This document shows positions 1 to 47,206 of a DNA stretch of 47,206 nt, piece by piece. Where the stretch lies: positions 1-47,206 of the forward strand of contig JAKJEE010000001.1 in NCBI GenBank assembly GCA_022705625.1, written 5' to 3'. This stretch comes from Patescibacteria group bacterium. GTDB taxonomy: Bacteria > Patescibacteriota > Minisyncoccia > UBA6257 > JAKLIH01. Numbering within the stretch: the stretch's first letter is position 1; each line of letters opens with the position of its first letter. Position numbers and translations under genes: made by a program. The notes under the pieces are model-generated. The model saw only the letters and a program-made list of their open reading frames with translations, had not been told where the DNA came from and made no database searches.

Positions 1-54
1 TAATTCTTATCATATTTATAGTAAAGTTAATGTGGGGGCAGGCACCAGTCAAAA
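1..54. repeat. 54-bp direct repeat, copy 1 (may extend left of the window); contains end motif GTAAAGTTAATGTGGGGG at 21..38
   Basis: Identical 54-mer TAATTCTTATCATATTTATAGTAAAGTTAATGTGGGGGCAGGCACCAGTCAAAA recurs at 140..193. Confidence 0.9.
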
Positions 55-79
55 ATGAAAATTCCAATATTCAATATTC

Positions 80-177
80 CCCCCACACTAACTTTACGTT
101 AGAATTACAATACTTGCTAATGGACGTAATCGTAATAAATAATTCTTATCATATTTATAGTAAAGTTAATGTGGGGG
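80..177. repeat. 98-bp MITE-like palindromic unit bounded by 18-bp inverted repeats
   Basis: CCCCCACACTAACTTTAC (80..97) versus GTAAAGTTAATGTGGGGG (160..177): reverse complements with one mismatch. The same termini occur at 9770..9868 and 42978..43304. Confidence 0.7.
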
Positions 178-193
178 CAGGCACCAGTCAAAA
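140..193. repeat. 54-bp direct repeat, copy 2
   Basis: Perfect match to 1..54. Confidence 0.9.
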
Positions 194-208
194 GTAAAAA
201 TCAAAAGT

Positions 209-276
209 CCCCCTCCTTTAAAATGCAATAAAAAATTATACATCCTTCGGATGCAATGCACTTTTAAAGAAGGGGG
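209..276. repeat. 68-bp imperfect palindrome with CCCCC/GGGGG ends and a central UUCG-type hairpin
   Basis: CCCCCTCCTTTAAAATGCAAT ... CAATGCACTTTTAAAGAAGGGGG form near-complementary arms. The inner hairpin CATCC-TTCG-GATG is at 241..253. Confidence 0.6.
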
Positions 277-380
277 TGGAAAAACTTAAAAAATTTAATC
301 AATAAACCTTAACTAAAGCACTCCTTTTTCTGAGAACCATGAATGGCTCTTAAAAGAGAGGGTAAAAATTAAAAACAAAA

Positions 381-409
381 CCCCCGAGTAGACATATATC
401 TGCTCGGGG
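381..409 (-). terminator. Rho-independent terminator downstream of tRNA-Arg(UCU)
   Basis: Stem CCCCGAG (382..388) / CTCGGGG (403..409). On the minus strand it is followed by a T-run (complement of AAAAACAAAA at 371..380). Confidence 0.7.
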
Positions 410-416
410 TTTAGTG

Positions 417-488
417 TCTCCCTGGGAGGAATCGAACCTCCATCAATAGCTTAGAAGGCTACTACTCTATCCGTTGAGCTACAGGGAG
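417..488 (-). tRNA. tRNA-Arg (anticodon UCU)
   Basis: Hand-folded cloverleaf: acceptor CTCCCTG/CAGGGAG, D arm GCTC-AACGGATA-GAGT, anticodon arm GTAGC-CTTCTAA-GCTAT, T arm GGAGG-TTCGATT-CCTCC. Confidence 0.85.
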
Positions 489-639
489 AATACAAGATAT
501 TTTGTTCATTATGTTTTAAAGCAACTTTTGGATAACGATATTTATAGATTTATCTTACCATATTTGACATTTGAAATCAAGAACTTTTTTTGCTACAATA
601 TAGTTGATAGGTTAACAATCAAAAGATTAAAACGCTGAA

Positions 640-1254
640 ATGAAAAAAATTATATGAATACTCGTCATAGTGATTATGACAGTTATCGTGAGTGTGATAT
701 TTTGACCCAGGCATAATATTGTTGCTGGCAAAATAATGGCAATTGATAGCGCCAATCGAATTATTACCATTAAAAGCAAAAGCCAAATCATTGACCTAAA
801 AGTCACTAATAATACAAAATTGTTTGACAAAAGTGACCACCCAGCTTTATTTAGTGATTTTAATATTGGTTTTGAAGTAGTAGCGTCTTTAAACAACAAC
901 CATAACTCATCTGCTATTAATACTATTAAAATAACTAGTTCACCGAATATCATTATTGTCACCCCCGAAAATAATTCGGTCGTGAAAAATGATTTTCAAA
1001 TCAAGGGCGTGGCCAGAGTTTTTGAAAATGTTTTACAAGTGCAGGCCATTGATAAAAAAACTAAGCAAATTATTTTTAATAGCCCGGTAATGGCTGAACC
1101 ATTGGATATTGGTTTGTTTGGACCATTCGAAGTGAATATCAATATTCCTGCTCAAAATGACGTGAGTGAAATTGAAGTAAACGCTTTTCAATATTCAGCT
1201 AAAGATGGATCGATTATTGACAAAACAACTATAAATTTAGATGTTGTAAAATAA
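640..1254 (+). CDS. Membrane-anchored protein with a Gmad2-type immunoglobulin-like domain
   Basis: With TGA=Trp the ORF extends to the ATG at 640, giving the N-terminal TM segment MKKIIWILVIVIMTVIVSVIFW. The C-terminal part (IIVTPENNSVVKNDFQIKGVARVFENVLQVQAID...GPFEVNI) resembles the Gmad2 Ig-like fold. Confidence 0.6.
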
Positions 1255-1259
1255 TAATT

Positions 1260-2225
1260 ATGAAATTTAATCGAGGTTTTGTTGAAAATTTATTGGTAGT
1301 GTTGGCCTTATCTTTGATAGTGGCTTTTTCGGCTTTTGTGGCTAAACAAGTAAAAGAGGTTGAGGTTTTGGCTTTAAAACCGATGAATAATGCTATTCGC
1401 AACTTTAAAGATAAAAATATTTTAGTACTTGGTATCGCTGGCTTTGAAAGTAATGGCCCATTATTGACGGATGTAATGATGGTTGTAAATATTAATTTAG
1501 ACAAATCAACTATAAAATCAATATCACTTCCACGCGATTTATTGGTAAATATTAAAAACACTGAACGATTTATCAAAATTAATAATTTGCTAACTATTGA
1601 CAACCCACAATTAAAAATCAAGAAAACCGATTTAATAAAAGAAAAAATTGAACAAATCACTAATCTTCAAATCGATAACGTGGTGATTGTTGATTTAGAT
1701 GGCTTTCGCTATTTTATTGACGCCATTGGTGGTATCAATGTTTATCTCGATGAACCGTTATATGACCCACAATTAGCTAACCCAGATAATCCCAATGAAA
1801 GATTCTATTTAGAAGCTGGCTGAAATTATTTAGATGGCAAAAAAGCGGCTAAGTTTGTTAGATCTCGCTATGCTGCTACTGGTGATTTTTCAAGAATTAA
1901 TCATCAACATGACTTATTGATGGCGGTCTTTCAAAAACTTAAAAAGCTCAATGCTTTTACTAGCCCGGTAATGCTTTATAAGATTTATAGCAGTTGAAAT
2001 GGTTATTTATATACCGATTTTAATGTTCAAGATGGCTTTAAACTATTACCATTAGCTAAAAATTTAGATATTAAAAATGTTAAATTTGCCACCATCGGTT
2101 ACTCAAAACCAGAACCACTATTAATTTCAAACAACACTGCTGAATATGGCTATTTTCTAATGCCAAAAATTGGCTTGGAAAATTACAGTGAAATACATAA
2201 TTTTATTTATAATTTTCTTTACTAA
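1260..2225 (+). CDS. LytR-CpsA-Psr (LCP) family cell-envelope glycopolymer transferase
   Basis: Fragment 1260..1823 continues through two in-frame TGAs to the TAA at 2223. Motifs: NILVLGI...LLTDVMMVV, ISLPRDL, DGFRYFIDAIGGINV, LDGKKAAKFVRSRY...DFSRINHQ. Confidence 0.8.
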
Positions 2226-2227
2226 CT

Positions 2228-2818
2228 ATGGACTCGAAAAACAATAAAAAAATAATTGTCGGCTTAAACAATCCAGGTAAACAATACGACCAAACCCCTC
2301 ATAATATTGGTAAAATATTTGTGGAGTGGCTTATCGAGAAATTGATCAGCGATCAAAAAATAGAAACGGGCGTCAAATGAAAAGATGATAAAAAAAATAT
2401 GGCCAAAATATTAGAAACCAAGGTTGGTCATAAAGATATAATTTTTGTTTTACCAAAAACATTTATGAACAATTCCGGCCAAACAGTTGCGAAGATACTG
2501 AATTACTATAAAATTGATATGAAAGGCCTTATGGTTGTTCACGATGAATCTGATATGCTAATTGGAAAATCAAAATTGGGTTTTAGCCATTCCGCCGCTG
2601 GTCACCGAGGCGTCGACTCAATTATCCAAAGTTTAAAGACTCAATCGTTTTGAAGATTTAGAATTGGTATTAGGCCGATTGATATTTCGGAATCAAAATA
2701 TCAGTTTAAAGCTGGCGACTATGTTGTTAAGAAAATGACTAAAGAGAATCAAAAAATTCTAACCCGTAATTTTGAAAAGTTCTATATTGATATTATGAGA
2801 TGAATTATTAATAGTTAA
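2228..2818 (+). CDS. pth: Peptidyl-tRNA hydrolase
   Basis: VGLNNPGKQYDQTPHNIG, PKTFMNNSGQ, VVHDESD...GKSKLGFSHSAAGHRGVDSI. Three in-frame TGAs are read as Trp. Confidence 0.9.
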
Positions 2819-2892
2819 TTGTTGACTTGCTACTGATTATGTGTTAAACTATCAACAGCTGTTTCAAAAAAACAAATAATTAGGAGGTTTTT

Positions 2893-3300
2893 GTGAAAAT
2901 TAGATTCAAGTTTGTTGATGGTAATTTGTTTGACACGGTGAGAGGTAAACCCATGACCGATGAAGAATTGTTCTTAATGTTGGGTGAACCATTAAGCATA
3001 GAGAACTACTTAATCATCGTTACTTATCTAAAAAAACACGGTTTCCGAAATGAAGTTAGTGTCTCTGACGAGATTGTGGTCAAAGAGAATGTGGTAAATT
3101 TTATACCTGGTAACGGTATACCGCCATTTACTCTAACGACAAAACAACTGTTGGCAGAAGCAAAATGGAATGCTTCAAATCCACATTGGAACCAACCAGC
3201 GATGATAGTGCACCCCGACGGGTACAATGTTATAAATTTGACGCCATCTCAACTGGCACAAATCAAGATCATCGCCGACACAATCCGTGAACTAGCGTAA
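2893..3300 (+). CDS. Hypothetical protein (135 aa), compositionally atypical
   Basis: GTG start 6 nt after a canonical AGGAGG (2882..2887). Intact ORF with no TGA and two TGG Trp codons. Followed by a terminator. Confidence 0.6.
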   Translation: MKIRFKFVDGNLFDTVRGKPMTDEELFLMLGEPLSIENYLIIVTYLKKHGFRNEVSVSDEIVVKENVVNFIPGNGIPPFTLTTKQLLAEAKWNASNPHWNQPAMIVHPDGYNVINLTPSQLAQIKIIADTIRELA

Positions 3301-3310
3301 AGTATCTAAA

Positions 3311-3346
3311 AAGTCGAGCTCAGTGACTCCTGAACTCGACTTTTCT
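3311..3346 (+). terminator. Rho-independent terminator after the 2893..3300 ORF
   Basis: Stem AAGTCGAG (3311..3318) / CTCGACTT (3335..3342), then a T-run. Confidence 0.7.
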
Positions 3347-3360
3347 ATTTAGGTGTAATG

Positions 3361-3431
3361 TCGGGGTGCCCAGAATCGAACTGGGACCACATGCTCCCAA
3401 AGCATATATACTACCACTATACGACACCCCG
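3361..3431 (-). tRNA. tRNA-Pro (anticodon UGG)
   Basis: Acceptor CGGGGTG/CACCCCG, anticodon arm TATGC-TTTGGGA-GCATG, T arm CCCAG-TTCGATT-CTGGG. Confidence 0.8.
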
Positions 3432-3570
3432 TGTTTAGTTGATTTCTTAAATATTAACAAATTTAGATGTAAAAATCAATAGAGATCGGTTGACTCTATC
3501 GTTGTTTTTAAGGTATTTGTATGGTAAAATTTAAAAATATAAATGGATAAACACGATTTTATATACCAAT

Positions 3571-4881
3571 ATGAATAAAATGCTTTTAAATTTTAATACG
3601 GTAATCACGGGCAAAATTATTAGAACAATTTTAATTTTACTTACCACCATATTAGTTGGACGATTTTTAGGACCAGAAGGCAAAGGTGTTTTTATGTTAA
3701 TAACTATTTTGCCAACATTAGCCGTGACCTTTGGAAATATTGGCCTTAATAATTCAAATACTTTTTGAGCTTCAAAAGATCAAGAAAACATACAAAAGCT
3801 ATTTTATAGTTCTTTTTGATTGAGTCTTTTTTTGGGGTTAACTTTCACGTCACTGTTTGTTTTTGCTTCAAAAATGAATGTAAAAGTATTGTTTGGAAAT
3901 TTAGGGGCACCTTATATAATCATGCTGGGAATTATAATACCCTTTGTATTAAGTGAATCATTGTTCCAAGGAATTATAATCGGACAAAAAAACTTTGGAT
4001 TATTTAATGCTGGACAAATTAGTGTTTATTTAATCATCACCATTGGTATAATAATTGGTAAAATATTTTTTACATTCACAACATATTATTTAGCAGTTAT
4101 CACGACTATAGCATTAATGTGCCCGGCTATACTTTATTTAATACAATTATGAAAACAGTTTGGCATAAAATGATATTTTAACTGAACTTTGATAAAAAAA
4201 TGTATCAATTTTGGTTTTCGATCTTATCTAGTCACAGTTATGTCATATTTAATCTGGCGTAGTGATATTTATTTTGTTAATATCTTTTTAAATATGCGCG
4301 AAGTGGGGCTATATTCGGTAGCGGTAAATTTTGCTGATGCCATCGTGCTAATTAGTAATGCGATTGGATTAGTTTTATTTCCTCAAATAGCGGCCAATCC
4401 AGAAGGAGGATTAAAAATAACTCTCAAAATAACCCGATTATTATTTGCATTATTAATCGTTGTATCGATAGCCATTTTCATATTCGCTAAACCGTTTATT
4501 ATTTTATTTTTTGGATTAGCATTTCAACCATCAATATTGTCAGTTTATATTTTGACAATAGCAGCTGGCATTTGATCAATTACTTCTATTTTATCATTGT
4601 ATTTTGCTTCTCAAGGCTTTCCTTGAAAAACAGTTTGGATATGATTTCCGGGTTTAATAATCAATGTGCTAATAAATATTATCTTTTTACCCAAATATGG
4701 ATTAATTGTAGCGGCCATATCATCTTTAATCACCTATGGCATCACGCTAATATTATGCGTTAGCTATCTACGCCAGTTTCACCAAATAACACTGAAAGAT
4801 ATCATCATTACCAATCGTGATGAAATTGGCTGTTTTGTAAACACAATAAAAAAAACTATTATAAATTTTCACCATGGATAA
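3571..4881 (+). CDS. Polysaccharide/oligosaccharide flippase (MOP/Wzx-like, polytopic membrane protein)
   Basis: Fragments 3571, 3820, 4189 and 4666 share one frame and are separated only by TGA. The product is hydrophobic throughout with many predicted TM helices, and sits in a glycosyltransferase locus. Confidence 0.7.
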
Positions 4882-5839
4882 AAATAACAGTGTTGATATT
4901 TTGGAAATAGCTTCTAAAATAGACCCCGGTATAAGGCCAAGCTTTAGGCTCAGCGGTCATTGTAAATTTTTATTACAAAGAATAAGAATATTAATAACCA
5001 CTGGCAATAATAAAGTTTTGGGGTTATTGTTTATTATTTCAAAAGCATTAAAGATTAATAATAGTTTTTTACAAAATTATGGGGCGATTACAATCTTAGA
5101 TTATTTTTTTCAAAACAAATCAAAAAATCCAGTCATTTTGTTCGACAAACCATTTTATTATATAGTCGACGATAAGCCAACAATTTATAGCGAATACGCC
5201 TCTTTTATGTCAATGTTAACATTGATTCTCGCCATAGTCATTGACGATCAATATGGTTTAAAAACATTTAAAAAAAGCTATTCGACAATTATAGATGCTG
5301 GCGCTCAAATTGGTGTTTTTTCAGTATACGCAAATTATTTTAATCCTAATGCTACTATATATAGCTTTGAACCATCAAAAAAAATATTTAACTTATTAGC
5401 AAAAAACACACAGAACAGCCAAAACATAAAAATATTTAATTTAGCGTTGGGCGAGAGTGAAAAAACAATCAATCTATTAACTGGCAACAAAAACCCATTA
5501 TATGGTGGCGACGCAATTGAAAATAGCGAGATGGTTCTAAACCAAAAAGAAAAATTCCTTAACACTGAGGAAATAAAAATGACTACAATAGACAAGTTGG
5601 TGGAAACAAATAATATTCAAAGCGTTGATTTCATTAAGATTGACACTGAGGGCTATGAAAAAAATATCCTTTTGGGGGCCAAAGAAACAATCAAAAAATT
5701 CTCACCAATTATTGTTTGCTCAGCTTATCATTTAAAAAATGACAAAATAGAAATACCAAAACTCATAAAATCAATCGATAATAATTATCAATACCATTTA
5801 ACCAAAAAATGAGAGGAGGACTTTATCTTTTATAAATAA
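4874..5839 (+). CDS. FkbM-family SAM-dependent methyltransferase
   Basis: IIDAGAQIGVFSVYA...IYSFEPS...LALGESE...VDFIKIDTEGYE. Reads through the TGA at 5810 to the TAA at 5837. Confidence 0.8.
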
Positions 5840-5861
5840 ACATTAAAAATATAAATTTAGA

Positions 5862-6983
5862 ATGATAAAAATATTATTTTTAACACATACATTTGATGAT
5901 GGTGGCGTCGAACGAAATACTTTTCAATTGATAAATACTTTTAATCAAAATTCTGTCAATAATTTTGATATTAGAGTGGTTTCTTTGCTCGGCAAAGGGC
6001 CATTTTATGATCCAGCTTTTTGTCAATGTTTAATGCCGGTGGCTTTGAATGTCCAAAAAATGCGTAAATCTAAATGAATATTATATCCATTGATATTGAT
6101 TTTTTTGCCATATTTAGTTTATCAATTAAATCAATACTTAAAAAAAGAAAGACCAAATATTATTTGCACCAATATGTGATTAGCTGATATTTTAGGAATT
6201 TGGATTGGCCATAAAAATGAATATAAAACAATAGCTATTCAACATGATATTGTTAAAATCAATCCATTGTTTGCTTGGTTAAAGAGAAAGTCGTTAAGGT
6301 CTGCTGATCAGATAGTAGCCGTGTCCAACTGTACCAAAACATTTCTAATAAATTATTTTAAAACTCCCGAAAGTAAAATCACAGTTATATACAATGGGGT
6401 TGATTATAATAAATTTGAATATAGTCATAAGAATTTGGAAGCTAAGGCATTAGTTTTAGGTACGGTGGCAAAGTTAGACAAAATAAAGCGGCATATTGAT
6501 GTATTAAACGCATTATTAATCCTAAGAAAAAGAAAGATACAATTGCCACCTTATATTATTGTTGGCAATGGTCCTGAAAATACCTATTTACAAGGTTTGG
6601 TGAAAAAGCATGGTTTGGACAATGTTAAATTTGTAGGAGAAGTGACTGATATAAATCCTTGATTGAAACAAATCGATATTTTTATTTTGCCATCAATATC
6701 CGAAGGATTGGGTATCGCCGTAATCGAAGCGATGATAGCCAAAAAAATCATTATTGGTTCTGATATTGAAGCGTTAAGAGAATTGATTATTAATCAACAA
6801 ACGGGATTGTTGCTACCACCAAGAAACCCAGCACTTTTAGCTGATGCTATTGATTGAACCCTTACTCATCCTTTAGAAGCTCAAAACTTAGCGGAAGCGG
6901 CATATGATTGAATATACTCGCACTATCAAACTTTTAGTAATAAAGTATCGGCTGATCAATATCGTAAATTGTTTTTAGCATAA
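5862..6983 (+). CDS. Glycosyltransferase, GT4 family (GT-B fold)
   Basis: Fragments 5862, 6267 and 6663 are in the same frame. C-terminal motif ILPSISEGLGIAVIEAMIAKKIIIGSDIEALRELI...TGLL (EX7E type). Confidence 0.85.
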
Positions 6984-7290
6984 TTGCCTTGTTTAATTTT
7001 AAAGATAAATTTTGTTAAACTGCTCGTCATCAGCTAATAAATTACTGCTATGAAATCAATGACGGTAATGGTCACAAGCCATGAAATAATGCATTTGAGC
7101 ACGCTGCTCAAAGATATTAAAAATGGTAGTATTAATAATGGCGTGATGTATACAAATTAAAATTTTAATGCTAATTTATCTACTATATTTTTGGTAATAC
7201 CTTCCCAAAAATACAAAATGTTCAAAAAATTTAATAAAAATATATTTAAAATATCAGTGTTTGGTAGAAGGCTAAACTAATTAGAATAAT

Positions 7291-8511
7291 ATGAAAATTT
7301 TAATTGTAACTCAAAATTTTCCACCCGATATAGGCGGTGGGGCAATAAGATTATCTGGCTATGCTAACTATTTGACTCAATTTGGGCACAAAGTCACTGT
7401 TCTTTGTGCTAATCCAGTTTATCCGAGAGGTAAAATCTTTGAAGGTTATAAGAACAAGTGATTTCAAAAAGAGGAAAAAGATGGTTATACGATAGTGAGA
7501 ACTTGAATTTGGCCAGTAAAACCCAAATCACACCCTATTAAAAGAATAGTATCTTACTGTTCTTTTGTTGTTTCGGCTTGTTTTGGTTCTTTTAGATTGC
7601 CTAAACCAGATATTATTATTTCCGCTACTCCATCTTTGTTTTCTTCTTTCGTAAGTATTTTTTATAAAAAGGTAAAAAAAGTAAAAATTATTTTAGATAT
7701 TACTGATCTGTGACCTGATTTAGCCTTAGCTACTGGTTTTATGAAAAAAGGGACTTTGTTTTCCTTGGCTAAGATAGTCGAACATTGAATATATAAGAAT
7801 GTTAATTATTTTACGCCTAATTGCGAGGGAGTTAAGAAAGGACTCTTAAAAAATGGCGTAAAAGAAGAAAACCTAACTGTTATTTCTGATTGTACGGATT
7901 TAGAAATGTTTCCACTTGATATCAACAATGAATACATTAAACAACGATATAATTTAGAAAATAAATTTGTGGTTGGTTACGCTGGGTTATTAGGGTTTGC
8001 TCAAAAAATAGAAGATATAATTTTAGCGGCTAAAGAATTAAAAAATTATCAAGATATTGTTTTTCTAATCGTTGGTGGGGGAGGATTAAAGGCAAAAGCT
8101 GAAAATATGGTTAAAGAATTTGAATTAAACAACGTTATCTTTGCTGGCGAACAACCCCGAAGAGAAATTCCTTTTTTTATAACATCTTTTTCCGTCGGAT
8201 TGATAACTTTAGCCGCAAATGACTTATATAGAAATTCTATGCCTTCAAAATTATACGATTGTTTTGCGGCTAATGTGCCGGCTATTGTAAATTTAAAAGG
8301 CGTTATGTGAGATGTAGTTAAAAATGCTCAAGCGGGATTGTTAGCAGCAGAAAACGACCCAAAAGATATGGCTAATAAAATTTTGTATTTATATTATAAT
8401 CCGAGCGAGGCAAAAATAATGGGCAACAACGGCAGAGCATATGCAGAAGAGCATTATGATCGAAAAAAAATAGTGAAGAAATTGGAAGCCGTAATTAATA
8501 AAATTAAATAA
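7291..8511 (+). CDS. Glycosyltransferase, GT4 family (WcaI-like)
   Basis: MKILIVTQNFPPDIGGGAIR... N-terminus. Read through multiple TGAs in the frame of fragment 7906..8310 to the TAA at 8509. Confidence 0.8.
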
Positions 8512-8580
8512 TAATTGATTTTATTAAATAACTTTGATATTCTATTAAAGATTTAAATTTAAAAAAAATAAAAATACATT

Positions 8581-9540
8581 ATGGCAAAAGTTTTAATTAC
8601 TGGCAGTAAAGGGGTAATAGGCACTCAACTAACAAAGCTATTACAGGCAAGGGGACATACGGTTTTTGGTATTGATTTAAGACATGAACCAGCTGAGGCG
8701 GGCTGAGAACACGAAATGTCGCTTGAGCAGTTTACTTATGCAAGATGTGATGTTGGTAACTATCGACAATTAGAGCGTGTTTTTGAAAAAATGGGCCCTT
8801 TTGATTTTGTCTATCATACGGCCGCTGAATTTGGTAGATGAAATGGCGAGGATTATTATGAGGAAGTTTGAAAAACTAACGTAATTGGAACCAAAAATAT
8901 TATAAGATTGCAAGAAAAATACAAATTTAAATTAATTCATTTCTCTTCTTCTGAAGTGTATGGTGATTTTGATGGTATTATGAAAGAAGAAGTTATGGAT
9001 CAACAAGAAATAAAACAACTGAATGATTATGCAATGTCAAAATGAGTTAGCGAAATGCAAATAAAAAATTCCTTTCTGTGACGAAAAACTGAAACGGTGG
9101 TGGTAAGATTATTTTGCACTTATGGTCCGGGTGAATGATATCATCCTTACAGAGGCGTTCTTGCCAAATTCTGTTACCATGCATTAATGAAAATTCCTAT
9201 TGTCGTATATAGGGGTGGGGAAAGGGGTTTTACCTGAATTGATGACGCCTGTAATGCCTTGGCAAATATTATTGACAATTTTAAACCTGGTGAGACCTAT
9301 AATATTTCTGCAACAGAATATTGTAGTATAAAAAAATTGGCTGAAATAATATGAAACTATATTGGAGCAGATAAATCTCTGATTCGCTACGAAGATTCGG
9401 AAGTAATGACAGCTAAATCAAAAAAAGTAAATGTTGATAAATCAATAAGGGACTTGGGTTTTAAAAATACTATGGCGCTGGAAGAAGGTATTAAAAGCAC
9501 TATCAATTGAATGAGGGAATATTATAATATAAAAGATTAA
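8581..9540 (+). CDS. NAD-dependent sugar epimerase/dehydratase (extended SDR)
   Basis: Absent from the ORF track because many TGAs split it. The joined frame gives VLITGSKGVIGTQL (Rossmann GxxGxxG) and the catalytic YAMSK (YxxxK). Continuous to the TAA at 9538. Confidence 0.8.
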
Positions 9541-9542
9541 TT

Positions 9543-9571
9543 AAAAACCGACGAACAAATCGTCGGTTTTT
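9543..9571. terminator. Bidirectional terminator shared by the epimerase gene (+) and tRNA-Leu (-)
   Basis: Stem ACCGACGA (9547..9554) / TCGTCGGT (9560..9567), flanked by an A-run and a T-run. Confidence 0.75.
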
Positions 9572-9577
9572 AAATTG

Positions 9578-9660
9578 TGCCCAGGGAGGGACTCGAACCC
9601 ACACTGGATAATTCCAAAAGGATTTTAAGTCCTTCGCGTCTACCATTCCGCCACCTGGGC
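9578..9660 (-). tRNA. tRNA-Leu (anticodon UAA), class II with long variable arm
   Basis: Acceptor GCCCAGG/CCTGGGC, anticodon loop CTTAAAA, variable arm TGGAATTATCCAGT, T loop TTCGAGT. There is one U-U mismatch in the T stem. Confidence 0.8.
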
Positions 9661-9769
9661 AAATAAAATATAATATATCTTTTTTAAAAAACAAACTTAA
9701 AAGTTGTATATTGCCAAAGAATCCTGTCCCCACACTAACCTTTGGTTAGTAGTGGAGCGAAGCGTCTAG

Positions 9770-9868
9770 CCCCCACATTAACTTTACTAAACGCGGGTTA
9801 TAATTTATCTACTATCTTTCGCTTCTCTTAACTAATATTACCGTTCTATCGTAAAGTTAGTGTGGGGG
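9770..9868. repeat. 99-bp MITE-like palindromic unit (same termini as 80..177)
   Basis: CCCCCACATTAACTTTAC (9770..9787) / GTAAAGTTAGTGTGGGGG (9851..9868). Confidence 0.7.
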
Positions 9869-9912
9869 ACTTTTGACTTTATTCTTGTTTATTGGATATT
9901 GGAATTTTCATT

Positions 9913-9940
9913 TTTGACATTTGACATTTGACATTTGACT
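9913..9940. repeat. Heptamer tandem repeat (TTTGACA) x4
   Basis: tttgaca tttgaca tttgaca tttgact, read directly from the sequence. Confidence 0.9.
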
Positions 9941-10122
9941 TTATTATTGGTTAGTGTGGGGGGGCGAAGCGGGGCCACCTGGGCATATACTTATTTATGA
10001 TTTTAATTTATCAAATTTTTTTCGAAAAATCAACTATTAACTTTTTATATTTTTGCTGTTAAAACCATTGATTTTTTTATAATTTTGTTTTATACTATGT
10101 AATAAGATTAACAAAAAAACTT

Positions 10123-11151
10123 ATGGACTCAATTTATTATTTAAATGCTTTCGTCAATAATAATTTAGTGCGTGGCTTATTTTTTATGTTGCTAACAGTT
10201 TTGTCGGCGTATTTAGTTGATTATTTGATTTGATATTATTTTAAAAAAATTACTTTAAGAACCAACAATAAGATTGACGATTTTTTGATTAATGTCTTGA
10301 CCACACCAATTCATTGGTTTATTATTTTAATTGGTTTTAGAAAATCATTATTGTTAACTTTAAAGTGACCACTATCCAAGCAAATCAATTTATATTTTAC
10401 GATTATAATGGTGGCAATTATTGCCATAGTGGTTTCCAAAATATTAACATTTATTATTAAACGCTGGCTGAAGTCCTATAAAAATACCAAAACTATTCCT
10501 CAATACATAGGTAATATTGTCAGCGTTGTAATTTTTATAATAGCCATTGCTGTAGTTTTGTCGATATTGGATATATCAATTAGTCCAATTTTAACTAGCT
10601 TGGGTATTGCCGGTTTGGTAATTGGTTTATCATTGCAAAGCACATTAATCAACATTATCGCCGCGATTAAAATTATTTCGGAAGAAAAAGTAAAAATTGG
10701 TGATTATATTGATGACGGTGGCGCAATCAAGGGGGTAGTTGAAGATATAAGTTTAAACTCAACCCGAATCCGAAATCTCAATAATAATATAATCATTGTG
10801 CCTAATGCTAAGATTTCAGATAGCGCGGTAATTAATTATGCTCGTAATGAAAGTAAAATTAGGATTATAGTGCCAGTAGCAATCTCGACTGATCTACCGA
10901 TTGATAAAATCAAATCACAATTAGTCGAAATTGTTAAAGATATTTTTAAAAACCATGAAGGAACTTATAAAAAAAGGGAGCCAGAAGTATGATTAAATAG
11001 TGCGGAATATAATAATGCCCTTAATTTGCCGATTTATAAGTTCAATATTTTAATCAATATTGTTAGCTACCGCTATGAATTCAATATAATGGATGCGATT
11101 TTGACTAAAGTTAGTCAGGAGTTTTGAGATAAAAAGATAAAAAATAGCTAA
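10123..11151 (+). CDS. Small-conductance mechanosensitive channel (MscS family)
   Basis: Joined across TGAs in the frame of 10408..10992. TM helices are followed by LGIAGLVIGLSLQSTLINIIAAIKII..EKVKIGDYI...GVVEDISLNSTRIRNLNNNIIIVPNAKI. Confidence 0.8.
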
Positions 11152-11330
11152 AATATCGTAATTTTTGATGATTTTATGATGGTTTTTCGTCAATAATGTC
11201 AAAAACGTCTTGTTTTTATTGAGTTTTTGGCTAAAATGGTTTTTTTGGTTTTCCACAGACCCTATTGACGTCAAAAATTTAGTATGGTATAATTATACAT
11301 GTCTTTCAGTAATGAAAGATTTTCTATTAT

Positions 11331-11855
11331 ATGGACACAGGCGGGGGCTTAAAATCTAAATTAAGCCTTTTATCTAGCAAAATCAGACCTCTATTTACTA
11401 ATAAAACCTTATTAGTGATAGCGTGTATGGGTTTATTCTTAAACCTTGGTCAAGCTGGATTTTTATCAGTCAACGAAGCTTCATCGGTAGTAGTTCCTTT
11501 CCAAAATGGCTATTCCTATAACACTTTATTTTTAAAGCCGCTTAGCAATCAGCCAAAAAACACCTCTCCAGTTAAAATCAAAGTAAAAATAACAGCTTAT
11601 TCGTCTACAATTGATCAATGTGATAACGATCCTTTCGTTACTGCTTCTGGTCATACTGTAGAAGACGGTATTATCGCGGCTAACTTTTTGCCATTTAATA
11701 CTAAGGTCAGAATACCGGCAATTTATGGAGACCGTGTGTTTGTTGTAAAGGACCGGATGAACGAAAAATATAAAGATCGAGTAGATGTTTGATTTAACGA
11801 TACCCAAGAAGCTATTGACTTCGGCGTTAAAACAACCTATATCGAAGTTTTCTAA
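11331..11855 (+). CDS. 3D-domain (RlpA/MltA-like double-psi beta-barrel) cell-wall protein with N-terminal signal/TM
   Basis: ITAYSSTIDQCDNDPFVTASGHTVEDGIIAAN...FVVKDRMN...VDVWF. Reads through the TGA at 11790 to the TAA at 11853. Confidence 0.75.
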
Positions 11856-11860
11856 ACATA

Positions 11861-11890
11861 AAAAACCAATCTTAACGGTTGGTTTTTTTT
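11861..11890 (+). terminator. Rho-independent terminator after the 3D-domain gene
   Basis: AACCAA...TTGGTT stem followed by TTTTTTTT. Confidence 0.7.
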
Positions 11891-11967
11891 GATATCAAAT
11901 CCGTGTTAAGTAATTTAATGGTAATTCTTTTAATCTCTTTAGATAATTGTATCGGAAAATTCTTTCC

Positions 11968-11998
11968 AAATGGAACGCCGCCGGGCGGCGTTCCATTT
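11968..11998. other. Isolated GC-rich perfect palindrome (13-bp arms)
   Basis: AAATGGAACGCCG-CCGGG-CGGCGTTCCATTT in an otherwise AT-rich intergenic region. Confidence 0.9.
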
Positions 11999-12107
11999 TA
12001 GATTTATTTACCTCGCCATACCTTTTTACTTAAATTATATATTGCTTAATTCAAAATCTTTCATTTTTGGTATTTTTATGATATAATTATTATATTAAGT
12101 ATATATT

Positions 12108-12815
12108 ATGTTAACAACCTTGGGTTTTGTGATTAGTAAAAAAAATGTAAAAGAATTCGATAGAGAATATTGTTTTTTTACAAAGAAATATGGTAAAATA
12201 AATTTAATCGCTAAATCAATTCGTAAACCATTGTCAAAATTAAGTGCTCAGTTAGAGCCACCATCGCTGATTGAAATTGTCTTTGTGCCTAATAGTGAAA
12301 AAGGACTAATTATCACCGCCTTAGCTAAAAACAGCTACTGTTCTATTAGAAAAAATATTGACAAATTAAAAATTTATAATCGAATCGTCAATAGGCTTGA
12401 TGATTTATCAATCACTAAACAACCTGACGAGGCCTTATGATCATTGATTAACACCTCGATCAAAAATCTCAATAAATATAGTGGTAAAATTGTTGAACTT
12501 AATTTTTCAGCCAAATTTTTAAAAATAATCGGTTTGGCGCCTAATATGAGTTATTGTCTTAATTGTCAAAATAAAATTACTGATAATCAGAGTGTGGGTT
12601 TTGATAAATACCAGGGAGGAGTTGTGTGCGCCAAATGTGTTAGCCCCAAAAGCATTAATCTAACCTCGCAAGTGTTTAAGTCAATTAATATTTTGATCAA
12701 TATGCCTTTTAAAGAAATAATGGCTAAAGAATTAAACATACCAATTGAGCAAAGAAGTGGTGACATTAAAAAGTTTTTTGATGAATATATTAAACAAACA
12801 AAAAAATACTTTTAA
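12108..12815 (+). CDS. recO: DNA repair protein RecO
   Basis: N-terminal OB-fold-like region (GFVISKKNVKEFDREYCFFTKKYGKINLIAKSIRK) and a C-terminal Cys4 zinc motif (CLNCQN...CAKC). The two fragments are joined across one TGA. Confidence 0.8.
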
Positions 12816-12837
12816 AAACAATGTTTAAATTATTACT

Positions 12838-14565
12838 ATGAAAAACAATCAAATAAAGTGATTTGCACTGGGTATGATCTCGATTGTAATTTTAATCGTG
12901 GGTGGCTATTTTATTTGAAAAACCATTACCCCCGGTAGTGTTCATTTTTATATCGAAGGGCCAAAAGAAGTCAGAGCTGGCGAAACACAAAAGATCAAAC
13001 TAATCTGCGAAAATAATACTCGCTTAGTTTTATCAAATTCGCAAATAAAAATTCAATTACCAACCAATGCCTACGATCTTGATTTTAACAAATCACCAAT
13101 TATTATTTTGGGTGATATAGCTTCTAAAGAAAGGATCGAAAAAGAAATTGAAGTTAGATTTTTTGGATTAGCTGGCGACAAACTAAAAGTCATATCAACT
13201 TTTGAATATAAACCTCAGGGCTTTACTTCCATGTTTACAAAAGATCAAGCTTTTGATGTATTAATTAATGGTTCGGTAGTCGCCATTAATATTAATAATC
13301 CTAATCAGGTATTGCCCGAATCGTCTTTTGACACAACTATCAATTGGAATAATCAATCAAAACAAGATTTTGAAAATTTAGTTATTAAAGTCAACTATCC
13401 AGCGGAATATAATTTTGAAAGTAGTGATCAAGAGTCAATCCGCACTAACAATGAATTTGATTTAGGTTTTGTACGTCAACTTGAGCAAGGAGCGATTAAG
13501 TTAACTGGCACGATGAATAGCCAAGGTGGTGAAAACAAAAAATTTGAAGTTTTAATGGGTATTGATTTAAAAGACAAAAAAGAATTTTTAATGATTGGCA
13601 AAGCTGAATCAGTCGTGTCGCTAGTATCTAATCCATTAAATTTAAGTGTATTGGTAAATGAAAGCAGTGTTTACTCAGCATCACTCGGCGAAACATTAAA
13701 TGTGCTAGTGCACTATAAAAATAATTATGGAGTGCCTTTAAATAATATGGTATTGAAGGTTGTTTTTGATGGTGAATATTTTGATTACAAGAAATTGCAA
13801 CCAAACAAAGGCTATTTCACTTATGGTAACAAAACCATAACCTGGAATGAAGTTCAAATCCCGACATTCGCATCCCTTAACCCCGGGCAAGAGGGCGACT
13901 TAGTTTTTACCATTCCTATTACAGAGAAATACAATATTAAAACTTATAGTGATAAAAATCTTAAGTTAGGTATATCGGCCACATTAGAAAGTTTAACACC
14001 GCCACAGGGATTAGATATAAATTCAAAAATTAAAACCACGAGCAGTGCTTTAATAAAATTAAATGCTGATTTGGCCTTAGACGTTACTGGTTATTTTAAT
14101 GACAACAAAACTACCATCAGTAATTGTGGAATGTTACCATTGAAAGTTGGCCAGGCAACTTGTCTCACCATTCATATGAAAATAAAAAACTATGCCAACG
14201 ATGTCAACAATGTAGTTATCACTACTGATTTACCTTATTATGCCAATTATACCAATAAATATAGCACTAGCTATAGTAATGCTGATTTTACCTTTGATAC
14301 TTTCTCTAAAAAGTTAATTTGAAAATTAGATAATTTGCCGGCTAACTCGGGGGTAATTACCAAGCCCTACGAATTAATTTTTCAAGTGGAAGTCACTCCG
14401 ACTTCGGCCGAAGCTAATCAACAAATTGCTATTATAAATAAAACTACTGTCAGTGCGGTTGATGCCTTTACTCAGAATAATATCAGTAAAGTTTACAATG
14501 AGCTGATGTCAAATAAAATTTATGATGCCACTATTAACGCTAGCTACTCAAGGGTGCAAGAATAA
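12838..14565 (+). CDS. Membrane-anchored surface protein with about four tandem CARDB/DUF11-like beta-sandwich modules (hypothetical)
   Basis: N-terminal TM (WFALGMISIVILIVGGYFIW). Repeated '...NNxxxxLxNvxikvxxPxxy...' modules. Fragments 13108 and 14335 are in frame with the ATG at 12838. Confidence 0.5.
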
Positions 14566-14635
14566 AGAGCAAATGCCAACATTCAATAGCTAATATCCAA
14601 ATAAAAAATCGAGACAATAAATAAAATTAAAAAAT

Positions 14636-16051
14636 ATGAAAAAGGAACAAAATAAAATGGAAAAAATAGTAGCGTTTTTAAAAGATAATGGTTTTATAAA
14701 TCTATCTTCCGAACCATATGGTGGGTTTTCGAGTTCATACGACTATGGTGTTTACGGAGTGGAAATAAAAAATAATTTAAAGCAGGCCTGGTGAAACGAG
14801 ATGACAAAACATCACGAAGATATCGTTGGTATTGATTCAGCTATTTTAATGTCACCTCGCGTTTGAGAAGCATCCGGCCATTTATCCGCTGGCTTTGCTG
14901 ATGAATTAGTAGAATGTAAAAGCTGTCATAAAAGATTTAAGGCCGATGAATTAGAAATCCCTTCTTTGGAAGAAAAAATAAAAAAATTGAAAAAAGATGG
15001 CGCTGTTGGTATAAACGAAATGGATATTGAGCTAAATACTAAAATTTGGAAAAAATGTAGTTGTGGAGAATTGATCACCGATTTACCTAAGAAATTTAAT
15101 ATCATGATGAAAACATTTGTTGGCCCAATTGAAAGCGATACCAATGTAGTATATTTAAGAGGGGAGGCCTGTCAAGGTATTTATATGAATTTTTTATGAG
15201 CTAAAAATTCCGCTCGTATGAAAATACCATTTGGTATTTGCCAGATTGGAAAAGCGTTTAGAAATGAAATAACTCCTGGTCCGTTTACTTTTCGAACGAG
15301 GGAGTTTGAACAAATGGATTTACAATTTTTCGTTAAGCCCGATGACGCTGACCAATGATTCGAATTTTGAAAACAAGCAAGAATAAATTTTTATATTAAT
15401 CTTGGTATTAGTAAAGATCATTTAAGGTTTCATGATCACCCTCAAAACAAATTAGCTCATTACGCTAAAAAGGCCTGTGACATTGAATATCTTTTTCCTT
15501 GAGGTTGATCCGAAATAGAAGGCATTCATAATAGATCGGACTGAGATTTAGGTAATCATTCAAAATTCAGTGGCACGGATTTATCGTATTTTGACCAAGA
15601 AATAAAAGAAAAATATACACCCTATATTATTGAAACCTCAGCGGGATGTGATAGGACATTGCTGGCTTTCTTAATTGAAGCTTTTAATGAATTTGAAAAC
15701 GGCCGAAATAATGAAGCTAACAATGTTGAGTATTTATTAAAATTAAACTATCAATTATCGCCCGTAAAAGTTGCGGTTATGCCACTATTAAAAAATAAGG
15801 AAGGATTACAAGTTAAAGCTAGGGAAATATATAATACTTTGAAATTTGAATTTAATACTAAATTTGATGATAATGGCTCAATCGGCAAAAGATATCGAAG
15901 ACAAGATGAGTTGGGCACACCTTGATGTATAACAGTTGATTTTGACACTTTAGAAGATAATTGTGTTACGGTGAGAAATCGTGATACGATGTTACAAGCA
16001 AGAGTTAAAATCGTTGATTTAATAAATTATATAAAAACGCACTTATGCTAA
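14636..16051 (+). CDS. glyQS: Glycine--tRNA ligase (single-chain GlyQS type)
   Basis: [22 protein letters not shown][W], SPRV[W][36 protein letters not shown][W]DL, ETSAG.DR. Bracketed W = TGA. Confidence 0.92.
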
Positions 16052-17352
16052 CTAATTATTTAAAACAAATACCCGACAAGATTGAATATGAACAATATAA
16101 TTTGGACAACGGCTTAACCGTTGTACTGGCACCAATCAAAAATATTTTTACTGTCAACGCTGAATTGTTCGTTAAAGTTGGCGCTCAATATGAATCAAAA
16201 AATCTTAACGGCATTTCTCATTTTTTAGAGCATATGTCATTTAAGGGTACTAAAAATAAACCGAACCACTCCTTATTAGTTAAAGATATTGATGATAATG
16301 GTGGCCGACAAAATGCCGGCACAGGGCATGAAAATACTTCTTATTACGCTCATATTGGCTTTGAATATCTAAACTATGTTTTAGAATTCTTATCGGATAT
16401 CTTTACTAATTGTATATTTCCTGAACAAGAATTTCAAAAAGAGAAGGGGGTTGTCATTGAAGAAATTAGAATGTATGACGATCAGCCACAATCAAAGGCC
16501 GGAAGCTTAATGATTGAAGCTTTGTATGGTGATCAGCCAGCTGGTTGAAATATTGCTGGTACTGAGGAAAATATTAAAAAGATAACTCGAAACCAGTTAA
16601 TTAATTATTATCATAAATATTATCATCCCAAAAACGCCGTGCTATTTGTAGTTGGTAATTTTGATAAAACTAGCACTAAAAAACTCATTAAAAAATATTT
16701 TTCCATAAATATAAAAACTCAAAAAATTAAATTTCCAAAAGTTAAACTATTGTTGGATGGGCCACGAGTTAATGTCTTTAATAAAGACATAAAAGAATCA
16801 CATTTTGTGCTTGGTTTTAATGCTTTCAAAGAATTCGATAAAAATATTCCGATTATTTCAATTATTAATAGCCTACTATCAAGTGGTTTTAACAGCCGTT
16901 TATTTTTAAATATTCGAGAAAAATTAGGTGGAACATACTATATTCATAGCGGATCATATGCTATGTATGATCGAGGGGTGTTTGAATTAGCCGCCGGTGT
17001 TAACAATAATCGAACTGAAGAAATTTTATCGGCCGTTATAGAGGAAATAAAAAGATTAAAAACCGAAAAAGTTTCAGCTGAAGAATTAAATAAAGTTAAA
17101 AATCGTTTATTGAGTGCAACTTTAATGAATTTTGATAATCCTTATTTTGCCACTAACCCAATCTATGATGCGGTGCTTTATAATCATAAAGTTTTAACGC
17201 ATCGTCAAAGAATTAATAATCTTCTGCGAGTAACCAGTGATGATATCCAAAAAATTAGTAATCAAATTTTTACAGTCAAAAATATAAAATTGGGCATATT
17301 GACCAATGGTTATAAAGCTAAACAATTTGAAAAAATTATTGCTAAAATTTAA
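16045..17352 (+). CDS. M16-family (insulinase/pitrilysin-like) zinc peptidase
   Basis: Inverted zinc motif HFLEHMSFKGT (HxxEH). Two-domain length. Fragments joined across one TGA. Confidence 0.85.
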
Positions 17353-17373
17353 TTAATTAGTAATCTTAATACT

Positions 17374-18405
17374 ATGGATAAAGAATTTAGTATATCTTTT
17401 AAAAGTTTGTGACGAATTTGTTTGGTAAGTGCTATAGTGCTCGGTGCCATTTATTTTCGACAAATAATCTTAATGTTTTTGGCTTCATTGATCTTATCTT
17501 CGTCAATGGAAAATTTAATTAACTGATTAGAACATAGAAAAATACCTCGTATCTTGTCAGCCGTCGTGGTATACATTATCTTGATTGGTGTGTTAGCAGG
17601 ATTTATCTCTATTGTTTTGCCACCATTAATTCAAAATATAGCTAATTTGACTAATGATCTGCCTGAGATAATCCAATCTCAACCTGTTTCTAAATTTTTT
17701 AAAAACTATCTGCCTTTTGTTAATGCCAATAATTTAATAGAGAATATTGTTAATCCCGGTAGTTTATTGAGTTATGTTGGTGGCGTTGCCAAGAATTTTT
17801 CTGGTTTGATAACGAGTATGTCAAACTTTTTATTGATTATACTAATCGCTTTTTATTTGTCCATTGATAAAGGTTGGTTTAAAAACATACTAAACATACT
17901 TTTGCCATCATATTATAAAAAATATTTTATTCAATTATGAGAAAACGCGGAAAAGAAAATGGTTTTTTGATTATATAGCCAACTGGCGCTAAGTATGCTA
18001 CTCACTGCCTTGTCGATTATTGTATTCTATATTATGGGTATTAAATATCCATTATTATCGGCTGTAATTTTCGGTTTATTTGATTTTATACCATTTATTG
18101 GGCCGATCTTGGCTACAATTGTAATTTTGATGATAAACATTACTGGCAACATCAATCATCTTTGAATTCTGCTGATGGTATGTACGGTGTTACAATACAT
18201 TCAAAATATTATTAGCCCATATATACGTAGTAAATTTTTAAAAATTGATCCAATTATAACTTTGTTCTTTATAGCTATTTTTGGAAAATTAGGTGGGGCT
18301 TTAGGTGTATTTGTAGCGGTACCACTATCAACCATAATTGTTAATTTTGTAAAAGATTTAAGTAGCCAAAAAGTTTGTGACGAAAGGTTTCATAAACTTT
18401 TGTAG
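17374..18405 (+). CDS. AI-2E/PerM (UPF0118) family transporter
   Basis: Polytopic membrane protein. FDFIPFIGPILATI and VAVPLSTII are typical of the family. Three fragments are in one frame. Confidence 0.7.
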
Positions 18406-18431
18406 TTTTAAATGTAATTAATTATACTATT

Positions 18432-19931
18432 ATGCCCAAAAAAATATTTGTTACTTGCGCTTTGCCATATATTAACGCTGACCCACACTTGGGCCATGTT
18501 TTTGAGTTTATTCAGGCTGATTGCTTCGTCAGATTTAACAAACTGATTGGTAATGAAGTTTATTTTACGGCTGGAACTGATGAAAATAGTTTAAAAAATA
18601 TTTTGGCTAGTCACGAGCACAAGGTAAGTGTTAAGGATTGAATTGATCAAAAAACAGCTTCGTTTTTAAAGCTGAAAGATGATTTTGAAATTTCGTTTGA
18701 TGATTTTATTCGCACCACTGAAGAACGCCACCATTTAGGCGCTCAAAAATTATGGTCGCACTTAGATAAAAATGATATTATTAAAAAAAATTATGAAGGA
18801 TTGTATTGTGTGGGTTGTGAAACATTTTATACCGAAGATGAGTTAGTTAATGGTTTGTGTCCAGAACATAAAAAGGTGCCGGAAAAAATTACCGAAGAAA
18901 ATTATTTCTTTGTCTTGAAAAATTATAAAAATTTTCTAATTAAGAAAATTGAAAGTGGCGAGTGAAATATTATGCCAGAAAGTCGAAAAAATGAAATACT
19001 AAGTTTTCTCAAAGGCGATTTATTGGACATTAGTGTAACCCGCAGTAAAAAGAGAAGTGAGGGTTTGGGAATTGAAATTCCCGAAGATAAAGAACAAGTA
19101 TTGTGGGTATGGATCGATGCTTTATCAAACTACATTAATGTTCTCAATTATGGCTTAAGCGACCAAACATTATTTGAGAAGTGATGAAACCATAGTGATG
19201 AAATATGACATTTCTTGGGTAAGGGAATTTTAAGGTTCCACGCAGCTTTTTGACCAGCATTTTTGCAATCAGCGAAAATTAGAATTCCAACTCATTTATT
19301 CTGTCATGGCTATATCACTGTTAATGGGGAAAAGATGTCAAAATCTTTAGGCAATAGTGCTGATCCTCGTGAATTATTAAAAAAATATCCACTGGATTCT
19401 ATTCGTTATTATTTGATGAAAGATATTCCGTCTGGAGACGATGGCGATTTCAGTGAGATAAACTTAATTAGTCGTCATAATAATGAACTTTGTGCCTCTT
19501 GAGGCAATTTAGTTTCTAGGGTGTTGGCATTGGGCGAACAATATCAACAGCCCATAAAATTAGTCGCCAACGAGTTAAAGCCAGAAATTGATGAATCAAT
19601 AGAAAATTATATTGAATGTTTTTCAAAGGTAAGAACCAACGACGTGGTTAGCGTGTGTTTCGATTTAATTGCCAAAATCAATAAATATGTTAGTGATCAA
19701 AAACCTTGGTCGTTAATTAATACTTCAAAAACCGATTTTGAAAGAATAATTTCAAGTTCGCTATATGGCATTATTTACGCTAATTTATTATTGTCCGCTA
19801 TAATGCCCAAGAGTAGCAAAAAAATATTTGATAGGTTGGATGTACAAATCGCGAGTTTAAAAGATATACCGTTGTTGGCAAACCAAGAATTCACTCTTAA
19901 AAAACCAGAGAATTTATTTAATCGTATTTAA
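18432..19931 (+). CDS. metG: Methionine--tRNA ligase
   Basis: HIGH-type ALPYINADPHLGH, CxxC zinc knuckle (YCVGCE...CPEH), YVW-like VWIDAL, F[W]PAFL, KMSKS. Four fragments are in one frame. Confidence 0.92.
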
Positions 19932-19932
19932 A

Positions 19933-20376
19933 ATGTCGACCATTTTTGCGACCAATAAAAAAGCTTATTTTGACTATGAAATAAAGGATACCATTGAAGC
20001 CGGCTTAGTGTTAAAGGGCTATGAGGTAAAATCAATAAAGAACTCACATATTAGTTTAGCGGGTAGCTATGCTACTTTTCATGGTAGCGAATTGTTTTTA
20101 ATTAATACCACCATTTCGGAATATCAATCAAAAAACCAACCTACCAATTATGACAAAAATGCTAGTCATAAATTATTGCTGAAAAAATCAGAATTAGAAA
20201 TGTTATTACGCCAAATAAAAGAAAAAAAGATGGTTTTAGTGCCAACTAAGATTTATTTAAAAGATAACAAAATTAAAGTAGAAATTGGTATTGGCCGACC
20301 AAAAAAGAAATATGATAAAAGGGAGGTTTTAAAAGAGCAAGAAAGCCGAAAAATTATAAAAAAATACAAGCCGTAA
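19933..20376 (+). CDS. smpB: SsrA-binding protein SmpB
   Basis: NKKAYFDYEI..T.EAGLVL.G.EVKSI; intact 147-aa ORF. Confidence 0.9.
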   Translation: MSTIFATNKKAYFDYEIKDTIEAGLVLKGYEVKSIKNSHISLAGSYATFHGSELFLINTTISEYQSKNQPTNYDKNASHKLLLKKSELEMLLRQIKEKKMVLVPTKIYLKDNKIKVEIGIGRPKKKYDKREVLKEQESRKIIKKYKP

Positions 20377-20629
20377 GATAATCGACTAATCAGTTAATAC
20401 CTAAAGATACCACAATAAAAACTCCTATACCAACTTATAGTTAATTAAAAATTAGCGTGAATACTAAGAGCTATTCAGGATTTAAAGAAAATATATAAAT
20501 AGAGAAGAGTAATTGATATCAAGTAACCAAGAAAGCCAGCCGGAGGATAACCAGCTAAGGTCTTGCTTTCTAAAACAAAATATGATAAAGTAGCTTTATC
20601 TTAACACAAAGAATAATAACGTTCAAAAC

Positions 20630-20890
20630 ATGAAAAAAACTGCTTCAAAAGCTAAAATAATTGCTAGTGCCAGAGTTCATGATAAAGACACTGGTTCTCC
20701 TGAAGTCCAAATTTCTTTACTCCAACAAAATATTAATAGTTTAAGCTCTCATCTTAAAAAACATCCCAAAGATGTTGACGCTAAAAGAGGGTTACTTGAA
20801 ATTGTTGCTAAAAGAAGAAAATTATTAAACTATTTAGAAAAAAAGTCAAAGAAGCGCTTTAATGCTTTGAATAAAAAAATTAAAGCTTAA
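20630..20890 (+). CDS. rpsO: 30S ribosomal protein S15
   Basis: TGSPEVQISLL...I..L..HLKKHPKD..AKRGLL..V.KRRKLL.YL. Confidence 0.9.
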   Translation: MKKTASKAKIIASARVHDKDTGSPEVQISLLQQNINSLSSHLKKHPKDVDAKRGLLEIVAKRRKLLNYLEKKSKKRFNALNKKIKA

Positions 20891-20898
20891 CCCCAACT

Positions 20899-20923
20899 AA
20901 AGAACAGTTTTGTTCTTTTTTTG
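20899..20923 (+). terminator. Terminator after rpsO
   Basis: AAAGAACA-GTTT-TGTTCTTT, then a T-run. Confidence 0.75.
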
Positions 20924-21044
20924 GTGGTATATATTAAAAAATTAATTAAAATATCCTTGAGTAATAACTAATCATATTTGTTTTATTTAAAAATATTTTT
21001 AGCTAAAACAAATATGGTTAATGCTCAGGGTTAAACAATATATT

Positions 21045-23153
21045 ATGGATTTTAAAGAATTCAGTTTAGATATTAATGGCACACCATTAATTATTAAGCA
21101 TTCATTGTTGGCCAGACAAACCAATGGCGCGGTGTTAGCTAAATTTGGAAACTCGGAAGTATTGGCCATTGCGGTAATGGGAATAGAAGACAAATTTGAC
21201 AAAGATTGTATGCCTTTATCGGTTGACTACGAAGAAAAATATTATGCCACTGGTAAATTGTTAGGCAGTCGTTATATGCGTAGAGAATCACGGCCTAGCG
21301 AAGGAGCAACTTTAACAAGTCGAATGATTGATCGAACTATTCGACCATTATTTAATCCTTATTTGCGTCGAGAAGTTCAAGTTAATGTAACTTGTTTGGC
21401 TTTTGACGAAGTTAACGATCCAGATATATTGGCAATGATCAGTGCCTCAATAGCATTGATGATTTCTGATATTCCTTGAAATGGACCAATTGGATCAGTA
21501 AGAATTATTCATACCCCAAAAAGTGGTTTTATAATCAACCCAACCTATTTACAAAGAGAAGAAGAAGTTAATTTTGAAATGGTTTTGTCAGGCGTTAAAA
21601 ACAAAATTAATATGATCGAATTTCAGGGTAGTGAAGCCGATGAAGAATTAATTGCCCAAGGTTTTGAAATCGGTCAAAAGGTTATTAATCAAATTTGCGA
21701 TTTTCAAGAAGCAATTCAAAAAGAAATTGGTAAAGAAAAAACCAGCTTGAATTTTATAACGATTGACGAAACTTTTAAAAAGCGAGCTTATGAATTATTG
21801 CAAGCTAAACAACAAGAAATTTTGTTTAGTCAAACTATGAATAAATTAACAAAACAAACCGAAATGACTTTGTTAGCCAAGGATGTAACTGAGCAATTAA
21901 AATCTGAAGGATTTGACGATGATAAACTTAATACCTTAACATTAATAATTGAAGAATTGACTAATGATATTTTACATAAGGAAATATTACAAAAAGACAA
22001 CCGACCCGATGGTCGATCATTGACCGAAATTAGACAACTGGATGTAATGATTGATGTTATTGCTCGCACTCATGGCAATGCTTTATTTGTCAGAGGTGAC
22101 ACTCAAACCTTATCAACGGTTACTTTGGGATCGCCCTTAGAAACTCTATCTGTCCAAAGTATGGAAAATGTAATGGAAAAAAGATATTTTCATCATTATA
22201 ATTTTCCACAATGATCAGTTGGTGAAGTCGGCAGATCTCGAGGCCCAGGCAGAAGAGAATTGGGCCATGGAGCTTTAGCCGAAAAAGCGATTATAGCCAT
22301 GCTGCCCAATAAAGTTGATTTTCCTTATACGATTAGAGTTGTCTCTGAAGTTTTGTCTTCGAATGGATCCAGTTCAATGGCCTCTACTTGTTCTTCTTGC
22401 TTGGCGCTAATGGCCGCGGGTGTACCAATAAAAGAAATGGTGGCGGGTATTGCTATGGGGGTAATCATTGATGAAAAAAACGAATCAAATTATAAAATCT
22501 TAACTGACATTCAAGGCCCAGAAGATCATTATGGCGATATGGATTTCAAAGTAGCTGGCACAAAAAATGGTGTTAATGCTTTACAATTAGACGTTAAAAT
22601 TAATGGCATTAATAGTATATTGCTAAGAAAAGCATTGGCCCAAGCTAAAGAAGCCAGATTATTCATTTTAGAAAAAATGAAATCGGTCATAGCTGCGCCT
22701 CGTAAAGAGATCTCTCAATATGCGCCAAAGATTGTTGCTTTTGATGTTAATCCCGAAAAAATTGGCGAAATTATCGGCAGCGGTGGAAAAACGATTAATA
22801 AAATCATCGAACTCACTGAAACCAAAATCGATATTGACGAAAAAACTGTTTATATTACCGGCATGGATATAGAAAAAATTAATCAAGCTAAAGCTATTAT
22901 CGAAAATTTGATTAAGGAATATGCCGTCGGCGATATCGTTGAGGGCACGATCAGCGAGATTAAAGATTTTGGTGCAATTGTTTATTTTGACGGTAACAAT
23001 AGCGGCTTGCTTCATATATCCGAAATTGATAATCGTCGTATTGACAAAGTCACAGATGTTATTAAATTGGGCGATAAATTAAAATTAAAAATTATACGAG
23101 TTGAAAATGGAAAAATCTCATTGTCGCTAAAAGCGATGAAAGAGAATAGATAA
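21045..23153 (+). CDS. pnp: Polyribonucleotide nucleotidyltransferase (PNPase)
   Basis: Two RNase PH domains (HYNFPQ[W]SVGE, GHGALAEKA, SSNGSSSMASTC, DIQG.ED..GDMDFKVAGT) plus KH (GGKTINKI) and S1 domains. An alternative upstream ATG lies at 21021. Confidence 0.92.
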
Positions 23154-23183
23154 AAACCAGCCAGTCAATTTGACTGGCAGTTT

Positions 23184-23969
23184 TTAATTTAATTTATTAA
23201 TTAATTTGATCCACATTTCAAAATTTAATTGCTCCGGTCGAGATTTCAAGTTGATATCAAGCTGGTTAAAAATATATTCATAATCAAGTGTTTTTTGATA
23301 GTAATGTTTGAGATTAGATATTAACATTTTTCTGGGTTGTTGAAATCCAGCGTTAATAATATTTTTAAATTTTGTTAAGAATACTTTTGAATATTTAACA
23401 TCCTTTAAAGTCAGTTTAATAATTGCGGAATCTACTTTGGGTTGAGGTTGAAAATTGGTTCGTTTAACAGTTTTAATATACTGACTATCAAAATACAGAT
23501 TGATATACATACGTAGTTTACTATTCAAGACGTTGGGTTTGGCAATTCTCTCAGCCAATTCTTTCTGGATCATTAAAACCACAATTTGTGGTTTTGGTGA
23601 AAAATCGAAAAATAATCTGAACAAAAAAGATGATAAATAGTAAGGAATATTGGCCACAATCTTAAAAGTTGAATATTTTTGTTTTATTAACACTGAATAG
23701 ATATTGCGAATATCGTCAAAAATTAAGTCAAAATTCTGATATTGTTTGAAACGATCGTTCAAGATGACTTTTAATCTCTGATCTTTTTCAATAGCAATAA
23801 CTTTGGCTTGAGTATTTAATAGTTTGGCGGTTAAGTTGCCAGTGCCTGGCCCAATTTCAAAAATAGTATCAGTGGCTTTGATATCTGCGGCATTTACAAT
23901 TATGTCTAAAACTTGTTGATTGATAAGAAAGTTTTGACCTAAAGATTTTTTAGCTTTGATGTTTGACAT
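23184..23969 (-). CDS. rsmA: 16S rRNA (adenine1518/1519-N6)-dimethyltransferase
   Basis: KKSLGQNFL.N, EIGPGTGNLT, NIPYY. Confidence 0.9.
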   Translation of the reverse strand: MSNIKAKKSLGQNFLINQQVLDIIVNAADIKATDTIFEIGPGTGNLTAKLLNTQAKVIAIEKDQRLKVILNDRFKQYQNFDLIFDDIRNIYSVLIKQKYSTFKIVANIPYYLSSFLFRLFFDFSPKPQIVVLMIQKELAERIAKPNVLNSKLRMYINLYFDSQYIKTVKRTNFQPQPKVDSAIIKLTLKDVKYSKVFLTKFKNIINAGFQQPRKMLISNLKHYYQKTLDYEYIFNQLDINLKSRPEQLNFEMWIKLINKLN

Positions 23970-24130
23970 ATAACCCTTTGATATTTTTTAAAAAATAGTG
24001 TATACTACGATTAATTAAATTAACCAATATGTTCTATTTTTGATACTGTCATTTACTCTGCTATTATAGCAATTATTGACAAAAAATACAAAAAATATTT
24101 TTGCCAGTATTAGCATCAATTTTTCATTGA

Positions 24131-25246
24131 TTGGTCAATCATACTAAGTTTCTGTTTTTGCGTTTAAATTTAAAAGAGCATACCGAGCTTAATCCTAGTC
24201 GGCTAGCAATTTCAACTTTTATGATTAGTGCTTTGATGTTGTCGTTGATGTTATCCGGCATATCTAAAAACTTTTATTCAACTTTATGGGCTGACGCTGA
24301 CACCATTATAGAAAATGTGGAAATGAATAGCTCCAATTTAATTGCTGAGATACCCTCTATTAATAGTGTCAACCTTGATAGTTATAATTATTATCAAAAT
24401 TTAAATTTAGAAGCTAAATCAGAAAGCTTTTTAGATTTATATTTAATCGAAGATAAAAATTTCTTATTTAGATCGGTGGACATTGGTGATATTGGTGTGG
24501 ATATTACTGACTCCAGCAAAATAATTACGTATGTGGTCAAGCCGGGTGATTCATTAGCTAAAATTGCCAGCCAATTTGATATTAATGTGGAAACAGTTCG
24601 CACTGCCAATTCTTTAAAAAAGAATACTATTACTCCTGGACAAGAATTAATTATTTTACCAATTTCTGGCATCTACTATACTGTTAAAAAGGGCGATACT
24701 TTAAATGCCTTGGCTATAAAATATAAAATATCCGCTAGTACCATTAGAGAATATAATAATTTAGAAGAAGATACCTTAAGGATTGGTGAAAAAATTATTT
24801 TGCCTGGTGCCAAAGAAAAGGTGATAGTGACAAATCCTACTAACATTAATTCGGCAACAAAAATAACCGAAAACAGTGTTAGTGGTAGTGATTTCTTTTT
24901 ATACCCAACAGTGGGTTGAAACTGGGGAACGGCTCATGGTAATAATGGTAATGCTGTTGATATCGCTAACGCTTGTGGAACGCCAATTTATGCGGCCGCT
25001 GATGGAATAGCCATTGTGGTTAAAACTAGTGGCTACAATAGTGGTTATGGATCATATGTGAAAATACAACATAATAATGGCACTTCAACTCTATATGCTC
25101 ATTTAAGCGTAGTCAACATTGCTAATGGTCAATATATAAATCAGGGACAAATTATTGGTAAAATGGGAACAACTGGTCGATCAACTGGTTGCCACCTACA
25201 TTTCGAAGTGAATGGCGTTAAAAATCCATTTATAAAAAAACCATAA
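24131..25246 (+). CDS. Cell-wall metallo-endopeptidase: N-terminal TM, two LysM domains and a C-terminal M23 domain
   Basis: LysM: YVVKPGDSLAKIASQF and YTVKKGDTLNALAIKY. M23: GNAVDIA...GTPIYAAADG...GYGSYVKIQH.NG..TLYAHL...G.TG.STG.HLHFEV. The start (TTG 24131) is uncertain. Confidence 0.85.
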
Positions 25247-25255
25247 AGATTTAAT

Positions 25256-27865
25256 ATGATTAAAAAAATAGCCAAGAAAAGTTTATTAATATTATTATTA
25301 TTTATTATTACCTTGTATGGAGTTTTAACGCCCATTAAGAATGTTCATTTTGAAACCAATACTTGTTCGGCAGCATCAGGAGATGCGTTCCGACCAAAGA
25401 TAAAAACCAATGATGTAGAAGAACAAGCGGTTGATCAGGAATGGTGTCCAGATTGTACAGCAGCAGTACAAGGAATGACTATCTGACGTATGATGGTTGC
25501 GCCTATCGACACTTTACTTTCTTTAATACCAAGACTGCTGGTTTTTATATCAAAATGAATTGTAATTTTGTTTGCCAATATATTACAATCAGCTATGAAT
25601 CCGCGAGCTAATAGTTTTTTGGATGGTATAAATCGTTTTACTGGCGAGGGCAATGTGGCGAGATGAGTTTGACAAAATTCTTTATACTTTGCCAATATTA
25701 TGATTACTTTATTTTTAATTTGAATTGCTATCAACATCATTTTAGAAAAAGCAGAATATACATCTTATCAAAGTTTAATAAAGTTATTAACTGTGGCCTT
25801 ATTAATTAATTTCTCATTGGTAATTTGCACTTTGCTGGTTGATATATCAAATTATATTGCTTCTTTATTTATGTCTGGAGTCAATGGTCAAGCCTTTTCT
25901 TGCACCTATGCTTGTGCTATTCATAAAGTTGCCAATAGCTTCAATTGTGTTGCCGATAAAATGATGCTTTCTCAAACAATTCAAAATAGTTTAGCCTTGG
26001 TGGTAGCAATTATTTTTATTGGCCAGTTATTAGGTTTGATTATTTTTGTATTCACCCGTATGATTTACTTGTGATTTTTGGTTGGCGTATCGCCATTGGC
26101 TATCGTGCTATCAGCCATACCTGAAACCGAAGGTATCTATAAACAATGATTAAATTTGTTTAAAACCAATTTAATAAAATTACCGGCTATCGCTGCTGCC
26201 ACTTATTTTATTCTAAATATTATCTTGTTTATTACTAACCAATCGATGAATACACCAGTTGCCCAGGGCGACGTTATGGAACATGTGCTAACTACCACTT
26301 TTTTGATTATCATTCTGTCGCAAGGACTACTTATGGCTGCTCAAGCCATTGGTGTTGAACAGGTGACTAAGATGTCAGCAATGGTTAATGGCGCAGTCAA
26401 GAAAGGCTGAAATGCGATTAAAGCACCTGTTGCCCAACAATCAAAAAGATTCGCGGCTAATGTACCAATCGTTAGAAAAGGAACGGAAATGCTACAAAAT
26501 AGCAGTGTGCCGTGGATCGCAAAATCGGGAAACAAACTGGCTGCTCAAGTAGCTAAGGATCAGAAAAACGTAGCCACCAATATGGAAGATTTATTCGCCA
26601 ATGCCAATTGAAGATCTTTGGAACGATTAGCCGAAAGTAAAGACCCAACGGTGCGCGTTCAAGCAATGTCTTATTTATCTCAATTAGGATCAAAATATAA
26701 AGCCAAAAATAAATATACTGAAGATCCTGATAAAATTAACGCTATTAAAAAATTGGCTGACGATAATGTTAATATTGATAACTCTGCTGCTTACGATACC
26801 CTTAAAAAAACTTCGCCATTGTTTAAAACTGGCATAAAATCGCTAAGAGGTCAGAAAGGAATAGAAAATATTAATGACACCGTTGGAGAAATTAGTGCCG
26901 CCCTAAACGATGATAAGGGTGCCATGGATATTCAATCAACACTAGACACATTAATAAAAAATGCTGGTAGTAATCTGCCATATTTGATGAAAACTCTTCA
27001 GCGCGATCTTGACCCATATATTCTTAACGGTAAAGCCAAATCACTTGGCAACAAGGGTTATTTGAGCTTAATGGACACATTAGCTAAAGGTATTATTGTC
27101 GCTAAAAAAATAAAGAACAACGAAATCGCTCCGGCTGAAATTGATGATAATTTAAATGGTTTTATGCAGGGTTCGTCCACAGAGAATGCTGAAATGAGAA
27201 ACTATATTAAAAATCATCTTGTCGCTGATGCTGTGGAAATAGCCGAAAGTACAGAATATAATTTCTTTGGCAAGTGAGGAAGAAAAGGCCCGAGTTCATT
27301 TAAACGCACTGCTCAAGGACGTTTGTATATTAATATGGATAGCAATTCTTCTCCTATAAACATTAATAGAGCCAATACCAATAATAACGCTCCACAAAAT
27401 ACAACTACGGAACCAATTGATCGTGGGGAAGAACCTCCTTTGACTAATGATGGCGGTAGACCAACTGGGAGTAGAGACGCTGCTCCAGCCCCAGATAGTG
27501 GTAGGCCAGCTGAGAGTAAAGACACTGCTCCAACTCCAGATAGTGGTATGAGCGATGTAAAAGATGCTACACTATATCATTTTAACGAGTTGCGTAAAGA
27601 AATTAGAGAAGTCGCCTCAGATCTTCAAAAAGATTTACCGGAAATTAAAGATTTAATTCCAAAAATCAATGCGGCAATTAATTATGCGTCTGAAGATAAA
27701 AATAGAGAGTACATATCTTTAAGAGACAGGATAGACGAGCTTAAAACCAATTTAGAGTCAAACACTTCTTATACCTTCTCAACAAAAGATAAGTTAGAAT
27801 TGTTAATTGAAAAACTTGAACAAATGGAAAGATTGCGAGAAGAAAAAGATCATTCGTCAGAATAA
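25256..27865 (+). CDS. VirB6/TrbL-like polytopic membrane protein with a long hydrophilic C-terminal extension (869 aa)
   Basis: Five track fragments (25256, 25793, 26156, 26618, 27323) share one frame and are separated only by TGA. It has a signal/TM N-terminus, at least six hydrophobic helices between about 25480 and 26400, and heads a T4SS-like operon. Confidence 0.5.
27455..27544 (+). repeat. Two tandem 45-bp coding repeats (GRPTGSRDAAPAPDS / GRPAESKDTAPTPDS)
   Basis: Direct comparison of 27455..27499 with 27500..27544. The tract is locally GC-rich. Confidence 0.85.
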
Positions 27866-27940
27866 AAAGCCACTCCTGTTTTTTGGCTAGTCGATTATTG
27901 CGCATGATTAAAACTATATTGTTAATAAATAAAACAGCTT

Positions 27941-28918
27941 ATGTTGACCGAAATCTATATCGGCGATATCATTGACAAACTACCAGACCAGATACAGTCA
28001 ATTATTTTTAGTGATGAGTTAGAACAAATTGTTGACAATCTCTCTTCGATAATAGGCCTGGATGAAGATCAAAAAATGCTATTGTCTCAAAGTATTACTA
28101 CTTTACTAATGGGAAAATATGATTTTGTCACTTTTAAAAATGTGTTGTTAGGTTTTAATTTAAGTGAAACAAATATTAATCTCGCATTAGATTATTTAAA
28201 CAAAAAATTATTTGATAAAAATAAAAAATATATTAATGATGCGAGCTATATATACCGAGAAGAATTACAAAAACTACAAAATCCTAAGCAAGAGTTAGTG
28301 ACCAATTTTAGCAAAAATACGACTCCATCTGTGGTATCATATATAAAAGAATTGGCGGAAACTATAAAACAAAAAGAATCTCACCCAAAAAGCGAAACAG
28401 CATTAGAAGTCATAAACAACGATAATATAGCCGCCGCCGTTAAAACTCCGATTGAAAACACTCTTGCCAAAACCGCTGATCAAGTGGAGCCAACAAAATC
28501 TACTGTGTCTCTTGAACCAGTTAAAGTAGAAGAAGCTCCTAAATTAGAAACACCGGTGTTAGAAAAAAAAGATTCTATTTTGTTACAAGCCATGCGTCAA
28601 AATTCTAATAGTGAAGACAGTAAATTAAATAAATATTATAAAGAGTTGCGTGATAGTTTATCCGAAAAAACCAAAGAAACCAAAAATGTATTTCAACCAC
28701 CGTTCAAATCGGCGACTAATCATGGAGCGCTAATTGAGTCATTTTTGGATGATACTAAAGTAGAAAAAGCTACTTCGCCCGAAGCGAATAATTTGCCAGT
28801 AAATAGTGCCCCAATTAAATATAGTCATTGAATTCAACCAGAAAAAATAGCACAAACTACTGACACTGACGCTCAATCTTTAAACGAAGAAAAAATTATT
28901 GACTTAGGCGATTTGTAA
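27941..28918 (+). CDS. Hypothetical protein (325 aa), T4SS-module-associated; low-complexity C-terminal half
   Basis: ORF 27941..28831 continues through a TGA to the TAA at 28916. No motif was recognised. Confidence 0.5.
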
Positions 28919-28993
28919 AATAAAAATATTGCTAATTAACTGGTTTTATGTTAAATTATAATAAACATTAATAAAAACTAATTTAATAATGTT

Positions 28994-29401
28994 ATGGCTG
29001 ATTATCAAGTGCCACAATTTATCGAAGATGAATCAAGATTAATTGGTCCATTTACAATAGCACAAATTTCAATATTGGTGGTTGGATGTGGGTTGGCTTT
29101 TATTGTATTTAAATTGTTTAAATCTTTTATTGGCATTCCTTTGACGATTATTATTTTGTTTATTACTGGTATATTAACTTTTGGTCGAATGAACGATATG
29201 CCTCTGTATAAAATGATTGTCCCCATGATTAAGCATTTACTTTTACCAAAATCTTATCAATGAAGTCAACCCCACTTTGTAAAAAGCACCGGACAAACTA
29301 CCACCCAAAAGGTTACTAACAATATACAGCCAACTCAAGAAACTCACAATTTTAAAAAGATTGATGATTTAACTAAAATTTTAGATAAGGGCAATGAATA
29401 A
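28994..29401 (+). CDS. PrgI-family (VirB3-like) small membrane protein
   Basis: MADYQVPQFIEDESRLIGPFTIAQ...two TM helices...GRMNDMPLYKMI. This is the characteristic PrgI N-terminal signature, and the gene sits directly upstream of a VirB4-like ATPase. Confidence 0.75.
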
Positions 29402-30077
29402 ACAATCCCGTCCCATAAATAATAAAAGCACACAATATTTAGTGCCAATAAATGAAATTCGTAATAATGTTATCGTATTGAAAAATAGTGCTTTGCGATC
29501 AATTATTGAAGTTGATGGCGTGAATATGGATCTGTTAGAGAATGAAGCTCAAGAAAATTTACTTAGTAATTGACAATCTTTTTTAAATAATCTGGATTTT
29601 TCTGTTCAAATTTTGGTAACCTCCAGAAAAACTAATATTGAAGACTACTTAACTAATATTGAAAATCTTTTACCTAATACTGAAGAAGAAATGCTATTAG
29701 CTCAAGCCAATGATTATATTAATTTTGTGCGCGATTTTGTTAGCAATAATCAGATTATTGATAAAAAATATTACGTCGTGGTACCTTATGATCCAGTTGT
29801 TTTTAAGAAAAGTGCTTTGGGCGGACAAATAAAAGATTTATTGTTCGGTTTGTTTAATTTAAATCGTGAGGCCTTTTCGCAAGACATTATTTTAAGCGAG
29901 AATGAATTTCAGAAACATTATCAGCAACTAATTCTTCGTCAAGAAAACGTCATGGCCCAGTTGCAAAGAATTGGCTTAGATGCGAAATTAGTCACAACTA
30001 ACGAAATTATTCCGCTTATCCACAATATGTATAATCCGGACGTAGCAATAAAAACTGCTTTATCAAAAGATAATTAA
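29394..30077 (+). CDS. T4SS-associated protein (227 aa), possibly a detached VirB4 N-terminal-like domain
   Basis: Its start overlaps the prgI-like stop by 8 nt. The pattern VPINEIRNNVIVLKNSALRSIIEVDGVNMDLL.NEAQENLLSN[W]QSFLNNLDFSVQILV resembles the N-terminal region of VirB4/TrbE proteins. Confidence 0.4.
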
Positions 30078-30085
30078 AAAACACT

Positions 30086-31873
30086 ATGGCTATATTCTCA
30101 TCAAAAAATAAAAAAACCGAGGTTGATCAACTAATTGATCAGAGCCAATCAAGTTATGCTAAAGCCGTGGCTTCGTTACGTGATGTCATTTCGCCAGCAG
30201 GAATAGTTGTCAATACTACTTCCGTGAAATTAGGGGGAACTTATGCTCGCACGTTATTTATTTTAACTTACCCAAGATATTTGAGCCCAGGGTGATTTTC
30301 GTCAGTAATAAATTTTGAATCCGCTAATAATATTTCTATCTTTTATCATGCCATTGATAATTCATCAATTTTAAGACAGCTTCGAAAAAAGTTAGGCGAC
30401 GTTGGTGCTCAAATTCAATTAGAAGCCGAAAAGGGAGTGCCACGTAATCCAGCATTAGAGACAGCTATTGAAGATATTGAAAATTTACGCAATGCAATAG
30501 TGCAAGGCACCGAAAAAATGTTTCGCGTGGCAGTTTATATTACTTTAATTGGCAATAGTGAACAAGAATTAAACGACAATGAAAACAAAATTAACACCTT
30601 TTTAGAAAGTAAGTTGATTTATCCAAAATCAGCTCATTTTCGACATTTTGAAGGTTATGAAAGCACCATACCACTATGTTTAGACCGCTTGGGCTATGGA
30701 ACATTATTAAACTCTACGCCAGCTTCGACTCTTTTTCCATTTATTTCTGCAAGTTTAACTCAAAATTCTGGCATTATGTATGGAATTAATTTAATCAATA
30801 ATAGTTTAATAATTTTCGATCGCTTTAGTTTAGAAAATGCCAATATGTGCGTGTTTGGGACATCTGGTAGTGGAAAAAGTTATGCCGTAAAAACCCATGC
30901 CGTTAGAGAATTAATGATGGGCTCAGAAATTATCGTTATTGATCCAGAAAACGAATATGAATATTTAGCTAAAGCGGTGGGTGGTGAAAGCTATAAAATT
31001 GCGGTATCATCCAAAGACCATATTAATCCTTTTGATTTACCAATTATAACCACTGATGAAACTGTTGGTGAAGTATTTCGTGGTCATGTTTTAAATTTAA
31101 TTGGTTTAATTAAAATTTTATTGGGAGGACTAAGTCCAACTGAAGAGGTGGTTATTGACCAAGCTATTACTTTAACTTATGCCTCTCGAAATATTGATGT
31201 TGAATCCGATAATGCTATAGAAAATATGCCAATCCTGGAAGATTTGACTAACGTTTTAAATACTATGGAAGGTGGGGCTAATTTGGCGGCTAAATTATAC
31301 AAATATACCAAGGGAACTTATGGTCAGTTTTTAAATCACCCCACCAATATTAATATCAGAAATAAATTTGTTGTTTTTAATATTAATGAATTAGAAGAAG
31401 AATTACGACCAATTGCTATGTATATCTTGCTTAATTATGTTTGAAATAGTATTAAAAGAATTATGAAAAAAAGAATTTTAATTATCGAAGAGGCCTGACT
31501 ATTAATGAAATTTAAAGAAAGTGCCAACTTTATGCTAAGTTTTGCTAAAAGAGCTAGAAAATATTATTTAGGATTAACAACTATTACTCAAGATTTGGAT
31601 GATTTTTTGAAGTCACCTTATGGTTTACCAATTATTGCCAATTCGAGTATCAAACTCTTGTTCAAACAGTCCACTGTTTCCATTAATCAATTAGCCGAGG
31701 CATTACAATTAACTAGCGTTGAAAAAGAATTATTAACGCAAATAAATATTGGCTCAGGATTATTTTTAGCTGGCGATAAACATACTTTAGTACAAGTCGT
31801 GGCTTCTTACACTGAAGATCAATTAATCACCTCCGATCCAGCGAGATTAATGTCTTTAAAAAATAAATCTTAG
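30086..31873 (+). CDS. VirB4/TraC/PrgJ-family type IV secretion ATPase
   Basis: Walker A GTSGSGKS (30857..30880) and Walker B ILIIEEA[W] with W = TGA at 31496. N-terminal YARTLFILTYPRYLSPG[W]. Three fragments are in one frame. Confidence 0.85.
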
Positions 31874-31875
31874 CT

Positions 31876-32556
31876 ATGTCTGTAACATTAATTGCGGCCG
31901 GTGTTAAGGTGGCAGGTAAGACCTTGGTCAAAAAGCTCGGCACCAAGGTAGTTCAAAAGGGAGCCAAACAAGTGGCCAAAAAGGGCACACAAAAACTTGC
32001 CCAAGAAGGAGCAAAAAAATTAGGCACATCAGCCGTTAAAAAAAGTACATCACGAGGAGCTACTAATCAGTTTCAAAAAGCTAAAAATTTATACAATGAA
32101 GTAGAAAACACTACAAAAATCAAAGACAATGTGCCGGCCAAAGATGAGCCAGAAAAACAAACTGACACTACCACCGAAACCAGCCACCAAACATCAGACA
32201 CCCAGCCACCACAAAAAAAATCGGAAAGTAAATGACCGTTTTATATTGCAATGTTCTTTGCAGTTATTAAAGATGCTGTGGAAATATGACTTTCGCCGGT
32301 TGCCCCAGTTTTAACTTTCTTGCCCACGATAATTATTACCTCCATATTGCTTTTATCTGGCAAAAAAGGTACAATGAAAATAGTAATATCTTTGTTAACT
32401 ACGCTGGTTGATTTTTTAATGCCGGGTGTCAATATCTTACCAATGACAACTATCGCGGTGTTTATAACTATGAAACCAGATAAATCCAAAAAACTAAATA
32501 TTAATAACCAACAGGTCTCAAAGATTGTAAAAAGTGTAAAAAAATTTATAAAATAA
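31876..32556 (+). CDS. Hypothetical membrane protein: Lys-rich quasi-repetitive N-terminus plus C-terminal TM helices
   Basis: Fragments 31876..32235 and 32320..32556 are in the same frame, joined across two TGAs. The N-terminus carries KKLGTKVVQKGAKQVAKKGTQKLAQEGAKKLGT. Confidence 0.5.
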
Positions 32557-32560
32557 TTGC

Positions 32561-33562
32561 ATGATTAAAAATATATTAATAAAAATAGTATATATCATAA
32601 TCTTCCTGCTAATATTGATCCCGCCAATGAAAGTTTTGGCTAGTAATTACATTTGAGAAGTGAGCTTACCGGGTGTATCTTTGCAACGATTAAATAATTT
32701 GAATGGCTTTGGCGATTTAGTAAATATGATAGTGGGTTTGGCTTATAGAGCGGCCCTGCTGTTTATGTTGTATAAATTAATTGTGGTTGGTTTTAAATAT
32801 ATGACTAATCAGGGAAATGCCGATGTAGTAAAGGCAGCATCAGAAGGATTAAAAAATATTCTTTTCGGGGCTTTAATTTTATTTGGCTCCTATATAATTT
32901 TATATACTATTAACCCCAAACTAACAGAGTTTCCTCAACAATTATATTGTGACCCTAAAATAGCAGATTGCGAAAAGAAAAATACAGGTAAATCCAACAC
33001 GCATGTTTATACTACCTGTCCAAGTATAATTGAAGATCCTCGTGAAGATGAGACCCAAGCCGCGGATGGGGGAACAAAATCCGAAGATTCAACTGACGAT
33101 AACGGCATAAGTCCAACAACGATTGAAGATTTTATCGATGCTAATGACGCCTATTTAGCTCAACACGGTGATTGGACTAGTGCTCAACAGGATTTCCAAA
33201 CCGGCAAAGTTTCTAACAGTGTATGAGAAGCATTTAAATTAATTACCGATTTAAGAAAAAAATGATATTCAGATGGTTGTGGCAAATTGGTGTGAGGCCC
33301 AATCTTTACTAATCACGAAAAACCAGCTGGATCGACATATACTTCTTGTCATGACACTTACGAAGCGATTGATTTAGTGGTAAATGACGAATATGGAAAA
33401 ACGTCAATAAAGTGCACAACTGAATTTCTAAAATATATAAAAACTAGTGGGGTAGCAAGCGCTACGGGGGTAATAATATGTGATGAAACAAATTTTTCCG
33501 ATGTTACTCCTCACATTCATATCTCTGATACTAATTGTAACTCGGGATGTCGTGTTTCTTAA
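32561..33562 (+). CDS. T4SS pilin-like (VirB2/TrbC-like, CPR type) N-terminal domain fused to a Cys-containing C-terminal domain with LAS/M15-type zinc-peptidase motifs
   Basis: Signal peptide, then two TM helices flanking YMTNQGNADVVKAASEG. C-terminal motifs S-C-H-DTYEA-I-D (33344..33373) and H-I-H (33512..33520). Confidence 0.55.
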
Positions 33563-33570
33563 TTAATTTA

Positions 33571-33603
33571 AAAAAGAGAGGGTTAGAATCTCTCTCTTTT
33601 TTA
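33571..33603. terminator. Bidirectional terminator between the T4SS-like operon (+) and jag (-)
   Basis: AGAGAG (33575..33580) / CTCTCT (33592..33597), with an A-run upstream and a T-run downstream. Confidence 0.75.
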
Positions 33604-33605
33604 AA

Positions 33606-34085
33606 TTAAATTGAATTTGATCGAAAACCAATAACAATATACCGATTAGGTGGTTCGCCTTCTGATCAACTATTTAGATCTGGATACAATGATATTTCGT
33701 TATGAATAATCTTGCGATCACGCGCCGACATTGGTTCTAATTTCACCGCTGTTTTAAAAATCATAACTCGTTGAGCTGTTTTCTTGGCTAAATCTTGCAA
33801 TTCTTTTTGACGATTTAACCGATAGCCATTAATATCAAACTCCACTCGACAACGTTCGGTCGTTTGTCCATTAAGATTAGCAATATCAGTTAAAACACTT
33901 TCAAAAGCCTCTAAATTACTACCAAAACGACCAATAAAAATACTGGCGGTCGTTGGCAAGCTAACACTAATTACTAGTCTGGTATTGGCATCATAGCTTT
34001 TAATATCAATGGAAAAATCATCAATATGACAACTATGAAAGAAAACATCCAGAACATTTTTTATTTTTTCGATAGCTAATTCCAT
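33606..34085 (-). CDS. jag: Jag/KhpB-type RNA-binding protein (KH + R3H domains)
   Basis: The ORF continues through a TGA into the conserved R3H end ...RKIIHNEISLYPDLNS[W]SEGEPPNRYIVI. Syntenic with yidC. Confidence 0.8.
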
Positions 34086-34088
34086 AAT

Positions 34089-34772
34089 TTATTCTTTAGC
34101 AACTTTACGGCGAATATATAAAGTTTGAATAATATTTAAAATGGTAATGACAATTCAGTAAAGGAAAATTACACTTTTAAAATTTTTGTAATTAAGAATA
34201 AAAATAGCTGGGAACACATAAGTAAAAATCTTTATCATATTTTTTTGTGGATCGTTATTGTTTAAATACTTTAAGGTCACCATACCTTGAAGGACTTGAA
34301 CTGCTGACGCTAAAATGGCAAAAACCAAATTGGCTTGAGATAAATTAACTATTCCCAAAAAATTATAACTAATATTGGCATTAATTAGTTTACCAACTCA
34401 TGGGTATAAATTATTAATAAAATCTGGTCTAACCGCTACGGTAAAAGCGCTATACAACCCAAAGATGATAAAAATTTGTAAAAATGAGAATAGAAAAGCA
34501 AAACTGGGATTAATTTTATTATCTTTATAAATTGCTAATAATAATTCAGTTTGTTTTTTAGGATCTTTTTTGTATTCAGTTTGAATTTGTTTAATTTCAG
34601 GTTGAATTTTTTGCATCTTTTTCTGTAGAATTTCATTACGAGTAAATAGTGGCCATAGCAAGCCACGAATAGCAACGGTAGTGAAAATAATACCCAAACC
34701 AAAATCACCAAAAAAATTAGTTATTAAAAATAATAAATTTATAGTTGGCTGTCAAAATAAGGTTTTAAACAT
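34089..34772 (-). CDS. yidC: Membrane protein insertase YidC (short, Gram-positive/CPR type)
   Basis: Fragments are joined in one frame. GLGIIFTTVAIRGLLWPL, QKKMQKIQPEIKQIQ..YK.D....Q.E...IYK...INP. Sits in the rnpA-yidC-jag synteny. Confidence 0.85.
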
Positions 34773-34775
34773 ATG

Positions 34776-35111
34776 TTATTTATTTAATTTTTTAACCAGC
34801 ATATTTAACTCTTGTTGAATTTCTTGAAAATTCATTCGAGTTATTTCCTTTTTAATTACAATTACTATGTCCAAAGCAGTTGGTATAATCGTTAATGATT
34901 GATAAACAATATCCCTTAATAGCCGTTTATAATAATTGCGATCAACGGCCTTACTTAATGTTTTAGCTGATACCACAAAAGCAAAGCGGGAATGAGACAA
35001 ATTATTGTTCGCAAAATTAATGATGATACCTCGACCAAACACTGCCGCTTGATTTTGGTAAACACGACGAATATCTTTGTCTTTACCTAATCGATACTTT
35101 TTAGCTAACAT
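34776..35111 (-). CDS. rnpA: Ribonuclease P protein component
   Basis: LAKKYRL....I..V......RFAFVVSAK..KAV.RN..KR.LR. Lies downstream of rpmH. Confidence 0.85.
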   Translation of the reverse strand: MLAKKYRLGKDKDIRRVYQNQAAVFGRGIIINFANNNLSHSRFAFVVSAKTLSKAVDRNYYKRLLRDIVYQSLTIIPTALDIVIVIKKEITRMNFQEIQQELNMLVKKLNK

Positions 35112-35113
35112 AA

Positions 35114-35254
35114 TTAAGCAGAAAGTTTTTTACGATTTTTTAATCTTCTTTGTTTAATGATTTTTTTACCAGCTGATGTGGATTGTCGGCTTAAAAAACC
35201 AAACTTTTTAGCTCTTTTTCTTTTACTGGGTTGATAAGTTCGTTTAGTGGCCAT
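35114..35254 (-). CDS. rpmH: 50S ribosomal protein L34
   Basis: [41 protein letters not shown] (46 aa). Too short to appear in the ORF track. Confidence 0.9.
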
Positions 35255-35509
35255 AATAAAATTTTAATATATTAGTTAACTAATATAGCTTATCATATTA
35301 TAAATGATAAAACAAGTGGAAAAATGATAATTATTTTATATTTTAAGTAAGACCTTGATTACTTGGTAAGAAAAACTAATTTAGTTAAATTAAAACTTTG
35401 CACAGCTTTTCCACTTATTGGTTAATTTTGGCTTTACTTTGGTTGAAAAATAGTAAAAAAATAGCTATAATATAGTTGATATAATAATCGAAAAATTGAA
35501 TACTTATTT
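35255..35509. promoter_or_regulatory. rpmH-dnaA intergenic region: oriC-associated DnaA-box-like sites and the dnaA promoter
   Basis: Inverted pair AGTGGAAAA (35315..35323) / TTTTCCACT (35407..35415), a 7/9 match to TGTGGATAA. AT-rich. Confidence 0.55.
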
Positions 35510-36913
35510 ATGTCGAACGAAGAACTAAAAAGATTGTGAAAAGACGTATTGTCGGAAATTGAATTAAATATTTCTAGGGCCAATTTTATTACTTGATTTA
35601 AAAACAGTGCAATTATAGAAAAAACCAAGGACACGGTAATCGTGGCCACTAATTCTAATTTTGCTAAAGAGTGACTTGAAAATAGATATAATAAATATAT
35701 TAAAAAGGCCTTGGAAAAATTTGCCCCCGAAATAAAAACCATTATTTATAAAACCGATTCAATCGATAATATTAAAAAATATCAAAGTATTAGTGAAAAA
35801 GATTTAACTAATGATACAGCTGTTAATCCTAAAAAAACCAGTGGGGTAGCTGCTCACTTAACTCAATCAGCCCAAGATCCAGATACTAATTTAAATTCAA
35901 AATATACATTTGATAATTTGGTAGTTGGTTCACATAATGAACTGGCTCATGCCGCTGCATTAGCAGTAATTGATAATTTGGGATCTAAATATAATCCTTT
36001 GTTTATTTATGGTGGGGTAGGGTTAGGTAAAACTCATTTAATGCAAGCCCTCGGGAATGCCGTTAAAACAAAAAATAAAAAAATAAATATCTGATACATA
36101 AATACCGAAAGATTAGTAAATGATATTATTGGTTCGATCCGAGAGCAATCCATTGATGAAGTTAAAAAACAATATAAAAAAATTGATTTATTATTAATTG
36201 ATGATATTCAGTTTATTGCCAATAAGGAAAAAACCCAAGAAGAGGTATTTCATATCTTTAATGTTTTATATGAAGCTAATAAACAAATTGTGTTTACCTC
36301 GGACCGGCCACCAAAAGCTATTCCTGGACTCGAGGAAAGGTTACGATCTCGTTTTGAAGGAGGAATGGTAGCCGATATTGGCTTACCTAATTATGAAACG
36401 CGGGTGGCGATTTTAAAAAACAAATTAAAAGATAAAAAATCTAACTTACCAGAAGAAATCATTGATTATATTGCCCAAAATATTACTAATAACGTGCGAG
36501 AGTTAGAAGGAGCGTTAAATACATTATTAATTAATTTTGAAGTTAAAAAAATCAATCCCAGCATTGAATTGTCTAAAAAACTTTTAGAAGATTTTATTAA
36601 AAAACCTAAAAAAACCGTTACACCTTTAGAGGTTTTAAAAGTGGTTTCAAATTTTTATGACATACCATTAGATAAAATTAAAAGTAACTCGCGACGAAAA
36701 GATTTAGTTAAAGCCAGACAGATTACTATGTATATATTAAGAGAATTAGTAAAATTATCTTATCCAGCTATTGGTGAAGTTTTTAATAATAAAGATCACA
36801 CTACCGTAATGCATTCTTGTAAAAAAATAGAAGAGGAAAGGGTTAAAGATAGCGTTTTAAATAGTGAGTTAGAAGCAATAATTGAAAAATTAAGTTACGA
36901 TGTGTTTAATTAG
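35510..36913 (+). CDS. dnaA: Chromosomal replication initiator DnaA
   Basis: F..F..G..N..A.AAA, Walker [19 protein letters not shown], sensor/box [11 protein letters not shown]-terminal DNA-binding KDHTTVMH. Fragments are in one frame. Confidence 0.93.
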
Positions 36914-37171
36914 TGGAAAACCATTTACTAAACTTGTTGAAAAGTTTAGGATAACAAGTATTATAACTTAGGTATTGAGTTTGTTAAAAATAAATAAATA
37001 GGTTTTAGTTTTTTATAATCAAAAGTTGTGCTATAATTAAAATATGGTTATACACATTAAGAAGGTAAGAATAATTAATTATTTATTAAACAATTTTAGT
37101 TTTTACACTTATCCACCTAACTAATAATATTAATAATTATTAATAATTTAATAAAAAATAAAAATAATAAT
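36914..37171. promoter_or_regulatory. dnaA-dnaN spacer: probable oriC core (DnaA boxes plus an AT-only unwinding tract)
   Basis: AGTGGAAAA (36912..36920), TTATACACA (37047..37055) and TTATCCACC (37109..37117), the last two being 8/9 matches to TTATCCACA. About 50 nt of pure A/T lie at 37122..37171. Confidence 0.6.
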
Positions 37172-38287
37172 ATGAAATTTACTTGTTTAACTTCTAATCT
37201 TAAAAAAGCATTAAATATTTGTGAAAAAATAACTAATCGCAATTTAAGTTTACCAATTTTAAATAATATTTTAATCAAAACTTTTAAAAATCAGTTGCAG
37301 TTAGTTTCTACTGATTTAGAGTTAGGTTTGAATTATTTTGTGAATGGGGAAGTAATTGAAGAGGGTGATATTATTATTCCCACTAAATTGTTACTTAGTT
37401 TAATAAGTAATTTAAAAGAAGAAAAAATTACATTAGAAACTAAAAAAGATAAATTATATATTCAAACTAAAGATTTTGAATTAAATATTCAAGGGTTTGA
37501 TAGCACCGATTTTCCAATTATTCCAAAAATTAAATCGGAGGATTATTTAGAAATAGATTCTCAAGAATTTTTAAAAACTTTAACTCAAGTTATTAAAAGC
37601 GCCAATGCTGGTTTTAATAAACCAGAACTAAATAGTGTGTATTTTCATTTTAACAATGATAATATGTTTTTTGTGAGCACTGATAGTTTTCGATTAGCTG
37701 AGAAGCAATTAGGAAAAAGTTTTTATAAATTTAAAGGTAATCAAGAAGTTAAAATTATTGTGCCCACCAAAACCATTAATGAAGTAATGTTAATTTTACA
37801 AAATTTTGAGGATATTAATGATCGGGTTAAAATTTTCTTCTCGAATAATCAAATTTTCTTTGATTTTGGTAGTGTGGATTTAATTTCTCGGTTGATTGAA
37901 GGTGAATTTCCAAATTATAAAAATATTATACCTAAAACATTTCAAACCAAATTACAAATTGATAAAAATAAATTTATTGAATCAATTAAATTAATAAGTT
38001 TACTTAGTAGTCAAATTAAAGATATTAATATTCAATTAGATATTAAAAAACAAGAAATAGTGCTAAAAGGATCAGATACTAATAAAGGGGAGGGTATCTA
38101 TCGGGTAAAATGTTTGATTGAAGGTTATGATGCCAAAATGTGTTTTAATTATAGTTATATTTTGGATGGATTAGAGAGTATTAACAATAATGAGATTTTT
38201 ATGGGGATTAGTGAGGATAGTCCGGCCTTACTGAAAGCCACCAATGATGACAGCTTTATTTATGTGTTAATGCCAATTCGCATTTAA
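37172..38287 (+). CDS. dnaN: DNA polymerase III beta sliding clamp
   Basis: Intact 371-aa ORF directly after dnaA. LPIL.NILI, STD..R.A, LI.G.FP.Y..IIP, M.FN..Y..D.L. Confidence 0.9.
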   Translation: MKFTCLTSNLKKALNICEKITNRNLSLPILNNILIKTFKNQLQLVSTDLELGLNYFVNGEVIEEGDIIIPTKLLLSLISNLKEEKITLETKKDKLYIQTKDFELNIQGFDSTDFPIIPKIKSEDYLEIDSQEFLKTLTQVIKSANAGFNKPELNSVYFHFNNDNMFFVSTDSFRLAEKQLGKSFYKFKGNQEVKIIVPTKTINEVMLILQNFEDINDRVKIFFSNNQIFFDFGSVDLISRLIEGEFPNYKNIIPKTFQTKLQIDKNKFIESIKLISLLSSQIKDINIQLDIKKQEIVLKGSDTNKGEGIYRVKCLIEGYDAKMCFNYSYILDGLESINNNEIFMGISEDSPALLKATNDDSFIYVLMPIRI

Positions 38288-38313
38288 AATTAAGTATTAA
38301 TTATTAAGTTAGT

Positions 38314-38604
38314 ATGTTTAAATTATTAGGTGAGATTATAAAAAAAAGAGTTAAAGGATTGAATTTAGACAATGGTATTAACGAACAAGTGATTTTAAGT
38401 ATTACCGAAGATTATATAAAACAAAAAAATTTATTCCTATGTTTTCCTAAAAGTTTTATTAATAATGAGCTAACCATTGAATGTTCAAAATCAGTTATGG
38501 CTGAAGAAGTTAATAACCAAAAAAATGAAATAATAATGTTTTTAAAAGAGTCCTGTCCCGATATTAAAGTGTATAATATTAAGACACTAATTAGGCCTAA
38601 TTAA
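38314..38604 (+). CDS. DUF721/DciA-like small protein
   Basis: 96 aa, immediately downstream of dnaN. The pattern P.SF.NNELTIECSKSVMAEEVNNQKNEII.FLKE....I..I is typical of DUF721. Confidence 0.45.
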   Translation: MFKLLGEIIKKRVKGLNLDNGINEQVILSITEDYIKQKNLFLCFPKSFINNELTIECSKSVMAEEVNNQKNEIIMFLKESCPDIKVYNIKTLIRPN

Positions 38605-38614
38605 ATTATTTATT

Positions 38615-40399
38615 ATGAAAGAAACACTCGAAAAAATTATATTCGAAACGATAATCAAGGTTTTAAATCAAGAAAAATTATCAATAACTATTAATCAATC
38701 GCAAGTTAAATTAGAAAAAATTTCTAATGCAACTTTTGGCGATTTTTCAACTAATATTGGTATGGTTTTAAAATTAGATTGTAATGTTATTGATAAAATT
38801 ATTAATCAATTACAAACTAATGAAGTGGTAAAAACCTTTATTGAAAAAATCGAATTTAAACAACCAGGGTTTTTAAATTTTTATGTAAAAACCGAATTTT
38901 TATTAAATAATTTAAAAACGATAGTAAATTTAAATAAAAAGCAATTTTTTACTACTAATCGAAAAAGTTTTTTAATTGAACATACTAGTCCCAATACCAA
39001 CAAGGCGTTACACATTGGTCACTTGCGTAATTCGGTGCTGGCGATGGCTATTATCCGAATTCTCAGAGCTTTAAATCATAAAGTGACGGCCGATTGCTTA
39101 TTTAATGATCGCGGTGTGCATATTTGCAAAGCAATGTTAGGTTACTTAAGATTTAATGATCAAGTGACTGATATTAAAGACTTATTAAATCAATGAACCA
39201 AACAACCAAGTAAATGGCCACAGCCGATAGCCGATGAACCAAAAGACGCTTTTATTGGTAAATATTATATTTGAGGAAATAAATTAGAAAAAGAAGAAAA
39301 ATATAAAGAAGAATTGCAATGATTATTAAGAGAGTGAGAAAATAATCATAAACAAGTGAGAAAATTATGGAAAAAACTAAATGATTGATTTTATGAAGGA
39401 TTTTCTCAAATTTTTAAAATTATCAATAGCCAAGTTGATCATTATTGATATGAAAGTAAATTTTATAATAAAGCCAAGAATTTATTAAAAGCAGGGGTAA
39501 AAAAAGGGGTTTTTAAAACGTTGGAAGATGGGGCAATCTTAACACAATTACAGGCCTATAATCTAACGGATACAATTATTCAAAGATCAGATGGCACGGC
39601 GATGTATTTTACGCAGGACATATATTTAACGAAAATGAAAACGAGCCAGTTTATTTGTGACCAATATTTATGAGTAGTTGGCCCAGAGCAAAAACTACAT
39701 ATGCAACAAGTGTTTGCCGTTTGCGATCAATTACAGATTGGCAACAAAGATAAATTTAAACATTTAAGTTATGGCGCGGTTTGTAATAAAGATGGTAGTA
39801 AAATGAGCTCACGTAGTGGCGAAGTGCTAAGTGTAGTGGAATTACTTCAAGAGGTGGTAACTGCGATTAATAACAAGATGGGAACTGATTATCAATCATT
39901 GAAGAATTTTAATAAAAAAGACCAAGAGCATATTATCAATCAGTTAGCACTGGGTTCAATAAAATACGCAATGTTAAAATTAGAACGTGAACAAGATTTG
40001 AAGTTTGATATTAATGAAGCCATTGATTTTAGGGGGAATGGTGGGCCATATATTCAATATACGTATGCGCGCTGTTGTTCGTTATTAAATAAAACCAAAC
40101 CCAATCTTAGTAATCAAGATGAGCTAAATAGTCAACTTTCCAGTGAGGAAAAACTGTTGTTAAGACATATGTTGTATTTTAAAGAGGCGCTAACCAAATC
40201 AGGTGAAAACTTAATGCCCCATATTTTAGCAACTTATTTATTCGAATTGGCCAAATATTTTAGTAGTTTTTATGAGAAAAATCGTATTATTGATGCTGAA
40301 CAAAATCAAAAACTGAGAATTGATATGACTAAAGGGGTAGCCAATATTTTAAAATGAGGATTAGAACTATTAGGCATAGAAGTAATGGCTAAATTATAG
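38615..40399 (+). CDS. argS: Arginine--tRNA ligase
   Basis: HTSPNTNKALHIGHLRN (HIGH), DGTAMYFTQDI, MSSRSG (KMSK-like), C-terminal anticodon-binding helices. Joined across many TGAs to the TAG at 40397. Confidence 0.9.
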
Positions 40400-40413
40400 A
40401 TATCAAATAAAAT

Positions 40414-40962
40414 GTGAAAACCGTGGAATTTAAAAAATATATTTCAAAAAATATAAAAACTACTCATAAAATTGCCCAAACAATTTTAGAAGAATTAATG
40501 CTTGATATAAACCATGCTCAACAGGCACTCATTGTGATATTAAAGGGCGAATTAGGTACGGGTAAAACGGAGTTTGTAAAAGGACTCAAAGATTTTTTAA
40601 ATATAAAGAGTAATGTATTAAGTCCTACCTTTGTGGTAATGAAAGTATACGACATCAACAAAAATAATAGCGTTTTTAAAAAACTATATCATTTTGACTT
40701 ATATAGGCTGATAAACAATCAAACTCATAATTTAAATATTGACAATGATTTAGCTAATATAAGTATACAAGATGTTTTTAATAACCCAAGTAACATTGTT
40801 TTTGTTGAATGAGGAGAAGATATACCGATGCTCAATAAATATAAAATCATCACTATAGAAATAAAGATGGCAAATGAAAGAGAAAGGAAAATAACAATAA
40901 ACTATCCTAATACTTCTGCTGGGAAAAAGGCAAAGTCAAAAGTGGACAAATTGTTGACATAG
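40414..40962 (+). CDS. tsaE: tRNA t6A37 biosynthesis ATPase TsaE (YjeE)
   Basis: LKGELGTGKTEFVKG, SPTF, YHFDLYRL, VEWGE (W = TGA). GTG start. Confidence 0.8.
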
Positions 40963-41124
40963 CAATTGATTTGGTGTGTAATTCGACCAATTCTTAAAAA
41001 CATCGAAAACACTTGCTTTTTTACTAAAAGTTATATATAATATAATCAATAACAAAAAACATATAGTAAATAGTATATGTTTTTAATATGGTCGCTCGAT
41101 TTTTAATAAAGTAAAAAAATTGTT

Positions 41125-41397
41125 ATGAACAAAGAAAATTTAGTTGAATTAGTTCAAGAACAACTAAAATCAACCAAGAAAGATGCTGAAGCAGTGATTG
41201 CTTTAGTGTTTGATAGTATTTCTAAATCTTTAAAAAAGGGAGAGGATGCAGCGATTAGTGGTTTTGGCTCATTTGTAGTTAAAGCCAAAGCAGCCAGAAT
41301 GGGTGTAAATCCAAAAACAGGTGAAAAAATTCATATTGCTGCTAAGAAAGTTGCTAAGTTTAGACCAGCTAAGGCACTCAAAGATCTGTTATCCTAA
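41125..41397 (+). CDS. hup: Nucleoid-associated DNA-binding protein HU
   Basis: MNKENLVE......GFG.F.V....AR.G.NP.TGE.I.I.A.KV.KFR..K.LKD. Confidence 0.9.
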   Translation: MNKENLVELVQEQLKSTKKDAEAVIALVFDSISKSLKKGEDAAISGFGSFVVKAKAARMGVNPKTGEKIHIAAKKVAKFRPAKALKDLLS

Positions 41398-41410
41398 ATT
41401 ATATAATTTT

Positions 41411-41441
41411 AAAAACGACCCAGTCAATGGGCCGTTTTTTA
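41411..41441. terminator. Bidirectional terminator between hup (+) and rpsA (-)
   Basis: AAAAACGACCC-AGTCAAT-GGGCCGTTTTTT (one mismatch in the stem). Confidence 0.6.
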
Positions 41442-41449
41442 AAATTTAA

Positions 41450-42499
41450 TTACATTCCTAAAGTAATGCGACGATTTTCGGTGTCCAAAGATTTGATAGT
41501 GAATTGATAGGATTTTCCAACTTCAAGTGGCCCTTTAGGAGCTTCTTCTTCTCGAAGATCACTAAATTTGAGAAAACCATATACGCCTGGTTCTAATTCT
41601 ACTAATACGCCTAATGTGCCGGTTTTCAAAATAGTGCCTTCATATTTTTTGCCTAATTTATAAATATCAGTGATATCTTTTCATGGATCTGGTTTCAAAG
41701 ATTTGATTGACAAAGCAATACGGCCGTTAGTGATGCTTTCGATTTTAGCTTTAACAATATCACTTTCTTTATAGACAGCTTTCAAATCGGGGATTAATTT
41801 ATAATCTACTTCCGAGATATGAATTAAACCGTCAATGGCTGGTTCGCCGAATTTGACGAACAAACCAAAGTCAACAACTTTAGTAATTTCAGCATCAACA
41901 ATATCGCCAATTTGATATTGAGCAGCTAATTTTTGTTTATGTTCTTCATTAAGAACTTCGCGCTCAGAAAAAATAAGCTTAGCTGATTCTTTATCAAGAT
42001 CAAGAATTTTTACTGGTATTTCGGTATTAACAAAACTTCTAAGTCGAGCTAAAATTTCTTCTTTATCGCCACCATCAACTAATGGATAGTGCTCAGGGTT
42101 TAATTGTGATACCGGTAAAAAGCCTTTGATACCCATATAATCAGCGATTAAACCGCCACGATTGACTTCTCTAATTTTAATAGTAATAGTGTCACTATTT
42201 TTCTTGGCATTGGCTAAAGTGTATCAAATTTGATTAGCGCTGATTTCTTTTAATGAGGCCTCAATCAAGCCGTCTTCATTGTCTAAATCAACGATCATCA
42301 CGCTAATTTTGTCGCCAATATTTAGGTTTTTAATATAGTTTTTGGCAGTAATAAATTCAATGCCACGAACTACCGCTAAACCAAGAGGACTAACATCGAC
42401 ATATAATGTTTTTCCTTCTTTGCTTAAAACAGTGCCATCAATAGAAGAGCCAATAGCTGGAATATTGATTTTCTGATATTTTAAACGTGGTATAACCAT
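41450..42499 (-). CDS. rpsA: 30S ribosomal protein S1 (short form, four S1 domains)
   Basis: Three same-frame segments joined across TGAs. Repeated S1 OB-fold signatures (G.V......G..V.......G..H.SE). Confidence 0.8.
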
Positions 42500-42542
42500 G
42501 GTTTATGATTACCCGCTTTATTTGGTTTTAAAATTCGTAGTG

Positions 42543-42614
42543 TGCCGAGAGAGTGAATCGGACACTCGACACTACGCTCTTCAGGCGTATGCTCTACCAC
42601 TGAGCTACCTCGGC
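42543..42614 (-). tRNA. tRNA-Phe (anticodon GAA)
   Basis: Acceptor GCCGAGG/TCTCGGC, D arm GCTC-AGTGGTA-GAGC, anticodon arm TACGC-CTGAAGA-GCGTA, T arm GAGTG-TCCGATT-CACTC (atypical T loop). Confidence 0.8.
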
Positions 42615-42716
42615 ACAATTAATTATTAAATTATTAAAGCGGCATTTTTATTAAATACCAAATTGTCATTTGGTATAGGTATTATAGCAAGTTTTTTACA
42701 TTTTGTAAACAGATTG

Positions 42717-42788
42717 TGTCCCCAGGAGGAGTCGAACCTCCATCTAAAGCTTAGGACGCCCTTGTTCTATCCATTGAACTATGGGAAC
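42717..42788 (-). tRNA. tRNA-Arg (anticodon CCU)
   Basis: Acceptor GTTCCCA/TGGGGAC, D arm GTTC-AATGGATA-GAAC, anticodon loop GTCCTAA, T arm GGAGG-TTCGACT-CCTCC. Confidence 0.75.
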
Positions 42789-42796
42789 AATTAGAG

Positions 42797-42882
42797 CGGA
42801 AGGGGTGAGATTTGAACTCACGAAGGTTATTCGCCTTACAGCTTTTCGAGAGCTGCGCTTTCAACCACTCAGCCACCCTTCC
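42797..42882 (-). tRNA. tRNA-Ser (anticodon CGA), class II
   Basis: Acceptor GGAAGGG/CCCTTCC with discriminator G, anticodon arm CAGCT-CTCGAAA-AGCTG, long variable arm, T arm GTGAG-TTCAAAT-CTCAC. Confidence 0.85.
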
Positions 42883-42896
42883 AGTGTTTAAAAAAT

Positions 42897-42930
42897 AGTG
42901 AAAACCTTGTAAAGTTTTTGTTGGTTTTCA
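42897..42930 (-). terminator. Hairpin terminator between the repeat-bounded element and tRNA-Ser
   Basis: GTGAAAACC (42897..42905) / GGTTTTCAC (42922..42930). A T-run follows on the minus strand. Confidence 0.55.
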
Positions 42931-42959
42931 CGTGAATTCTAAGGTTACATTTAACAGAT

Positions 42960-43245
42960 TTAATGATAGGAGTTGAACCCCCACACTAACTTTCATTGAG
43001 CTTCAAGAGATTTCTTGGTTCTTTTTTTAAGGCCATTTAAAGCTTGAGCTCGAAGTTTGAGATTGTGTTCCCGACGATGGGCTTCATCTCTTGAGGCGTA
43101 AGCTTCGTAATACACTATTTTGGAGTGAGCTTTTGGCTTGGTGGCATACACTTTCTTTTGGTTGTGACATTTTAACCTATTTATTAAATTATTTTAATAT
43201 TGATATGGGTATTATGTATATATACTCAAAAGTATAGAGCATCAT
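42960..43245 (-). pseudogene. Degenerate small GIY-YIG (UPF0213/COG2827-like) nuclease gene
   Basis: One frame gives NNLINRLKCHNQKKVYATKPKAHSKIVYYEAYASRDEAHRREHNLKLRAQALNGLKKRTKKSLEAQ with no start codon and a TAA directly upstream. The N-terminal remnant MMLYTFEYIYII is in another frame. Confidence 0.5.
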
Positions 43246-43304
43246 ACCCACTATATTGGTTAGGCGAATAATTTAATAAATAGAAATGAAAGTTAGTGTG
43301 GGGG
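42978..43304. mobile_element. 327-bp element bounded by perfect 20-bp terminal inverted repeats, carrying a decayed GIY-YIG nuclease gene
   Basis: CCCCCACACTAACTTTCATT (42978..42997) is the exact reverse complement of 43285..43304. Its right end abuts the 3' end of tRNA-Ala. Confidence 0.6.
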
Positions 43305-43377
43305 TGGACCTGATGGGACTCGAACCCACGACCTCCTGCATGCCATGCAGGCGCTCTACCAGCTAAGCTACAGGCCC
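43305..43377 (-). tRNA. tRNA-Ala (anticodon GGC)
   Basis: Acceptor GGGCCTG/CAGGTCC includes the G3:U70 alanine identity pair. Anticodon arm CCTGC-ATGGCAT-GCAGG, T arm GTGGG-TTCGAGT-CCCAT. Confidence 0.88.
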
Positions 43378-43734
43378 ATGGTGGTTATTATACATTATTT
43401 GTTTTAATAATTCAAGCCAAGGAGTATATATAGAAGATCAAACACGTTTTGGGCTTTTATTATAAAAATCTTTTTAAATTATTTTAATTGGCACTACTAG
43501 TGAAGTCATTTTTTAAAATGTCAATTTAAATGTATTATATTAAATAGAGGAAAGTTATCAATGTTAGTAATTTAATAAATATAATATTAGTAAAAGGCCA
43601 TAAATAAAACATGATCGTAAAGACCTTGACATTTTTTTATTTATTGTTACAATTTTTATAATTAATAATAAATCAAACAATTTTTTTGAAAATTTGTTTT
43701 AAAAATGTTCTTAAAAATTGCATAAATTTAAATT

Positions 43735-45630
43735 ATGAAAAAATCTATACCATTGATGTTAGTGGCTTTATTGGTGGTGGGAATATTAACTCAAGGCACT
43801 AAGGTTTTTAATTTGCCTAATTTTTTTGATAAGGTATCAACAAAATTATTTTCCTCTAAAAAAACATTGTTGGCCGATGTAGATTCGTCGCCAGACAAAA
43901 CAATTTCCCCCGTTGATTTAATTACTAGTGATATGGAAACTTGTGCGGTTGATAGTGATTGTCAACTTATCAATATAACCAACGAACCAATGGGTTGTTG
44001 CTATTGTTTAAGTAATATGGACTCAGAATGAATATGACGAGCAGTGAATGGGCAATCTCGATCGAAAATCGAAGAGATTAAAAATGAATATTGTGCTACT
44101 GAAACACGATGTCCGGTGAGTGTTGACTGTAATAAAAACCCAGTTTTACCAATCGACAGGATAGCTAAATGTGATGGTGGAAAGTGTATTGTAGCTAAAC
44201 CAGAAGTTAGCAAAAATTTAACACCAACGGATGAAGATTCGGAAGTTTCAACAGACACCAACAATGTTAATTCGATGTCGGCTACGGAAACAACATTAAA
44301 AGAATATTATTATTGTTCTTTGCCAACATATCAATGCGTAGCCAAATCTATTATAAACAATACGGGTGGCTATCTTTCACAAAAAGACTGTGAGAAAGAT
44401 TGTTCTCAAACTTTAGTTAAAAGCATTGAACTATCAGCTGATATGCTAAAATGTTCGTATAATTCCGATTGTAAAATTGTTGATACCGGTTGTTGCCCTT
44501 GTGCTTGAGGATACACTGAAAAAACTAAAACAGCTATCAATCGTAACTCAGAAAAAACTTTTTTGGCTAAATGAAAAAATGATTGTAATGGAGCAGCTTG
44601 TGTGCAATCGTCTATTAATAATTGTCGTCTTAAGGTTGAGGCCAAATGTCTAAATAAAACATGCACAGCGGTTTGAGAAAAACCAATAAAGCCAGCCGTG
44701 ACTTCAACAATGAATAAATGTATGAAAGATTCAGATTGTGCAATAGCAGAAACTGATTGCTGTGGTTGTGAAAAGGGAGGAGTTGATAATACAAAAGTGG
44801 GTATTAATAAAAGTTATTTAAATAATTTTAAAAATAATATAGCGACATATTGTAAAAAAATGAGTTTAGATTCTTGCGTTTGAAATTATAATCGATGTCG
44901 ATTTGATGCTACCGTAGCATGTAAGAATAAAGTTTGCGTTGTTAATCTAACGAGTCAGGGTTCATCCGGTGAATTACCGGTTACGCCACCTATTTCTTCG
45001 ACGACGACGACTATTACCACTACGACTACTACGACGACCACTACGACTACTACTAAAGCTAGTGCGCCAGTTATAACTGAAGAACAAAGAAAATGCACCA
45101 GTGATGCTCAATGTAGTTATGTTGAAACTGATTGTTGTGGTTGTAAATATGGTAACGATTTTCTAACACAAATGCCAATTAATTCTAAACACAAGTACAC
45201 TTTTACTAATACGCTTACTAAATATTGTCAAGCCAATAAATTATTACCTTGTAAATCAGTTGGTGTCAATAATTGTTTTACTCCCAAAGTAAAATGTATG
45301 AGTGGTTTATGCACTAATATATGAGTGGCTCCGGTCGCCTCGACAAGTGTTACCTATAAAAAATGTACTGCTGATACCGATTGCGTTGTTATTGAAACCG
45401 CATGTTGTGGTTGTGAAAATGGTGGTAATATAGCTACAAAGATTGGTATTCATAAAAACTATTTAACTTCGGTGTTTAATACCTTTAAGACAAATTTAAG
45501 TAAATATTGTCATGCGGTCAATCAAGATAATTGTAGTTCAACTGATAATAAATGCGAGGGTGAACCAAAAGCAGTGTGCGTTAAAGAAGGATCAATTAAA
45601 GTTTGCAAAGTGAAGGCGGCCAATGAGTAA
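43735..45630 (+). CDS. Secreted cysteine-rich repeat protein (631 aa): signal peptide, five ~80-aa Cys-rich modules, poly-Thr linker
   Basis: Fragments 43735, 44044, 44698 and 45325 share one frame, and the gaps contain only TGA. The repeated core is C-x3-D-x-C-x5-6-[TE]-x-CC-[GP]-C. The Ser/Thr tract is at 44995..45054. Confidence 0.75.
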
Positions 45631-45679
45631 ATAATTAGTGAAAATCCAATCTTAAAACGGGAAGGATTAAAATTAACAT

Positions 45680-45707
45680 TTGACAATCAAGGTATATGTG
45701 CTATACT
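45680..45707 (+). promoter_or_regulatory. Near-consensus sigma-70-type promoter for the RRM protein gene
   Basis: TTGACA (45680..45685), 16-nt spacer, TATACT (45702..45707). This leaves a 5' UTR of about 100 nt containing the hairpin CTTACAT...ATGTAAG. Confidence 0.55.
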
Positions 45708-45816
45708 ATTAATGTTCTCTTATGAGTCCTTTTCCTTACATAGATAAAATGATGTAAGCAAGAAAGAATGAGTAGGGATAGGTCGCTTAATTATTTTATC
45801 TAGACAATAATATACC

Positions 45817-46155
45817 ATGGCAAAAAAATTATATGTTGGAAATTTGTCTTATAGTGTGACTGACGAATCACTAAAAGAATATTTTTCTCAAGCTGGTGTA
45901 GTTGAAAGTGCAACTGTTCTTATGGACAGAATGACAGGCCGATCCAAAGGATTTGGTTTTGTCGAAATGTCAACTGATGAAGAAGCACAAAAAGCTATAG
46001 AAATGTTTAATGGCAAGGAATTGGATGCAAGACCATTAACCGTTAATGAAGCTCGCCCCAAAGAAGAGGGTGCTGGCCGATTTAATCGAGGTGGTGGTTT
46101 TGGCAACAATCGTCCAAACCGAGGAGGTTTTGGCGGTCAACGAAACAACTGATAA
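45817..46155 (+). CDS. RRM-type RNA-binding protein with a Gly/Arg-rich tail
   Basis: RNP2 LYVGNL and RNP1 KGFGFVEM. C-terminal RGG-like tail. Ends ...NN-TGA(W)-TAA. Confidence 0.88.
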
Positions 46156-46170
46156 GTTAAACATACCATT

Positions 46171-46195
46171 AAAACCCCCAGCAATGGGGGTTTTA
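46171..46195 (+). terminator. Terminator after the RRM protein gene
   Basis: CCCCCA-GCAA-TGGGGG, then TTTT. Confidence 0.8.
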
Positions 46196-46350
46196 CTATA
46201 TTTTAAAAGTTAATTTGGTCAAAATAATAAACAACAATGCGAAGCCAATAACACATGCGCTGGTGCATTAAATGGTTCTCAAACCGGTGGTAATAGTTGT
46301 CAAAATAATAATAAAACTTGTGGTTGCAAAAAATAAGCAACATTAAGCGT

Positions 46351-46378
46351 AAAAGAAAAAAAGGACATTGTCCTTCTT
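46351..46378 (-). terminator. Terminator after obg
   Basis: AAGGAC (46361..46366) / GTCCTT (46370..46375). A T-run follows on the minus strand. Confidence 0.65.
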
Positions 46379-46383
46379 TTGCA

Positions 46384-47206
46384 TTATTTGGAAATAATTT
46401 TCTTTAACTTGTCATTATTAAGTTTATATAATAATTTTTTGAGTTTTTCAATGCTGTCATAATCATAAATTGATAAGCAAAGAATATTTTTATTGATTTT
46501 GGCAAATTGGGTTTTAAGTTTAGTAATAATTTTTTTATCAACGGTATCGGTCTTGGTTAGAAAAATATATTCTGGTTTAGTTTTGAATATTTTATTGTAT
46601 TTTTCTAATTCTTTTCGAATTTCACGATAGGCAGCGATTGGTTTTGTATTTTCACAACTGATTAAATGAAATATAATTTTAGTTCTTTCAATGTGACGTA
46701 AAAATTTAATACCCAATCCTTTGTTTTGAGAGGCACCTTCGATTAAGCCAGGAATATCGGCAATAATTAAATCTTCAAATACACCCAAATGAGGTTCTAA
46801 AGTGGTAAAAGGGTAATTAGCAACTTTGCTTTTGGCGTTAGTGATTTCATTAATTAAACTAGATTTACCAGCATTTGGCAAGCCAACTAAGCCAATATCG
46901 GCAATCAGCTTTAATTCTAAACGAATTGTAAAAGCTTGACCGGGTTTTCCTTCTTCAAATTCTTGAGGAGAAGTATTCGTTGAAGATCGAAAGTGAAAAT
47001 TGCCACGACCACCAATGCCACCTTTGGCAATTAGAATTTTTTCATTAACATTAATAATTTCTGAGGTAGTATTATTGTCTAAGTTATGAATGATTGTGCC
47101 CACGGGTAATTTCAGAAAAATATCTTCACTGGTACGGCCATCAATAAATTGTCCTCGGCCGTCTTGGCCATCTTTGGCGATAATTTCTTTAATGTAGCGA
47201 AATTGT
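46384..47206 (-). CDS. obg: GTPase Obg/CgtA (5' end lies outside the window)
   Basis: Obg-fold GG.GG.GN..F, G1 GLPNAGKSSL, G2 YPFTT, G3 DIPGLIEGA, G4 TKTD. The frame stays open to the window edge. Confidence 0.9.
   Translation of the reverse strand, partial: QFRYIKEIIAKDGQDGRGQFIDGRTSEDIFLKLPVGTIIHNLDNNTTSEIINVNEKILIAKGGIGGRGNFHFRSSTNTSPQEFEEGKPGQAFTIRLELKLIADIGLVGLPNAGKSSLINEITNAKSKVANYPFTTLEPHLGVFEDLIIADIPGLIEGASQNKGLGIKFLRHIERTKIIFHLISCENTKPIAAYREIRKELEKYNKIFKTKPEYIFLTKTDTVDKKIITKLKTQFAKINKNILCLSIYDYDSIEKLKKLLYKLNNDKLKKIISK

Follow-up and report, generated by a model that had tools for sequence, protein, structure and literature searches.

Read with the usual bacterial code, the genes in this stretch of DNA fall into fragments. 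The locus therefore raises the question of whether its TGA codons end these frames or encode an amino acid and, in the latter case, which amino acid and in what kind of organism. The whole stretch of 47,206 nucleotides is referred to as the window. A preliminary description, made from the sequence by itself, had proposed that TGA is read as tryptophan in a cell-wall-bearing, Patescibacteria-like bacterium.

TGA as a sense codon

The window has a G+C content of 31.5%. Under table 11, open reading frames of at least 100 aa span 0.68 of its length and the longest has 467 aa; with TGA as sense, the span rises to 1.18 and the longest frame to 872 aa, and a control reading TAG as sense reached merely 0.76. 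A nonoverlapping, tightly packed set of 43 genes then covers 88% of the window. As the preliminary description had claimed, TGA is sense in these restored genes: their 13,799 codons include 122 in-frame TGA, and they terminate with TAA (38 genes, 88%) or TAG (5 genes, 12%) and in no case with TGA. The continued use of TGG beside TGA was also confirmed, with 29 codons against 122. TGA occurs at 8.8 per 1000 codons and, under code 4, UGA is the main Trp codon, making up 81% of the Trp codons in the window. Together TGA and TGG account for 1.09% of the codons of the 43 genes, a normal frequency for Trp.

Interruptions by TAA, TAG or frameshifts, which the preliminary description had named as the sign of true pseudogenes, were looked for and found in none of the 43 frames. 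The read-through proteins match solved homologs along their whole length, GlyRS over residues 11-469 of 471 (E = 6e-134), MetRS over residues 2-479 (E = 1e-95), and the epimerase over residues 3-319 (E = 2e-83). Compared with their orthologs in a standard-code relative (L095), VirB4, DnaA and DnaN have lengths of 595/591, 467/461 and 371/373 aa and carry no C-terminal extensions. More than 10 samples have yielded independent assemblies of the window sequence, with identities of 99.4-100%, and the within-species SNPs comprise 91 synonymous, 37 nonsynonymous and 3 intergenic changes. TGA in the window is thus a sense codon under purifying selection. The segment and the protein-coding genes that bear on its meaning are the following.

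1..47206, no strand: chromosomal segment, assigned below to a Patescibacterium of the genus JAKLIH01; 43 genes and 7 tRNA genes with TGA as sense
8581..9540, plus strand: NAD-dependent sugar epimerase/dehydratase, 319 aa, 9 TGA; those at 8839-8841, 8869-8871, 9043-9045 and 9508-9510 lie opposite Trp in PDB 8w3u
14636..16051, plus strand: glyQS, class II GlyRS, 471 aa, 9 in-frame TGA; those at 14792-14794, 14864-14866, 15368-15370, 15506-15508 and 15542-15544 fall on nearly invariant Trp columns of the homolog alignment
18432..19931, plus strand: metG, MetRS, 499 aa, 7 TGA; the one at 19251-19253 aligns with the Trp of the conserved F/Y-W-PAxL
21021..23153, plus strand: pnp, PNPase, 710 aa, 2 TGA; at 21477-21479 aligned homologs have W in 40/80 and F in 40/80, at 22212-22214 F in 44 and Y in 35
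25256..33562, plus strand: type IV secretion (T4SS)-like cluster adjoining the replication origin; its first gene encodes an 869-aa, TrbL-like protein (25256-27865, 10 TGA) and is followed by an unknown gene, PrgI-like, TraC-like and VirB4-like genes and two unknown membrane/secreted proteins
30086-31873, plus strand: VirB4-like ATPase of this cluster; the TGA at 31496-31498 in the Walker-B EEA-W is TGG in the standard-code outgroup
35510..36913, plus strand: dnaA, 467 aa, 4 TGA; the standard-code outgroup L095 has TGG at 3 of these sites
37172..38287, plus strand: dnaN, 371 aa, no TGA; 91% identical to DnaN of GCA_022709715.1
38615..40399, plus strand: argS, ArgRS, 594 aa, 8 TGA, most of them TGA or TGG in recoded relatives
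41450..42499, minus strand: S1-domain protein, 349 aa, 2 TGA; among aligned standard-code homologs, 42224-42226 is Trp in 7/7 and 41681-41683 in 6/7, the seventh having Ser
45817..46155, plus strand: RRM-type RNA-binding protein, frame ending in AAC TGA TAA

The preliminary description had located its examples exactly, namely the first two TGA listed for glyQS, the listed TGA of metG and of the VirB4-like gene, both TGA of pnp, the 869-aa protein and the epimerase. The TGA just 5' of TAA in the RRM-type gene may be what remains of a TGA that served as the stop in an ancestor.

The amino acid read at TGA

The residues found at TGA columns were tallied for GlyRS against 108 standard-code homologs, with a column regarded as conserved for Trp when at least 80% of the homologs have Trp. 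At the seven conserved Trp columns, the window has TGA in five, TGG in one, and Phe in one, while the 24 conserved Gly columns hold no TGA at all (hypergeometric p = 2e-8). The homologs have W at the five columns in 95, 108, 105, 108 and 106 of 108 cases; the remaining four TGA columns are F/W/Y or N, and Gly is found at none of the nine among the 108 homologs.

Relatives of the window give a similar picture. In L095 and L197, the two nearest standard-code relatives, 18 window TGA sites are aligned, and 15 of these hold TGG. In four recoded relatives (L093, L097, L193 and L194), the 116 aligned cases include 70 TGA, 20 TGG, 12 aromatic and 2 Gly codons, and in the opposite direction 20 TGG codons of the window are TGA; TGA and TGG swap freely among the recoded relatives. 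About half of the TGA sites, 60 of the 122, belong to proteins that are lineage-specific or poorly conserved, and these sites align to nothing. One of the aromatic examples offered earlier, the TGA of the Jag/R3H tail (33666-33668), is weak, the relatives having Glu or Arg at this position. Otherwise the tally on GlyRS and the relatives, proposed as a check in the preliminary description, is dominated by Trp and supports its reading of TGA as Trp and not Gly. TGA stands at Trp positions, and UGA is Trp as in genetic code 4.

Host lineage and decoding apparatus

The best PNPase, DnaN and GlyRS matches are MAGs of Patescibacteria, Paceibacterota or Parcubacteria. Our search for relatives was anchored on dnaN, and a homolog (P0002) with 91% identity is located on contig JAKLIH010000009.1 (L198) of GCA_022709715.1, a genome classified as JAKLIH01 sp022709715 of order UBA6257 in class Minisyncoccia/Paceibacteria. 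The contig has the gene order of the window from the T4SS cluster through the tRNA cluster, shows 79% nucleotide identity to it over 14.1 kb, and shares 17 orthologs with identities of 42-92% (DnaN 91%, VirB4 92%, DnaA 89%). It has TGA at 28 of the 31 aligned window TGA sites. Judged by this one collinear 21-kb contig, the window belongs to the GTDB family and genus JAKLIH01 (UBA6257, Minisyncoccia, formerly Paceibacteria), and the identity of ~79% over 14 kb indicates a species other than that of GCA_022709715.1. The earlier suggestion of a Patescibacteria-like host, not Mollicutes, is thereby upheld.

The window contains dnaA, dnaN, rnpA, yidC, three aminoacyl-tRNA synthetases, S15 and smpB and is therefore chromosomal. 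Its cell-wall-related genes include LCP, LysM-M23 and glycosyltransferases. The wall and secretion domains listed in the preliminary description are present for LCP, LysM+M23, PrgI, TraC-like, VirB4 and TrbL, but its "3D domain" at 11331-11855 has no Pfam match at E <= 0.01. The GIY-YIG relic was recovered as a degraded reading frame at ~42996-43160 on the minus strand, and Shine-Dalgarno sequences are, as had been stated, mostly absent: an SD-like motif lies 5' of 1 of the 43 genes vs 5.8% of random windows. The seven tRNA genes are as follows.

416-488, minus strand: tRNA Arg-TCT
3360-3431, minus strand: tRNA Pro-TGG
9577-9660, minus strand: tRNA Leu-TAA
42542-42614, minus strand: tRNA Phe-GAA
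42716-42788, minus strand: tRNA Arg-CCT
42796-42882, minus strand: tRNA Ser-CGA
43302-43378, minus strand: tRNA Ala-GGC

A UCA or CCA anticodon is absent from all seven, and neither the window nor the 3.4 kb obtained past its right end contains a tRNA-Trp(UCA). Elsewhere in metagenomes, 21 low-GC, TGA-recoded contigs carry 10 variants of a tRNA(UCA) family with A1:U72 and G73. These features fit the identity rule for Trp and not that for Gly, which is U73 with G1:C72 (PMC8629427). One variant, carried by contigs L126 and L139, was recovered from two of the at least eight samples that hold the window species. The tetranucleotide signature of L126 correlates with that of the window at r = 0.898, and two pieces of the window correlate at r = 0.903. 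By composition and co-occurrence, this probable tRNA-Trp(UCA) is a candidate decoder for the window organism; it lies on a contig unlinked to the window and has a conserved 4-bp anticodon stem. Another contig with a tRNA of the same family, L117, encodes an ArgRS just 24% identical to that of the window, and the family therefore extends beyond the window's genus.

The gene for release factor 2, prfB, is kept in the standard-code outgroup L197, with its SPF motif and a CTT-TGA-C frameshift site. For the congener GCA_022709715.1, the published analysis lists tRNA-UCA as present and RF2 as absent, with 303 Codetta columns for Trp and 0% UGA stops (PMC13092985, Suppl. Table 2). RF2 is absent in all four JAKLIH01 genomes of that study, and their stop usage, 82-88% UAA and 0% UGA (PMC13092985), agrees with that of the window. 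Together with the unlinked metagenome contig, the congener's analysis suggests that UGA would be decoded by a dedicated tRNA-Trp(UCA) and that release factor 2 would have been lost.

We consider it very likely that the window is chromosomal DNA near the replication origin of an uncultured JAKLIH01 Patescibacterium using code 4, with UGA as Trp and UAA and UAG alone as stops. The variant of this reading in which UGA is decoded by a near-cognate tRNA-Trp(CCA), such as a form whose anticodon stem has 4 bp, and RF2 is possibly kept so that UGA is ambiguous, is improbable. [quoted passage not shown] However, the frequency of TGA and its complete absence as a stop in 43 genes argue against competition from RF2, the congener is listed with tRNA-UCA and without RF2, the tRNA-Trp(CCA) of JAKLIH01 has been assigned a 5-bp stem (PMC13092985), and the genome's tetranucleotide signature is shared by a contig that carries a tRNA(UCA). 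Glycine, as in the code 25 of Absconditabacteria (SR1) and Gracilibacteria/JAEDAM01, would match the phylum, the low G+C and the small-genome gene content; these groups were the sole recoded Patescibacteria known before 2026, and coding density does not let public pipelines tell codes 4 and 25 apart. It is nevertheless rejected by the column tally and very improbable: relatives have a Gly codon opposite a window TGA in just the two cases given above and the outgroups never, Trp would without TGA make up a mere 0.21% of codons, and the candidate tRNA(UCA) has the wrong discriminator base and first pair for Gly.

That TGA marks true stops, the fragments being pseudogenes of a decaying genome or products of assembly or sequencing error, would explain why the genes are fragmented under table 11 and so listed in several public annotations. 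The intact frames, the independent assemblies, the excess of synonymous SNPs, and the conservation of TGA or TGG at the same sites in other species reject this reading, which has next to no chance of being correct. We give equally little credence to an organism of the Mollicutes type, to a phage or mobile element with a changed code, or to TGA as selenocysteine. Code 4 is a classical trait of Mollicutes, and PNPase has some matches of 42-44% identity among MAGs of Bacilli or Mollicutes, but for PNPase, DnaN and GlyRS alike the best-ranking relatives belong to Patescibacteria or Paceibacterota, and the cell-wall genes are present. A phage or mobile element is contradicted by the chromosomal genes and, like Mollicutes, by the collinearity with JAKLIH010000009.1, and selenocysteine by the alignment of the TGA codons, which is to Trp and to neither Cys nor Sec; all three are rejected.

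Known recodings and the origin of the reassignment

The reassignment of UGA to Trp found here is real but already known. It was published for JAKLIH01 in April and May 2026, for four genomes in Nucleic Acids Res 2026 (PMC13092985) and likewise for 12 genomes in the gTranslate preprint (10.64898/2026.05.24.727570), and the finding is therefore not new; 16 JAKLIH01 genomes from GlobDB have also been analysed. Both papers give the reassignment for GCA_022709715.1, together with a tRNA(UCA) and the lack of RF2. The published genomes share with the window the reassignment, lineage and stop usage, and GCA_022709715.1 also the gene order; that genome is of another species, and the tRNA and RF2 evidence is from the papers. 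In the same class, UGA-to-Trp is also described for the Minisyncoccia genus GCA-2747955, in which tRNA-Trp(UCA) is mostly present and prfB absent, but this lineage is reported as distinct and is given a tree of its own (gTranslate preprint). One paper places GCA-2747955 in Rimicaris shrimp communities, whereas the window species is found in the metagenome series of JAKLIH01, and no sequence link between the window and GCA-2747955 was found.

Outside the phylum, code 4 is used by Mycoplasmatales, by the insect and protist endosymbionts Hodgkinia, Zinderia, Nasuia, Stammera, Pinguicoccus and Organicella, and by Eggerthellaceae (PMC13462651). Like the window, they have UGA as Trp, a low G+C content, UAA as the preferred stop, and both TGA and TGG in use; their usual mechanism is the loss of RF2 together with a tRNA-Trp(UCA). 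Unlike them, the window organism belongs to another phylum and keeps cell-wall-related genes and a T4SS-like cluster. The marks of Mycoplasmatales, Mollicutes as closest relatives and missing cell-wall genes, are not seen in the window, and the organism is, judged by gene content, not an intracellular endosymbiont. Code 25 of Absconditabacteria and BD1-5 (JAEDAM01) resembles the present case in phylum, in the change of UGA from stop to sense, and in the gain of coding density, and differs in amino acid (Gly), class, and tRNA (U73 with G1:C72 vs G73/A1:U72 in the candidate tRNA(UCA)).

In L095, the nearest standard-code relative found, 20 genes have 18 TAA and 2 TAG stops, no in-frame TGA and 46 TGG. 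TGA is thus absent from these genes both as a stop and in frame, and the reassignment would have originated by codon capture under A+T pressure.

Reading frames with TGA as a sense codon

The window has a G+C content of 31.5%. Open reading frames (ORFs) of 100 aa or longer cover it 0.68-fold under table 11, none exceeding 467 aa, versus 1.18-fold, with lengths up to 872 aa, when TGA is treated as sense; treating TAG as sense gave merely 0.76. A greedy, non-overlapping gene set built with TGA as sense comprises 43 genes spanning 88% of the window. Its 13,799 codons include 122 in-frame TGA and 29 TGG, and all stops are TAA (38) or TAG (5). TGG alone accounts for 0.21% of the codons; together with TGA it reaches 1.09%, a normal frequency for Trp. 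The read-through products of three genes matched solved structures end to end, GlyRS over residues 11–469 of 471 (E = 6e-134), MetRS over 2–479 (E = 1e-95), and the epimerase over 3–319 (E = 2e-83). The preliminary description had proposed from the raw sequence that TGA is a sense codon and that TGG is still used beside it; both proposals are confirmed by these counts, and all the coordinates that it named were exact when checked against the window. At the 3′ end of the gene for an RRM protein (46147–46155), the frame closes with AAC TGA TAA, and the TGA just before the TAA may be left over from a TGA stop in an ancestor, now adding one Trp.

If the fragments separated by TGA were pseudogenes, TAA, TAG, or frameshifts would be expected to interrupt them as well, and none of these breaks any of the 43 frames in the window. 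The same locus was assembled independently in more than 10 samples at 99.4–100% identity, and among 131 distinct within-species SNPs, 91 are synonymous and 37 nonsynonymous under code 4 (UGA as Trp), with 3 intergenic. The uninterrupted frames, the independent assemblies, and the mostly synonymous SNPs led us to reject the pseudogene reading. One apparent TGG-to-TGA SNP within the species proved to alter two bases, giving AGA. Public annotations of this species from JGI and Logan are in several cases (loci L081, L083, L084, L091, and L098) made under code 11 and fragmented, with DnaA in pieces of 127 and 207 aa, ArgRS in pieces of 193 and 218 aa, and the epimerase in pieces of 41–45 aa, so that protein databases carry broken versions of this organism's genes; other sources call its genes at full length.

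The amino acid at TGA positions

We compared the TGA codons with those of a graded series of relatives, found using the TGA-free DnaN as an anchor and then fetched as DNA. The recoded set consisted of four loci from three MAGs, L093 (GCA_964475745.1), L097 and L193 (GCA_964507765.1), and L194 (GCA_964502205.1); in L093 and L097, ORFs of 150 aa or longer gave a coverage of 0.47–0.54, which rose to 0.84–0.91 with TGA as sense. The standard-code set consisted of L095, with DnaN 46% identical and the order T4SS-jag-yidC-rnpA-rpmH-dnaA-dnaN as in the window, and L197, with GlyRS 62% identical to that of the window. At the 62 alignable window TGA sites, the recoded relatives have TGA 70 times, TGG 20, Tyr or Phe 12, Leu 6, Gly 2, and others 6, and the standard-code outgroups have TGG 15 times and Phe, Tyr, and Arg once each. 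In the reverse direction, recoded relatives have TGA in place of 20 TGG codons of the window. TGA and TGG thus swap freely both ways among the recoded relatives and behave as synonymous codons.

Residues at the TGA sites were tallied across homologs, most fully for GlyRS, where 108 of the 120 aligned database homologs are from standard-code Patescibacteria at no more than 62% identity.

Residues in the 108 standard-code GlyRS homologs at the nine window TGA codons
Residue 53: W in 95 of 108
Residue 77: W in 108 of 108
Residue 188: N in 86, W in 13
Residue 241: F in 49, W in 40, Y in 17
Residue 245: W in 105 of 108
Residue 289: F in 97 of 108
Residue 291: W in 108 of 108
Residue 303: W in 106 of 108
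Residue 430: F in 53, Y in 40

Trp makes up 80% or more of seven GlyRS columns, and the window codes five of them as TGA, one as TGG, and one as Phe (P = 2e-8, hypergeometric test for at least 5 of 9 TGA falling in 7 of 436 columns). The same columns bear on the assignment of UGA to Gly (code 25), which the preliminary description had judged a poor fit. Glycine is absent from all nine TGA columns in the 108 homologs, and none of the 24 GlyRS columns with 80% Gly or more is coded by TGA. Code 25 was therefore rejected, the absence of Gly from the TGA columns bearing out the earlier judgment; a reading of TGA as selenocysteine was also rejected on the evidence.

Other proteins gave tallies of the same kind. 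Each of the four PDB MetRS sequences listed has Trp at the AF-X-PAFL site, the TGA sites of the S1 protein are Trp in 7/7 and 6/7 aligned standard-code homologs, and the epimerase sites are Trp at 4 of 8 positions of PDB 8w3u, the remainder being M, K, Y, or L. ArgRS was too divergent from its PDB matches to inform the tally. The PNPase sites pair with W/F and F/Y, respectively, and are aromatic as had been described, and the VirB4 Walker B codon at 31496–31498, earlier taken as a Trp or aromatic site, is TGG in L095. The claim of a Trp or aromatic position in the Jag R3H tail did not hold, as that TGA is not conserved and aligns to Glu or Arg. The initial proposal that TGA stands for Trp is supported by the GlyRS columns and by the TGG codons at the outgroup sites, and we adopt it.

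Lineage and gene neighborhood

Among the PNPase matches listed, the best relatives are Patescibacteria MAGs at 44–49% identity, and the named DnaN and GlyRS matches are Paceibacterota, Parcubacteria, or Patescibacteria, the 90% DnaN cluster including a member annotated "Candidatus Paceibacterota bacterium." A DnaN 91% identical to that of the window (P0002) is encoded on contig JAKLIH010000009.1 of GCA_022709715.1 (L198). This contig has the gene order of window 28.5–43.4 kb, is 79% identical to the window in nucleotides over 14.1 kb, encodes orthologs 42–92% identical to the window proteins, and shares 28 of the 31 window TGA codons that could be aligned. Its collinearity and level of identity indicate that the window belongs to the same genus-level group but to another species, and, judged from sequence, the lineage was identified as JAKLIH01. 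The Patescibacteria-like, non-Mollicutes host suggested by the preliminary description agrees with these matches and with the collinear congener contig. Origins of the window in Mollicutes, or in a phage or mobile element, were rejected on the evidence.

The type IV secretion (T4SS)-like cluster at 25256–33562 (+) encodes TrbL-like, PrgI-like, TraC-like, and VirB4-like proteins and membrane proteins of unknown function. It adjoins jag-yidC-rnpA-dnaA-dnaN and keeps this place in every relative fetched (L093, L095, L097, and L198), the standard-code outgroup included. The GIY-YIG relic reported earlier was found as a degraded frame at ~42996–43160 (−), with its C-terminal half intact and stops upstream. 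In L198, from the JAKLIH01 type genome, this place is occupied by an intact GIY-YIG gene of 85 aa, and the tsaE/hup interval carries an insertion, absent from the window, that encodes a further GIY-YIG protein and a reverse transcriptase (RVT_1); the regions of L198 concerned are 15229–17372 and 20554–20811. At 43735–45630 (+), the window encodes a secreted-looking protein of 631 aa with seven in-frame TGA and about five Cys-rich repeats (...DSDC...TDCCGC...), separated by a poly-Thr linker that TRF reports at 44999–45055; the protein had no Pfam match. A perfect tandem of TTTGACA (3.9 copies, 9913–9939) is intergenic, upstream of an MscS-like gene (10123–11151).

Shine–Dalgarno sequences had been described as mostly absent. 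Consistent with this, a GGAG, GAGG, or AGGA motif occurs in the 17 bases upstream of only 1 of the 43 genes, versus 5.8% of random windows; the sequences upstream of the starts are A/T-rich. Window 1–62 is repeated at 140–201 with a period of ~139 bp, and L091 (1–340), from the same species, holds one extra copy. Of two other assemblies fetched for the left end, one stops ~138 bp beyond it and one just inside; the repeat is probably the cause of the contig end.

Candidate tRNA, possible path of reassignment, and published accounts

The window has seven tRNA genes, none of them for Trp, and extending its ends by 138 bp on the left and 3.4 kb on the right revealed neither tRNA-Trp nor prfB; the right extension holds obg, tRNA-Val, UMPH-1-like fragments, and the start of alaS. 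A metagenome scan for the D-arm of bacterial tRNA-Trp with a UCA anticodon loop after it gave 85 matches, of which 80 were analyzed. Nearly 30 matched contigs with a G+C content of 0.26–0.33 had a marked gain in ORFs when TGA was read as sense. They include the 21 contigs of a tRNA(UCA) family with 10 variants: L126, where the gene lies at 1127–1201 (sequence AGGGGCGTAGCTCAATTGGTAGAGCAACAGTCTTCAAAACTGAAGGTTGCGGGTTCGACTCCTGCCGCCCCTG), L139, L117 (644–717), and 18 further loci among L108–L187. The usual neighbors of the gene are tRNA-Thr, tRNA-Tyr, and tRNA-Thr, and these contigs have TGA at Trp sites; in RarA, for example, the TGA of IL-X-GPPG corresponds to W in PDB 3pvs. A1:U72 and G73 are common to all 10 variants, and position 20, read by hand in the L126 copy, is non-A. 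These features agree with the Trp rule of PMC8629427 and differ from its Gly rule (U73, G1:C72, C2:G71, G3:C70).

L126 (JGI 3300009780) and L139 (ERZ795059) share a variant, and both samples also contain the window species. The tetranucleotide correlation between L126 and the window is 0.898, the references being 0.903 between two 12-kb window pieces and 0.881 for the congener L198; seven other family contigs compared gave −0.03 to 0.70. No tRNA(UCA) contig had sequence overlap or a common gene with the window lineage. Composition and co-occurrence make the L126/L139 tRNA a binning-grade candidate for the window organism. L117, itself recoded, carries beside its UCA gene a second, divergent tRNA-Trp(CCA) (2373–2444) with G1:C72 and a 5-bp anticodon stem, and its ArgRS (5398–7080) is only 24% identical to that of the window; it may represent another genus, or the family may have two ArgRS types.

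All 10 tRNA(UCA) variants have an anticodon stem of only four pairs. Position 27:43 is always mismatched (A:A, U:C, A:C, or A:G), and pair 29:41 covaries between G:C and A:U. Because the contigs have no physical tie to the window, we report the 4-bp stem as a lead only. In Suppl. Table 5 of PMC13092985, standard-code members of the order UBA6257 combine the same tRNA-Trp backbone with a CCA anticodon and a stem of 4 bp; that paper concerns the 4-bp-stem tRNA-Trp(CCA) and assigns JAKLIH01 a 5-bp CCA tRNA. Term searches of its main text gave no statement on the stem of the UCA tRNA, and we found no mention of a 4-bp-stem decoder in the recoded lineage in that paper or in the gTranslate preprint.

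Outgroup L095 (ENA ERZ27247924 k141_56611, 1–21122; compare window 28994–38604) has 20 genes with 18 TAA and 2 TAG stops, no TGA stops, no in-frame TGA, and 46 TGG, and looks like a "codon vanished" stage beside the recoded clade. Its lack of TGA fits the very low UGA stop usage (3.9–4.6%) of the neighboring family JAVHQB01 (PMC13092985 Suppl. Table 2), and we infer an origin by codon capture under A+T pressure. The other outgroup, L197, has prfB (12230–13262) adjoining ftsE and ftsX; the gene encodes the SPF motif and contains CTT-TGA-C, the classical site of programmed +1 frameshifting. It is conceivable, though on balance doubtful, that the lineage preserves the whole path of reassignment. 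UGA would initially have been read by a "superwobbling" tRNA-Trp while TGA disappeared, and the anticodon change (CCA to UCA) and the loss of RF2 would have come later. In that case, the tRNA that decodes UGA in the recoded lineage would also have a 4-bp stem, with the canonical A1:U72/G73 tRNA-Trp backbone and UCA.

A 2021 Codetta screen found bacterial UGA-to-Trp only in Mycoplasmatales, Entomoplasmatales, and insect endosymbionts, and UGA-to-Gly in Absconditabacteria and Gracilibacteria. Gly recoding is the only kind named in a review of the phylum from May 2026, and an August 2026 paper still counts code 4 in three earlier phyla. The UGA-to-Trp reading of the window is correct but already published, in April and May 2026. 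PMC13092985 (Nucleic Acids Research, April 2026) describes "a new independent case" in the family JAKLIH01 (order UBA6257, class Minisyncoccia), with tRNA-UCA in 2 of 4 genomes, RF2 absent, and no UGA stops; for GCA_022709715.1, its Suppl. Table 2 gives 303 Pfam columns in support, tRNA-UCA as "yes," RF2 as absent, and stops of 82% UAA, 18% UAG, and 0% UGA. The gTranslate preprint (May 2026, 10.64898/2026.05.24.727570) adds 12 JAKLIH01 genomes, 10 GCA-2747955 genomes, and one more from Minisyncoccia and names Patescibacteriota the first phylum using tables 4, 11, and 25. Only two items may go further than these accounts, the 4-bp stem seen in the candidate tRNA-Trp(UCA) and the sister lineage that lacks TGA; the window contributes another species and a worked example, not a discovery. 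UGA-to-Trp recoding makes Patescibacteria the first bacterial phylum known with three codes (11, 25, and 4), and the case is a free-standing, cell-wall-bearing one, outside the classical endosymbiont and Mollicutes setting.

Follow-up and report, generated by a model that had tools for sequence, protein, structure and literature searches.

A probable Patescibacteria-clade T4SS operon adjoining the dnaA gene cluster in a lineage that reads UGA as tryptophan

Genetic code and gene organization of the locus

When the window (the whole 47-kb stretch of DNA analyzed here) is translated with table 11, the region of interest breaks up into short ORFs, and the ORFs of at least 100 aa in the whole window sum to 8,730 aa, compared with 16,432 aa when UGA is read through. 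Under code 4 (UGA = Trp), seven ORFs are found on the forward strand, at positions 25256-27865, 27941-28918, 28994-29401, 29394-30077, 30086-31873, 31876-32556 and 32561-33562. The first-pass annotation had listed these seven ORFs with exactly these coordinates as a module, but they hold solely under code 4, a reading it missed together with the identity of the organism and the membership of the LysM/M23 gene immediately upstream. At the three UGA codons of the virB4 gene, one of them in the Walker-B EEAW, 103 of 104 distant homologs have Trp; UGA means Trp in the lineage of this DNA. A UGA-to-Trp lineage in the family JAKLIH01 was reported in 2026 (gTranslate preprint), and the DNA belongs to a UGA=Trp organism of this Minisyncoccia family or a close relative.

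The gaps between consecutive members of the seven ORFs are 75, 75, -8, 8, 2 and 4 nt, in agreement with the tight packing, 8-nt overlap and small gaps described previously, and 9 nt separate the end of the LysM/M23 gene from the start of the VirB6 gene. The LysM/M23 gene and the seven ORFs constitute an eight-gene unit (24029-33562) closed by a strong terminator-like hairpin with a 20-pair stem (33563..33609), located between the convergent 32561..33562 gene (o333) and jag. The spacing suggests that the eight genes form a single operon, though internal promoters could be present in the two gaps of 75 nt. A candidate operon promoter (TTGATA-17-TATACT, 23978..24006, forward strand) lies in the 59-nt divergent spacer between rsmA and the M23 gene; it is a pattern match from a consensus scan (10/12), and this AT-rich DNA contains many promoter-like sites (82, versus 65 expected).

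Components of the secretion machinery

The first gene of the unit (24029..25246, forward strand) encodes a membrane-anchored cell-wall hydrolase of 405 aa with a single TM segment at residues 60-78, a pair of LysM domains and a Peptidase_M23 domain (Pfam M23, 1.5e-28; LysM, 6.6e-28), and it is syntenic across ten related MAGs (L001-L010). M23/LysM 'VirB1' proteins occur near virB4 in Paceibacteria (PMC12102498), and the hydrolase fills a VirB1-like role here. The next gene (25256..27865, forward strand) encodes an extended VirB6/TrbL-type polytopic channel subunit of 869 aa, with about 7-8 TM helices in residues 1-365 followed by an all-helical hydrophilic tail of about 500 aa, which contains a 15-aa tandem repeat encoded at 27449-27538. 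Its family profile matches TrwI, the VirB6 of R388 (PDB 7o3v, E=7.8e-6), and a Foldseek search with its AF2 model (pLDDT 70.5) returned TrwI chains first (8rtd_L, prob 1.00; 8rt9_F, prob 0.99), while 12 of the 23 family members match Pfam TrbL (best 1.4e-5).

The 135-aa product of 28994..29401 (forward strand), whose gene overlaps the next by 8 nt, is a PrgI/VirB3-like protein with two TM segments and passes the Pfam PrgI cutoff (2e-8, 35.1 bits versus 27 bits). It is followed by a 227-aa TrsD-family protein (29394..30077, forward strand), homologous to the N-terminal domain of VirB4 but encoded separately, as in a split VirB4; its NCBIfam matches (VirB4_plasma positions 99-233, 3.6e-13; TrsD/TraD, 7.3e-10; conju_CD1110 positions 4-119) all score under the full-length cutoffs, as expected of a single domain. 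Among the T4SS accessory proteins of Patescibacteria, TrsD is the commonest (PMC12102498). The 595-aa product of 30086..31873 (forward strand) is a VirB4-type ATPase lacking the N-terminal domain, which passes the cutoff of NCBIfam conju_CD1110 (6e-105, 352 bits versus 325 bits) over model positions 176-729 of 752 and matches Pfam P-loop_TraG (2.6e-25), with a Walker A motif GTSGSGKS at residue 258 and a Walker B motif ILIIEEAW at residue 466, whose W is a UGA codon. VirB4 is the ATPase that powers pilus biogenesis. Among its best 120 matches, every named one is from Patescibacteria/CPR; those beyond its own clade are 40-58% identical. A VirB8-like component was not detected.

Two products match no family in Pfam or NCBIfam. 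The 325-aa product of 27941..28918 (forward strand) is soluble and acidic (net charge -14, no TM segment). Two of its parts are conserved, an N-terminal domain of some 110 aa and a C-terminal F(I/V)DLGD tail. Its orthologs are present in all ten related MAGs, and its family HMM detects remote relatives immediately 5' of PrgI in L013, L017 and L015 (E 3e-15 to 3e-10) and in L011 and L050 (E ~1e-5); it is a positionally conserved, putatively T4SS-associated component. The 226-aa product of 31876..32556 (forward strand) is a basic membrane protein with a Lys/Ala-rich N-terminus (net +16 over 70 aa), a hydrophobic block at about residues 120-200 comprising about 3-4 TM segments, and a basic tail; its orthologs are present in L001-L009, and weak relatives lie immediately 3' of virB4 in L011 and L050 (family HMM, E ~2e-3).

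The last gene (32561..33562, forward strand) encodes a fusion. Its N-terminus comprises a signal peptide and a two-helix hairpin (residues ~50-117), followed by a Cys-containing disordered linker. A profile search against 1.84 billion representatives gave 6,346 matches, nearly all to the N-terminal ~120 residues, and of 103 remote relatives sampled, 86 are T4SS_pilin by Pfam (best 1e-27) and seven are TrbC/VirB2. Although the fusion protein is itself sub-threshold in Pfam, its full-length relatives pass the T4SS_pilin cutoff and the domain links to T4SS_pilin proteins at E 1e-11 or better, which shows, at the level of transitive profile homology, that this part is a VirB2-type pilin domain. 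The C-terminal domain (residues ~170-333) carries S262-C-H264...D271, H318-I-H320 and D323, and the SxHxxGKAxD...HxH signature is kept throughout the wider family of the fusion protein. In an AF2 model of medium confidence (mean pLDDT 70), this domain reaches a pLDDT of about 90, and its top 31 Foldseek matches all have the Hedgehog/LAS fold (prob 0.72-0.96, at E-values of just 0.02-0.2), including the L-Ala-D-Glu endopeptidases PLY500, ChiX, RB49, LysB4 and LysECD7; Peptidase_M15_4 (Pfam) is matched by one relative only (E=0.16). The fold and the conserved zinc-ligand motif support the prediction of an extracytoplasmic LAS/M15-like zinc peptidoglycan peptidase.

Profile searches, AF2 modeling and Foldseek thus bear out the first-pass calls of VirB6/TrbL-like, PrgI (VirB3-like), VirB4-N-like, VirB4 (with both Walker motifs) and pilin-like proteins, as well as that of a LysM/M23 peptidase ahead of the module, although the peptidase domain fused to the pilin had been overlooked. 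Of the three products in which no motif had been recognized, those of 27941..28918 and 31876..32556 are still orphans, whereas that of 29394..30077 belongs to the TrsD family. One could suppose that the VirB6-, pilin- and PrgI-like products are unrelated membrane proteins that resemble these families by chance and lie beside a lone VirB4-like ATPase, as the window proteins alone are weak in Pfam (TrbL, E=0.19; T4SS_pilin, E=0.37). However, the VirB6 family profile and the independent structure prediction agree, PrgI passes its cutoff, the pilin domain is tied to T4SS_pilin proteins, and the gene order recurs across Patescibacteria, making this supposition scarcely credible; the TrwI profile match, the T4SS_pilin identity of the pilin relatives and the VirB6 Foldseek result refute it.

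Genomic context and inheritance

Downstream of the unit lie, on the reverse strand, jag (33606-34085), yidC (34089-34772), rnpA (34776-35111) and rpmH (35114-35254), the first three recognized by Pfam R3H, 60KD_IMP and Ribonuclease_P and rpmH by its translation, and, on the forward strand, dnaA (35510-36913) and dnaN (37172-38287), identified from their translations; dnaA and dnaN represent the canonical origin-region gene cluster. We infer that oriC is near dnaA, with skew and DnaA-box tests that are negative or weak: the sign of GC skew stays the same across dnaA, DnaA boxes number 15 against an expected 16.9, which is no enrichment, and the AT-rich dnaA-dnaN spacer has just two, each with one mismatch. 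Hence, of the earlier placement of a terminator close to rpmH and oriC, the hairpin and the distance to rpmH (1.55 kb downstream of the unit) stand, while the oriC position does not find the same backing. The order pnp-rsmA-[module]-jag-yidC-rnpA-dnaA-dnaN is kept in the ten related MAGs, in an identical insertion context over a VirB4 identity span of about 65-91%, the closest relative being contig JAKLIH010000009 (L007, 91%), and partly in distant Patescibacteria. There, the core VirB6-PrgI-TrsD-VirB4 adjoins jag/yidC/rnpA/dnaA/dnaN in L011, L012, L017 (Nealsonbacteria) and L050, and in the Saccharibacteria loci L018, L023 and L024, dnaA/dnaN lie within about 10 kb of the core.

We considered whether the cluster might be a decayed ICE, or a fragment of an ICE with its relaxase, T4CP and integrase genes located immediately beyond the analyzed genes. 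The VirB4 family (CD1110 type) descends from conjugation systems, its nearest non-CPR relatives being encoded on Firmicutes and Actinobacteria plasmids (28-33% identity), and the GC content of the module (0.336) is slightly above that of its flanks (0.314 and 0.303); this difference is such that the module is not compositionally foreign. However, housekeeping genes alone fill the 24 kb upstream and 13.6 kb downstream (tRNA synthetases, Pth, SmpB, S15, PNPase, RsmA, YidC, RnpA, DnaA, DnaN, ArgRS, TsaE, S1 and Obg). No relaxase, T4CP, VirB11 or integrase domain was found in any ORF of the 47-kb window, no att-like direct repeats flank the module, and neither border has a tRNA gene. Since the gene order is kept in ten MAGs and partly in distant Patescibacteria, with linkage of the core to the dnaA cluster in other classes, the module is not an ICE; we regard that origin as very improbable, and the flanks, the conserved context and the lack of mobility genes and repeats in the window effectively refute it. 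These results sustain the first-pass view of housekeeping flanks, missing mobility genes (integrase, relaxase, VirD4/TraG and VirB11) and missing repeats, and they support a putative core chromosomal apparatus, vertically kept and syntenic near dnaA, rather than a conventional conjugative element.

Patescibacteria T4SSs, including their dnaA proximity and missing relaxase, were already described in 2023-2025 (Wang 2023; Quinonero-Coronel 2025; PMC10633639, PMC12102498, PMC12857230), which the first-pass annotation did not recognize, and the present locus is another member, from a UGA=Trp lineage. Across 2,407 Patescibacteria assemblies, a matching set of components was described, likewise without a relaxase and close to dnaA/dnaN/rnpA/ksgA/rpmH (PMC12102498). 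Most Patescibacteria are reported to carry a T4CP far from virB4, and in this genome one could likewise lie beyond the 47-kb window.

Possible function

Taken together, the region is very probably a Patescibacteria-clade T4SS operon, chromosomally fixed, vertically inherited and derived from the monoderm (MPF-FATA) machinery for conjugation with loss of the DNA-processing parts, and it likely serves exchange with a host. Going by homology to component families of known role, the polytopic VirB6 protein would form a membrane channel or platform, onto which PrgI/VirB3 and the TrsD N-domain protein would dock the hexameric VirB4 ATPase; VirB4 would drive assembly and extract the two-helix pilin from the membrane. 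The membrane-anchored LysM/M23 enzyme may open the cell's own wall so that the machine can span it. The M15-like zinc peptidase domain of the pilin would end up extracellular, on a pilus-like fibre or a membrane stub, where it could cut peptidoglycan stem peptides of the cell's own wall or, of greater interest, of the host's, while the acidic 325-aa and basic 226-aa proteins may be conserved accessory parts. In Southlakia epibionticum, a homologous T4SS cluster is essential for epibiotic growth (PMC10633639, PMC12857230), which makes it most likely, by analogy, that the system described here serves an essential exchange with a host bacterium, exporting protein or importing macromolecules, rather than conjugation. 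The functions suggested in the first-pass annotation (DNA uptake, host contact and effector delivery) are the same alternatives as those in the literature, which sequence alone cannot separate.

A DNA or nucleotide import device, feeding an organism unable to make nucleotides, seems unlikely. Such a device would resemble the archaeal Ced system or the ComB T4SS of Helicobacter pylori, which also has no relaxase. It would fit the absence of a relaxase and T4CP from the window and the features of the 226-aa protein, whose strongly basic cytoplasmic N-terminus could bind nucleic acid, and the authors of PMC12102498 favour uptake of DNA or other macromolecules. VirB4 also resembles CedB (1e-9) and CedD (5e-7), but weakly, generically and far under cutoffs, as the similarity is the shared P-loop only. 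Moreover, ComEC, DprA, nuclease and DNA-binding domains are absent in and beside the cluster in this lineage, and natural transformation of Southlakia needs T4P and ComEC, yet its growth requires the T4SS and not comEC (PMC12857230).

Host exchange through a translocation machine is also to be weighed against an improbable proposal, in which nothing is translocated and the VirB4/VirB6 core is retained solely for building a surface fibre or anchor. Adhesive and wall-cutting domains displayed on that structure would attach the cell to the host wall and lyse it locally. VirB4 is known to drive pilus biogenesis (PMC12102498), the only pilin of the operon is a peptidase fusion, and the 103 sampled pilin-domain relatives often bear C-terminal wall hydrolases (M23 in four, SLT in three, M15_4 in one) or PKD (two). 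However, a substrate pathway is suggested by the presence of a VirB6 channel subunit and of the conserved soluble 325-aa protein, whose C-terminal tail is also conserved. The cluster lacks an adhesin domain, and further pilin genes may exist outside the window. If the fusion were the sole pilin, the bulk of a domain of about 20 kDa carried by each subunit might prevent packing into a VirB2-type fibre.

Genetic code and gene calling

When open reading frames (ORFs) were called under translation table 11, the 25-34 kb region of the window yielded short fragments only. Across the window, ORFs of 100 aa or more add up to 8,730 aa under that table and to 16,432 aa with UGA read-through. We discarded the table-11 calls as misleading and used code-4 calls in their place; once UGA is read through, the seven co-directional ORFs that the first-pass annotation had listed between 25256 and 33562 are recovered with identical coordinates. 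In virB4, each of the three UGA codons aligns with a position at which 103 of 104 distant homologs have Trp, including the W of the Walker-B 'EEAW'. UGA is found at classic Trp sites in DnaA and at an aromatic site in PNPase. TGA is also far more frequent than TGG in the window ORFs (89 versus 21). The ten related MAG loci (L001-L010) show in-frame UGA aligned to Trp, as in the window; it is absent from intermediate loci except for a single TGA aligned to Thr in L013, and in the Gracilibacteria and Peribacteria loci it aligns mainly to Gly. These alignments argue that UGA encodes Trp (code 4), not Gly, in this lineage, unlike in Gracilibacteria and Absconditabacteria, which read UGA as Gly; the Trp, absent and Gly pattern across loci points to a separate recoding within the phylum. 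Code 25 (UGA = Gly), the code of known recoded CPR lineages, was ruled out since UGA falls on invariant Trp columns, and a Mollicutes origin, which code 4 might suggest, was rejected since it does not fit the LysM/M23 wall enzymes or the CPR homologs.

The first UGA-to-Trp Patescibacteria were described in the Minisyncoccia family JAKLIH01, where tRNA-Trp(UCA) is present and prfB is absent, and in the genus GCA-2747955 (gTranslate preprint, May 2026). Our reading of the window matches this JAKLIH01 code-4 lineage, and the closest relative of the locus (L007) is contig JAKLIH010000009. The family presumably owes its name to that assembly, which makes it very probable that the window belongs to JAKLIH01. 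None of the seven tRNA genes of the window is a tRNA-Trp gene, and an Rfam search of the window returned nothing beyond these seven. Annotation pipelines based on table 11 would shred the operon, and most genes of the window fragment under that table.

Organization of the gene cluster

The intergenic distances within the seven ORFs are -8, 8, 2 and 4 nt plus two gaps of 75 nt, so the tight spacing and overlap quoted earlier are correct by ORF coordinates. The LysM/M23 gene, which had been left outside the module, stops only 9 nt before the VirB6 gene. Therefore, we enlarged the seven-gene module to a unit of eight genes on the + strand (24029-33562), and we infer a single operon from the gene spacing. 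The unit starts downstream of a 59-nt divergent spacer with a promoter-like site; since the promoter scan of the window was barely above background (82 sites versus 65 expected), the operon promoter remains a guess. Where a terminator had been annotated before, the module ends at a 20-pair terminator-like hairpin (33563-33609) shared with the convergent jag gene. Another terminator-like hairpin, bidirectional and with a perfect 8-bp stem, separates pnp from the convergent rsmA (23160-23178). The 20 nt upstream of all eight starts contain no Shine-Dalgarno-like purine runs and are merely A/T-rich. The GC content of the module (0.336) is close to that of its flanks.

Conservation of the locus and absence of mobility genes from the window

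Ten MAGs of uncultured Patescibacteria, with VirB4 identities of 65-91%, emerged from a scan of 185,579 species genomes; as far as their contigs reach, all of them keep the order pnp-rsmA-M23-VirB6-o325-PrgI-TrsD-VirB4-o226-pilin-jag-yidC-rnpA-dnaA-dnaN, where o325 and o226 denote the 325-aa and 226-aa products. More distantly, VirB6-PrgI-TrsD-VirB4 stands beside jag-yidC-rnpA-dnaA-dnaN in Nealsonbacteria and other Paceibacteria-like MAGs, and dnaA/dnaN lie within about 10 kb of the Saccharibacteria loci. The synteny in related genomes, which had been put forward for checking, is seen for the whole order in the ten MAGs and for the core linkage to the dnaA region in distant genomes.

We found no relaxase, coupling protein (VirD4/TcpA), VirB11 or integrase domain in any ORF of the 47-kb window, no convincing att-like direct repeats in the window (AT-rich chance matches only), and no tRNA gene at the module borders; the domain and repeat searches of the window hence agree with the earlier remark that such genes and flanking repeats are missing. 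The other ORFs of the window are housekeeping genes. An ICE was rejected, and a conjugative T4SS is unlikely, as the window is devoid of relaxase, T4CP, integrase and att sites and the context is identical in ten genomes. The conserved order and context argue instead for a vertically inherited core chromosomal locus, incompatible with an ICE, and together with the lack of mobility genes in the window they favor the earlier interpretation as a core apparatus over a conventional conjugative element. Elsewhere in the genome there could be a T4CP, additional pilins or a gene for a VirB8-like protein.

The claim that the module lies next to oriC found no support in GC skew or DnaA boxes, neither of which located an origin: the skew over 33000-39000 is positive on both sides of dnaA with no sign change, and DnaA boxes are not enriched, with only two one-mismatch boxes (37048 and 37109) in the dnaA-dnaN spacer, whose GC content is 17.7%. 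Almost all genes upstream of dnaA are on the + strand. A small ORF right after dnaN (38314-38604, +) has a sub-threshold match to DciA (E=2e-4), a family of helicase loaders that is frequent at dnaA-dnaN loci.

Core T4SS subunits

The VirB4 protein (595 aa, 30086-31873) belongs to the CD1110 family, with an NCBIfam score of 352 bits against a cutoff of 325. Its alignment spans positions 176-729 of the CD1110 model, which indicates that it lacks the N-terminal domain. All named matches among its best 120 are from CPR/Patescibacteria, with 40-58% identity outside its own clade, and the best plasmid VirB4 matches, from Firmicutes and Actinobacteria, are 28-33% identical. Clade membership was judged by nearest-relative identity as a proxy for phylogeny, and by this proxy the nearest relatives appear to be Patescibacteria VirB4s rather than plasmid or ICE VirB4s.

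The gene of the 227-aa product (29394-30077) stops 8 nt upstream of virB4. The product matches TrsD/TraD (7.3e-10) and positions 99-233 of VirB4_plasma (3.6e-13) in NCBIfam; it is therefore predicted to supply the domain missing from VirB4, and the earlier VirB4-N-like call is upheld by the TrsD/TraD match and the match to VirB4 N-terminal positions 100-230. Likewise, the 135-aa product (28994-29401) reaches 35.1 bits with Pfam PrgI (VirB3-like; cutoff 27), as had been suggested.

The 869-aa product (25256-27865) on its own stays below threshold in family models. Its family profile matches TrwI (E=7.8e-6), the VirB6 of the solved R388 machine; 12 of its 23 relatives match Pfam TrbL; and in a Foldseek search with its AlphaFold model, TrwI chains were the top matches and the only ones of high probability (prob 0.92-1.00). 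Family profile, TrbL in relatives and predicted fold agree with the initial VirB6/TrbL-like assignment, and we regard the product as an 'extended' VirB6 with a helical tail of about 500 residues. A tandem 45-nt repeat at 27449-27538, whose copies are 80% identical, gives rise to a 15-aa repeat rich in Pro, Ala and Asp where the tail is disordered.

The upstream gene encodes a membrane-anchored product with two LysM domains and one M23 domain, an enzyme type that fills the VirB1 role in monoderm systems. Judged from sequence, no product showed the architecture (NTF2 fold, single TM) or a family match of VirB8; VirB8 is rarely detectable in Patescibacteria (PMC12102498).

Two accessory families

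At least three products had been described as carrying no recognizable motif. One of them, encoded at 29394-30077, proved to be the TrsD family member, and the description stands for o325 (27941-28918) and o226 (31876-32556): neither these two, nor their orthologs, nor short remote relatives matched Pfam or NCBIfam. The o325 product is acidic and soluble, and o226 has a very basic N-terminus followed by a hydrophobic block. With an HMM of o325, short relatives were detected directly ahead of PrgI at five more distant loci (L013, 8618-9028; L015, 6930-7385; L017, 108-530; L011, 8057-8836; and L050, 5572-6360), and the family is always placed between virB6 and prgI. Its long forms carry the C-terminal tail F(I/V)DLGD(F/L), and short forms of 136-151 aa (L013 and L015) end in NIVDLKGE. 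Weak relatives of o226 occur immediately downstream of virB4 in two loci. Since relatives occupy the same gene positions at distant loci, o325 and o226 are not random fillers. The C-terminal tail of o325 may be a docking or secretion signal, and this conserved tail, along with the virB6-prgI position across several classes, makes o325 a candidate adaptor or substrate.

A pilin fused to a predicted peptidase

Structure prediction for the 333-aa product of the last gene (o333, 32561-33562) was run on P0121 and P0131, database entries that share 100% and 99% identity with it. The N-terminus of o333 has a signal peptide followed by two long hydrophobic helices with a charged loop between them. At 32561-32629, the public gene call of the identical P0121 differs in placing the start at Met23, which cuts off the signal peptide; the orthologs favor the upstream ATG at 32561. 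An exhaustive profile search gave 6,346 relatives, nearly all matching only the first 120 residues or so. Although o333 itself matches Pfam T4SS_pilin at only E=0.37, its N-terminal domain is linked to the sampled relatives by profile with E of 1e-11 or better, and among these 86 of 103 match T4SS_pilin (best 1e-27) and 7 of 103 match TrbC/VirB2, which marks it as a VirB2-type pilin domain. The original pilin-like call is therefore well founded for the N-terminal domain, yet incomplete, as the protein has a peptidase-like C-terminal domain as well.

This second domain lies beyond a disordered, Cys-containing linker and was modeled by AF2 with a pLDDT of about 90. Its top 31 Foldseek PDB matches all have the Hedgehog/LAS zinc-peptidase (DD-peptidase) fold, with statistics that are weak but unanimous (prob 0.72-0.96, E 0.02-0.2, target-normalized TM-score 0.33-0.48), and include the phage L-Ala-D-Glu endopeptidases PLY500, RB49, LysB4 and LysECD7 as well as Serratia ChiX. 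Residues S262, C263, H264, D271, H318, H320 and D323 are invariant in the clade, and the wider family shows the signature SxHxxGKAxD...HxH; SxHxxGxAxD...HxH is the textbook zinc-ligand signature of the M15 type. Pfam M15 models gave no match above threshold (Peptidase_M15_4 at E=0.16 in one close relative, none in full-length remote relatives). A PDB sequence search with the o333 family returned nothing meaningful. We assign the domain with moderate confidence to a divergent LAS/M15-like peptidase, because the Foldseek E-values are weak (0.02-0.2) and Pfam M15 is below threshold, and we prefer to view it as an LAS family that is divergent and unannotated. Compared with M15 LAS peptidases (PLY500, T5/RB49 type, LysB4 and ChiX), it shares the predicted fold and the H-x6-D...H-x-H pattern, but it is Cys-rich, and its partner is a T4SS pilin domain instead of one that binds the cell wall. 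Both ends of VirB2 pilins are outside the cell, and from this topology the peptidase domain would be extracytoplasmic.

The relatives with a T4SS_pilin domain (P0164-P0270) vary widely in length, from about 100 to 900 aa, and several bear a C-terminal M23, SLT, M15_4 or PKD domain, so that pilin-hydrolase fusions occur beyond this lineage. The 2025 survey of Patescibacteria T4SSs (PMC12102498) makes no mention of the pilin-peptidase fusion; this fusion and the positionally conserved 325-aa family may be the new details here.

Comparison with known T4SSs

VirB4 was found in 2,417 of 3,035 Patescibacteria genomes, in a clade nested in the monoderm MPF-FATA group (Quinonero-Coronel et al. 2025, Microb Genom, PMC12102498). 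In that survey, the Patescibacteria clade has TrsD, PrgI/VirB3, VirB6 and VirB2-like pilins, with an M23/LysM VirB1 nearby in Paceibacteria, and almost no relaxases; T4CPs are far from the cluster, being encoded elsewhere in the genome in most Patescibacteria, and clusters are often near dnaA, dnaN, rnpA, ksgA and rpmH (PMC12102498). The window has a Patescibacteria-type VirB4, an adjacent TrsD, PrgI/VirB3, VirB6, a VirB2-like pilin and an M23/LysM 'VirB1', on the chromosome beside dnaA without a relaxase. It thus shares with the published Paceibacteria/Minisyncoccia clusters the repertoire, the lack of a relaxase or nearby T4CP, the chromosomal location and the adjacency to dnaA/dnaN/rnpA/ksgA(rsmA)/rpmH, and differs in reading UGA as Trp, in having a single pilin gene with an M15-like fusion rather than an array, and in its two accessory families (325 and 226 aa), matched by no profile tried. 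By gene content and sequence similarity, we assign the cluster to the published MPF-FATA-derived T4SS of the Patescibacteria clade (PMC12102498); since the picture coincides with that clade, the first-pass interpretation was right but is not new. A 2025 review treats Patescibacteria T4SSs as a new branch of the T4SS superfamily (PMC12857230).

That the nearest non-CPR VirB4s are those of Firmicutes and Actinobacteria plasmids (28-33% identity) is consistent with MPF-FATA ancestry. Examples of MPF-FATA systems are pGO1/pSK41 (TrsC-TrsD-TrsE), pCF10 (PrgH-PrgI-PrgJ-PrgK) and the CTn/Tn-type CD1110 family. The window has in common with them a CD1110-type VirB4, the pGO1 arrangement of TrsD followed by the VirB4-type ATPase, PrgI, a VirB6-like polytopic protein and a multi-domain wall hydrolase including an M23/LytM-type domain. 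In contrast, no relaxase, T4CP, oriT, VirB8-like protein or adhesin was detected in the window unit, which does not belong to a mobile element and contains a VirB2-type pilin and a VirB4 only 28-33% identical to plasmid VirB4s; to our knowledge, Gram-positive T4SSs lack a VirB2-type pilin.

The only experimentally tested relative is SEML1_0006-0019 of Southlakia epibionticum ML1, which is essential for epibiotic growth by Tn-seq and has no recognizable relaxase or coupling protein (Wang et al. 2023, Cell, PMC10633639). Both loci are chromosomal and origin-proximal (presumably so in the window), with Gram-positive-like subunits, pilins and wall-hydrolase genes beside virB4. However, Southlakia belongs to another class (Saccharimonadia), the window VirB4 being about 44% identical to those of Saccharibacteria loci. 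Where the window has one fusion, Southlakia encodes six divergent pilins in an array, with peptidase and lysozyme as separate genes downstream of virB4. In four Saccharibacteria loci (L018, L019, L020 and L022), tandem arrays of 4-8 small pilin-domain genes lie on the opposite strand about 2-5 kb upstream of virB6, in accordance with the published 'pilin arrays', whereas the window lineage has a single fused pilin. In the Gracilibacteria/Peribacteria loci (L025-L080), VirB4 is the only gene in common around the match and TrsD-like genes are 5-10 kb away or absent from the locus; this and the in-frame TGA codons, mostly at Gly, both agree with the literature.

Relaxase-less T4SSs outside conjugation include H. 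pylori ComB (DNA uptake) and archaeal Ced (DNA import), and Bordetella Ptl and Brucella VirB export effectors without a T4CP (PMC12102498, PMC12857230). What they have in common with the window is a T4SS core working without a relaxase and/or coupling protein. They are diderm or archaeal systems with accessory sets different from the window's, and they show no specific sequence kinship to it beyond the VirB4 P-loop, CedB and CedD matches being far below cutoffs.

Proposed mechanism

In the model that we propose, VirB6 would form a membrane platform or channel, PrgI/VirB3 and TrsD would dock a VirB4 hexamer, and VirB4 would energize assembly and extract the pilin from the membrane. The M23/LysM enzyme would remodel the cell's own wall, and the external M15-like domain of the pilin might cut stem peptides in the same wall or in that of a host cell. 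Conjugation is unlikely because no DNA-processing genes are at hand; protein export, macromolecule import and pure fiber or enzyme display are alternatives not separable by sequence alone. That the sole pilin of the operon carries a predicted peptidoglycan peptidase suggests that walls are cut where the two cells meet. A bolder proposal, which we rate as rather improbable, is that the T4SS pilin domain in Patescibacteria also serves as an export or display module for wall hydrolases, the fused peptidase being a host-wall 'drill': a VirB4-driven fiber or stub, studded or tipped with the enzyme, would cut host peptidoglycan stem peptides and open the wall of the host to the conduit of the T4SS. 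If true, this would be a VirB1-VirB2 fusion strategy of epibiotic attack that has not been described before, and a general one, given that M23, SLT and M15 domains recur behind T4SS_pilin.

The cluster adds one more instance, in a newly recognized UGA = Trp lineage, of a conserved T4SS seemingly central to Patescibacteria life on other bacteria. Mainly, it confirms that the core order and the dnaA-region linkage hold even in a recoded, very AT-rich lineage, which supports vertical inheritance and strong selection. The fused pilin and the conserved o325 family are two details that may help to understand what the machine does.

Other genes of the window

A 631-aa secreted protein encoded at 43735-45630 (+) has about five Cys-rich repeats (C..D.DC..ETxCCGC) and a long poly-Thr run, with no Pfam match. 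At 12838-14565 (+), a 575-aa N-terminally anchored protein with a sub-threshold DUF11 match is probably a surface protein.

What the first reader, a model, noticed from the sequence alone, without database searches (positions are those of the whole stretch)
32561..33562. Pilin-like protein fused to a putative LAS/M15-type zinc peptidase domain
The N-terminal ~125 aa has the architecture of the small T4SS pilins seen in Gram-positive and CPR systems: a signal peptide, a TM helix, a short polar loop (YMTNQGNADVVKAASEG) and a second TM helix (ILFGALILFGSYIILYTINP). Instead of ending there, the protein continues for about 200 aa through an acidic linker into a Cys-containing domain. That domain carries S-x-H-x4-A-x-D (SCHDTYEAID, nt 33344..33373), followed about 45 residues later by H-x-H (HIHISD, nt 33512..33520). 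This spacing and context match the zinc ligands of LAS metallopeptidases, meaning the VanY/M15, YcbK/MepK and hedgehog-type D,D- or L,D-peptidases (H-x6-D ... H-x-H). T4SSs normally encode a separate wall hydrolase such as VirB1, PrgK or TcpG. Tethering the hydrolase directly to the pilin module would be an unusual arrangement.
Basis: partly seen in the sequence, partly recalled or inferred. Interest (0 to 1): 0.7.

Follow-up and report, generated by a model that had tools for sequence, protein, structure and literature searches.

The report
T4SS pilin fused to zinc wall-peptidase
The last gene of a chromosomal type IV secretion operon in a tiny, probably host-dependent bacterium (Patescibacteria) encodes a pilin-type membrane hairpin joined to a very divergent zinc peptidase-like domain that probably cuts cell wall, and similar pilin-to-wall-enzyme fusions turn out to be common in this phylum though apparently not described.

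Summary
Window 32561-33562 (+) is one 333-codon ORF with four in-frame TGA codons. TGA here encodes Trp (code 4), and the lineage matches the code-4 Patescibacteria family JAKLIH01.

The N-terminal part is a signal peptide plus a PF18895/VirB2-type T4SS pilin hairpin. An independent CPR pilin profile scores it at 69 bits, and distant family members pass Pfam's threshold. A disordered acidic linker follows.

The C-terminal 150 residues fold confidently (pLDDT 91). The best structural matches in PDB and the viral library are almost all LAS/Hedgehog-fold zinc peptidases, but the statistics are marginal (best E 0.014 and 2e-4). H252, S262-C263-H264, A269, D271, E309, H318 and H320 are invariant in 14 homologues. 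No sequence profile reaches significance for any M15 family.

The gene ends an origin-proximal operon (M23-LysM, VirB6-like, PrgI, TraC-like, VirB4), conserved in synteny.

The "unusual arrangement" claim is overstated. In a motif-selected set of 57 CPR pilin-module ORFs, about 30% carry recognised wall-hydrolase domains, usually just downstream of virB4. The papers I could search do not describe this.

Verdict: a new, clade-restricted LAS-like domain within a recurrent CPR architecture. Activity is untested.

The parts
32561..33562 (+). Whole gene: 333-aa pilin-LAS fusion protein (code 4; stop TAA 33560-33562)
   Evidence: homologues with the same architecture
32561..32641 (+). Signal peptide (res 1-27, predicted cleavage after VLA)
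   Evidence: Hydropathy maximum 2.72; N-terminal h-region plus small-x-small site conserved in homologues. Cleavage is inferred.
32693..32935 (+). PF18895/VirB2-type T4SS pilin module (res ~45-125): TM1 53-78, cytoplasmic loop 79-99, TM2 100-118, INP motif
   Evidence: Independent CPR pilin HMM 69.2 bits, E=4e-21; family members above the Pfam gathering score; helical hairpin in the AF2 model
32915..33106 (+). Linker (res 119-182): three Cys (130, 137, 153), then an acidic stretch; predicted disordered
   Evidence: pLDDT <50 over this stretch; 14 D/E vs 7 K/R; length varies among homologues
33107..33559 (+). C-terminal globular domain (res 183-333), LAS/Hedgehog-like fold, putative Zn peptidase
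   Evidence: AF2 pLDDT 91.4, pTM 0.87; Foldseek top hits are LAS enzymes
33314..33316 (+). H252 (GP..T.H motif), invariant; candidate second-shell or catalytic His
   Evidence: Invariant in A4; the role is inferred by analogy with Shh H135
33344..33373 (+). S262-C263-H264...A269-x-D271: first Zn-ligand motif (S-x-H-x4-A-x-D)
   Evidence: Invariant; aligned in register with Shh S-L-H141...A-V-D148, L052, and the M15_4 and VanY motifs
33485..33487 (+). E309, invariant Glu at the end of the strand before H-x-H; candidate general base
   Evidence: Invariant; strand order matches Shh E177; role inferred
33512..33520 (+). H318-I-H320: H-x-H motif (third Zn ligand plus catalytic His)
   Evidence: Invariant; lies in a beta-strand of the model
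33563..33609 (.). Hairpin plus T-run directly after the stop codon: terminator-like site between the convergent operon and jag
   Evidence: 20-pair stem
24029..25246 (+). First gene of the operon: 2x LysM + Peptidase_M23 wall hydrolase (VirB1-type role)
   Evidence: Pfam M23 1.5e-28, LysM 6.6e-28
25256..27865 (+). VirB6/TrbL_3-like polytopic membrane protein
   Evidence: Orthologues in L001/L005 carry PF19590 TrbL_3; the window protein itself has no Pfam hit
27941..28918 (+). Conserved operon protein of unknown function (325 aa)
   Evidence: Present in all syntenic loci; no family hit
28994..29401 (+). PrgI/VirB3-like protein
   Evidence: Pfam PrgI 2e-08
29394..30077 (+). TraC-like/TrsD-like protein (VirB4 N-terminal-domain-like)
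   Evidence: NCBIfam TrsD 7e-10, VirB4_plasma 3.6e-13; PF26593 in orthologues
30086..31873 (+). VirB4-type ATPase
   Evidence: Pfam P-loop_TraG 2.6e-25, AAA_10, DUF87
31876..32556 (+). Conserved Lys/Ala-rich membrane protein of unknown function, immediately upstream (4-nt gap)

Best explanation
The gene encodes a secreted bitopic protein. Sec export and signal-peptide cleavage are inferred to leave a VirB2/PF18895-type pilin hairpin in the membrane, with both ends outside and the short basic loop in the cytoplasm. From TM2, a ~60-residue flexible, acidic, Cys-containing linker carries a 150-residue extracytoplasmic domain with the LAS (lysostaphin / D-Ala-D-Ala carboxypeptidase / Sonic hedgehog) fold. 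H264, D271 and H320 are proposed to bind Zn2+. E309 and H252/H318 are proposed to serve in catalysis. Four invariant Cys probably form disulfides.

The protein is made together with VirB4, PrgI/VirB3, a TraC-like protein, a VirB6-like protein and an M23-LysM hydrolase. They share an origin-proximal, vertically inherited operon with no relaxase or coupling protein.

The most likely role is a peptidoglycan peptidase held at the T4SS, or carried out on it, by its pilin module. It would cut peptide stems or cross-links locally, either in the cell's own wall so that the machine or pilus can pass, or in the host cell's wall at the contact site.

Shown here: the ORF, the genetic code, the domain boundaries, pilin-family homology, residue conservation, the predicted fold, the operon context and the wider CPR pattern. 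Inferred: zinc binding, catalysis, substrate, and whether the pilin module polymerises.
For: ORF and code.

Architecture conserved in 14 full-length homologues, with invariant C240, G246, P247, H252, S262, C263, H264, A269, D271, C285, E309, H318, H320 and C326.

Pilin module: PF18895 above the gathering score in P0021, P0022 and P0024. An independent CPR profile gives 69 bits. It is the only pilin module in the 47-kb window.

Fold: the C-domain model has pLDDT 91.4. The top 21 PDB hits are all LAS-fold proteins: ChiX E=0.014 prob 0.96, LysB4, Ply500, Hedgehog-N, VldE, RB49 endolysin and LysECD7; T5 endolysin (rank 24) and LdcB (rank 28) follow a little lower. The best viral hit has E=2e-4, prob 1.0, TMq 0.57, followed by L-Ala-D-Glu peptidase and M15A proteins. 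A second model built from a different alignment gives LAS proteins as its top 9 hits.

The order of secondary-structure elements is strand(D271) - helix - strand(E309) - strand(H318/H320), which mirrors the Shh order D148 - helix - E177 - H181/H183.

Motif register is the same against Shh, L052, M15_4 and VanY. All 6 known LAS sequences rank in the top 10 of 58 non-family sequences, P=5e-6.

Operon and synteny.

Precedents: CPR pilin modules fused to VanY, M15_4, M23, SLT, lysozyme and amidase domains, located downstream of virB4. The essential protein SEML1_0007, encoded next to virB4 in Southlakia, has a Hedgehog-fold (ECOD e6n7gC1) C-terminal domain (PMC10633639).
Against: No sequence-profile method reaches significance for any LAS/M15 family. 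Pfam and NCBIfam find nothing on the target. The PDB profile search finds nothing. hhalign aligns only the 16-19-residue motif, with E=0.03-0.4.

Foldseek E-values against PDB are marginal (at best 0.014), with TM 0.38-0.53 and rmsd 4-7 A. The aligned region of the best viral hit, which is named GH19, is not reported.

I could not inspect model coordinates, so clustering of H264, D271 and H320 around a metal site was not verified.

Hedgehog-N shows that an intact LAS zinc site can serve a non-hydrolytic role.

The operon already has an M23-LysM hydrolase, so a second one is not strictly needed for machine assembly.

Nothing shows that a pilin carrying a 20-kDa domain can polymerise.
Confidence: 0.62

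Rival explanations
1. The C-terminal LAS-like domain is not an enzyme. It is a binding or adhesin module, used as Hedgehog-N uses the same fold, that recognises a wall peptide or a host surface ligand. The pilin module displays it for attachment.
For: Hedgehog-N domains are among the best structural matches. Many CPR pilin extensions are Cys-rich domains with no enzymatic signature. Gram-positive T4SSs rely on adhesins (PMC12102498).
Against: The metal ligands, the candidate general-base Glu (E309) and two further His (H252, H318) are all invariant down to 25% identity, which is the pattern expected under selection for catalysis. Sister architectures carry bona fide catalytic families at the same position: VanY, M15_4, SLT and Amidase_2.
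Confidence: 0.15
2. The pilin-like hairpin is only a membrane anchor derived from a pilin and never polymerises. The protein is then a membrane-tethered VirB1-type housekeeping hydrolase for the cell's own wall.
For: At 333 aa the protein is far larger than typical VirB2 pilins (about 100-185 aa in Southlakia). The target's own sequence misses the PF18895 threshold. The linker is long and disordered, as in tethered enzymes.
Against: It is the only VirB2-like gene in the 47-kb window and in the conserved operon, whereas T4SS pilins are essential in the one CPR tested (PMC10633639). The hairpin keeps the conserved pilin-family residues. The rest of the genome was not available, so other pilins may exist elsewhere.
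Confidence: 0.3
3. The protein is a precursor. The highly conserved Y-x-IL-x-T-I-N-P-x-L junction after TM2 is a processing site, as in C-terminal maturation of TrbC/VirB2. Cleavage would release a free secreted peptidase (an effector against the host wall) and a mature short pilin.
For: The INP junction is nearly invariant across CPR fusion proteins while the downstream domains are swapped. C-terminal processing of VirB2/TrbC-type pilins is established knowledge (recalled, not tested here).
Against: The loci were selected with that very motif, so its invariance in the sample is circular. N-P at a helix end is also a plain membrane-interface cap. No candidate protease was identified in the operon.
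Confidence: 0.1
4. The fusion is an artefact: two adjacent genes (pilin and hydrolase) joined by a sequencing or assembly error, or by wrongly reading TGA as sense.
For: Four in-frame TGA codons; under table 11 the frame is broken.
Against: TGA=Trp is supported by three independent conserved proteins and by a published report for this lineage. The same single ORF occurs in independent assemblies from NCBI, ENA, JGI and Logan, with varying linker lengths. One member (L010) has no in-frame TGA at all.
Confidence: 0.01

Closest known systems
Patescibacteria PF18895 pilin-module proteins fused to VanY / Peptidase_M15_4 / M23 domains (e.g. loci L022, L059, L027 found here)
   Same: Same layout: signal peptide, PF18895 hairpin ending in Y-x-IL-x-T-INP, linker, then a C-terminal LAS-superfamily wall peptidase. 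Same genomic slot, 1-3 kb downstream of virB4 in the PrgI / TraC-like / VirB4 operon, often next to yidC and dnaA.
   Different: Their catalytic domains are recognised by Pfam at E=1e-11 to 1e-17 and use the VanY-type second motif (E-x-x-H) or the M15_4 type. The target's domain cannot be detected by any profile, has the H-x-H second motif of Hedgehog/M15A type and extra invariant Cys, and is confined to about 19 cluster representatives out of 1.84 billion.
SEML1_0007 of Ca. Southlakia epibionticum (Saccharibacteria) T4SS locus (Wang et al. 2023, PMC10633639)
   Same: Encoded immediately downstream of virB4 in an origin-proximal CPR T4SS cluster. Its C-terminal ~155 residues are assigned to the Hedgehog/DD-peptidase ECOD domain, with 'Peptidase M15B' structural neighbours. 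It is essential for epibiotic growth.
   Different: It is 1113 aa rather than 333 aa. Whether its N-terminus contains a pilin module was not examined. Southlakia has a separate array of six short PF18895 pilins, whereas the window has none other than the target.
LAS-fold zinc peptidases: ChiX (5OPZ), Ply500 (2VO9), LysB4 (6AKV), phage T5/RB49 L-Ala-D-Glu peptidases, Streptomyces M15A DD-carboxypeptidase, Hedgehog N-domain
   Same: Predicted fold. S-x-H-x(n)-A-x-D first motif. H-x-H second motif (as in Hedgehog, 'HIH'). A Glu on the preceding strand. Extracytoplasmic location.
   Different: 10-16% identity. No significant sequence or profile match. An N-terminal three-helix extension. Four invariant Cys, including C263 adjacent to the ligand H264. 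Attachment to a membrane hairpin.
VirB2/TrbC conjugative pilins (PF04956) and CPR T4SS_pilin (PF18895)
   Same: Signal peptide, two hydrophobic helices, a short basic cytoplasmic loop, and a gene located in a T4SS cluster. There are weak TrbC hits in family members.
   Different: Classical pilins end a few residues after helix 2 (or are trimmed or cyclised). This one continues for 215 residues.
T4SS wall hydrolases of monoderms: PrgK (pCF10), CwlT (ICEBs1), TcpG (pCW3), VirB1
   Same: A wall-degrading enzyme encoded within a T4SS operon. PrgK is also membrane-anchored.
   Different: Those use SLT/muramidase, CHAP/NlpC-P60 or LytM domains and an ordinary single TM anchor, not a pilin hairpin. 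Their T4SSs lack pilins (statements about these systems are taken from PMC12102498 and PMC12857230).

Membership tests
T4SS_pilin (PF18895) / VirB2-like pilins | Profile match at or above Pfam's gathering score (26.6 bits) | tested here: inconclusive
   The target itself has no hit at E<=0.1, and its close relatives score only 16-21 bits. Distant full-length family members P0021, P0022 and P0024 score 33-35 bits over profile positions 2-70 of 71. An independent profile of 61 CPR pilin modules, in a sample where 40 of 57 hit PF18895, scores the target at 69 bits, E=4e-21. Membership therefore holds by transitive homology.
T4SS_pilin (PF18895) / VirB2-like pilins | Signal peptide followed by two hydrophobic helices separated by a short basic loop | tested here: met
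   Hydropathy and charge; AF2 helices 28-60 and 65-95 of P0001, which are window residues 50-82 and 87-117
T4SS_pilin (PF18895) / VirB2-like pilins | Encoded within a T4SS gene cluster near virB4 | tested here: met
   685 nt downstream of the virB4 stop codon, in the same operon; conserved in all syntenic loci
T4SS_pilin (PF18895) / VirB2-like pilins | Small protein (about 100-185 aa) ending shortly after helix 2 | tested here: not met
   333 aa, with 215 residues after TM2. However, 63 of 71 motif-selected CPR pilin-module ORFs also have extensions of at least 100 aa.
T4SS_pilin (PF18895) / VirB2-like pilins | Polymerises into an extracellular pilus | not testable with these tools
   Needs cryo-ET or proteomics of filaments
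LAS zinc peptidases (MEROPS clan MD: M15, M74, Hedgehog; with M23 as the related 'L' of LAS) | H-x(3-8)-D and H (H-x-H or E/D-x-x-H) metal-ligand motifs, conserved | tested here: met
   S262-x-H264-x4-A269-x-D271 and H318-x-H320 are invariant in 14 homologues; two members have H-x8-D
LAS zinc peptidases (MEROPS clan MD: M15, M74, Hedgehog; with M23 as the related 'L' of LAS) | LAS fold (central antiparallel sheet with the ligands on adjacent strands, helices on one face) | tested here: met
   Predicted structure only. pLDDT 91. The top 21 PDB hits, the named viral hits and the top 9 hits of a second model are all LAS-fold proteins. Statistics are marginal: E 0.014 to 0.1 against PDB, 2e-4 against viral structures, TM 0.4-0.57.
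LAS zinc peptidases (MEROPS clan MD: M15, M74, Hedgehog; with M23 as the related 'L' of LAS) | Significant sequence or profile similarity to a curated member family (Peptidase_M15, M15_2/3/4, VanY, HH_signal, M74) | tested here: not met
   Pfam and NCBIfam give none. The best hits in any member are M15_4 E=0.16 and M15_3 E=0.25. PDB profile search gives none. hhalign gives E=0.03-0.4 over the motif only. Rank enrichment of known LAS sequences has P=5e-6, but it is driven by the motif.
LAS zinc peptidases (MEROPS clan MD: M15, M74, Hedgehog; with M23 as the related 'L' of LAS) | Spatial clustering of the three ligands around one Zn2+; zinc-dependent peptidase activity | not testable with these tools
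VirB1-type T4SS lytic transglycosylases (SLT) | Lysozyme-like/SLT fold with a catalytic Glu | tested here: not met
   No SLT or lysozyme hits by Pfam or Foldseek. The resemblance to VirB1 is in role only.

The most novel reading that the evidence does not exclude
The pilin module really does polymerise (or caps the filament). The T4SS pilus of these host-dependent Patescibacteria would then be a 'lytic pilus': a filament whose outer surface or tip carries wall-degrading enzymes on flexible linkers. The C-terminal enzyme would be swapped between lineages (VanY, M15_4, M23, SLT, lysozyme, amidase, and this new LAS-like domain) to match the peptidoglycan chemistry of each host. This would explain why CPR T4SSs, alone among monoderm systems, have pilins. 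It would explain why most CPR genomes with VirB2 lack a recognisable VirB1. It could also contribute to why the T4SS is essential for epibiotic growth.
Probability: 0.15. Interest if true: 0.85.

Novelty: new variant of a known kind. Interest (0 to 1): 0.5.

Why it matters
The T4SS of Patescibacteria is essential for epibiotic growth in the one species tested. It is unusual among monoderm systems in having pilins, and its function is unknown: there is no relaxase or coupling protein.

In the slot after virB4, the pilin module is commonly joined to a wall-degrading domain. In this lineage that domain is a LAS-like one invisible to profile searches. This gives a concrete, testable idea of what the machine does at the cell surface: local breaching of peptidoglycan, possibly the host's.

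It also bears on the published inference that the CPR VirB2 pilus does not need a VirB1 homologue. The hydrolase may often be part of the pilin gene itself.

For annotation, it defines a new clade-restricted domain family (about 19 cluster representatives) that could be added to the Hedgehog/DD-peptidase clan. It also shows that genes in code-4 CPR genomes are split if they are called with table 11.

Tried and rejected
1. Table 11 and code 25 readings were rejected. TGA aligns with conserved Trp, and never with Gly, in GlyRS, MetRS and the SDR epimerase.

2. Pfam and NCBIfam searches on the target gave no hits. The profile of the C-domain against PDB sequences gave only a chance hit, E=0.84.

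3. hhalign of the C-domain profile against Shh-N, L052 and an M15_4 domain aligned only the 16-19-residue motif, with E=0.4, 0.029 and 0.13. The register is informative but none is significant.

4. I tried to build a bridging family from L052's Hedgehog-like domain, but it is an orphan in 5.8 billion proteins.

5. The window protein with Trp at TGA could not be submitted to structure prediction or the search of protein representatives. I used P0001, the same protein from another assembly with one residue different in the fragment.

6. A Foldseek search for the pilin hairpin (full-length model) returned only generic helical hairpins such as histidine-kinase DHp domains and no pilin structures. 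This is uninformative, although the Southlakia study assigned its PF18895 pilins to the same ECOD class.

7. A mobile-element (ICE or plasmid) origin was rejected. The cluster sits at the same chromosomal site, between ksgA and jag/yidC/rnpA/dnaA, in relatives down to about 40% identity and in the ~25-28% members L010/L011. No relaxase or coupling protein is in the operon.

8. The first pilin-module HMM included the target's own family, which is circular. I repeated it without them (then 54).

9. The coding-density ratio (code 4 vs code 11) did not separate the code-4 loci clearly from standard-code loci, so I did not use it.
Full report
OBSERVATION

Window 32561-33562 (+) is a single open frame of 333 sense codons ending in TAA. 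It has four in-frame TGA codons at residues 32, 222, 235 and 245. TGA is a sense codon throughout the window: coding capacity in ORFs of at least 100 aa rises from 8,730 to 16,432 residues when TGA is read through.

To decide between Trp (code 4) and Gly (code 25), I aligned three conserved window proteins with solved homologues, marking the TGA positions as X.
- GlyRS: TGA falls on the conserved W of 'VW-ASGH', 'EW..YW' and 'W-ELEGI'.
- MetRS: TGA falls on the W of 'YWPAFL'.
- SDR epimerase: 4 of 9 TGA positions fall on W and none on G.

The code is therefore 4.

The hydropathy scan and charge counts give a signal peptide (1-27), TM1 (53-78), a 21-residue net-positive loop, TM2 (100-118), an acidic linker with three Cys (119-182), and a 151-residue C-terminal region.

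WHO CARRIES IT

A word-indexed search of 5.8 billion proteins found 10 relatives. An exhaustive HMM search of 1.84 billion cluster representatives with the C-domain profile found only 19 at E<=0.001. The full-length members are all about 300-350 aa with the same layout.

In 14 full-length sequences down to 25% identity, the following are invariant in window numbering: C240, G246, P247, H252, S262, C263, H264, A269, D271, C285, E309, H318, H320 and C326. Linker length and sequence vary freely. So the fusion is not an assembly or gene-calling artefact. One member (L010) has no in-frame TGA at all.

A scan of one genome per GTDB species found full-length matches in only 6 of 185,579 species, all labelled Patescibacteria/CPR. 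The closest NCBI contig is JAKLIH010000009.1. A 2026 preprint reports family JAKLIH01 (class Minisyncoccia) as the first Patescibacteria lineage with UGA=Trp, which fits the window.

CONTEXT

The gene is the last of eight co-directional genes spanning 24029-33562:
- 2xLysM + Peptidase_M23
- a VirB6/TrbL_3-like polytopic protein
- an unknown 325-aa protein
- PrgI/VirB3-like
- TraC-like/TrsD-like
- VirB4
- an unknown Lys-rich membrane protein
- the target

A promoter-like site precedes the first gene, and a 20-pair hairpin with a T-run follows the target's stop codon directly.

The cluster lies between ksgA and jag/yidC/rnpA/dnaA. It is at the same place in relatives down to about 40% identity and in the more distant L010 and L011. 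It is therefore chromosomal and vertically inherited, with no relaxase or coupling protein in the operon.

This is the Patescibacteria T4SS described by Quinonero-Coronel et al. 2025 (PMC12102498). It is of the MPF-FATA type, often lies next to dnaA, dnaN, rnpA and ksgA, and has VirB2-like PF18895 pilins. Such a system is essential for epibiotic growth of Ca. Southlakia epibionticum (PMC10633639).

N-TERMINAL MODULE

Pfam does not detect the target itself. Family members P0021, P0022 and P0024 hit T4SS_pilin (PF18895) at 33-35 bits (cut-off 26.6) over essentially the whole model, with weaker TrbC/VirB2 hits.

I built a profile from 61 CPR pilin modules, excluding the target's own family. It scores the target's residues ~45-124 at 69 bits (E=4e-21 among the window's 255 ORFs). 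The alignment runs through TM1, the G-x-x-Y-x-T-x-G-N loop and TM2, and nothing else in the window scores.

The full-length AF2 model shows a two-helix hairpin (pLDDT 70-83), a ~45-residue stretch with pLDDT below 50, and then the globular domain at pLDDT ~90.

I conclude that the N-terminal part is a bona fide PF18895-type pilin module. Whether it polymerises cannot be told from sequence.

C-TERMINAL DOMAIN

The AF2 model of residues 183-333 (10-sequence alignment) has pLDDT 91.4 and pTM 0.87.

Foldseek against PDB returns LAS-fold proteins for the first 21 ranks:
- ChiX L-Ala-D-Glu endopeptidase (E=0.014, prob 0.96)
- the LysB4 and Ply500 endolysins
- Hedgehog N-domains
- VldE
- RB49 peptidase
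- LysECD7

The T5 peptidase (rank 24) and LdcB (rank 28) follow a little lower. The viral library gives E=2e-4, prob 1.0 and TMq 0.57 for a multidomain phage lysin, followed by named L-Ala-D-Glu peptidase, M15A and 'D-Ala-D-Ala carboxypeptidase' proteins. A second model built from a different, more diverse alignment has LAS proteins as its top 9 hits.

The order of elements in the model is strand (A-I-D271-L-V-V), helix, strand (V-I-I-C-D-E309), strand (H318-I-H320-I-S-D).

The sequence-level evidence is weak. hhalign aligns only the S-x-H...A-x-D motif, always in the same register:
- Shh: E=0.4
- the Hedgehog-like domain of L052: E=0.029
- an M15_4 domain: E=0.13

With a broader family profile, all six known LAS sequences in a 58-sequence test set rank in the top ten (P=5e-6). 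That signal is driven by the motif, and two of the six are close relatives.

My reading is that the domain very probably has the LAS fold with an intact metal and catalytic site. By sequence, however, it is a new family and not a member of any curated M15 family. I could not inspect coordinates, so the geometry of the site is inferred.

THE WIDER PATTERN

The genome scan also returned 74 CPR loci that share only the pilin module. Contrary to the expectation that such pilins are ~100-aa proteins, 63 of 71 ORFs carrying the Y-x-IL-x-T-INP motif continue for at least 100 residues after it (median 198).

Pfam on 57 standard-code examples gave:
- PF18895 in 40
- SLT in 4
- VanY in 3
- M23 in 2
- Amidase_2 in 2
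- Phage_lysozyme in 2
- SLT_3 in 2
- Peptidase_C39_2, Peptidase_M15_4 and 3D in 1 each

That is up to 18 of 57 (about 30%) with a recognised wall-hydrolase domain. The rest are mostly Cys-rich and unassigned. Some of the unassigned ones look like further hidden LAS domains: L052 has 'SLHYAGRAVD...GHIHVEY', and the L014 group has 'SACHSLGTCVD...FHLE'.

In about 41 of the 74 loci, a virB4 with PrgI and TraC-like genes lies 1-3 kb upstream on the same strand, often followed by yidC and dnaA. So the slot after virB4 in the CPR T4SS operon commonly holds a pilin module with an exchangeable, often wall-lytic, C-terminal domain. The target is the version found in the JAKLIH01-like clade.

One caveat: the loci were picked with a peptide motif taken from the target family. 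The sample may therefore over-represent extension-bearing pilins. Southlakia's six pilins are short.

In Southlakia the essential protein encoded next to virB4 (SEML1_0007) ends in a domain assigned to the Hedgehog ECOD family, which is a further precedent for a LAS domain in this machine.

The two papers that treat CPR T4SS components, and the 2025 T4SS review, do not mention pilin-hydrolase fusions. One infers that the VirB2 pilus does not need VirB1 because most genomes lack it. My searches cover only open-access text.

MECHANISM

The best-supported reading (confidence about 0.6) is this. The protein is exported and anchored by, or assembled through, its pilin hairpin, with both ends outside the membrane. 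The LAS domain, on a ~60-residue flexible tether, cleaves peptidoglycan peptides next to the T4SS.

Still open is whether the target wall is the cell's own or the host's. Also open is whether the protein stays in the membrane, is built into a pilus, or is cleaved at the INP junction.

The rivals are listed separately: a non-catalytic binding domain, a mere membrane anchor, and a processed precursor. The artefact explanation is excluded.

NOVELTY AND SCORE

The kind of thing, a wall hydrolase belonging to a T4SS, is known. The variant is not described in the literature I could search: the hydrolase is part of the pilin gene, and here it is a LAS-like domain that no profile detects.

The specific family is tiny and clade-restricted, and all functional claims rest on computation. 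The general pattern can be seen from Pfam domain hits once one looks.

I rate it 'new variant of a known kind', with interest 0.5.

Noticed in passing
whole window (e.g. 14636-16051, 18432-19931, 8581-9540): The window uses TGA=Trp (code 4) although it belongs to Patescibacteria, where only TGA=Gly (code 25) was classically known. The closest NCBI relative is contig JAKLIH010000009.1, and GTDB family JAKLIH01 was reported in a 2026 preprint as the first code-4 Patescibacteria lineage. None of the 7 tRNA genes in the window is tRNA-Trp(UCA).
   Followed up: yes
window 43735-45630 (+): A 631-aa secreted, very Cys-rich protein. It has about five repeats of a 'C..D.DC...ETDCCGC..GG' module and a poly-Thr tract. 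It has no Pfam hit.
   Followed up: partly
window 31876-32556 (+): A conserved 217-266-aa protein with a Lys/Ala-rich N-terminus and C-terminal hydrophobic helices. It always lies between virB4 and the pilin-LAS gene in syntenic loci, and has no family assignment in Pfam or NCBIfam.
   Followed up: partly
window 27941-28918 (+) and 25256-27865 (+): There is a conserved unknown 325-aa operon protein between the VirB6-like and PrgI genes. The VirB6/TrbL_3-like protein has a long C-terminal extension with Pro/Asp/Ser-rich repeats (GGRPTGSRDAAPAPDSGRPAESKDTAPTPDSG).
   Followed up: no
loci L012-L085 (GTDB Patescibacteria representatives): The gene slot 1-3 kb downstream of virB4 commonly holds a PF18895 pilin module with swapped C-terminal domains: VanY, M15_4, M23, SLT, SLT_3, Phage_lysozyme, Amidase_2, Peptidase_C39_2, 3D, and many Cys-rich unknowns. 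This recurrent architecture is not mentioned in the CPR T4SS papers I could read.
   Followed up: partly
L052:9815-10825 (AP024682.1, Ca. Parcubacteria KatS3mg098, complete genome): A pilin fusion whose C-terminal domain carries near-Hedgehog motifs (SLHYAGRAVD ... VFCED ... GGHIHVEY). It has no Pfam hit beyond the pilin, and no homologue in 5.8 billion proteins apart from itself.
   Followed up: partly
L014, L015, L017, L032, L037 (pilin-module ORFs): A five-member cluster of pilin extensions with 'SACHSLGTCVD' and 'GSGFHLE' motifs. It ranks next to the known LAS domains with the target-family profile, so it is probably another LAS-type family that Pfam does not detect.
   Followed up: no
window 33563-33609: A 20-pair A/T-rich hairpin with T-runs on both sides, lying between the convergent T4SS operon and jag. 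It looks like a bidirectional terminator.
   Followed up: no

Follow-up and report, generated by a model that had tools for sequence, protein, structure and literature searches.

The locus and its reading frame

In the window, that is, the whole 47,206-nt stretch of DNA analysed here, positions 43735..45630 of the + strand form one open reading frame of 631 codons that runs through seven in-frame TGA codons, frame 1 of this region being free of TAA and TAG until 45628 (Table 1). At the composition of the window, 631 codons without TAA or TAG would occur by chance with p ~7e-16. Cysteine makes up 8.6% of the 631-aa product, compared with 0.80% across the window's 36 remaining ORFs. An earlier note on this DNA had joined several fragments into one protein by reading TGA as Trp, and this proposal agrees with the frame, with the codon statistics and with an orthologue that spans the TGAs. 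The orthologue (L001:505..2379) is 55% identical to the window protein from end to end, and 5 of the 7 window TGA positions are also Trp in it, its own TGAs being at aa 99, 101, 304, 373 and 520. Full-length conservation at this level, with 54 of 54 Cys kept and the frame unbroken across the TGAs, demonstrates on comparative grounds that the region is one intact gene under selection as a single unit. Termination at the TGAs, which would leave a pseudogene or a series of short ORFs and which the earlier note had named as the finding to look for against its proposal, has a negligible probability and is effectively refuted: the standard code does break the frame into pieces, and public databases hold such pieces (P0002, P0003), but TGA occurs in frame in almost all of the window's housekeeping genes and is found at conserved Trp positions, the module HMM and the frame of the orthologue run through the TGAs in register, and code 4 has been reported for the host lineage.

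The gene adjoins a cluster of four tRNA genes, as had been described. It had also been assigned its own promoter. The TTGACA/TACAAT match exists and is the best on the + strand upstream of the ORF, but the AT-rich upstream stretch holds 17 promoter-like sites against 13 +/- 4 expected after shuffling, which is not above chance, and the site is therefore only a consensus match. A search for an intrinsic terminator behind the gene gave none, and the leader of the RRM gene that follows is not significantly structured (z = -0.13). RNA-library contigs span the TGAs at 44881 and 45322 and hint that the gene may be transcribed; they are three contigs of ~200 nt and low depth, for which DNA carry-over is possible.

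Table 1. Coordinates of the gene, the parts of its product and the flanking features in the window
Feature	Position	Strand	Remarks
tRNA cluster (Phe, Arg, Ser, Ala)	42542..43378	-	adjoins the gene
Promoter-like site, TTGACA, 16-nt spacer, TG-extended (TGnTACAAT)	43626..43653	+	11/12 consensus match
Complete CDS, code 4 (TGA=Trp)	43735..45630	+	631 aa, then TAA stop
Seven in-frame TGA (Trp) codons	44029..45324	+	44029, 44035, 44506, 44572, 44674, 44881, 45322
Signal peptide MKKSIPLMLVALLVVGILTQG	43735..43797	+	basic N-terminus, 12-residue hydrophobic core, small -3/-1 residues (T-Q-G)
Cys-free conserved N-terminal region before module 1	43798..43932	+	kept in orthologue; alike in P0001, P0007
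Module 1 (aa 69-157), divergent, 10 Cys	43939..44205	+	HMM i-E 1.8e-22
4-Cys mini-domain (aa 190-226), Y-x-C-x6-C-x17-C-x3-C	44302..44412	+	
Module 2 (aa 240-316), 10 Cys	44452..44682	+	HMM i-E 9e-24; 57% to orthologue module 2
Module 3 (aa 328-407), canonical 10-Cys (ETDCCGCEKGG...GINK)	44716..44955	+	HMM i-E 4e-27; 56% to that of the orthologue
Pro/Ser/Thr linker with poly-Thr run (44995..45054)	44956..45090	+	
Module 4 (aa 453-532), 10 Cys	45091..45330	+	HMM i-E 2e-25; 68% to orthologue module 4
Module 5 (aa 543-631; HMM span 543-629), 10 Cys	45361..45627	+	HMM i-E 4e-22

Genetic code and host

TGA (105) and TGG (24) together account for 1.19% of the 10,880 codons of the window, and TGG alone for 0.22%. 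The stops counted in window genes are TAA (24) and TAG (4), with TGA at none of the 28. In-frame TGA sits at the 'LW' and 'TWF' positions of the DnaA N-terminus and at the 'F-W-P-A' position of MetRS, which we take to be conserved Trp positions of these families. TGA is evidently Trp throughout the host genome, and neither Gly nor stop. Code 25 (TGA=Gly) had been considered because the RRM gene and the CPR-like content hinted at Gracilibacteria, and was rejected on the codon statistics, as it would leave Trp at 0.22%, and on the conserved Trp positions, which also contradict it. A tRNA-Trp is absent among the 7 tRNAs of the 47-kb window.

The host is an uncultured Paceibacterota/Minisyncoccia (CPR) bacterium of wastewater and digester habitats, and the DnaN encoded in the window is near-identical to a protein deposited as Candidatus Paceibacterota. 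Reading of TGA as Trp in Patescibacteriota of the Minisyncoccia was first reported in 2026, the lineages named being family JAKLIH01 and genus GCA-2747955 (gTranslate preprint, 10.64898/2026.05.24.727570). These organisms share the phylum and the recoding with the window; the likeness is one of the host and not of the protein. Gene calling with the standard code shreds proteins of this kind, P0002 and P0003 being pieces of the window gene itself, and since genes are fragmented in this way, database family sizes and copy numbers are underestimated for TGA-recoded organisms.

Architecture and conservation of the protein

The protein is built, in order, of a signal peptide, a conserved N-terminal region, module 1, a four-Cys mini-domain, modules 2 and 3, a Thr-rich linker and modules 4 and 5. 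The signal peptide lacks a lipobox Cys and is kept in the orthologue; it would presumably be cleaved, and the 631-aa product clearly has the features of an exported protein. Five Cys-rich repeats of ~80 aa had been proposed, and the module HMM places them at five spans in the window protein and at matching positions in the orthologue (i-E 1e-17 to 6e-21), which had been excluded from the training of the HMM. The expected content of 9 to 10 Cys per module was in the right range and can be made precise as 10 in each; the 54 Cys of the protein are these 5 x 10 and the 4 of the mini-domain, with none elsewhere.

Modules at the same position in the window protein and the orthologue are 56-69% identical, compared with 25-51% for pairs at different positions; among the modules of the window protein itself, identity is 32-46%. 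Module 1 is 69% identical to its counterpart and 25-43% identical to the other orthologue or paralogue modules; it carries a 5-residue insert ahead of the CC and a longer C-terminal loop. On these alignments the five-module array is older than the split from the lineage of the orthologue, and the individual positions have remained distinct. Contigs of 4 independent studies carry the gene almost unchanged, the only 2 SNPs in the ORF being both synonymous.

The four-Cys segment noted earlier between modules 1 and 2 was located at aa 190-226. It was found 10 further times in other proteins, and one more copy opens an unrelated large secreted protein in locus L008. It has no Pfam match, its AF2 model is a beta-hairpin followed by a helix bearing CxxxC (pLDDT 77), and it is best described as an independent, reusable mini-domain. 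The Ser/Thr run SSTTTTITTTTTTTTTTTTT (aa 421-440, nt 44995..45054) between modules 3 and 4 was reproduced exactly. It is coded by mixed ACG, ACT and ACC codons with no pure repeat and is kept in the orthologue, and the length check that had been suggested for it revealed no polymorphism and no indel in the assembled contigs of the 4 studies.

The module family

An exhaustive search of 1.84 billion (1.84e9) cluster representatives, with a profile built from TGA-free pieces of the modules, returned 83 matches at E<=1e-3, of which 8 reach E<=1e-10. We judged 81 of the 83 to be genuine; P0080 and P0085 were recognised by eye as repeat-driven false positives and left out. The scan with a module HMM that the earlier note had called for thus gave a family of ~80 protein clusters from diverse bacteria and one or more archaea. 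The labelled members come from MAGs of Woesearchaeota and Paceibacterota, with single-copy modules, and of Elusimicrobiaceae, where a subfamily includes the entry 'hypothetical protein [Elusimicrobiaceae bacterium]'. A locus scan with a tight module alignment found 2 loci in genome contigs, while scans of metagenome contigs (two) and of viral contigs found none. The module is not private to the window gene and, as judged from its profile matches, marks a rare and widely scattered extracytoplasmic domain family, which extends from the CPR as far as an archaeal MAG. No larger array of the module is known than that of the window protein, whose lineage has a genetic code recognised only recently.

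The family alignment comprises 93 module instances, 72 of them with all ten Cys in the spacing C-x5-C-x7-8-CC-x-C-x~25-30-C-x5-8-C-x5-6-C-x5-12-C-x4-8-C, and all five window modules are in register with it. Outside the Cys, the family shares a motif D-x-DC ... (V/I) ... CCxC-x2-GG ... A-I-(N/H)-K with position frequencies of 63-94% (D 80%, D 83%, GG 94%/88%, A-I-N-K 63-74%), which is complete in window modules 3-5 and partial in modules 1 and 2, both of which lack the GG. Most members are small, contain one module and carry a membrane anchor, a lipobox or a signal peptide; by a heuristic reading, a signal of this kind (signal peptide, lipobox or TM segment) stands at the start of nearly all full-length members. 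In ~85% of the family proteins the module is the sole domain behind the membrane anchor or signal peptide. The fusions include P0022 (module - chagasin I42 - module; E 2.7e-24), P0077 (I42, Kazal and module), PG_binding_1 and a collagen-like repeat region that matches models of collagen-like adhesins; Thr-rich tails lie C-terminal of the module in P0009 and P0011.

The window protein and its single modules matched zero Pfam or NCBIfam families at E<=10, and no model of Pfam, NCBIfam, PHROGs or PADLOC covers the module in searches with the protein, the modules and 80 relatives. The Pfam and NCBIfam libraries include models of Myxococcus-type, EGF, LDL-A and TNFR-like repeats, and neither these nor similar named Cys-rich repeats gave a match. 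A sequence search of the PDB with a 60-sequence family profile was likewise empty at E<=10. The earlier view that the module cannot be assigned to a named domain therefore stands, no characterised family having matched in sequence or profile searches. From the same 60-sequence family alignment, AF2 modelled module 5 with a pLDDT of 92.0 and a pTM of 0.76 as strand, strand, long helix and C-terminal hairpin. This ~80-aa, 10-Cys alpha/beta module is apparently a new domain. Very few CPR surface proteins have an assigned domain, to which it adds a compact and confidently modelled one; with no public family library covering it, the module could enter Pfam, and it is small enough for expression and structure solution.

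Proposed function

Since the module is the sole domain behind an anchor or signal peptide in ~85% of the family proteins, it presumably carries the activity itself, which would most plausibly be the binding of an extracellular ligand. We hold with moderate confidence that the 631-aa protein, with its five modules and Thr-rich spacer, is multivalent, is stabilised by disulfides and acts in binding or attachment outside the cell. It would be extracellular or surface-associated and display five differentiated binding units, and the Thr-rich stretch would serve as a flexible, possibly O-glycosylated spacer. Once the signal peptide is removed, no anchor to the membrane or cell wall can be recognised in the mature protein. 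A life in attachment to other cells is assumed for CPR bacteria, and a multivalent attachment protein would suit the episymbiotic lifestyle proposed for them. A context of binding or adhesion is also seen in the PG_binding_1 and collagen-like fusions, in the precedent of Peribacteria (see below) and at the orthologue locus L001, where the gene sits within a cluster of secreted-protein genes. No recurrent neighbour gene was found across seven loci (L001, L002, L003, L008, L012, L013, L014), and their neighbourhoods have no conserved pattern pointing to a partner.

This absence of conserved partner genes is in line with a purely structural role, in which the modules would be inert rigid spacers of a stalk, surface layer or matrix that bind no specific ligand. 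The beads-on-a-string layout with its Thr-rich linker has the same appearance, and so high a Cys content points to rigidity, an argument also made for the Peribacteria proteins. We nevertheless regard this role as unlikely: in most relatives one module follows an anchor, so that there is nothing for it to hold apart, and both the strong family-wide conservation of non-Cys positions and the distinctness of the five positions, kept since before the orthologue split, favour specific interactions.

Inhibition of proteases is the main rival to binding or attachment. The protein would then be a multi-headed inhibitor or shield that guards the surface in protease-rich sludge or disarms a host. Among the few members with a Pfam-recognisable partner, two carry inhibitor domains (P0022, P0077), and given the rarity of the I42 family, chance is an unlikely reason for its presence in two of 80 proteins; small rigid disulfide domains in tandem are moreover typical of inhibitors such as the multi-Kazal proteins. 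However, the fusion is confined to 2 of 80 proteins, possibly related to each other, and the fused module could equally anchor or present the inhibitor domain. The Kazal and I42 HMMs match regions of P0022 and P0077 separate from the module, which has no similarity in sequence or fold to inhibitor families in Pfam or the PDB. An inhibitor function for the module itself is rather improbable, and the binding or attachment function is preferred. The domain is a candidate for studies of attachment or of protease protection in wastewater and digester consortia.

The earlier note had left a choice between a disulfide-rich protein and a metal-binding array. Across the 93 instances, Cys3 and Cys6 occur together in 75, are jointly missing from 14 and disagree in 4 (Fisher p=6.6e-13); Cys5 and Cys8 are lost together in 2, and the Cys count is even in every module. 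Cys3-Cys6 and Cys5-Cys8 are probably disulfide pairs. The ten Cys of each module would pair as five disulfides, of which 2 of the 5 proposed pairs are supported by covariation, and would render each module a rigid, protease-resistant knot. Because Cys are lost in pairs, disulfides are favoured over metal sites, and of the two alternatives the disulfide-rich one is retained. A metal-binding or redox array, in which CC-x-C and the other Cys bind metal ions or clusters, or serve in the extracellular transfer of electrons or thiols, is suggested by the very high Cys density and the CC-x-C motif, and the Cys2-Cys2 spacing of the mini-domain on a beta-beta-alpha topology resembles zinc-ribbon or zinc-finger-like sites. 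It is very unlikely all the same, since the strictly pairwise loss gives 8-Cys variants with the rest of the domain kept, unlike 3- or 4-ligand sites, the members are almost all exported, the module is modelled confidently with ordinary secondary structure and no metal, and no metallothionein, ferredoxin or other metal-site family matched. Metallothionein-like arrays use Cys as ligands in sets of 3-4 and have little regular secondary structure, which the pairwise loss and the confident alpha/beta model of the module do not fit. Disulfides outside the cell would need an oxidase in a CPR bacterium of anaerobic habitat, and none of the DsbA/VKOR type was seen in the 47-kb window.

A wider interpretation would make the module a new fold and an extracytoplasmic binding domain common to ultra-small episymbionts, bacterial (CPR) as well as archaeal (DPANN), and the protein a host-attachment factor with a different ligand on the host surface for each module. 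It would cover Patescibacteria, Woesearchaeota, scattered other phyla and the TGA=Trp Minisyncoccia host, and is at present speculative and doubtful.

Comparison with known proteins

Bacterial surface adhesins have mucin-like Ser/Thr-rich linkers between folded extracellular domains. The window protein likewise has low-complexity Thr/Ser/Pro sequence between folded domains, conserved in the orthologue, but its tract is short (20 residues) and does not vary in length between strains in the contigs of the 4 studies. The literature on Cys-rich secreted CPR proteins yielded one precedent, the large extracellular Cys-rich proteins of the CPR Peribacteria, for which roles in rigidity or attachment have been proposed (Anantharaman et al. 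2016, PMC4736985). They resemble the window protein in the CPR host, the signal peptide and the absence of functional annotation, and their Cys content is ~7% against 8.6%; the module of the window protein differs in being a 10-Cys alpha/beta domain of another kind, to which no model of Pfam or NCBIfam corresponds. SCREPs, which are knottin repeats of animal venoms with 3 disulfides (PMC6262176), and the multi-Kazal inhibitors (PF00050/PF07648) also combine a signal peptide with tandem, small disulfide-rich domains that fold independently and with linkers, but have no kinship in sequence or fold to the module, with its 10 Cys, ~80 aa and long helix and its occurrence in bacteria and archaea.

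Architecture and conservation of the window protein

The 631-aa product of 43735..45630 (+ strand, TGA read as Trp) carries five Cys-rich modules behind a signal peptide, and has neither a lipobox nor a C-terminal anchor. Cys accounts for 8.6% of its residues compared with 0.80% elsewhere in the window, and is confined to the modules (exactly ten in each) and to a four-Cys mini-domain. The earlier note had described the five copies, the four-Cys segment between modules 1 and 2 and a Ser/Thr run at nt 44995..45054; all are reproduced here, while its count of 9 to 10 Cys per module narrows to ten in all five. Its observation and core interpretation are correct.

Features of the window protein and of selected genes in the window
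Feature	Protein (aa)	Window (nt)
Signal peptide	1-21	
Cys-free conserved region	22-66	
Module 1	69-157	
Acidic/Thr linker	158-189	
4-Cys mini-domain	190-226	
Module 2	240-316	
Module 3	328-407	
Pro/Ser/Thr linker with poly-Thr run	408-452	
Module 4	453-532	
Module 5	543-631	
MetRS gene, example of TGA=Trp		18432..19931
DnaA gene, example of TGA=Trp		35510..36913
M23 peptidase with LysM domains		24029..25246
Polytopic membrane protein, 869 aa, without Pfam match		25256..27865
VirB4/TraG-type P-loop ATPase		30086..31873
Signal-bearing protein, 333 aa, 9 Cys		32561..33562

The sole full-protein homologue in a word-indexed search was P0001 (814 aa), encoded on the 7,999-bp Logan contig L001. Just upstream of it, at L001:505..2379, lies a 624-aa orthologue with 55% end-to-end identity to the window protein, which keeps 54 of 54 Cys and the poly-Thr tract and has TGA at five positions, all likewise Trp in the window protein. 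An HMM of the module, trained without the orthologue sequence, detected five modules in it at nearly matching positions (i-E 1e-17 to 6e-21). Same-position modules of the two proteins are 56-69% identical, compared with 25-51% off the diagonal and 32-46% among the modules of the window protein itself. Since each module is most similar to its positional counterpart in the orthologue, the sequence comparison indicates that the array is old and that each position is individually maintained.

In contigs from four independent studies the gene differs at 0-4 sites in 2.1 kb; the ORF itself carries two SNPs, both synonymous, and no indel, Thr tract included, so that the length polymorphism of the ACG/ACT tract proposed earlier as a check did not appear. 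One run has a single T insertion at 43631, inside the promoter-like site. Three RNA-library contigs of ~200 nt each are identical to the ORF (100%), and TGAs lie within two of them; their depth is 2-3 and they may be DNA carry-over.

The P0001 gene (L001 2542..4986) is a tandem paralogue directly downstream of the orthologue. In its product, module 1 is degenerate; the mini-domain and three canonical modules come before a differing C-terminal part, which includes a further conserved Cys-rich segment (VCGDG.C...E.YLYE.D....C) and a helical tail, both common to the relatives P0010 and P0016. A second contig in runs X1, X3, X4 and X5 (4/4 samples) matches only the ETDCCGC core (window 45121..45153, three mismatches); its flanks encode a P0001-like paralogue (KCTTDANCRI...), it accompanies the organism in all four samples, and it may derive from the same genome, beyond the limits of the window.

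The module family and its predicted fold

When 1.84 billion cluster representatives were searched exhaustively (HMMER) with a profile of TGA-free module pieces, a scan of the kind that the earlier note had suggested, a rare and scattered family emerged, with 83 proteins at E<=1e-3 and 8 at E<=1e-10. Among the 83, P0080 and P0085 look like repeat-driven false positives. The 95 module matches come from 81 proteins (one copy in 69, two in 11, four in P0001), and 93 are near full length. Members are mostly 100-160 aa long and start with a signal peptide, lipobox or TM anchor. Labelled members include a Woesearchaeota archaeon MAG protein (TM anchor and one module), a Paceibacterota MAG protein (signal peptide, PG_binding_1, acidic linker, module) and an Elusimicrobiaceae 'hypothetical protein'. 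In the Woesearchaeota MAG the gene (L002 5881..6216) lies between two very large ORFs, of 1,091 and 1,163 aa, whose N-terminal sequences suggest that they may encode RNA polymerase subunits B and A'.

Across the family the consensus reads C-x2-D-x-DC-x2-V-x3-CCGC-x2-GG-x3-AINK, a helix and C...C...C...C...C, with 63-94% conservation at the non-Cys positions. Pfam and NCBIfam gave zero matches to the window protein and modules even at E<=10, no model covered the module in 80 relatives, PHROGs and PADLOC were likewise negative, and no PDB sequence matched the family profile at E<=10, in line with the earlier note, which could assign the module to no named domain. The AlphaFold2 model of module 5 (60-sequence alignment; mean pLDDT 92.0, pTM 0.76) shows two strands (11-15, 30-34), one helix (35-55) and a hairpin (73-88), and would provisionally represent a new fold. 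Secreted cysteine-rich repeat proteins are a known kind; new here is a ten-Cys extracytoplasmic domain, unannotated, rare and widely scattered, whose fold is predicted with confidence and has so far found no match. Its largest array was found in a code-4 CPR bacterium.

Public protein collections hold the gene only as standard-code fragments (P0002 and P0003), and hence gene products of CPR organisms with TGA recoding are systematically broken up, and family searches count too few of them.

Possible function

The module tends to be the sole domain behind its anchor, and conservation in it extends to residues other than Cys, so the likeliest role is binding of some extracellular target. We infer, at roughly even confidence, that the window protein acts outside the cell in multivalent binding or attachment and is stabilised by disulfides; large Cys-rich extracellular proteins of CPR Peribacteria have a proposed attachment role (PMC4736985). 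Gene neighbourhoods contain no recurrent partner, and the foremost alternative, an inert structural component, is unlikely beside the conserved non-Cys residues. Partner domains are rare yet telling: PG_binding_1, a collagen-like repeat region matching collagen-like adhesin models and, in two proteins, inhibitors of proteases (chagasin I42 twice, Kazal once). The last would favour a protease inhibitor or shield, a reading that we rate slightly below the structural one.

A metal or redox array, which the density of Cys might suggest, is quite improbable. All ten Cys are present in 72 of 93 module instances; exactly Cys3 and Cys6 are missing in 14 and exactly Cys5 and Cys8 in two, the joint loss of Cys3 and Cys6 being significant (p=6.6e-13, Fisher test; of the four discordant cases, most are slips in the alignment). 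This paired loss, the even Cys count, the extracytoplasmic location and the confident, ordinary alpha/beta model point to five disulfides per module rather than metal, and the alignment supports the pairing of two of the five, putatively Cys3-Cys6 and Cys5-Cys8.

The mini-domain motif, Y-x-C-x4-6-C-x8-20-(S/T)-x2-4-C-x3-C, recurs in P0001, P0004, P0005 (twice), P0007, P0008, P0014, P0024 (twice) and P0026. It also opens an unrelated secreted protein of 1,044+ aa adjoining P0010 in L008, a locus of another TGA=Trp organism (28% GC). AlphaFold2 predicts a beta-hairpin followed by a helix bearing CxxxC (pLDDT 77); no Pfam model matches.

Reading frame, genetic code and host

That the region holds separate ORFs, as its seven in-frame TGAs (44029, 44035, 44506, 44572, 44674, 44881 and 45322) would imply under the standard code, can be dismissed. 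Frame 1 of 43735..45630 runs for 631 codons to a TAA with no internal TAA or TAG, which at window composition has a chance probability of ~7e-16. In-frame TGA is present in almost all housekeeping genes of the window, among them those for aaRSs, DnaA, PNPase and Pth. The 10,880 codons of 28 long ORFs include 105 TGA and 24 TGG; together these make up 1.19%, a normal Trp content (TGG alone, 0.22%), and each of the 28 stops is TAA or TAG. In DnaA and MetRS, TGA falls at positions that we take to be conserved Trp. For these reasons TGA is Trp across the whole window, as the earlier note had assumed in joining the fragments into one protein; its seven TGA coordinates agree with ours. The codon share and conserved Trp positions rule out Gly (code 25), and the housekeeping genes and TAA/TAG stops rule out termination at TGA. 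No tRNA-Trp(UCA) is found among the seven tRNAs of the window.

The window's DnaN has a deposited counterpart, at least 90% identical, under the title 'MAG: ... [Candidatus Paceibacterota bacterium]'. This CPR label and the window-wide recoding match the first report of UGA-to-Trp reassignments (code 4) in Patescibacteriota, class Minisyncoccia, a 2026 preprint (10.64898/2026.05.24.727570); a 2026 paper otherwise lists four phyla only (PMC13462651). The organism occurs in wastewater, anaerobic-digester, activated-sludge, groundwater, soil and manure metagenomes.

Flanking sequences

Upstream of the ORF, the TTGACA-16 nt-TGnTACAAT site at 43626..43653 scores 11/12 and is, by sequence, the best candidate promoter. 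The consensus site described earlier therefore stands, but promoter-like matches are not enriched in the AT-rich upstream region. No intrinsic terminator was found after the gene.

Between tRNA-Ser and tRNA-Ala lies a perfect inverted repeat with 21-nt arms (ACCCCCACACTAACTTTCATT and its complement; 42977..42997 and 43285..43305, 287 nt apart), the right arm overlapping the tRNA-Ala 3' end by a few bases. The Rfam HPnc0260 match at 43180..43340 is sub-threshold (47.8 bits; gathering score 59) and probably due to chance. The next gene downstream, in the stretch 45680..46155, specifies an RNA-binding protein of 112 aa (RRM_1, Pfam E 1.9e-23) whose tail is rich in Gly and Arg; the gene has its own promoter-like site (TTGACA-16-TATACT, TG-extended); its ~110-nt leader has no significant structure (z = -0.13). 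Elsewhere in the window, an envelope/secretion gene block at 24029..33562, to which the last four genes of the table belong, resembles an apparatus for type IV secretion or of a conjugation-like kind.
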